Shown here: in pieces, positions 1-25,130 of the stretch
Layout of the letters: each line of letters opens with the position of its first letter
How positions within the stretch are numbered: position 1 is the stretch's first letter
Origin: Desulfobacterales bacterium
Lineage (GTDB): Bacteria; Desulfobacterota; Desulfobacteria; Desulfobacterales; JAUWMJ01
Direction of reading: 5' to 3'
Assembly: GCA_033791485.1 (NCBI GenBank)
Contig: JASJGP010000070.1
Coordinates: 1 to 25,130, forward strand
Length of the DNA stretch: 25,130 nucleotides
Notes under the pieces: generated by a model
The model's database searches: none
The model's input: the letters and a program-made list of their open reading frames with translations, nothing else
Told to the model about the DNA's origin: nothing
Position numbers and translations under genes: made by a program

Positions 1-796
1 TGGCCAGAAGTGCCACAACCATTTGATAATGAGAGCCCAGATAGACAGCAGTCAGGATTTGGGCAAAGCCTATGAGAAAGGCGGCCAGGATTGCTCCTAT
101 CCAGCTTCCCAGCCCGCCTACAATACAAACGGAAATGGCCAGGATCAGGACATTATAACCCGATTCCACCACTATGTTTCCTAAGGGGAGAAGAAGAATT
201 GCTGCAAGGGCTGCCAGCATCGAACCGAAACCCATGGCCACGACAGCCATAAGATCCGAATCGATTCCAAGCATCATGGCAGCCCGCTCGTCTTGGGCCA
301 TTCCCTTAAGAGCCAGGCCGACCCTGGTGTAACGGGTGAAAAGCCACAGGCACACGACCACGGCTCCTCCAATACCCACCACCAGCAGTCGCTGGTAATC
401 TACGGGGATATCGGCAATGGTCACACTCCCTTCAATAAAGGGAGGCAAGGTATAATTCATCCCCTTGAAACCGCCCCACCTCAACCCTTCAAGGATTGCC
501 AGCCCGATGGCGTAAGAAGCGATGATTTCAGAGATCTCCATCCCGCGAACGCGAATCAGTACAAACTGATAAATCAAAGCCCCGATTACAGCGGTGGCGA
601 TCATGGCAAGGATAATACTGAGCAGGTAATTGAGCCCCAGGGAGTTGAGAAAAACCCAGGTCACAAAACCGCTAAGAATGTACAGCGAACCGTGAGCAAA
701 ATTAGGCAGCCGGCTGACGCCGTAAACCATGGCAAAACCCAGGGCGTACAGCGCCAGGGCCACACTGTTGATCGTACCGTAAATCAGGATATCCAT
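1..796 (-). CDS. livH: Branched-chain amino acid ABC transporter permease (LivH-like), runs off the left edge
   Basis: Not in the ORF track because it has no stop in the window. Manual translation from ATG at 796 gives MDILIYGTINSVALALYALGFAMVYGVSRLPNFAHG, with the LivH NFAHG motif and hydrophobic helices. It starts 3 bp after the binding-protein stop. Confidence 0.88.
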   Translation of the reverse strand, partial: MDILIYGTINSVALALYALGFAMVYGVSRLPNFAHGSLYILSGFVTWVFLNSLGLNYLLSIILAMIATAVIGALIYQFVLIRVRGMEISEIIASYAIGLAILEGLRWGGFKGMNYTLPPFIEGSVTIADIPVDYQRLLVVGIGGAVVVCLWLFTRYTRVGLALKGMAQDERAAMMLGIDSDLMAVVAMGFGSMLAALAAILLLPLGNIVVESGYNVLILAISVCIVGGLGSWIGAILAAFLIGFAQILTAVYLGSHYQMVVALLA

Positions 797-799
797 ATT

Positions 800-2071
800 C
801 TATTTTTTCATCCAAGGTGGAAGCTGGATGCTACCGACCGCGATGCTTTTGGGATACACTACAACGCGGTTTCCGTTCTGCCACTGCAAAATACTGCCCA
901 CAGCACCATCTTTAGGATCGGCTGCGGGAATAACCTGGTGACTCTTGGGATCGAACCGAAGCCGCCCGTAAACTCCCATGACATCGGTTTTTTCCAGTTC
1001 TGTGACTACCTTGTCGGAATCGAGACTTCCGGCACGTTCGATGGCATCTTTCAATACATGGATCGCCATGTAACTGCTGGACGTACCCAGGCCTTCCGGT
1101 TCAACTCCCCACCGTTTGGCATAGGCGTTATAAAATTTCATGGTCCACGGGGTGGCATTGGAGGGGGCATTACCCGCATTCACGACGTTACACAGAGTGT
1201 ATTCACCCTTGCCTTTAGTGGCTTTCCAGAAACCGGGTTGTTCGGCGGCTGCCAGGGTGGAGCCGAAGGGAAGTGCTGGAATCTTCATATCATACCATTG
1301 TTTCAACAAAATGGCGCTTTCAGGCATGTCCATCCAGATATTGATAATTTCGCTTTTGGTCTTTTTGGCTTTCAAGAGCCCCATGGAGAAATCGGTCGCC
1401 CCGGTAGGGTATATTTCCACTCCTGTGACGTTCCATCCTTTTTTAGTCGCCACTTTTTTCATAACAGCTGCCGCACCACGAGCATGGGAAACATCCTGGG
1501 CGATAATAAACAGATTGTTGAATCCGTATTTCTCTTTGAGTTCGCCAAAATTGGCGAACATTTCGCCCACGAGCTGTTTGGCCTCACCGTGGATACGAAA
1601 GCAAAACTTAAACTTGTCATACTGCTTTGCCACCATAGCATGATATTTGGGAGTCAGCACACCGGTGGTAACGATGGAAACTTTTTTGTATTTAGACAGA
1701 AGGGACATGGCTGCCAGAGCCGCTTCTGAGCGAACCGGTCCGCCTACAAGAAAGTCGGCTTTTTTGTCCAGAATAAGCTTCTCTACAGCTAACAGGGCTT
1801 CGCTCACTGGAACGCCGGGTTCCAGATCCCTGGTATCTATTACCTCTACCGTAAATGGGAGTTTTTGCCCACCGACATTGACGCCCCCCTTCGCGTTGAT
1901 CTCTTCCACGGCCAGTTTTACACCCCTTTCCGCATCCCATCCATACAGGTATGCAGTCGATAACGGACATCCTATAATAATCGATTTTTTTGCCAGCGCA
2001 CTGTTTGCAGTCAAAATAAACAGAACCGATACAAGCAGGATAAATAATAATTTTAAGCTTTTAATCTTCAT
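800..2071 (-). CDS. ABC transporter substrate-binding protein, LivK/LivJ-like (periplasmic binding protein type 1)
   Basis: N-terminal signal peptide, GVKLAVEEINAKGG motif, YPTGATDFS segment and C-terminal GVYGRLRFD. AGGAGG RBS upstream; adjacent to livH. The ligand cannot be determined. Confidence 0.9.
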   Translation of the reverse strand: MKIKSLKLLFILLVSVLFILTANSALAKKSIIIGCPLSTAYLYGWDAERGVKLAVEEINAKGGVNVGGQKLPFTVEVIDTRDLEPGVPVSEALLAVEKLILDKKADFLVGGPVRSEAALAAMSLLSKYKKVSIVTTGVLTPKYHAMVAKQYDKFKFCFRIHGEAKQLVGEMFANFGELKEKYGFNNLFIIAQDVSHARGAAAVMKKVATKKGWNVTGVEIYPTGATDFSMGLLKAKKTKSEIINIWMDMPESAILLKQWYDMKIPALPFGSTLAAAEQPGFWKATKGKGEYTLCNVVNAGNAPSNATPWTMKFYNAYAKRWGVEPEGLGTSSSYMAIHVLKDAIERAGSLDSDKVVTELEKTDVMGVYGRLRFDPKSHQVIPAADPKDGAVGSILQWQNGNRVVVYPKSIAVGSIQLPPWMKK

Positions 2072-2338
2072 GTGAATACCTCCTTTGCTTTAATAAAATG
2101 TGGGTTTGGGAGTACCTTTTGTTAATGAATTGATTGATGGAAAAAAATAGTCATTTATAAAAAGTGTCTATGCATAAAACTATAGGTGCAAGACGGGAAA
2201 TGAAATAGCTGTAGTGACCTAAATAACGTTAATTATTAAGAAGATTGTTTATTTATTATACTGGAATTGAGCTGTGGTCAAGGAAAAAACAGATTATGCA
2301 CAGCTAAGAAATACCAGCATCACAATTTAGGTTATTGC

Positions 2339-2680
2339 TTATTTTTTCTTCAGATCCTTAATAGAAATAACCTTAGCGCCGGCGTTATCTCCGGATTTTA
2401 TTTTTTTGTCTGTCGGCATATCCGTATTGTCCGGTTCAATTGGATCTTTTGGAACTATAACCTCTTCCAGTCGCATTTTCTTTCCATTCATTGTAAATTC
2501 GCTGCCGCTTATATAAATATCTTTCAATATCCATGTGACAACCTGAACCGGAATTTGAAGAATAAGGAGCTTAATGTGGTACCAGTCTGGTTTTGAATCA
2601 GCCAGAATATCTTCTATTCTAGCGAAAGCAAGAGGTTTATCTTCAAGATATATAAGCACAATATCGTTTTCTTTAGCCAT
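2339..2680 (-). CDS. Hypothetical protein (113 aa)
   Basis: Clean ATG ORF with beta-rich, protein-like composition filling the gap between livK and the lactonase. No family recognised. Confidence 0.75.
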   Translation of the reverse strand: MAKENDIVLIYLEDKPLAFARIEDILADSKPDWYHIKLLILQIPVQVVTWILKDIYISGSEFTMNGKKMRLEEVIVPKDPIEPDNTDMPTDKKIKSGDNAGAKVISIKDLKKK

Positions 2681-2753
2681 GTTGCTAAAATCCTTTTTTC
2701 TAAGTTGATTTTCTAAAAAATTTCATTAACTTCTTGTCAATCTATCATTTTCC

Positions 2754-2905
2754 GTAACTAAGGTGGATAGGCTGAAGACTGTTAGGAAAAAGCGCATTTT
2801 AAAGCCATGTTTAATGCAAAAATCACATTCCGTCAAAGTTCGGCAATCGTGCTTTTCTGCCCCCTTCAGCCTAAACAACTTCAGCCTGACTACGTGAGTA
2901 GTTAC
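2754..2905. mobile_element. Miniature inverted-repeat element, GTAA...TTAC family (IS66-like ends)
   Basis: Ends GTAACTA / TAGTTAC. Flanks CATTTTCC (2746-2753) and TATTTTCC (2906-2913) match at 7 of 8. Internal AGGCTGAAG (2769-2777) is inverted against CTTCAGCCT (2864-2872, 2879-2887). Confidence 0.65.
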
Positions 2906-2959
2906 TATTTTCCTTTTTACACATGTTAGGACTTATGTAAAGTTTTGAAAATCAGGCTA

Positions 2960-2989
2960 TTGCGTTTTTTTATATGATAGTGGTATAAT
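2960..2989 (+). promoter_or_regulatory. Putative sigma70 promoter for the lactonase gene
   Basis: TTGCGT-N18-TATAAT with an extended -10 TG (TGGTATAAT). Confidence 0.5.
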
Positions 2990-3054
2990 ATTAAATCTTG
3001 AATTGTTTCAACCTTTATGTCATCCTCAGTTTTTTTTAATGCAGGAGGCAAATC

Positions 3055-3801
3055 TTGAGTCTATATAAGATACACCCCATTGTAATGGGAACCAAGGTTT
3101 TTGACAAAGGGATGATGACATACCAGCATGACTATGGAAAGCCATATACCATACCCATTTACTCATGGTATCTCGAAGGCGGCGATAAGAAAATCCTTGT
3201 GGATACCGGAGAAATGAGTCCGATACAATCTGAAGATAGAGAAAAATCGATCGGAGGAAAGATTTATACATTTGAAGAAGGACTCAGTCACTGGAATTTG
3301 TCCCCGGAGGAAATCGATATCGTAATACACACGCATCTGCACAACGATCATTGTGAAAATGATTATAAATGTGTTAATGCCAAATTGTACATACATGAAA
3401 AAGAACTGGAATGTATCCACAATCCGCACCCGCTCGATTTCCGGTACCTCGAAGATTATATCGAGGATGTAGAACAAAATGATCAAATTAAAATCGTGTC
3501 CGAAGATTCGGAAATTCTGCCGGGCATTAGTGTTCTGCATACGCCTGTACATACAAAAGGGGGATTAACTGTACTTGTGGATACTTCTGGTGGGAAAGCA
3601 GCCATAACAGGTTTTTGTGTGATCAGGGAAAACTTTTTCCCACCAAAAGAGATAAAGGCAATGGAAATGGAAGTTATTCCGCCGGGAACACCGGTTAATA
3701 CATATGAAGCCTATGATATCATGCTAAAGGTTAAAGATATTGCCGATATACTGATCCCGCTTCATGAACCGGGATTTGCATCTGTTGATACTGTGGCTTA
3801 A
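3055..3801 (+). CDS. Metallo-beta-lactamase-fold hydrolase, N-acyl homoserine lactonase (AiiA/AttM)-like family
   Basis: HTHLHNDH (HxHxDH) motif, ILVDTG, HTPVHTKG and C-terminal IPLHEP. TTG start preceded by GGAGG. Confidence 0.85.
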   Translation: MSLYKIHPIVMGTKVFDKGMMTYQHDYGKPYTIPIYSWYLEGGDKKILVDTGEMSPIQSEDREKSIGGKIYTFEEGLSHWNLSPEEIDIVIHTHLHNDHCENDYKCVNAKLYIHEKELECIHNPHPLDFRYLEDYIEDVEQNDQIKIVSEDSEILPGISVLHTPVHTKGGLTVLVDTSGGKAAITGFCVIRENFFPPKEIKAMEMEVIPPGTPVNTYEAYDIMLKVKDIADILIPLHEPGFASVDTVA

Positions 3802-3804
3802 TCC

Positions 3805-3824
3805 GCACTCAGACGCCTGAGTGC
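3805..3824. other. Perfect 8-bp stem hairpin just after the lactonase stop
   Basis: GCACTCAG-ACGC-CTGAGTGC. It is followed by an A-run rather than a T-run, so a terminator role is uncertain. Confidence 0.4.
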
Positions 3825-3901
3825 CGAAGAGAAAAAAAAGGTGTTTTAGGCCGCAAGACTCATTAATATGTCTTTTATGCAAATCTATAAATGCAAAAAT
3901 T

Positions 3902-4033
3902 GAAGCACTCATAGAAAGTCCCAATTTGACCTTATCTGTCATTCCTGCGAAAGTAGGAATCCAGTGATTTTAAATAGCTATGGGCTCCCGCTTGTACGGG
4001 AGTGATGCGATTTTTATTTTTTACAAGACTATC
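3902..4033. mobile_element. Decayed miniature element (TCGTAAAAAG-end family) carrying two REP/dRS3-like hairpins
   Basis: Left end GAAGCACTCATAGAAAGTC; right end TTTTTTACAAGACTATC. Inside are ATTCCT-GCGAAAGT-AGGAAT (3941-3960) and CTCCCG-CTTGTA-CGGGAG (3985-4002). AAAATT flanks both sides. Confidence 0.6.
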
Positions 4034-4081
4034 AAAATTGAGATATAAATTTTTTAATTTAAACCCTGAAGGAGAACAAAA

Positions 4082-4648
4082 ATGAAAACAAATACCATTT
4101 TTCTGAAAATTTCTATCATTCTCCTTGTTTCCATGCTCGTTTTGGGAGTAAACAACACCCTGTCTGCAAACCAGAAAAAAGTTGATAAAGCACCGGATGA
4201 AAACAAGATCGCCGCAGAAAAGGCCCCTGTTGCTATAAAAAAAGATGCTGTAGAAGAAGGAAAACTGGAAAAGGACCAAAGAGAACAAAAAAATGATTCC
4301 GCATACTGGTATGACATGGCAATACTCTGTTCGGTTTACGGAAACGACAAGAATGCGATTAAGTATTTCGATAAAGTCATTAAGCTGGAACCTGAAAATA
4401 GCAGAGCTTATTTTCATCGTGGTGTGTCATACGGTGAGATTGGTCAGTACGAAAAAAGCCTGTCTTCCATAAATAAGGCCATTGACCTTGATCCGGAGAA
4501 AGGTCTTTTTTATTATGGCAGAGGAAGGGTTTGCCTGTTGTCAGGTGATAAAGAAAAGGCGATAGAAGATTTTAAACAGGCAGCGACTATGGGAAACCTT
4601 GATGCGCAAAATTACCTGAAGAACGTTGCCATGGTTGAGTGGGAATAA
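4082..4648 (+). CDS. Secreted or membrane-anchored tetratricopeptide repeat protein
   Basis: Hydrophobic N-terminus, charged linker, then about 3 TPR motifs (AIKYFDKVIKLEPENSRAYFHRG, SINKAIDLDPEKGLFYYGRG). GAAGGAG RBS. Confidence 0.88.
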   Translation: MKTNTIFLKISIILLVSMLVLGVNNTLSANQKKVDKAPDENKIAAEKAPVAIKKDAVEEGKLEKDQREQKNDSAYWYDMAILCSVYGNDKNAIKYFDKVIKLEPENSRAYFHRGVSYGEIGQYEKSLSSINKAIDLDPEKGLFYYGRGRVCLLSGDKEKAIEDFKQAATMGNLDAQNYLKNVAMVEWE

Positions 4649-4660
4649 TACTGGTTTAGT

Positions 4661-7174
4661 ATGAGTCTGAAGCTTAAAAAAATTTTATTTTCCAACTGGC
4701 TGATTTGCACTATTCTTACCCTGCTTGTTATAGGGGGGATGCTGCTTGAATTTCATCCCATGCAGTTTCTGGAATACAAGGCCTATGATTTTCTTACCGG
4801 CCTTCGAAAACGGGAAACCAGCAGCCAGATTGTACTCGTAAAAATTGACAATAAAAGCATAAAAGATATCGGCTCCTGGCCATGGCCCCGCTCTTATATT
4901 GCCGATGTGATCAGTCGTCTTTCAAAGTTTAGTCCTAAAGCATTTGGCCTGCATCTTTTATATCCAAGCCAGGAAATAAATCCAGGACTTAAGGAAATTA
5001 TTGATGTCAGAGAAAGGCTTAAAAATGATCCATCCCTGAAAAAAAAGAAAAGCCGACTTAAAATTGACCGGATTCTGGCTGAAGCTGAAAAACGACTTGA
5101 GCATGATAATAAATTTACTGCAGCTGTAAATCACGCTGTCAACATAGTTTTGCCTCTGCGATTTAACATGGGCCCTATAAATAACGATGATGGCTCCAAA
5201 TTACCAGGCATTTTAATCATTAATTCCCTCGATTTCAGCAAGAACAAGGTAAGCCCGGCAAAACACCCCTATACTTTTGATGATAAGACTATTGTCGCTA
5301 ATGAAGTTACAACGACTTTCAATCAATTGGCAAGAAAGGCGGGTGCACTGGGACATATCAATCAGACTATCGACTCTGATGTCGAAGTCAGAAGATCACC
5401 ACTTTTTATCAAATATAAAGAAAGATATTTCCCTTCCATTGGCCTTCAACTCGCTGCAAAATATGCAGGGGTGGATATTAACGAAATAAAACCGAATGAC
5501 GACGGACTGAGACTTGAAAACATTGAAATCCCTACTGACGGATATTACCGGATGTTTATCGATTATGGCGGACAGGGACAAAAAATTGCCAGTTACTCAT
5601 TTTCAGATGTTTTCAACGGCAAAGTCCCTGAAAAGGCCTTTCGTGATAAAATCGTTCTCCTTGGAGTCACCTCTGGAGATATAGTTCCTCTGTTTAAAAC
5701 AACAGTAAATAGCGACGCTTCCAGAGTCGAAATTTGCGCAACTGTTGTTGAGAATATTATTAACAGAAAACATTTCTCCAGGCCCGCCTGGGGCTTTGCA
5801 ATGGAAACTATGGTCGTTCTTTATTTCGGTCTGTTTCTTATATTTGTTATTCCCAAGGTGAATCCAAGGGATGGCGGGTTAATACTGAGTATTTTTTTAT
5901 TTACCTGGATTGGATTTGCCGTTGTTCTTTTTATGGTATTCGGTTACTGGCTTAAAGTACTTTCCCCTATCTTTGTGGCTTTCATCGGTTTTTTTCTAAC
6001 AGGATATAAAAGATTTGCCGAGGAAAAACAGCATGAAAGTATGGAATTAAACAAAATGCTGGGGCTGTCATTTCAGAAAAAAGGTGTACTCGATTTTGCC
6101 TTTGAAAAATTTATCTTATGTCCTGTTGAAAACAAAGCAGTAAGGAGCCTGCTTTATGATCTCGGCCTCGATTTTGAACGAAAAAGGATGTTTAAAAAAG
6201 CACTTGATGTTTATAAACATATGCTTAAAGCAGGCAAATTCAAAGATATTACTAAACGAATAAAAACTCTTGAAGGTTTTGGCGAGACAGCCATATTTGC
6301 CCCCGGTTCAACCATGCAGCAAGAAACTCTGTTGCTTAATGGCGCTACGACTAAACCTACCCTGGGGCGCTATGAGATCATTAAGGAACTTGGTCAAGGT
6401 GCAATGGGTACGGTCTATCTTGGCATGGATCCTAAAATCAACAGGGAAGTGGCTATTAAAACCTTAAAATACACAGATGTGGATGCCGACAAACTGGCTG
6501 AAGTTAAAACGCGATTTTTTCGTGAGGCAGAGGCTGCAGGAAAGCTTTCTCATACAAAAATAGTTACCATTTTTGATGTTGGGGAAGAATATGATATGGC
6601 CTACATGGCCATGGAGTTTCTCAAAGGAAAGGATCTGTCCCAATATTGCAGTAAAAATAAATTACTCCGGCCTAAGCAAGTACTAAAAATTGTTTTGTCA
6701 GTGGCCGAAGCCCTGGATTATGCTCACCGCAATGGAGTTGTTCATAGAGATATAAAACCTGACAACATTATCCTTTTGCAAAACCACAGGGTAAAGGTGG
6801 CTGATTTTGGCATTGCCCGTGTTATGACTGCTTCAAAAACCCAGACAGGGGTTATTCTTGGTACTCCCAATTACATGTCACCTGAACAGGTTGCAGGAGC
6901 AAATGTGGATGGCCGCAGTGATCTTTTTTCTCTCGGCGTAGTTCTTTATGAGTTGTTGACCGGGGAAAAACCTTTTAAAGGTGATAACCTTACAAATCTT
7001 ATGTATGCCATTTCAAATGTTTCCTACAAGCCATTGTTGGAAATTAAACCGAATCTTCCATCCTGCCTGGAACCAATTCTCAAAAAGTCGCTGACAAAAA
7101 CTGTAAAGAAGCGATTTAAATCTGCTGCTGAAATGGGCAAACAAATCCGACTGTGTTTCAATATGATTAAATAA
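4661..7174 (+). CDS. CHASE2-domain transmembrane Hanks-type Ser/Thr protein kinase
   Basis: N-terminal TM helix, CHASE2 hallmarks (IVLVKIDNKSI..IGSWPWPRS; DKIVLLG) and 3 TM helices. The kinase domain is intact: LGQGAMG, VAIK, HRDIKPDN, DFG, GTPNYMSPE. Confidence 0.93.
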   Translation: MSLKLKKILFSNWLICTILTLLVIGGMLLEFHPMQFLEYKAYDFLTGLRKRETSSQIVLVKIDNKSIKDIGSWPWPRSYIADVISRLSKFSPKAFGLHLLYPSQEINPGLKEIIDVRERLKNDPSLKKKKSRLKIDRILAEAEKRLEHDNKFTAAVNHAVNIVLPLRFNMGPINNDDGSKLPGILIINSLDFSKNKVSPAKHPYTFDDKTIVANEVTTTFNQLARKAGALGHINQTIDSDVEVRRSPLFIKYKERYFPSIGLQLAAKYAGVDINEIKPNDDGLRLENIEIPTDGYYRMFIDYGGQGQKIASYSFSDVFNGKVPEKAFRDKIVLLGVTSGDIVPLFKTTVNSDASRVEICATVVENIINRKHFSRPAWGFAMETMVVLYFGLFLIFVIPKVNPRDGGLILSIFLFTWIGFAVVLFMVFGYWLKVLSPIFVAFIGFFLTGYKRFAEEKQHESMELNKMLGLSFQKKGVLDFAFEKFILCPVENKAVRSLLYDLGLDFERKRMFKKALDVYKHMLKAGKFKDITKRIKTLEGFGETAIFAPGSTMQQETLLLNGATTKPTLGRYEIIKELGQGAMGTVYLGMDPKINREVAIKTLKYTDVDADKLAEVKTRFFREAEAAGKLSHTKIVTIFDVGEEYDMAYMAMEFLKGKDLSQYCSKNKLLRPKQVLKIVLSVAEALDYAHRNGVVHRDIKPDNIILLQNHRVKVADFGIARVMTASKTQTGVILGTPNYMSPEQVAGANVDGRSDLFSLGVVLYELLTGEKPFKGDNLTNLMYAISNVSYKPLLEIKPNLPSCLEPILKKSLTKTVKKRFKSAAEMGKQIRLCFNMIK

Positions 7175-7229
7175 GCAATAAAAAGTGATTCTTTGAATGC
7201 TTTGCGGCGATGAAAATAAATCATTAATT

Positions 7230-7295
7230 GTAGCCGTTTTCGGCTTGAAATTTGAAATTGGAAAGTAGAAATTTCAACGTTCCGTGAACGCTTAC
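7230..7295. mobile_element. 66-bp miniature element, GTAA...TTAC family, with perfect 8-bp target site duplication
   Basis: Ends GTAGCCGTTTTCGG / CCGTGAACGCTTAC (10 of 14 complementary). CATTAATT at 7222-7229 and 7296-7303. Interior is 7-bp tandem units. Confidence 0.75.
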
Positions 7296-7313
7296 CATTA
7301 ATTAAAGTCTGCC

Positions 7314-8963
7314 ATGAAAATAGCAATAGCACAAATTAACCCGGTAATCGGCGATTTTAAACATAATTGCCGCCGGATAAAATACTATGCAGACAAAGCA
7401 AGGGCGCTTTCATGTGACCTGGTTGTCTTTTCCGAACTTACTGTTTCAGGATATCCTCCCAAAGATCTTCTTGAAAAGGACGATTTTGTTGACACAAACA
7501 TAGCATATTTAAATGACCTTGTATCCTCCATAAGCGGCATAGGCGTTATTTGCGGTTTTGTTGATAAAAACCCTGATGACGAGGGAAACAGGCTTTTTAA
7601 CTCTGCCGTTCTTTTTGAAAACGGCAAAATCCTGCATAAGGTTAACAAACGGCTCTTGCCGACTTATGACATATTTGACGAAAGGCGTTATTTTGAACCC
7701 GGCAAGGAAATCGTAAGTTTTCCATATAAGGAACGCAGGATAGGGCTGACAATTTGTGAAGATGTATGGAACGACAAAGATGCAATAAAAAAAAGAGTGT
7801 ATCACTTAAATCCTGTATTATTGATGATTGAAGATGGCGCTGATCTGATAATAAATATATCAGCATCTCCTTTTCATGTCGGTAAAAGAGAGTTAAGATG
7901 GGATATACTTGGATCTATTGCGAAAAAGTACGATATTCCTCTGGTTTTTGCAAACCAGGTGGGAGGAAATGACAGCGTTCTGTTCGATGGAATAAGCGCT
8001 GCTTTTAATCGAAATGGAAAGATAGCAACACATGCCAAAGATTTTACGGAAGATCTTGTAGTATTTGACTTAAAAAAGTCTGAGCCTGATGAGCAGAATC
8101 TGCATGCAGTTGCAGGCCCGGATACGGAATCCATACTAAAAGCTCTTATTATGGGGACACACGACTATGTGACAAAATGCGGTTTTAAAAAAGTTGTCGT
8201 TGGTTTAAGCGGAGGAATAGATTCAGCATTAACGACGTATATTGCGGCCATGGCTCTGGGAAAAGAAAATGTTTCAACAGTCTTTATGCCGTCACAATAT
8301 ACTTCTAAAGATAATTATGAAGATACAAAAAAACTTGCAAAAAACCTTGGAATAGGACTTGTAACAATTCCGATTGACGGCATGTTTAAACTGTTTTTGG
8401 AATATACTTCACCTTCTTTCAAGAAAAGTGAGCCGGGCATCGTCGAGCAGAATATACAGGCAAGAATCAGAGGCACTATTCTAATGGCCATGTCCAACAG
8501 GGAAGGCAGTATTCTTCTTTCCACCGGTAACAAATCCGAACTTGCGGTCGGATATTGTACCCTTTATGGCGACATGAACGGAGGGTTGGCAGTAATTTCG
8601 GATGTACCCAAGACCGTTGTTTATAACCTCGCCCGTTTTATAAATGCTGAAAAAGAATATATTCCGTCCAGAATTATTACAAAAGTACCTTCTGCCGAAC
8701 TCAAACCCGACCAGTCAGACCAGGATGACCTGCCGCCCTATGAAATTTTAGATTCCATATTAAAAGGATATATCGAAGAATTTAAAGGTGCTGACGAACT
8801 TGTTAAGATGGGATTTAACAGGGATATGGTTGAAGATGTTATATCAAGGATTGACAGGAACGAATACAAAAGGCACCAGGCAGCACCCGGTCTTAAGGTG
8901 ACGTCAAAAGCGTTCGGTTACGGTAGGCGGTATCCGCTGGCGCAAAGATACACACAAAAATAA
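7314..8963 (+). CDS. nadE: Glutamine-dependent NAD+ synthetase
   Basis: N-terminal nitrilase/glutaminase domain with the E-K-C triad (FSEL, NKRLLP, ICEDVW). Synthetase domain has GLSGGIDS, NIQARIRG, GNKSE and PSAEL. Confidence 0.96.
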   Translation: MKIAIAQINPVIGDFKHNCRRIKYYADKARALSCDLVVFSELTVSGYPPKDLLEKDDFVDTNIAYLNDLVSSISGIGVICGFVDKNPDDEGNRLFNSAVLFENGKILHKVNKRLLPTYDIFDERRYFEPGKEIVSFPYKERRIGLTICEDVWNDKDAIKKRVYHLNPVLLMIEDGADLIINISASPFHVGKRELRWDILGSIAKKYDIPLVFANQVGGNDSVLFDGISAAFNRNGKIATHAKDFTEDLVVFDLKKSEPDEQNLHAVAGPDTESILKALIMGTHDYVTKCGFKKVVVGLSGGIDSALTTYIAAMALGKENVSTVFMPSQYTSKDNYEDTKKLAKNLGIGLVTIPIDGMFKLFLEYTSPSFKKSEPGIVEQNIQARIRGTILMAMSNREGSILLSTGNKSELAVGYCTLYGDMNGGLAVISDVPKTVVYNLARFINAEKEYIPSRIITKVPSAELKPDQSDQDDLPPYEILDSILKGYIEEFKGADELVKMGFNRDMVEDVISRIDRNEYKRHQAAPGLKVTSKAFGYGRRYPLAQRYTQK

Positions 8964-9013
8964 CGAGGCTAAAACACAGCTTTTTATTCTAAGCTGAATA
9001 AAGAGAGGAAACC

Positions 9014-10120
9014 ATGGACAGTAAAGTCTATTTTATCGATCTAAGAGCGACATTCAGGGAGAACCTGGTTGAAAAACTGGGAAGGCTGTTGGATACTGCC
9101 GGCCTTTCCGGTTGTGTAAAAGAAAGAGATCTGGTTGCTTTAAAGCTCCATTTCGGAGAAATGGGAAATACCGCTTATATCCGGCCGGTTTTTTTACAAA
9201 AGATAGTAAAGGCCATTAGAAATGTCGGTGGCACTCCGTTTCTAACAGATGCCAATACCCTTTATTCCGGTACTCGAAGTGATTCCCCACACCATCTTGC
9301 AACAGCCATCCAAAACGGGTTTGCATATTCCGTTGTCCAGGCTCCGATTATAATTGCAGACGGATTAAGGGGCAAAAGCGAAACGGCTGTGAAAATCGAC
9401 CAGAAGAATTTTAACAAAGTATATATTGGGTCGGAAATATTTGAAGCAGACGCTTTGATATCGGTTGCTCATTTTAAAGGCCATGAGCTTACCGGTTTTG
9501 GCGGAACTATTAAAAATTTAGGAATGGGATGCGCTTCTCGAAAGGGAAAGCTTGCCCAGCATTCAACTGTGTCTCCAAAAATTGTTAGGAAAAAATGTGT
9601 CGGGTGCGGTGATTGTGTTGATCATTGTTCTCAAAACGCCATTTCTTTGGTTGAAGAAAAGGCCGTCATTGATTCCAAAAAGTGCATAGGTTGCGGGGAA
9701 TGCATCCTTATTTGCCCCAATAAGGCTGTGCAGGTTCAGTGGAATCAACAGATACCGGTTTTCCTGGAAAAAATGGTGGAATATACATTGGGTGTTCTAA
9801 AGGGTAAGGGGGGCAAGACGCTGTTGGTGAATTTCATTACAGATGTTTCACCGGCGTGTGACTGTTATCCCTATAATGATGCACCCATTGTAAAAGATAT
9901 CGGCATACTTGCATCAACAGATCCGGTTGCTATTGACCAGGCATCTGTTGATCTTGTGAACAGGGAGCCCGGTCTTTTAGGAACATGCCTTAAAGGAAAA
10001 ACCGATCCAGGCACAGATAAATTTAAGGAGATCTATCCAAAGGTGGACTGGGAAATTCAGCTCGATTATGCCCAAAGCCTTGGTCTCGGAAGTCGTGAGT
10101 ATAAGCTTGAAAAGATATGA
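9014..10120 (+). CDS. DUF362-domain protein with two 4Fe-4S ferredoxin motifs
   Basis: KLHFGEMGN, AHFKGHELTGFGGTIKNLGMG, CVGCGDCVDHC and CIGCGECILICP. GAGAGGA RBS. Confidence 0.9.
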   Translation: MDSKVYFIDLRATFRENLVEKLGRLLDTAGLSGCVKERDLVALKLHFGEMGNTAYIRPVFLQKIVKAIRNVGGTPFLTDANTLYSGTRSDSPHHLATAIQNGFAYSVVQAPIIIADGLRGKSETAVKIDQKNFNKVYIGSEIFEADALISVAHFKGHELTGFGGTIKNLGMGCASRKGKLAQHSTVSPKIVRKKCVGCGDCVDHCSQNAISLVEEKAVIDSKKCIGCGECILICPNKAVQVQWNQQIPVFLEKMVEYTLGVLKGKGGKTLLVNFITDVSPACDCYPYNDAPIVKDIGILASTDPVAIDQASVDLVNREPGLLGTCLKGKTDPGTDKFKEIYPKVDWEIQLDYAQSLGLGSREYKLEKI

Positions 10121-10124
10121 CCTT

Positions 10125-10251
10125 GATGGTGTCGTAAAAAGTCTCATCTACTGCGTTGTAGCGATTTTTCAGGAACTCAACATACTATGTGTATAGTCTC
10201 GTTCCTCAAAAATTGCTACGCCTTGTATATGAGCCTTTTTACGACACCATC
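10125..10251. mobile_element. 127-bp palindromic miniature element (TCGTAAAAAG-end family) between convergent genes
   Basis: Perfect 17-bp TIR GATGGTGTCGTAAAAAG / CTTTTTACGACACCATC, extending to 25 of 27. Inner arms GTAGCGATTTTTCAGGAAC / GTTCCTCAAAAATTGCTAC. Confidence 0.8.
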
Positions 10252-10295
10252 CGGCGCTTATTCAAAAGAAATTCAAAGAAACTGCCAAAACTAAA

Positions 10296-11210
10296 TTAAT
10301 ACGAAAAATATTTTCCCTGCCACGAATCTCTCTTTTCCAATGTTTCTTTTATAAGGGAAAGAGTTTGAGCTTTTTTGATTGACCACTGCGGTGCGACGAG
10401 TTCTTCAGGGTGGGGGTCGCCGGTAAGACGCTGAATTACCATGTCCCCTGGAACTCGTTCCAGGAAGTCGCACACAAGATCTACATACTGCTGTTGTTCG
10501 AGACATTTGTATGAACCTTGCCGGTACAGCTTTTCAAGTCTTGTGCCTTTAATTACATATAAAAGATGAATTTTTATCCCGTCAATTCCCATTTTTGCAA
10601 TAGCCTTTGCCGTTTCAAGCATATGACTTCTTTTTTCATCAGGCAGCCCGAGTATGACATGAGCGCATATCTTTATCCCCCTGTTTAAAGTTGCATCAAC
10701 CGCATCCGTAAAGCATTGGAAGTCATGTCCCCGGTTAATCAAAGTGAGCGATTTGTCATGTATGGACTGGAGGCCGTATTCGATCCATATCAGGTGTGTT
10801 TTTGCATAACTTTCGATTAGTTTTAAAACAGATTCATTCACGCAATCCGGCCTCGTTCCGATGGAAAGGCCTACCACGTCGTCTATTGCCAAGGCTTCTT
10901 CATAAAGGTTTTTAAGCGTATCTAATGGTGCGTAAGTATTTGTAAATGACTGAAAATATGCAATATATTTTTTAGCCTTGTATCGCTTTAAAAGCGCCTT
11001 TTTCCCTGCAATGATCTGGTCTGTAACAGTGTGCCCTTTGGCGTGGGCTCCGGTTCCTGATCCACGCGTGTTGCAGTAGATACAGCCGCCCGTCGAAATC
11101 TTGCCATCCCTGTTTGGACAGGAAAGACCTGCATCTATGGTGATTTTCTGGACCCTGCATCCGAAAATACTTCTAAAATAGGAATTTAAATCGTTGTATC
11201 TTTTATTCAT
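10296..11210 (-). CDS. TIGR01212-family radical SAM protein (YhcC/YtqA/MnmL-like)
   Basis: Atypically spaced cysteine motif CPNRDGKISTGGCIYC, plus YFQSFTNTY, IGTRPDC, EYGLQS, GIKIHLLYV and IQRLTGD. Confidence 0.9.
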   Translation of the reverse strand: MNKRYNDLNSYFRSIFGCRVQKITIDAGLSCPNRDGKISTGGCIYCNTRGSGTGAHAKGHTVTDQIIAGKKALLKRYKAKKYIAYFQSFTNTYAPLDTLKNLYEEALAIDDVVGLSIGTRPDCVNESVLKLIESYAKTHLIWIEYGLQSIHDKSLTLINRGHDFQCFTDAVDATLNRGIKICAHVILGLPDEKRSHMLETAKAIAKMGIDGIKIHLLYVIKGTRLEKLYRQGSYKCLEQQQYVDLVCDFLERVPGDMVIQRLTGDPHPEELVAPQWSIKKAQTLSLIKETLEKRDSWQGKYFSY

Positions 11211-11320
11211 ATCAGTTATCCAAAGCTTATAAAAATACTTTTTACGAATTCATCAATACTTGACCTGCTGACGAGCCGATTATATAATTTCTAACCACAA
11301 AGACAAAAAGAACACAAGAG

Positions 11321-11406
11321 TTAACGACTCAGGTTCACAGTTCAAGGTTAAAGAAGAGTGAAGGGCACAAAGCAACCAAGCTTGAACCCTGAATCTGAGT
11401 AGTTAC
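11321..11406. repeat. Decayed GTAA-family inverted-repeat element in the radical SAM/mnmG divergent spacer
   Basis: TAACGACTCAGGTTCACAGTTCAAGGTT matches the reverse complement of the right arm, TAACTACTCAGATTCAGGGTTCAAGCTT, at 23 of 28. Right end CTGAGTAGTTAC. No TSD. Confidence 0.6.
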
Positions 11407-11433
11407 GATTTAAGGACTATAGAAAAACCATAA

Positions 11434-13308
11434 ATGGCTTTTTATAAAAAAAATTACGACATCATAGTGGTCGGTGCAGGCCATGCCGGATGTGAAGCAG
11501 CACTTGCAGCTGCCAGAATGGGGTGCAGCGTTCTTCTTTTTGCTATAGATTTGGATAAGGTGGCAGCAATGCCGTGCAGCCCGTCCATCGGCGGAATGGC
11601 AAAGGGGCAGCTCGTTAAAGAGATAGACGCCCTTGGTGGTGAGATGGCAAGGATCACTGACAAGTCGGCCATTGCATTCAGAACGCTGAACACAAAAAAA
11701 GGCCCGGCGGTTCATTCCACAAGAACGCAGAACGACAAGATACGCTATCATGTGGCTATGAAAGCTGTTTTAGAAAAGGAGCCAAACCTTGATTTAAAGC
11801 AAGCCATGGTTGAAAAACTTGTTATAGAAGATGGCAGAGTCGTCGGTCTTGAAGATCAAACCGGGTTTGGATACCATGCACGTTCTGTTATTTTAGCTAC
11901 AGGAACTTTTCTAAGCGGCCTTATACATATTGGTTTTAAATCGATTAAGGCAGGAAGAGCTGGAGAATTTGCTTCTTATGGCCTTCCTGCACACTTAAGC
12001 GAGCTTGGATTCGAATTGGGAAGGATGAAAACCGGCACACCCCCCAGATTAAAAAAATCAAGTATCGATTTTACAAAATTTGAAAAACAGGAAGTAGAGC
12101 AAGACCCTGTCCCCTTTTCATTTTTTACCAACAAAATTACCATGCCTCAAATCCCGAGTTATATCGGACACACAAACCAGAAAGGCCATAAGATTGTCCT
12201 GAACAATCTTAAGCACAGCGCACTGTATGGCGGAGTTATCAAGGGAATTTCCGCCAGATATTGCCCCTCCTTTGAGGATAAAATTGTAAGGTTCCCGGAT
12301 AAAGAAAGACACCAGGTAATTCTTGAACCGGAAGGACTCGATACCGAAGAAATATATTCCAGCGGCCTTGGAAACAGTCTTCCCATGGAAATCCAGATTC
12401 AGTTTGTCCGTTCTGTTAAAGGGCTGGAACAGGCTGAAATTATGCGTCCTGCATATGCCATAGAATACGATTATGTAAACCCAATTCAGCTTAAACACAC
12501 ACTTGAAACAAAGCCGATTTCAGGACTCTTTATGGCAGGGCAGATCAATGGTACTTCCGGTTATGAAGAGGCGGCCGCACAGGGAATGTGGGCAGGTATC
12601 AATGCAGCGTGCATGATTGAGAAAAGGCCGGCCTTCATTTTGGACAGGTCACAGGCATACATGGGCGTGATGATAGACGACCTTGTTACAAGGGGTACCC
12701 GTGAGCCTTACCGGATGTTTACTTCAAGGGCCGAATACAGGCTTATGCTGCGGGAAGATAATGCTGACCTTCGGCTTATGGAAACCGGTCACGAACTCGG
12801 TTTAATTGGTAATGACACATTAAAAGACATCAAAGAGAAAAAAAAACAGATTGCAGATGAGATAAGAAGGGTCAAAAAAACAATTATCAAACCGGTAAAA
12901 AAAGTAAATGATTACCTGAAGAGCCGTGGTTCCAGTGAAATCAGCAACGGGATTCATCTTGATCAGCTTCTCAAAAGGTCTCAACTCGATTATGGTGCTG
13001 TTGAAAAATTTGCGGCAAGCTCCGACAACCTCAGCCCGAAGATCAGCCATCAGGTGGAAATAGAAATCAAGTACGAGGGCTATATACAGCGGCAGCTCAA
13101 AGAAATTGAAAAGTTTAAAAACCTTGAAAAAATGAAAATACCACAAGATTTTGATTTCACCATTGTCCATGGCCTTTCAAATGAATTGAAGGAAAAGCTG
13201 TCAACTGTGAGTCCATCCTCCCTGGGCCAGGCATCACGAATAGACGGGATCACGCCGGCTGCGATTTCCGTGCTTATGATTTCCATTAAAGCTTATAGAA
13301 AAAATTAG
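11434..13308 (+). CDS. mnmG: tRNA uridine-5-carboxymethylaminomethyl(34) synthesis enzyme MnmG (GidA)
   Basis: [15 protein letters not shown] motif, [37 protein letters not shown] and [10 protein letters not shown]. Confidence 0.98.
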
Positions 13309-13366
13309 TACTGCCTTAAGGTTTACATAAAATAACCGATATTACTTTAATAACCGTCCAATTCCC

Positions 13367-13395
13367 TTGACACTTAAGAACTTTAAACTTATTTT
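13367..13395 (+). promoter_or_regulatory. Putative sigma70 promoter for the DnaJ-class gene
   Basis: TTGACA-N17-TATTTT, about 60 bp upstream of the start. Confidence 0.45.
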
Positions 13396-13454
13396 CTGTT
13401 TAAACCTAAATTGGATAAGCCAAAATCGAAATTTTTTTAAATGAGGAAATATAA

Positions 13455-14369
13455 ATGCCGGGAACAGATTATTATAAAACACTTGGTGTAAATAAAACCG
13501 CTACTGATGATGAAATCAAGAAGGCTTACAGAAAGCTTGCCATGAAATATCATCCTGATCACACTAAAGGAGATAAAAGCGCCGAAGAAAAGTTTAAACA
13601 AATTAGTGAAGCATACGCAGTGCTAAGTGACAAGGAAAAACGTAAACAGTACGACACTTTTGGTTCTAACGGTTTTCAACAGCGGTTTTCTCAAGAAGAT
13701 ATTTTCAGGAGTTTTGATTTCGGCGATATCTTCAAAGAGTTTGGATTTGGCGGGACAAATCCGTTTATGGGACGTCGAGGCGGCATGCGATTTTCGCGTG
13801 GTTCCGGATCCCCATTCGGTTCTCATCCGGGCCGACAGCAGCAGGTAAAAGGGTCTGACCTCGTATATGAACTTCCTCTGACCTTACAGGAAGTTGCAAA
13901 AGGTACAAACAAGAGTGTAAGCTTTGACCATAAGGGACGCCATGAAAAAATATCAGTAAAAATTCCGAAAGGGATGATCTCTGGTAAAAAGCTGCGTCTT
14001 GCCGGGAAGGGGGAGCCGAGTCCTTACGGAGGTCCTCCTGGCGATCTATATATTCAGTCTAAGGTAGTTAAAGACCCGATATATGATGCGAAAGAATATG
14101 ACCTTTATGCAAATCGAGACCTCAAGTTGAGTGAAGCCATTCTCGGGACGAGCATATCAGTACCGACACTTGAAGGAAAAGAATTAAGCCTGAAAATACC
14201 CCCCGGCACCAAACACGGTACCAAAATGCGTCTTGCAGGTCACGGGCTTCCCGCCATGAAGGGAAATAAAAAGGGAGACCTTTATGTACACGTCCATATT
14301 GTTATGCCAAAGCGTTTAAACAAAGAGCAAAAAAAGCTGATTGAAAAATTAGCCCAGACAGGCTTGTAA
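13455..14369 (+). CDS. Class II DnaJ-family co-chaperone (CbpA-like, no zinc finger)
   Basis: J domain with YHPD, G/F-rich region and DnaJ C-terminal domain. No CxxCxGxG repeats. Confidence 0.92.
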
Positions 14370-14385
14370 CAGACTATGAATTTTT

Positions 14386-14541
14386 GTAAGTATTCACAGG
14401 CACCGCATCTGCGTGTGATAAGGGCAACCAGCATAGAAAACTATAGCTGATCGCCCTTATCACGCACATCTGCAGCACCTGTGAACGCTTACATGACGTA
14501 AATTGAGCAACCTTTTTCCCCGAATGAGCGTGAACAGGTAC
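14386..14541. mobile_element. Composite of two GTAA-family miniature elements
   Basis: Unit 1 (14386-14492) is GTAAGTATTCACAGG...CCTGTGAACGCTTAC with inner arms GTGTGATAAGGGC / GCCCTTATCACGC. Unit 2 (14498-14541) ends GTGAACAGGTAC. Outer flanks GAATTTTT / GGATTTTT match at 7 of 8. Confidence 0.65.
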
Positions 14542-14742
14542 GGATTTTTTAACACAACCTTTTTAGAATAAGGTTTTTTCAGAAAAAGAATAACGTACCA
14601 GGCTGCGGGGTACGGGATATAAAAAAGGATTATTTCCGATTAGCAACTCATAACTCGTATTATAATCTTTCAACTTAAAATAACATCCTGTCTAAAATCG
14701 GCAATATATTGTCAATATGCCTTGACTAAGCGCCTAAATATA

Positions 14743-14772
14743 TTGACAAGAATAACTATTCTGTGTAATAAT
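14743..14772 (+). promoter_or_regulatory. Putative sigma70 promoter for hpt
   Basis: TTGACA-N18-AATAAT, about 50 bp upstream of the hpt ATG. Confidence 0.45.
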
Positions 14773-14820
14773 CATAATTTAAAATATTTGGCTATCTTGA
14801 GATAGGATTTTTTTATCACT

Positions 14821-15339
14821 ATGCCTGAATTTATACCCGTCCTTAAAAAAGACGATATCGACAAAATGGTGGTTGCCGTTGCACGCAAAATATCATCAGA
14901 CTATAAGGACAGGGAACTTATTCTCATCGGTGTTCTAAAAGGCTCTTTTGTTTTTCTTTCTGACCTCATTCGGAACCTGTCAATTCCTGTAAAGGTCGAT
15001 TTCGTAGGAGTTTCCAGCTACAGCGATAAAACTTCTTCATCAGGAAAAATTCAATTAACAAAAAGTATAGAAATCGATATAAAGAACAAAAACGTACTGG
15101 TGGTGGAAGACATTGTTGATTCAGGCTTGACGTTAGCATGGTTAATTGATTACCTTATGTCCTTCAAGCCTGAAACTGTCAATGTTTGTGCCATGATTGA
15201 CAAAAGCGAACGAAGAGAGACGCAAATACAAATTGACTATACCTGCCATACCGTAAAGGAAGGGTTCCTTGTAGGGTACGGGCTTGATTATGCGGAAGAT
15301 TATAGAAATCTGCCGGAAATTTACCACCTGAAATTATAA
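14821..15339 (+). CDS. hpt: Hypoxanthine phosphoribosyltransferase
   Basis: GVLKGSFVFLSDL, PRPP-binding VVEDIVDSGLT and FLVGYGLDYAEDYRNLP. Confidence 0.95.
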   Translation: MPEFIPVLKKDDIDKMVVAVARKISSDYKDRELILIGVLKGSFVFLSDLIRNLSIPVKVDFVGVSSYSDKTSSSGKIQLTKSIEIDIKNKNVLVVEDIVDSGLTLAWLIDYLMSFKPETVNVCAMIDKSERRETQIQIDYTCHTVKEGFLVGYGLDYAEDYRNLPEIYHLKL

Positions 15340-15354
15340 TCAGCGGGGTTTGCC

Positions 15355-18105
15355 ATGATTTTAACATGTAATGAATGCGGTATCGGTTTCAATTTTGATG
15401 AAAACCTTTTAAAAGAAACAGGTTCTAAAGTCAGGTGTTCAAAATGCAAAAATGTTTTTACAGCCTATCCCCCCTCTTCCGCAAGCCAGTCTGAAAAGAC
15501 TGACTTCGCCATGGAAGATGAGCAATCGGATGCGCCGGGTACTGAATCATCTCCTGAAACATCTAATGATGACGGAATAGAGCTTAAAAACATTGACCTA
15601 TCAGAAATTGAAGGCATACTTGACATGGATAATGAGCCGGATTCCGGAAGTGATTCACCTAAAGGGCCTGGTGAACTTGACTTCGATTTCACTACAAAAA
15701 AAGATGAAGGTGAGGCAGCCCTGGAATCAACTCTTGAGTCGGAAAAAACCGAAGAGCTCGACCTTTCTGAAATGGATAATATTCTTAAAGAAGACGAAAG
15801 CCCTGAAGAGACACTATCACTGGATCTGTCGGATATGGAAAATATCCTTGAATCAGAAGATGAAGCTGCAAAGGAAAGTGAATCATCTCAGGAGGAAGAT
15901 CCCGGCTTCGAACTCGGTCTAGATTTAGATACCGGTGAAGACGAAGGTAAGGCAACCCTGGAGTCAACTCTTGAGTCGGAAAAGACTGAAGAGCTGGATC
16001 TTTTTGAGATGGATAATATTCTTAAAGAAGACAAAGAGCCGGAAACTAAAAGTGTATCAACCGATGAAACCATTGGGCTTGATCTTGATTTTGATACCGG
16101 TGAAATTGAAGATGAGGCAGCCCTGGAATCAGCCCTTGGGTTGGAAAAGACTGAAGAGCTGGATCTTTCTGAGATGGATAATATTCTTAAAGAAGGCGAA
16201 GATCTGGAAACTAAAAGCTTGCCAACCGATGAGAGCACTGGGCTTGATCTTGATTTTGATATTGATGAGAGCCTTGACGAAGACGGATCCGATTTCGAAC
16301 CGGACGAAACCGTTGCTCTGGACCTCTCGGATATGGACAATATCCTTGAAGTAAAAGATGAACCATCAGAAGAAACTGAATCATCTGAGGAAGAAGACTT
16401 TGACTTTGAACTGGATTTTGGTTCTGATAAAGAAGAAGTTGTAAGCGCTTCCGAACCTGTAGCTGAGTCGGAAAAGAAAGAAGATCTGGATATTTCCGAT
16501 TTTGAAAATATTCTTGAAGAAGACAAAGAACCGGAAACTAAAAGTGTGTCAACTGATGAAACCCTTGATTTTGATATTGATGAGAGTTCTGACGAAGACA
16601 GGTCCGATTTCGAACTGGAAGAAACCGTTGAGCTGGATCTATCGGATATGGACAATGTTCTTGAAATTGAAGATGAGGAATCCAAAAATACTGAATCGGC
16701 TGCAGATGAAGATCTCGACTTCGAACTGGACCTTGACTTTGAAGATGAAAAGGGGCAGGACGATAAAGCACTGGAAAGCAATGCTGTAGAGGCTGAAATG
16801 CCGGATGACCTTGATTTTGAACTGAATCTGGACATGGATGAGGATGAAGGCGCTGATAGCGCCGAATCAGAGCTTAAACCTGAATTAGAATTGGAAGACA
16901 TTGAAGGACTCGATTTGTCTGATATGGAAGATGGGATCAGTGAAATAGATAAGCAGGCTACTGAAGATACTTATGATGAAAAAACAGATGAAATTGATCT
17001 TGAATTAGACATGGTTGAGGAAGAAGGTGAAGACACTGATAACGATTCATTAGCAATTGAATTAGGAGATGCGGAGGAATTCGATTTATCTGATCTGGAT
17101 AGTGTTCTTGATCAAGAAGATAAACAGGCCGGAAGAGATGTTCCCACTGAAGAAATAGAAGAGCTTGAGTTAGATTTAGATATTGAGGACGATATTGCTG
17201 ACGCCTCTGATGATAAAGCATCAGAAATACAGTTTAAGTCAACAGAAAAATTCGATCTGTCTGATATTAATAATATGATCGATACTGATGAAAAACCAAA
17301 AATGCAGGATGCAGAACCAGAGGAAGTTGAGCTGGATTTTGAAATTGAAGGAAATGCGCAGGATCTTCTGGTAAAAGATGAAACTATTGAAAAACAGACA
17401 GTTTCACACAAAAAAGAAAAACTTGATGATACTTTTGATATGGGAGCAATAGAAAACGGATCCGATGCTGAAGATGTCGATGGTTTTACTGATTCAAAAA
17501 AAGCAAAAACCTATCCGCCCAAGAGAAAACCCGCAGGCAAGAAGCAGCTTAGCGGGCTTATGCGTATATTACTGATTTTTGTTTTCCTGTTTGGAGGCGC
17601 TTACGCTGCGCATGAGGTTTTAAACAGCATGGGGATAAAGATTTCTGTTACCGACGCTTTCAGAGATATACCTTTTGTTGGTGATCTGCTTAAACCTGAT
17701 GTCAAAGATGTCGGTAACATTTATGTGAATATTTTTGAAAAGACAGTAAACGGCAAATTCATGGATAATCCGAAAATAGGAACTCTTTTCGTAGTAACAG
17801 GGAAAATTCAAAACGAATATAAGCATTCCCGACGTTTTATAAAAATGACAGGCAAAATCTATAAAAAGGGGAAAGCCCTTGTAAAAGCAGAAACGGTTTA
17901 TTGTGGAAATCTATTATCAGAAGCAGAGCTCAAAAGCCTTAGTCAAACAGCTATTACTAAGCGACTGAAAAACCGCCTCGGAGATAAGAGAATAAACATG
18001 AATGTTAAAAAAGGCCAGGCGCTCCCGTTTATGATCGTATTTTCAAATGTTCCGAGCGGCCTGGAAGAATATTCCGTTCAGGTAGCAGGGTCTGATAAGC
18101 CATAG
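15355..18105 (+). CDS. Zinc-ribbon (MJ0042-type) + long acidic repeat region + TM helix + DUF3426-like C-terminal domain protein
   Basis: N-terminal CNEC...KVRCSKC, about 650 aa of D/E-rich repeats, basic patch plus TM (ILLIFVFLFGGAYAA) and a C-terminal beta-rich domain (LFVVTGKIQN...LPFMIVF). Confidence 0.85.
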   Translation: MILTCNECGIGFNFDENLLKETGSKVRCSKCKNVFTAYPPSSASQSEKTDFAMEDEQSDAPGTESSPETSNDDGIELKNIDLSEIEGILDMDNEPDSGSDSPKGPGELDFDFTTKKDEGEAALESTLESEKTEELDLSEMDNILKEDESPEETLSLDLSDMENILESEDEAAKESESSQEEDPGFELGLDLDTGEDEGKATLESTLESEKTEELDLFEMDNILKEDKEPETKSVSTDETIGLDLDFDTGEIEDEAALESALGLEKTEELDLSEMDNILKEGEDLETKSLPTDESTGLDLDFDIDESLDEDGSDFEPDETVALDLSDMDNILEVKDEPSEETESSEEEDFDFELDFGSDKEEVVSASEPVAESEKKEDLDISDFENILEEDKEPETKSVSTDETLDFDIDESSDEDRSDFELEETVELDLSDMDNVLEIEDEESKNTESAADEDLDFELDLDFEDEKGQDDKALESNAVEAEMPDDLDFELNLDMDEDEGADSAESELKPELELEDIEGLDLSDMEDGISEIDKQATEDTYDEKTDEIDLELDMVEEEGEDTDNDSLAIELGDAEEFDLSDLDSVLDQEDKQAGRDVPTEEIEELELDLDIEDDIADASDDKASEIQFKSTEKFDLSDINNMIDTDEKPKMQDAEPEEVELDFEIEGNAQDLLVKDETIEKQTVSHKKEKLDDTFDMGAIENGSDAEDVDGFTDSKKAKTYPPKRKPAGKKQLSGLMRILLIFVFLFGGAYAAHEVLNSMGIKISVTDAFRDIPFVGDLLKPDVKDVGNIYVNIFEKTVNGKFMDNPKIGTLFVVTGKIQNEYKHSRRFIKMTGKIYKKGKALVKAETVYCGNLLSEAELKSLSQTAITKRLKNRLGDKRINMNVKKGQALPFMIVFSNVPSGLEEYSVQVAGSDKP
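15703..16670 (+). repeat. In-frame intragenic tandem and higher-order DNA repeats
   Basis: A near-identical ~90-bp block occurs at 15703, 15940 and ~16110 (offsets 237 and 165 bp, both multiples of 3). The block at ~16252-16350 recurs at ~16560-16660. Confidence 0.85.
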
Positions 18106-18122
18106 AAAAGGTGGTTTTCCAC

Positions 18123-18151
18123 TTGACTAAGTAGAAAGAGGCTGTTAAAAA
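18123..18151 (+). promoter_or_regulatory. Putative sigma70 promoter for tRNA-Met
   Basis: TTGACT-N17-TAAAAA with TG extension, about 33 bp upstream of the tRNA. Confidence 0.4.
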
Positions 18152-18184
18152 AAGCGCTGTTAAAATTTGGATATAAGTAGTAAT

Positions 18185-18261
18185 GGCGATGTAGCTCAGG
18201 TGGTTAGAGCATGCGGCTCATATCCGCAGTGTCCGGGGTTCGAGTCCCTGCATCGCCACCA
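18185..18261 (+). tRNA. tRNA-Met (CAT), probably elongator
   Basis: 77 nt. Acceptor stem GGCGATG/CATCGCC + ACCA, anticodon arm TGCGG-CTCATAT-CCGCA, T-loop GTTCGAG. The G1-C72 pair and lack of three G-C anticodon pairs argue against fMet. G4/A5 argue against Ile2. Confidence 0.95.
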
Positions 18262-18292
18262 AAATGCAATCCCAAGCGTTCCGATTAAATAC

Positions 18293-18327
18293 AAAACCCT
18301 ATGATAATATTAGAATTATGGGGTTTT
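18293..18327 (+). terminator. Imperfect inverted repeat downstream of the tRNA (terminator or att-adjacent repeat)
   Basis: AAAACCCTATGAT...ATTATGGGGTTTT (11 of 13 complementary), followed by Ts. Confidence 0.4.
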
Positions 18328-19049
18328 TCTTTTCCAATCCAAGGTTTTCAAGTTGATTGATATTTTGATTTTCTGACCGATTATTCCAGAAATCATCAAG
18401 ATGAAACACAGACTGCATCATCTGATTGTTCTCCGCTATACATACAAATATTTTTGTCGTTTTAAGCCACAAGTCACATCATCGTGACAGATAATATGTC
18501 ATTAAAGCTTAACTCGCGACAAATAAAAGGTTATTTTGTCGCAAAAATTAATATCGCGACAAAAACATGCCGAAATATATTTCAGACAGAGACTTATTCC
18601 CCATTGAAACCATAATTGCCCAACGACATGTCTGATATCACAACTTTTTAGCAGTCTCCCAAAGTTTGTATATGTTGGTGCTATACGTAACAAAAGCTGA
18701 TTTTATAACTGATATGTCAATTTTATGAGAACGCTTGTAAGTTCATAAAACATGATTATAATGAATATATGAAAAAAAATCTGTCTTAAATACCTATCAG
18801 TTTCAATATATTATTTGCAAACAGGACTTTCTGTGCCATGAGCATAGCCCTCCCATTCTATAACTTGTCATCCATCTGTATAATCACTGCGCGGGAATAA
18901 ATATAAAATTACCGTGCCTAAGCTGAGTACTTACCGCCTTGTCATCCTGGTTTGTGTGCTCGATTATTCCTGTTTATTTCTGGCACGCATATTCTTTTCA
19001 AATTATAATCATCAAAAACGAACAACCTCTTTCAAGAAAGGTGAAAACT

Positions 19050-19613
19050 ATGAAAACTTTGCAGGTAAAAGAATTAATGATACCTATTTCGGAATACGCA
19101 TCCGTTCACGAAGATGCCAACATAACGGAGGCTATGCAAGCAATTGAAAGTAAAAATAAAAGTTACGGAGAAAGCCCCTATCGACATCATTCTCTTGTAG
19201 TCATTAATGACAATAATCATGTGGTGGGGCGCCTCAGTCAGGTGGACATAATGCGGGCTATGGAGCCCCGATATGACAAACTGGAAGATGCGCACTGGGT
19301 TAGCCGATCGGAGTTGAGTAAGGATATGCTGGTAACCCTGCGTGAGAGCTTTATGCTCTGGGAGGAACCATGGGAGGTAATGTGCAAAGGCTTGGGCAAC
19401 ATGAAAGTAAAAGATTATATGCAAGAACCAACTGAAGGTGAGCTCGTCTCGGAAAATGATACATGTAATATTGCCTGTCATAGAATTGTGATGGGACGCC
19501 ATCATAGCCTGCTAGTTACTCGAGACAAAGAAATAATTGGTATCCTACGTTCAACGGATCTTTTCAATAACCTCTATGATTTAATGGTTAAAGGTAACTG
19601 CCTTGAACCCTAA
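19050..19613 (+). CDS. CBS-domain (Bateman module) protein
   Basis: VKELMIP, LVVINDNNHVVGRLSQVDI, VKDYMQ and LLVTRDKEIIGILRSTDL. Start moved to ATG 19050 (AGAAAGGTG RBS) from the track's 18939. Confidence 0.85.
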   Translation: MKTLQVKELMIPISEYASVHEDANITEAMQAIESKNKSYGESPYRHHSLVVINDNNHVVGRLSQVDIMRAMEPRYDKLEDAHWVSRSELSKDMLVTLRESFMLWEEPWEVMCKGLGNMKVKDYMQEPTEGELVSENDTCNIACHRIVMGRHHSLLVTRDKEIIGILRSTDLFNNLYDLMVKGNCLEP

Positions 19614-19860
19614 TGCATTTATTGAAAAACTTTTTTGGCACGTTACTTTTAGTTTTAGAGGACAATGCCTGTCGCCTATAAGAATGATGCCACAAAAAAC
19701 GACCCTATTTATTTCCATAATTACTAATCATGGTTTGGCCCATAGTTTTCCTACATCAGAATGGCCTGTGTTGTTAGCACGTCAAGTTGTCCGGTATTTT
19801 TGACAAATGAAATGTCCGGTTGGTTAAATTTATATATGGTTACAACCAGAACTGATATTG

Positions 19861-19892
19861 GCTGGTTCAGGGGGATATCCCCTTGAACCAGC
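19861..19892. terminator. Near-perfect 32-bp palindrome downstream of the transposase remnant
   Basis: GCTGGTTCAGGGGGATATCCCCTTGAACCAGC has a single G-T mismatch. Confidence 0.55.
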
Positions 19893-19906
19893 GGCAATTC
19901 ATTCGG

Positions 19907-20323
19907 TCAAGCTGCTTTTTTTCTTAACTGTTCCAATATACTGCCACTTGAATCAAACCTCCCTAACAAATGCGGCCCTTTCCAAACTGAATAGCTGTCG
20001 TCCAGGTGATGACGAACCAACACATGCAAACCTGAACAGGTGTGTCGTAATGGTTGACGCTGTATCTGCAAGATCTTGTTGTCGTAACGTACGGTGTTGT
20101 CTTTGTTTACCACACGCTTTGGGGAGGGCCGCTGCCTTCTTCGGTCAAACAGACCATCATAACCGTATTTTTCATATCGTATTTTCCAACGCCTCATGCT
20201 GCGGTCACTGACTCCTATTATCCATGCCGCTTTAATCCAATTGATTTCTCCACTCATTGCTCTTAAAATAATCTCTTGTATTTTCATTGCCCGCCTTGCT
20301 GCGGAATCGGAATACATACTCAT
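19907..20323 (-). pseudogene. Transposase deletion derivative: N-terminal HTH fused in frame to the C-terminal domain, DDE core missing
   Basis: MKIQEIILRAM...AAWIIGVSDRSMRRWKIRYEKYGYDGLFDRRR..PSPKRV is joined directly to VNKDNTVRY...GPHLLGRFD...KKAA. AGGAGG lies 7 nt before ATG 20323. Confidence 0.8.
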
Positions 20324-20447
20324 AGGCAAACCTCCTATATCTTCTTGCCTCTTTGTATCCCATATCCACTAACCGGACAATTCATTTGCTTACAACACGT
20401 CGCTATAAATTATACGGTGTTATTAGGTGGCCGAAATGGAGCGGAAT

Positions 20448-20891
20448 ATGCTTCTGGTAATGTTCAAGAAAATATTATATCCAACCGATTTTTCAGATGT
20501 TTCAAAGAAGGCCATAGACTATATTAAGCAACTAAGAGAAAGCGGATCCGAGACGGTCATCGTGTTGCATGTCATTAATCAACGGGGTATGCAAGCTATT
20601 GAGCAGTATGCATCTGGAACTTTGATTGAAATAAATCAAAGGATAATGGATGATGCAAAACAGCAAATAGAGGTCATAGAAGATGAATTGAAGAAAAGTG
20701 GTTTTGAAGTAAAATCAATGATTAAAACGGGAATTCCAATGAGAGAAATATTAAAGGCCGAAGAAGAAAATGTCTCAGTTATCGTAATAGGATCTCACGG
20801 AAAAAGCTACTTAGAGGAGATTTTTCTCGGTTTTGTTTCCGAAAAAGTTTCCAGGAAATGCAAAAGCCCGGTTCTAATTGTTAAAAGATAG
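20448..20891 (+). CDS. Universal stress protein (UspA family)
   Basis: FKKILYPTDFS, VIVLHVI and VIVIGSHGKS..EEIFLGFVSEKV...PVLIVK. The start could be 20427, 20448 or 20460. Confidence 0.9.
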   Translation: MLLVMFKKILYPTDFSDVSKKAIDYIKQLRESGSETVIVLHVINQRGMQAIEQYASGTLIEINQRIMDDAKQQIEVIEDELKKSGFEVKSMIKTGIPMREILKAEEENVSVIVIGSHGKSYLEEIFLGFVSEKVSRKCKSPVLIVKR

Positions 20892-20914
20892 GGCGGGTTT
20901 CCGGACGCCCTTTT
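20891..20914 (+). terminator. Possible intrinsic terminator after the USP gene
   Basis: GGGCG...CGCCC followed by TTTT; the stem is short. Confidence 0.35.
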
Positions 20915-20957
20915 GAATTAAACACTACATTTTTTTTGGACATAATATAAAACCCAT

Positions 20958-21083
20958 ATGCCAAGACAAGCAAGCATAGATGCTCCTGGAGCATTACATC
21001 ACATCATTGTAAGAGGGATAGAGCGGTGTAAAATATTTAAGAACGATACAAGACAGGGAATTTTTTTTAAAACCGTTTTGTAA
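20958..21083 (+). pseudogene. N-terminal fragment of a REP-associated/IS200-like Y1 (HUH) transposase (RAYT)
   Basis: Manual translation MPRQASIDAPGALHHIIVRGIERCKIFKNDTRQGIFFKTVL* matches the typical RAYT N-terminus (MPR..R...PG..HH...RG.ER..IF). It degenerates at an 8-T run. Confidence 0.75.
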
Positions 21084-21209
21084 AGATCAGGTTCAGCTTG
21101 ACCTTTTTTCATAGATACGATTAAGCTGATAATAAACAAAACTGAAAAAGGTTTACTTGTACCTTGCGGCCTTTAGGTCGTAGCGTTAACCCCACCAAGG
21201 AGGGAAAAA

Positions 21210-21569
21210 ATGAATGTAATTCGTTTTAGTGAAGCCGAGAATTATGAACCTGAAAAGGATTGGAAAAGAGTCAGCCTTTGTAACCAGGAGGACATCTCAG
21301 TTGAACATTTTGTCAAGCCGCCAAAGCACAGCTCTCCTTTGCACGATCACCCCAATGCGCAGGTCCTTATTGTTCTAAAAGGGAAACTGTCAGTTATTAC
21401 AGACAACGATGGAGAACAAGAGCTTTGTGAAGGTGATGCGGCGTATATTCCGGGTGAGGAACCGCATGTTGTTACCAATCCATTAGACAAATTATCCATA
21501 GGTTTGGATATTTTTGTTCCGGGACGATCCTTTGATTTTTGGCTAAAACGAAAAACTGTTAAAGGCTAA
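21210..21569 (+). CDS. Cupin domain protein
   Basis: PLHDHPNAQVLIVLKG and GDAAYIPGEEPHVV cupin motifs. AGGAGG RBS. Confidence 0.88.
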   Translation: MNVIRFSEAENYEPEKDWKRVSLCNQEDISVEHFVKPPKHSSPLHDHPNAQVLIVLKGKLSVITDNDGEQELCEGDAAYIPGEEPHVVTNPLDKLSIGLDIFVPGRSFDFWLKRKTVKG

Positions 21570-21618
21570 CCAATATGGAGCTTCAGCTCCTTAAACAATT
21601 TAAAGAGGAATCACCTTT

Positions 21619-22872
21619 TTGCCGAATCTGACTGAAACAGAAAAAACCTATAGAATACACTGGGCCTGGGTGATTCTGGCCGTCTGTTTTTGCAACCTGT
21701 TCATCAATTATTCGATTCGGCTCGGTTATGGAGTTGTCCTGCCGGAGATGATTCGCGATCTCGAATTCAGCCGAACAGCGGGTGGCTCCATTTACAATGC
21801 CTATCTTTTTGTCTATCTTGCCTTGACGCCTTTCACGGGGTTTCTCACTGACAAGCTGGGAGCCCGTCGGGTGATTGCCGTATGTTCACTGATTCTGGGA
21901 ACAGGCGTGCTGCTTATGGGTACCGTCCGGAGCCTGCCTGACGCCTGCATTTTCTACGCTGTCGTGGGGCTTGGCGCTACCGGAATGTGGACACCCGTTA
22001 TTACCGTTGTTCAGCGCTGGTTCAGCCCTAAAAAGAGGGGACTCGCCCTTGGAATCATTTCTACAGGATACGGATTAGGATTTGGAACCATGGGCGCCGC
22101 ATTCCCCTGGATTGTCCAGCAGTTTAACTGGCGCTTTGCCTGGTATTTCCTGGGAGCAGCCGCCCTGGTTATGTTCTTTTTCAACAGTTTGTTGCTAAAA
22201 AGTGATCCTGCGTCCGCCGGCTATGAACCCTGGGGACAGAAAACAAGAATTGATTCAGTAAAAATCGCCCAATCAGAAAAACCCTCATTCGTAAAAAAGG
22301 TATTAAAATACAAACCGTTTTGGATTATCGGCTTGTCATATTTTTGCATCGCTTATAGCCTTTACGGTATAACAACTTTCATGGTGGATTTTGCACAATA
22401 TGAAATGGGGCTGCCCCTTGCTAAAGCAAGTTTTCTGGCGACAATTCATGGTGCTTGTCAAATTATAGGAGTATTGACAATTCTGCCTCTTTCAGATTAT
22501 CTGGGACGAAAAAAAACCATTATCATTTCTAACTTAGCTATAACCATTACATTGACCGGCATTCTGTTTGCCGGACAATCATGGATTATCCTATATATTC
22601 TTGTCGGTATTTTAGCGGTTTTCTACGGTGTGACATTTCCGATTTATGGAGCATGTGCCGGCGACTATTTCCCAAGAGCCCTCATGGGAACCGTCATCGG
22701 TGCCTGGACACCTTTTTACGGGACCGGAGCGATACTGGCTCACTGGGTATGCGGTATGCTGCGAGATACCACAGGAAGCTACAGCATTGCATTCAGCATC
22801 AATGCGATTATGGCTGCCCTCGGATTCTGCTTTTTTTTAATGTTAAATAAGAGTAAGAATATCCCCGTTTAA
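21619..22872 (+). CDS. MFS transporter
   Basis: About 12 hydrophobic segments, motif A variants GFLTDKLGARR and PLSDYLGRKK, and WFSPKKRGLALGI. TTG start after GAGGA. Confidence 0.9.
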   Translation: MPNLTETEKTYRIHWAWVILAVCFCNLFINYSIRLGYGVVLPEMIRDLEFSRTAGGSIYNAYLFVYLALTPFTGFLTDKLGARRVIAVCSLILGTGVLLMGTVRSLPDACIFYAVVGLGATGMWTPVITVVQRWFSPKKRGLALGIISTGYGLGFGTMGAAFPWIVQQFNWRFAWYFLGAAALVMFFFNSLLLKSDPASAGYEPWGQKTRIDSVKIAQSEKPSFVKKVLKYKPFWIIGLSYFCIAYSLYGITTFMVDFAQYEMGLPLAKASFLATIHGACQIIGVLTILPLSDYLGRKKTIIISNLAITITLTGILFAGQSWIILYILVGILAVFYGVTFPIYGACAGDYFPRALMGTVIGAWTPFYGTGAILAHWVCGMLRDTTGSYSIAFSINAIMAALGFCFFLMLNKSKNIPV

Positions 22873-22913
22873 ACACTACACACTTCGGCTTTAATTGAAG
22901 TCATTAATGCTGA

Positions 22914-22967
22914 GAGACCATTGCAAAACGGCACTTTTCGAAGTCTGCGCTTATCTGCAAAAGTCTC
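22914..22967. mobile_element. 54-bp miniature element with GAGAC..TTGCA ends
   Basis: Left end GAGACCATTGCAAAA; reverse complement of the right end GAGACTTTTGCAGAT. Confidence 0.45.
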
Positions 22968-22974
22968 AAGGGAT

Positions 22975-23137
22975 GATGAACTCGTAAAAAGTCCGATTTA
23001 GACGGTTTCGTAAAAAGTTCAAATCCAAGGCGTGCAAATTTTATAATTATGATGCGTACTTATCGTACGCAGAATGATTACGAAATACAGCACAACGTCC
23101 CGCTGAACTGAAGCGGGAGACTTTTTACGAGACCGTC
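22975..23137. mobile_element. Miniature element (TCGTAAAAAG-end family) with duplicated left end and 7-bp flanking direct repeat
   Basis: Left ends GATGAACTCGTAAAAAGTC (22975) and GACGGTTTCGTAAAAAGTT (23001); right end GACTTTTTACGAGACCGTC. AAGGGAT on both sides. Inner hairpins GCGTAC-TTATC-GTACGC and CCCGCT-N7-AGCGGG. Confidence 0.75.
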
Positions 23138-23187
23138 AAGGGATCAGTTCGCCGACACTATGGAGAGCTGAACCCTTTCAGGACAAA

Positions 23188-24600
23188 CTATATATCAAAA
23201 TATAAGAAAAACTCGTGGGGATGGGGGCGAAGTTTCATGGGATTCACTTCGTTTTCCGTCTTGTATTCAATCCACATGTCTATGGCATCCTGAGTAAAGA
23301 CATCACCTTTTAAAAGAAATTCATGATCCTCTTTTAATGCATTCAGGGATTCGTCTAATGAGCCCGGAGCAGACTCGACTTCAGCCAGTTCTTCAGGTGG
23401 AAGATCGTATATATTTTTATCAAGGGGCTCACCAGGATCCATCTTGTTTTGAATACCGTCTATGACTGCCATTAGCATGGCGGAAAAAGCCAGGTAACCA
23501 TTGCAGGAGGGATCCGGCGTTCTGAACTCTATCCGTTTTGCCTTGGGAGACGCTGAATACATGGGAATACGGATTGCCGCACTTCGGTTCCGGCTTGAAT
23601 AGGCCAAGTTTACCGGTGCTTCAAATCCGGGAACAAGTCTCTTATACGAGTTGGTTGTCGGGTTTGTAAAGGCGCAAAGGGCCTTGCAGTGCTTTAAAAT
23701 TCCACCAATGGCGTATAAAGCTTCCTGAGAGACTCCGGCATATTGATCTCCGGCGAAAAGGGGTTTATCTCCATTCCATATGCTTATATGTGTGTGCATG
23801 CCTGTTCCGTTATCTTCAAACAGCGGTTTCGGCATAAAAGTAACGGTACGATTGTGACGATAGGCAACGTTTTTCAAAACATATTTGAACCACATTAACT
23901 GGTCTGCCATCTGAAGCAACGGCTTAAAACGCATATCAATCTCTCCCTGGCCAGCTGTAGCCACTTCGTGGTGCTGGCATTCAATATCAATGCCAAGGCT
24001 CTCTAAAACCAGAACCATCTCTGTTCGCAGGTCCTGAAATTTATCCATGGGAGGAACCGGAAAATACCCTTCCTTGTGCCTTGGCTTATAACCCAGGTTT
24101 GGTTCTTCATTCCTGCCTGTATTCCAGACCCCTTCGATGGAATCAATTTCATAAAAAGCCCTGTTGCTTGACGATTCGAACTGGACATTATCAAAGATAA
24201 AAAATTCAGCTTCAGGACCAAAGTATGCGGTATCACCAATTCCGGTGCTTTTCAGATAGGTTTCGGCTTTTTGGGTGATATAGCGCGGATCACGAGAGTA
24301 TGACTCCCGTGTTATGGGTTCAATGATATTGCCTATAAGCACGAGGGTCGGCTCCTTGAAAAAAGGATCCATTTGTGCAGTAGTACTGTCCGGTACCACC
24401 AGCATATCGCTGGCGTGAATTGGTTGCCATCCGCGGATACTCGACCCGTCAAAGCCAAATCCATCTTCAAAGCTTGATTCATCCAGTTCACTGATAGGAA
24501 CCGTAAAATGCTGCCATACGCCCGGAAAGTCCATAAACCGGATATCAACAACCTTTACTTTATTTTTCTTAACCATGTCCAATACTTGTTTTGGCGTCAT
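23188..24600 (-). CDS. glnA: Glutamine synthetase type I
   Basis: [56 protein letters not shown] and the adenylylation-site NIYDLPPEE. Confidence 0.98.
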
Positions 24601-24679
24601 TATAAAATCTCCTTTAATAAATTATTAATATATCTGTATAATCCATGTTTATCTGTGTCCCATTTGAATAAAGATAAAG

Positions 24680-25130
<451 letters not shown>

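Follow-up and report, generated by a model that had tools for sequence, protein, structure and literature searches.

The window, as we call the whole 25,130-nucleotide stretch analysed here, belongs to a fragmented MAG from marine sediment, of which it forms one contig; the organism is a relative of sulfate reducers, of Desulfobacterales type within Thermodesulfobacteriota. Its intergenic gaps hold miniature inverted-repeat transposable elements (MITEs), short and without genes, that we assign to families A, B and C and list here by position in the window.

2754-2905: family A1a MITE, 152 bp, with ends GTAACTAAGG... and ...GAGTAGTTAC and an interior of GCTGAAG-type 7-bp units
3902-4033: decayed family B MITE of 132 bp with two hairpins, ATTCC-N10-GGAAT and CTCCCG/CGGGAG
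7230-7295: family A2b MITE, 66 bp, with GAAATTN 7-bp units in its interior
10125-10251: family B type I MITE, a 127-bp near-palindrome with perfect 17-bp ends
11237-11254, minus strand: solo family B end, a motif match that is part of a ~34-bp insertion
11320-11406: family A1b MITE, 87 bp, with GGTTCAN 7-bp units and no duplication left
14386-14541: family A2 composite, 156 bp, made up of a 107-bp palindrome (14386-14492) and a 49-bp outer module (14493-14541)
22914-22967: family C MITE, 54 bp, with ends GAGACC...GGTCTC, directly abutting the B composite
22975-23137: family B composite of 163 bp in which an outer half-end (22975-23000) precedes a 137-bp B element (23001-23137)

A preliminary description of this DNA had counted at least eight short inverted-repeat elements, and all eight are present at, or a few bases from, where it had placed them. 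Most of its coordinates hold; the element put at 11321 begins at 11320, and position 14498 lies inside the 49-bp outer module of the A2 composite rather than marking a second element. The end motif occurs a third time at the terminus of that module. Three family A elements had also been credited with 8-bp flanking duplications, and inspection of the flanks gave one perfect duplication and two that match at 7/8 positions. The perfect one, CATTAATT, lies at 7222-7229 and 7296-7303 around the A2b element, 18 bp beyond which NAD synthase starts; the other two are CATTTTCC/TATTTTCC at 2746-2753 and 2906-2913 around the A1a element and GAATTTTT/GGATTTTT at 14378-14385 and 14542-14549 around the A2 composite. 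Among the B elements, the decayed copy is flanked by a 6-bp duplication, AAAATT, at 3896-3901 and 4034-4039, and the composite by a 7-bp duplication, AAGGGAT, at 22968-22974 and 23138-23144. The latter also carries a CCCGCT-N7-AGCGGG hairpin cassette at 23099-23117, inside its 137-bp B element. Beyond the type I element, positions 10252-10268 are a linker remnant; in other copies the linker continues to a further outer end. Across the genome there are ~39 copies related to the A1a element, ~21 to A2b and ~104 to B type I, and the decayed B element matches B clusters 9 and 10. Predicted RNA folds are strong for B type I (-61 to -63 kcal/mol on either strand, z ~ -12.6) and the B composite (-61.9 kcal/mol, z -9.4); the A1b element has z = -4.6.

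Have these elements moved? A comparison with close relatives, as the preliminary description had proposed, revealed precise empty and filled sites in the congeners G001-G003, for A elements as well as B elements. The A1a site is empty in all three, each of which retains one CATTTT(T/C)C copy, the A2 composite is absent in G001, and the insertion with the solo B end, 27 bp upstream of a radical SAM gene start, is missing at the orthologous site of all three. The intergenic gap that holds the decayed B element is only 45 bp in G002, and a metagenome contig at the host organism's depth lacks 10121-10311, the B type I element. Conversely, at AAGTT^GATTTTC a B element is present in G001 and G003 and missing from the window and G002. 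The A1b element is older than the other window elements and has an orthologous copy in G002. Families A and B have both been mobile. Moreover, elements consisting solely of two ends carry perfect duplications, two of them A1 (33 bp at C603:3991-4023 and 48 bp at C211:6308-6355) and one B (45 bp at C579:8207-8251), so that the ends suffice for movement, which bears out the earlier proposal that short ends are the key to it.

Family A has two end types, A1 (GTAACTACTCAGG) and A2 (GTAAGCGTTCAC), both beginning 5'-GTAA. IS66-family terminal inverted repeats begin GTAA, often GTAAGCG. The excess of end motifs over chance that had been predicted is evident here, in that the A1 end GTAACTACTCA occurs in 40 exact genome copies against 3 for the control and the A2 end GTAAGCGTTCAC in 54 against 0. 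Duplication length is equally consistent across the genome: A1 pairs show exact duplications at 8 bp only (11 of 29 pairs), and the A2 composites and 62-bp forms together show 8-bp duplications that are exact in 10 cases and within one mismatch in 20. It is the 155-161-bp A2 composites that carry them, and not the 107-bp palindrome alone. Moreover, relatives have IS66-family insertion sequences of 1.58-1.69 kb with exactly the A1 end, GTAACTACTCAGGC. Six of these, 1,580 bp long and with 8-bp duplications, are in genome G039 (PF03050 match at E = 1.9e-48), and another of 1,689 bp is in G025; among the autonomous elements, flanks were readable in G039 and for the related element of G005, and these copies have 8-bp duplications. 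The A2 end is matched only approximately, by a 2.4-kb IS66 element in G040 with the end GTAAGCGTTCA...

On this sequence evidence, in which the ends, the 8-bp duplication and the autonomous elements of relatives agree, family A consists of IS66-family MITEs, as had been suggested from the GTAA ends. The expectation that intact IS66 elements with the same ends would be found was realised for A1 in relatives, whereas a PF03050 search returned no match in G001-G003 and none in the MAG, where it is weak evidence since the assembly is 89% complete and fragmented at repeats. The family A elements would be deletion-type derivatives of IS66-family insertion sequences, and we infer that an IS66-family DDE transposase recognising A1 and A2 ends would have moved them in trans and left the 8-bp duplications. 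They share GTAA ends and an 8-bp target duplication with IS66 elements, but the A2 mobile unit has three end copies, and the interiors are heptamer arrays and palindromes in which no remnant of a parent is recognisable. The single-ORF architecture of the IS66-type parents presumably places them in the ISBst12-like subgroup.

Family B is a separate and larger MITE superfamily. Its members end in GAYGRNNTCGTAAAAAGT (sequence logo TTGAYGRNNTCGTAAAAAGTC), inverted repeats of 18 bp, and have a 6-bp target duplication at AANNTT; the ~300 loci make up 1% of the assembly. The motif has 6 matches in the window against 0.02 expected and 94 exact matches in the genome against 0 for a reversed control; allowing up to 2 mismatches gives 544 ends. 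Inverted pairs number 117, nearly all of 38-258 bp and without internal ORFs. At 6 bp, 21 of 115 pairs (~18%) have an exact duplication against 2.0 in a permuted control, and with one mismatch allowed the share is 33%. Except for a few pairs at 7 bp, other lengths show no excess, and the duplication is also seen at target sites that depart from the AANNTT consensus. That many pairs lack an exact duplication fits age and nesting and leaves room for other processes. Family B therefore combines the features of a MITE, namely conserved ends, a short non-coding body, a fixed-length duplication and presence/absence differences, and its end motif is spread across Thermodesulfobacteriota. Some transposase would move it, leaving 6-bp and sometimes 7-bp duplications at AANNTT. 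No autonomous B element was present among the long-range end pairs in the MAG, and in a search of sampled genomes and transposase families the B transposase was not found at the ISNCY_1, ISNCY_2 and DDE_Tnp_1 loci of B-rich relatives or at 80 loci sampled from the species collection. An unclassified DDE gene beside a B-like end on contig C46 was examined together with its homologues, and the B transposase was not found there.

Only one of 116 B elements lies inside an ORF of at least 150 aa, and such ORFs make up 77% of the genome. The position of the MITEs at gene junctions would arise because selection removes intragenic insertions and because AT-rich intergenic DNA would offer the AANNTT target.

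A further question is how such different interiors came to lie behind so few ends. The preliminary description had noted that interiors are mostly unrelated behind common ends, and at least 15 unrelated interior groups do lie behind the one B end. MITE superfamilies normally show this pattern. Of 30 CACAGAG arrays, 23 adjoin B ends, and of 33 GAAATTA arrays, 19 adjoin A2 ends; among the arrays scored no type was found inside two different end types. The same combinations of end and interior recur in a distant high-GC relative from another family of the order. Because every interior type is linked to a single end type and persists in distant relatives, these types are old sublineages. Smaller pieces behave differently from one copy to the next. 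Hairpin cassettes of 17-27 nt are found almost only inside MITEs and occupy alternative positions in aligned copies; of the 38 H1 hairpins, 35 are no farther than 130 bp from a B or C end, whereas ~3% of random positions are that close, and the remaining 3 are in degenerate B copies when judged by eye. One insertion shared by G003 and G001 contains a 25-nt H1 cassette in G003 and lacks it in G001.

We consider it probable, at roughly 80%, that the window has been colonised by several superfamilies of non-autonomous MITEs, A derived from IS66 and B separate, whose interiors represent long-lived sublineages. With only the ends needed for movement, the sequence between them would be free to change, and each end type would have split into many long-lived sublineages whose interiors combine tandem 7-9-bp units, long palindromes, additional subterminal end copies and nested cassettes, the 17-27-nt hairpin cassettes being gained or lost after insertion. 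What weighs against this view is that the palindromic members are predicted to form very stable hairpins (z -9 to -13) and that the B end is kept phylum-wide, both compatible with selection beyond transposition.

An alternative hypothesis is that the B shell is primarily a target, in that the spread of a minimal palindromic B element would come before the entry of other small elements into its centre, which would yield the varied interiors. The 45-bp B element provides such a minimal form, cassettes H1 and H2 occupy one internal site, CATATAC^AAGGCG, a cassette differs between orthologous copies, and extra inner ends and linkers suggest nesting. However, duplications flank the outer ends of whole composites, which indicates movement after assembly. 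The major interior types, present in 14-94 copies and well conserved in the example copies, point to amplification of finished combinations, and most interior types have no separate existence beyond B ends. We regard this hypothesis as unlikely.

The interpretation offered in the preliminary description was that short ends time and again capture other repeat families, such as heptamer arrays, hairpins and palindromes, and carry them to gene junctions, perhaps as a mobilisable regulatory or RNA-structure toolkit. Some observations speak for capture: ends-only elements imply that whatever lies between a pair of ends could be mobilised, some heptamer-array palindromes lack A and B ends (24 of 26 GAACATC and 17 of 19 AGCTCAT arrays), B clusters 5 and 6 look like an array between two complete mini-B units, and in G021 B elements are located within GAACRTY arrays. 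The mini-B-flanked arrays and the G021 nesting make a composite-transposon-like capture mechanically plausible. However, the pairing of every interior type with one end type and its conservation in the distant relative speak against repeated capture, and the supposed cargo does not behave as free repeat families, as neither the hairpin cassettes nor the dRS3-like hairpins were found free in the genome. As for a toolkit, the palindromic members are predicted to fold strongly. However, the same gene junction is occupied by different families in different species, a pattern that fits opportunistic colonisation better than functional delivery. Repeated capture for delivery is distinctly unlikely, and any regulatory or RNA-structure toolkit would be putative. 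The intergenic MITEs are real but largely ordinary selfish DNA that would have no host function.

Y1-mediated single-strand transposition leaves no target duplication. The fixed duplication lengths of 6 and 8 bp, the proven DDE (IS66) parent of A1, the occurrence of unrelated hairpins or inverted repeats rather than A or B ends around the four Y1_Tnp genes checked in the MAG, and a B end that forms no conserved hairpin and has a variable triplet without compensating change make a third reading very improbable, in which a domesticated single-copy Y1 transposase of RAYT type would have spread REP/REPIN-like elements, or the host would have selected structural repeats, in place of MITEs from DDE-type insertion sequences. 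In its favour, three of those Y1 genes are long and RAYT-like, no autonomous B element turned up in the search described above, the B end is conserved phylum-wide and many copies are hairpin-forming palindromes. REP, BIME and REPIN elements with RAYT transposases are short, abundant intergenic palindromes of mosaic, modular build (PMC3116915), which our elements resemble in these respects, but the ends here are transposon-type inverted repeats, not GTAG-type hairpin units.

Colonisation by MITE superfamilies has close parallels. Unrelated interiors behind common ends characterise the eukaryotic Stowaway and Tourist superfamilies as well as the bacterial Correia/NEMIS and cyanobacterial Nezha elements. 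Family B is like them in its short inverted ends, fixed duplication, preferred target, non-coding body, hundreds of copies, subfamilies with unrelated interiors and presence/absence between relatives. It differs in that its end and 6-bp AANNTT duplication match no insertion-sequence family among those identified or tested, its distribution covers a whole phylum and its autonomous partner was not found in the search described above. The cassettes recall the small dispersed repeats (SDRs) of Nostoc-type cyanobacteria, reportedly described by Elhai et al. as 21-27-nt dispersed units nested in MITEs or heptamer repeats and showing signs of recent mobility. Cassettes H1, H2 and H6 and a 17-nt family C unit span 17-27 nt and likewise lie inside MITEs and beside heptamer arrays, at alternative positions and with differences between orthologous copies. 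However, the phylum is another one, the sequences are unrelated, and cassette mobility here amounts to one orthologous difference and positional variation. SDRs have been found only in Nostocaceae (PMC5861425).

The hairpin at 3939-3958, which had been called dRS3-like, does share the ATTCC/GGAAT arms of Neisseria dRS3, but its N10 spacing and arm length differ from the core quoted earlier, ATTCCC-N8-GGGAAT. The dRS3 core serves as a phage integration target in Neisseria. In our genome the ATTCC-N10-GGAAT hairpin has ~12 copies, nearly all inside B elements.

The family C MITE at 22914-22967 and the solo B end at 11237-11254 were missing from the earlier list of elements. Family C has 290 ends genome-wide and leaves 5-bp duplications, exact in 15 of 48 pairs and at 5 bp only, and the copy in the window has 36 related matches.

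The window carries members of four groups of miniature inverted-repeat transposable elements (MITEs), defined by their ends and referred to here as families A1, A2, B and C. Together these amount to ~600 small elements and ~1.8% of the metagenome-assembled genome (MAG; 3.32 Mb, 634 contigs, 41.6% GC, completeness 89%; the window is all of contig C70), to which A1 contributes 0.24%, A2 0.30%, C 0.27% and B-related sequence 1.0% (~33 kb in ~300 segments). The elements that a preliminary description had listed from the sequence alone are all present in the window, and position 14498, which was read there as a second element, falls within the 49-bp outer module of the A2 composite.

Elements of families A, B and C in the window
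2754-2905, A1a MITE, flanking duplication CATTTTCC / TATTTTCC
3902-4033, decayed B element, flanking duplication AAAATT / AAAATT
7230-7295, A2b MITE, flanking duplication CATTAATT, perfect
10125-10251, B element of type I, outer end lost and duplication therefore unreadable
11237-11254, solo B end, absent from the preliminary list
11320-11406, A1b MITE, no remaining duplication
14386-14541, A2 composite, flanking duplication GAATTTTT / GGATTTTT
22914-22967, family C MITE with ends GAGACCTTTGCAAA...GGTCTC, absent from the preliminary list
22975-23137, B composite, 7-bp duplication AAGGGAT

The end motifs occur far above chance. For B, six occurrences in the window compare with an expected 0.02, and 94 exact genomic matches compare with none for a reversed control (544 at ≤2 mismatches); exact copies of the A1 and A2 ends number 40 and 54 against 3 and 0 in the control. 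The genes that neighbor the elements are ordinary, encoding a metallo-beta-lactamase-fold protein, a TPR protein, a CHASE2 kinase, NAD synthase, a DUF362 ferredoxin-type protein, a radical SAM protein, MnmG, a DnaJ-type protein, a phosphoribosyltransferase, an MFS transporter and glutamine synthetase. DNA near-identical to the window is found in many metagenomes from marine sediment and seawater.

The preliminary description had treated the elements as mobile, and comparison of syntenic loci in three congeneric genomes (G001, G002 and G003; genes 76–91% identical) bears this out. The A1a element at 2754 is missing from all three congeners, each of which retains one copy of the duplicated octamer. 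The site AAGTT^GATTTTC holds a B element in G001 and G003 and is empty in the window and G002. The gap at 3802-4081 is only 45 bp long in G002, and each of the other three genomes has a different element there; the junction at 10121-10295 is occupied by B in the window, by A1a in G002 and by a heptamer-array element in G001. A contig from one seawater metagenome, at the organism's depth, replaces 10121-10311 with 25 other bases. The variety of elements at orthologous junctions indicates that gene junctions have been colonized repeatedly and independently.

Family A had been attributed to IS66, and this attribution is correct, since the 8-bp duplications are accompanied by IS66-family elements with the same ends in relatives. 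Exact flanking repeats are seen in 11 of 29 A1 pairs, at 8 bp only. The common form of A2, a 107-bp palindrome, lacks a duplication when it stands alone; the A2 composites of 155–161 bp, in which this palindrome is extended by a ~50-bp module that closes with a third end copy, are duplicated, as is the 62-bp form (together 10 exact 8-bp duplications, 20 within one mismatch). A profile search with PF03050 across 40 relatives recovered IS66-family elements bounded by ends identical to GTAACTACTCAGGC, with six 1,580-bp copies in G039 and one of 1,689 bp in G025, and perfect 8-bp duplications (e.g. AAATAAAA, GAAGTATC) surround them where the flanks are readable. A 2.4-kb IS66 element in G040 starts GTAAGCGTTCA. 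No IS66 transposase was found in the MAG, at 89% completeness, or in the three congeners. The concrete IS66 parent settles the nature of family A.

Family B is a MITE superfamily separate from family A. Its conserved end has the logo TTGAYGRNNTCGTAAAAAGTC, the corresponding inverted-pair motif is GAYGRNNTCGTAAAAAGT, and a repeat in another genome starts with TGATGGCGTCGT, the B end. Family B duplicates a 6-bp target, AANNTT, and the two copies are exact in 21 of 115 pairs versus 2.0 in permuted controls, with no excess at other lengths save a few at 7 bp. Off-consensus targets (ATACTT, TACTTT, AAATAA) are also duplicated, and therefore the flank is not part of the inverted repeat. Readings of the end as a hairpin or as a promoter were rejected, the former as its variable triplet has no compensating change and the latter as its hexamer-like parts are unsuitably spaced. 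The 117 adjacent inverted pairs fall on a ladder of lengths (~125–127, 131, 151, 176 and 202 bp) that reflects partly extra outer ends of 24–34 bp and partly hairpin cassettes of 17–27 nt. Of 116 B elements, just one is inside an open reading frame (ORF) of ≥150 aa, a class that takes up 77% of the genome. Twice the expected share of B ends (22% vs 11%) fall ≤300 bp from a contig end, which suggests that the repeats are partly responsible for the fragmentation into 634 contigs. Of 41 genomes sampled from the order, 27 have the motif, the richest with 835 exact copies, and it is also found in many further Thermodesulfobacteriota. The genomes that share it bear names such as Desulfobacteraceae, Desulfobulbia, Syntrophaceae and Desulfatiglans, and the source of the window is accordingly placed as a Desulfobacterales-type member of this phylum. 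A full-text literature search for the core motif returned nothing relevant.

No autonomous B element was found in a limited sample of fragmented assemblies, and 80 loci taken from a species-wide scan yielded no candidate. B end pairs 0.6–5 kb apart in the MAG all enclose housekeeping genes, as do candidate pairs in the relatives G014 and G019, and 20 DDE_Tnp_1 loci in five B-rich genomes lack B ends. Insertion sequences of the ISDol1 group make 6–7-bp duplications, and for this reason both NCBIfam ISNCY models were tested. Neither type has B ends: the ends of ISNCY_2 (TGT...ACTGTCCGGTT) match a deletion derivative at 19769-20397 in the window and not B, and those of ISNCY_1 are TAAGGGTGAGC... 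Contig breaks beside B ends in the relative G021, considered as a possible insertion-sequence boundary, turned out to fall at a short B variant, by reconstruction ~86 bp long and perfectly palindromic. Lastly, a 592-aa DDE transposase with an N-terminal HTH (C46:107-1882, minus strand; locus L213) lies 98 nt from a B-like end. It scores below all NCBIfam cut-offs (best IS1380, 52 bits vs a cut-off of 180), has homologues of 34–73% identity in G005, G003, G021 and G039, and by its sequence looks like a member of an unclassified insertion-sequence family; it was rejected as the B enzyme because the homologues in these four genomes are without B ends. Very abundant across Thermodesulfobacteriota, with end, target and duplication defined and the transposase missing, family B poses a concrete search problem for transposon research.

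Unrelated interiors do lie behind shared ends, as the preliminary description had proposed, with at least 15 interior groups behind one B end and a similar picture in family A. Elements that consist of ends only carry perfect duplications (A1 of 33 and 48 bp, B of 45 bp), and the ends are therefore sufficient for movement. Composite-transposon-like capture is mechanically possible, given that certain B elements resemble an array between two complete mini-B units and that B elements in G021 are flanked by or sit within GAACRTY heptamer arrays containing AANNTT targets (contig starts L039-L048; L051, L052), but no direct case was found. The further proposal that the ends repeatedly captured independent repeat families is unsupported, as interior types are tied to end type: CACAGAGNN arrays adjoin a B end in 23 of 30 cases and GAAATTA arrays an A2 end in 19 of 33, while 24 of 26 GAACATC arrays and 17 of 19 AGCTCAT arrays have neither an A nor a B end. 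The dRS3-like hairpins number only ~12 copies, nearly all within B elements. Moreover, in G019, a high-GC genome that belongs to a different family within the order, like interiors fitted to the local composition lie between B ends (ACCACAAAG-type units and a GTCATGCC...GGCATCCAG hairpin), and from this match the combinations of end and interior are taken to be old lineages. Separately, further palindromic elements with arms of tandem 7-8-bp units (GAACRTC, CACGAAAA, AGCTNAT, AAGGCAG, GAACCCTT) and without A, B or C ends occur genome-wide (e.g. C50:669, C2:8674, C141:3502), some with a central CCCGC...GCGGG hairpin.

Nested in the MITE interiors are GC-rich cassettes of 17–27 nt, namely CCCGCT-N7-AGCGGG (H1, 38 copies), CCGCAGGAARTGCCCTTGGGG (H2, 27 copies), TCCGCC-N3-5-GGCGGA and the 17-nt unit GATAAGCGCAGACTTCG. 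H1 and H2 are almost confined to B or C elements, and ~3% of random positions lie equally near a B or C end. The site CATATAC^AAGGCG can hold either H1 or H2, and H2 also occurs at GATGG^CTAAG. Comparison of G003 and G001 at an orthologous B insertion shows a 25-nt H1 cassette in the G003 copy only. Family C, with 290 ends genome-wide, a 5-bp duplication and size classes of 35, 52–54, 142 and 159–184 bp, behaves alike in that its longer copies hold the 17-nt unit GATAAGCGCAGACTTCG at any of four symmetric positions and H1- or H6-type hairpins are variably present. We tentatively propose, at a probability of roughly one in four for the two parts jointly, that the cassettes are self-mobile and insert specifically into MITE interiors, and that the phylum-wide B end is served by an undescribed or domesticated transposase coded outside B ends. 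By analogy, the cassettes would resemble the small dispersed repeats (SDRs) reportedly described in Nostoc by Elhai et al. in 2008. That work on Nostoc is cited in passages of PMC3116915 and PMC5861425. If the proposal is true, self-mobile cassettes would be a non-cyanobacterial SDR counterpart among the smallest mobile DNA known, and the phenomenon of very small mobile elements would reach beyond cyanobacteria. The elements otherwise belong to a known kind, MITEs, and their wider interest lies only in the behavior of the cassettes and in the orphan family B.

The preliminary description also envisaged a regulatory or RNA-structure toolkit. Predicted RNA folds reach -61 to -63 kcal/mol for B type I (z ~-12.6) and -56 kcal/mol for the A2 palindrome (z -10), and palindromic members transcribed from either strand would fold very stably. 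Folding of A1a, A2b, the decayed B and the C element is indistinguishable from that of shuffled sequence. About 6% of the sampled sequence words are contained in two metatranscriptomes only, solely as contigs. A terminator or RNA-stability role would be possible; genome comparison favors opportunistic insertion, because species differ in the family present at the same junction. In annotation there is a risk of taking such elements for regulatory RNAs, terminators or small genes.

An Rfam scan of the window matched only a tRNA-Met (CAT) gene at 18185-18261, and metagenome contigs part from the window on either side of this gene, where loose ends fall at 18181-18185 and 18261-18262, which suggests that its flanks are variable. 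Contigs of two metagenomes from different studies, at the organism's depth, skip the 162 bp at 20513-20674. The population thus differs by a deletion or insertion that lies either shortly upstream of the universal stress protein gene region or inside it. A 916-aa ORF at 15355-18105 has many in-frame direct repeats (165–186 nt and 36 nt) with acidic LDLS/LDFD motifs, and two short segments (14609-14659 and 24627-24672) each have 3–5 related copies elsewhere in the genome. The deletion derivative of an ISNCY_2-type (NF033594) insertion sequence at 19769-20397 has arms at 19804-19824 and 20368-20388 with the ...TGTCCGGTT motif that also marks the ends of complete 1.3-kb copies in G021, as well as a leftover HTH-only ORF of 140 aa (19907-20329, minus strand). 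At this locus, metagenome contigs are joined in alternative ways (19953>20327, 20066>20459). Four Y1_Tnp genes are present in the MAG (C384:1515-1883 and on C258, C59 and C328), of which one belongs to an IS200-like element between ACCCCRTCCGCTTGCGGYGGGGT hairpins and three are longer and RAYT-like, one of these being bounded by GGGGTCGGGCC inverted repeats.
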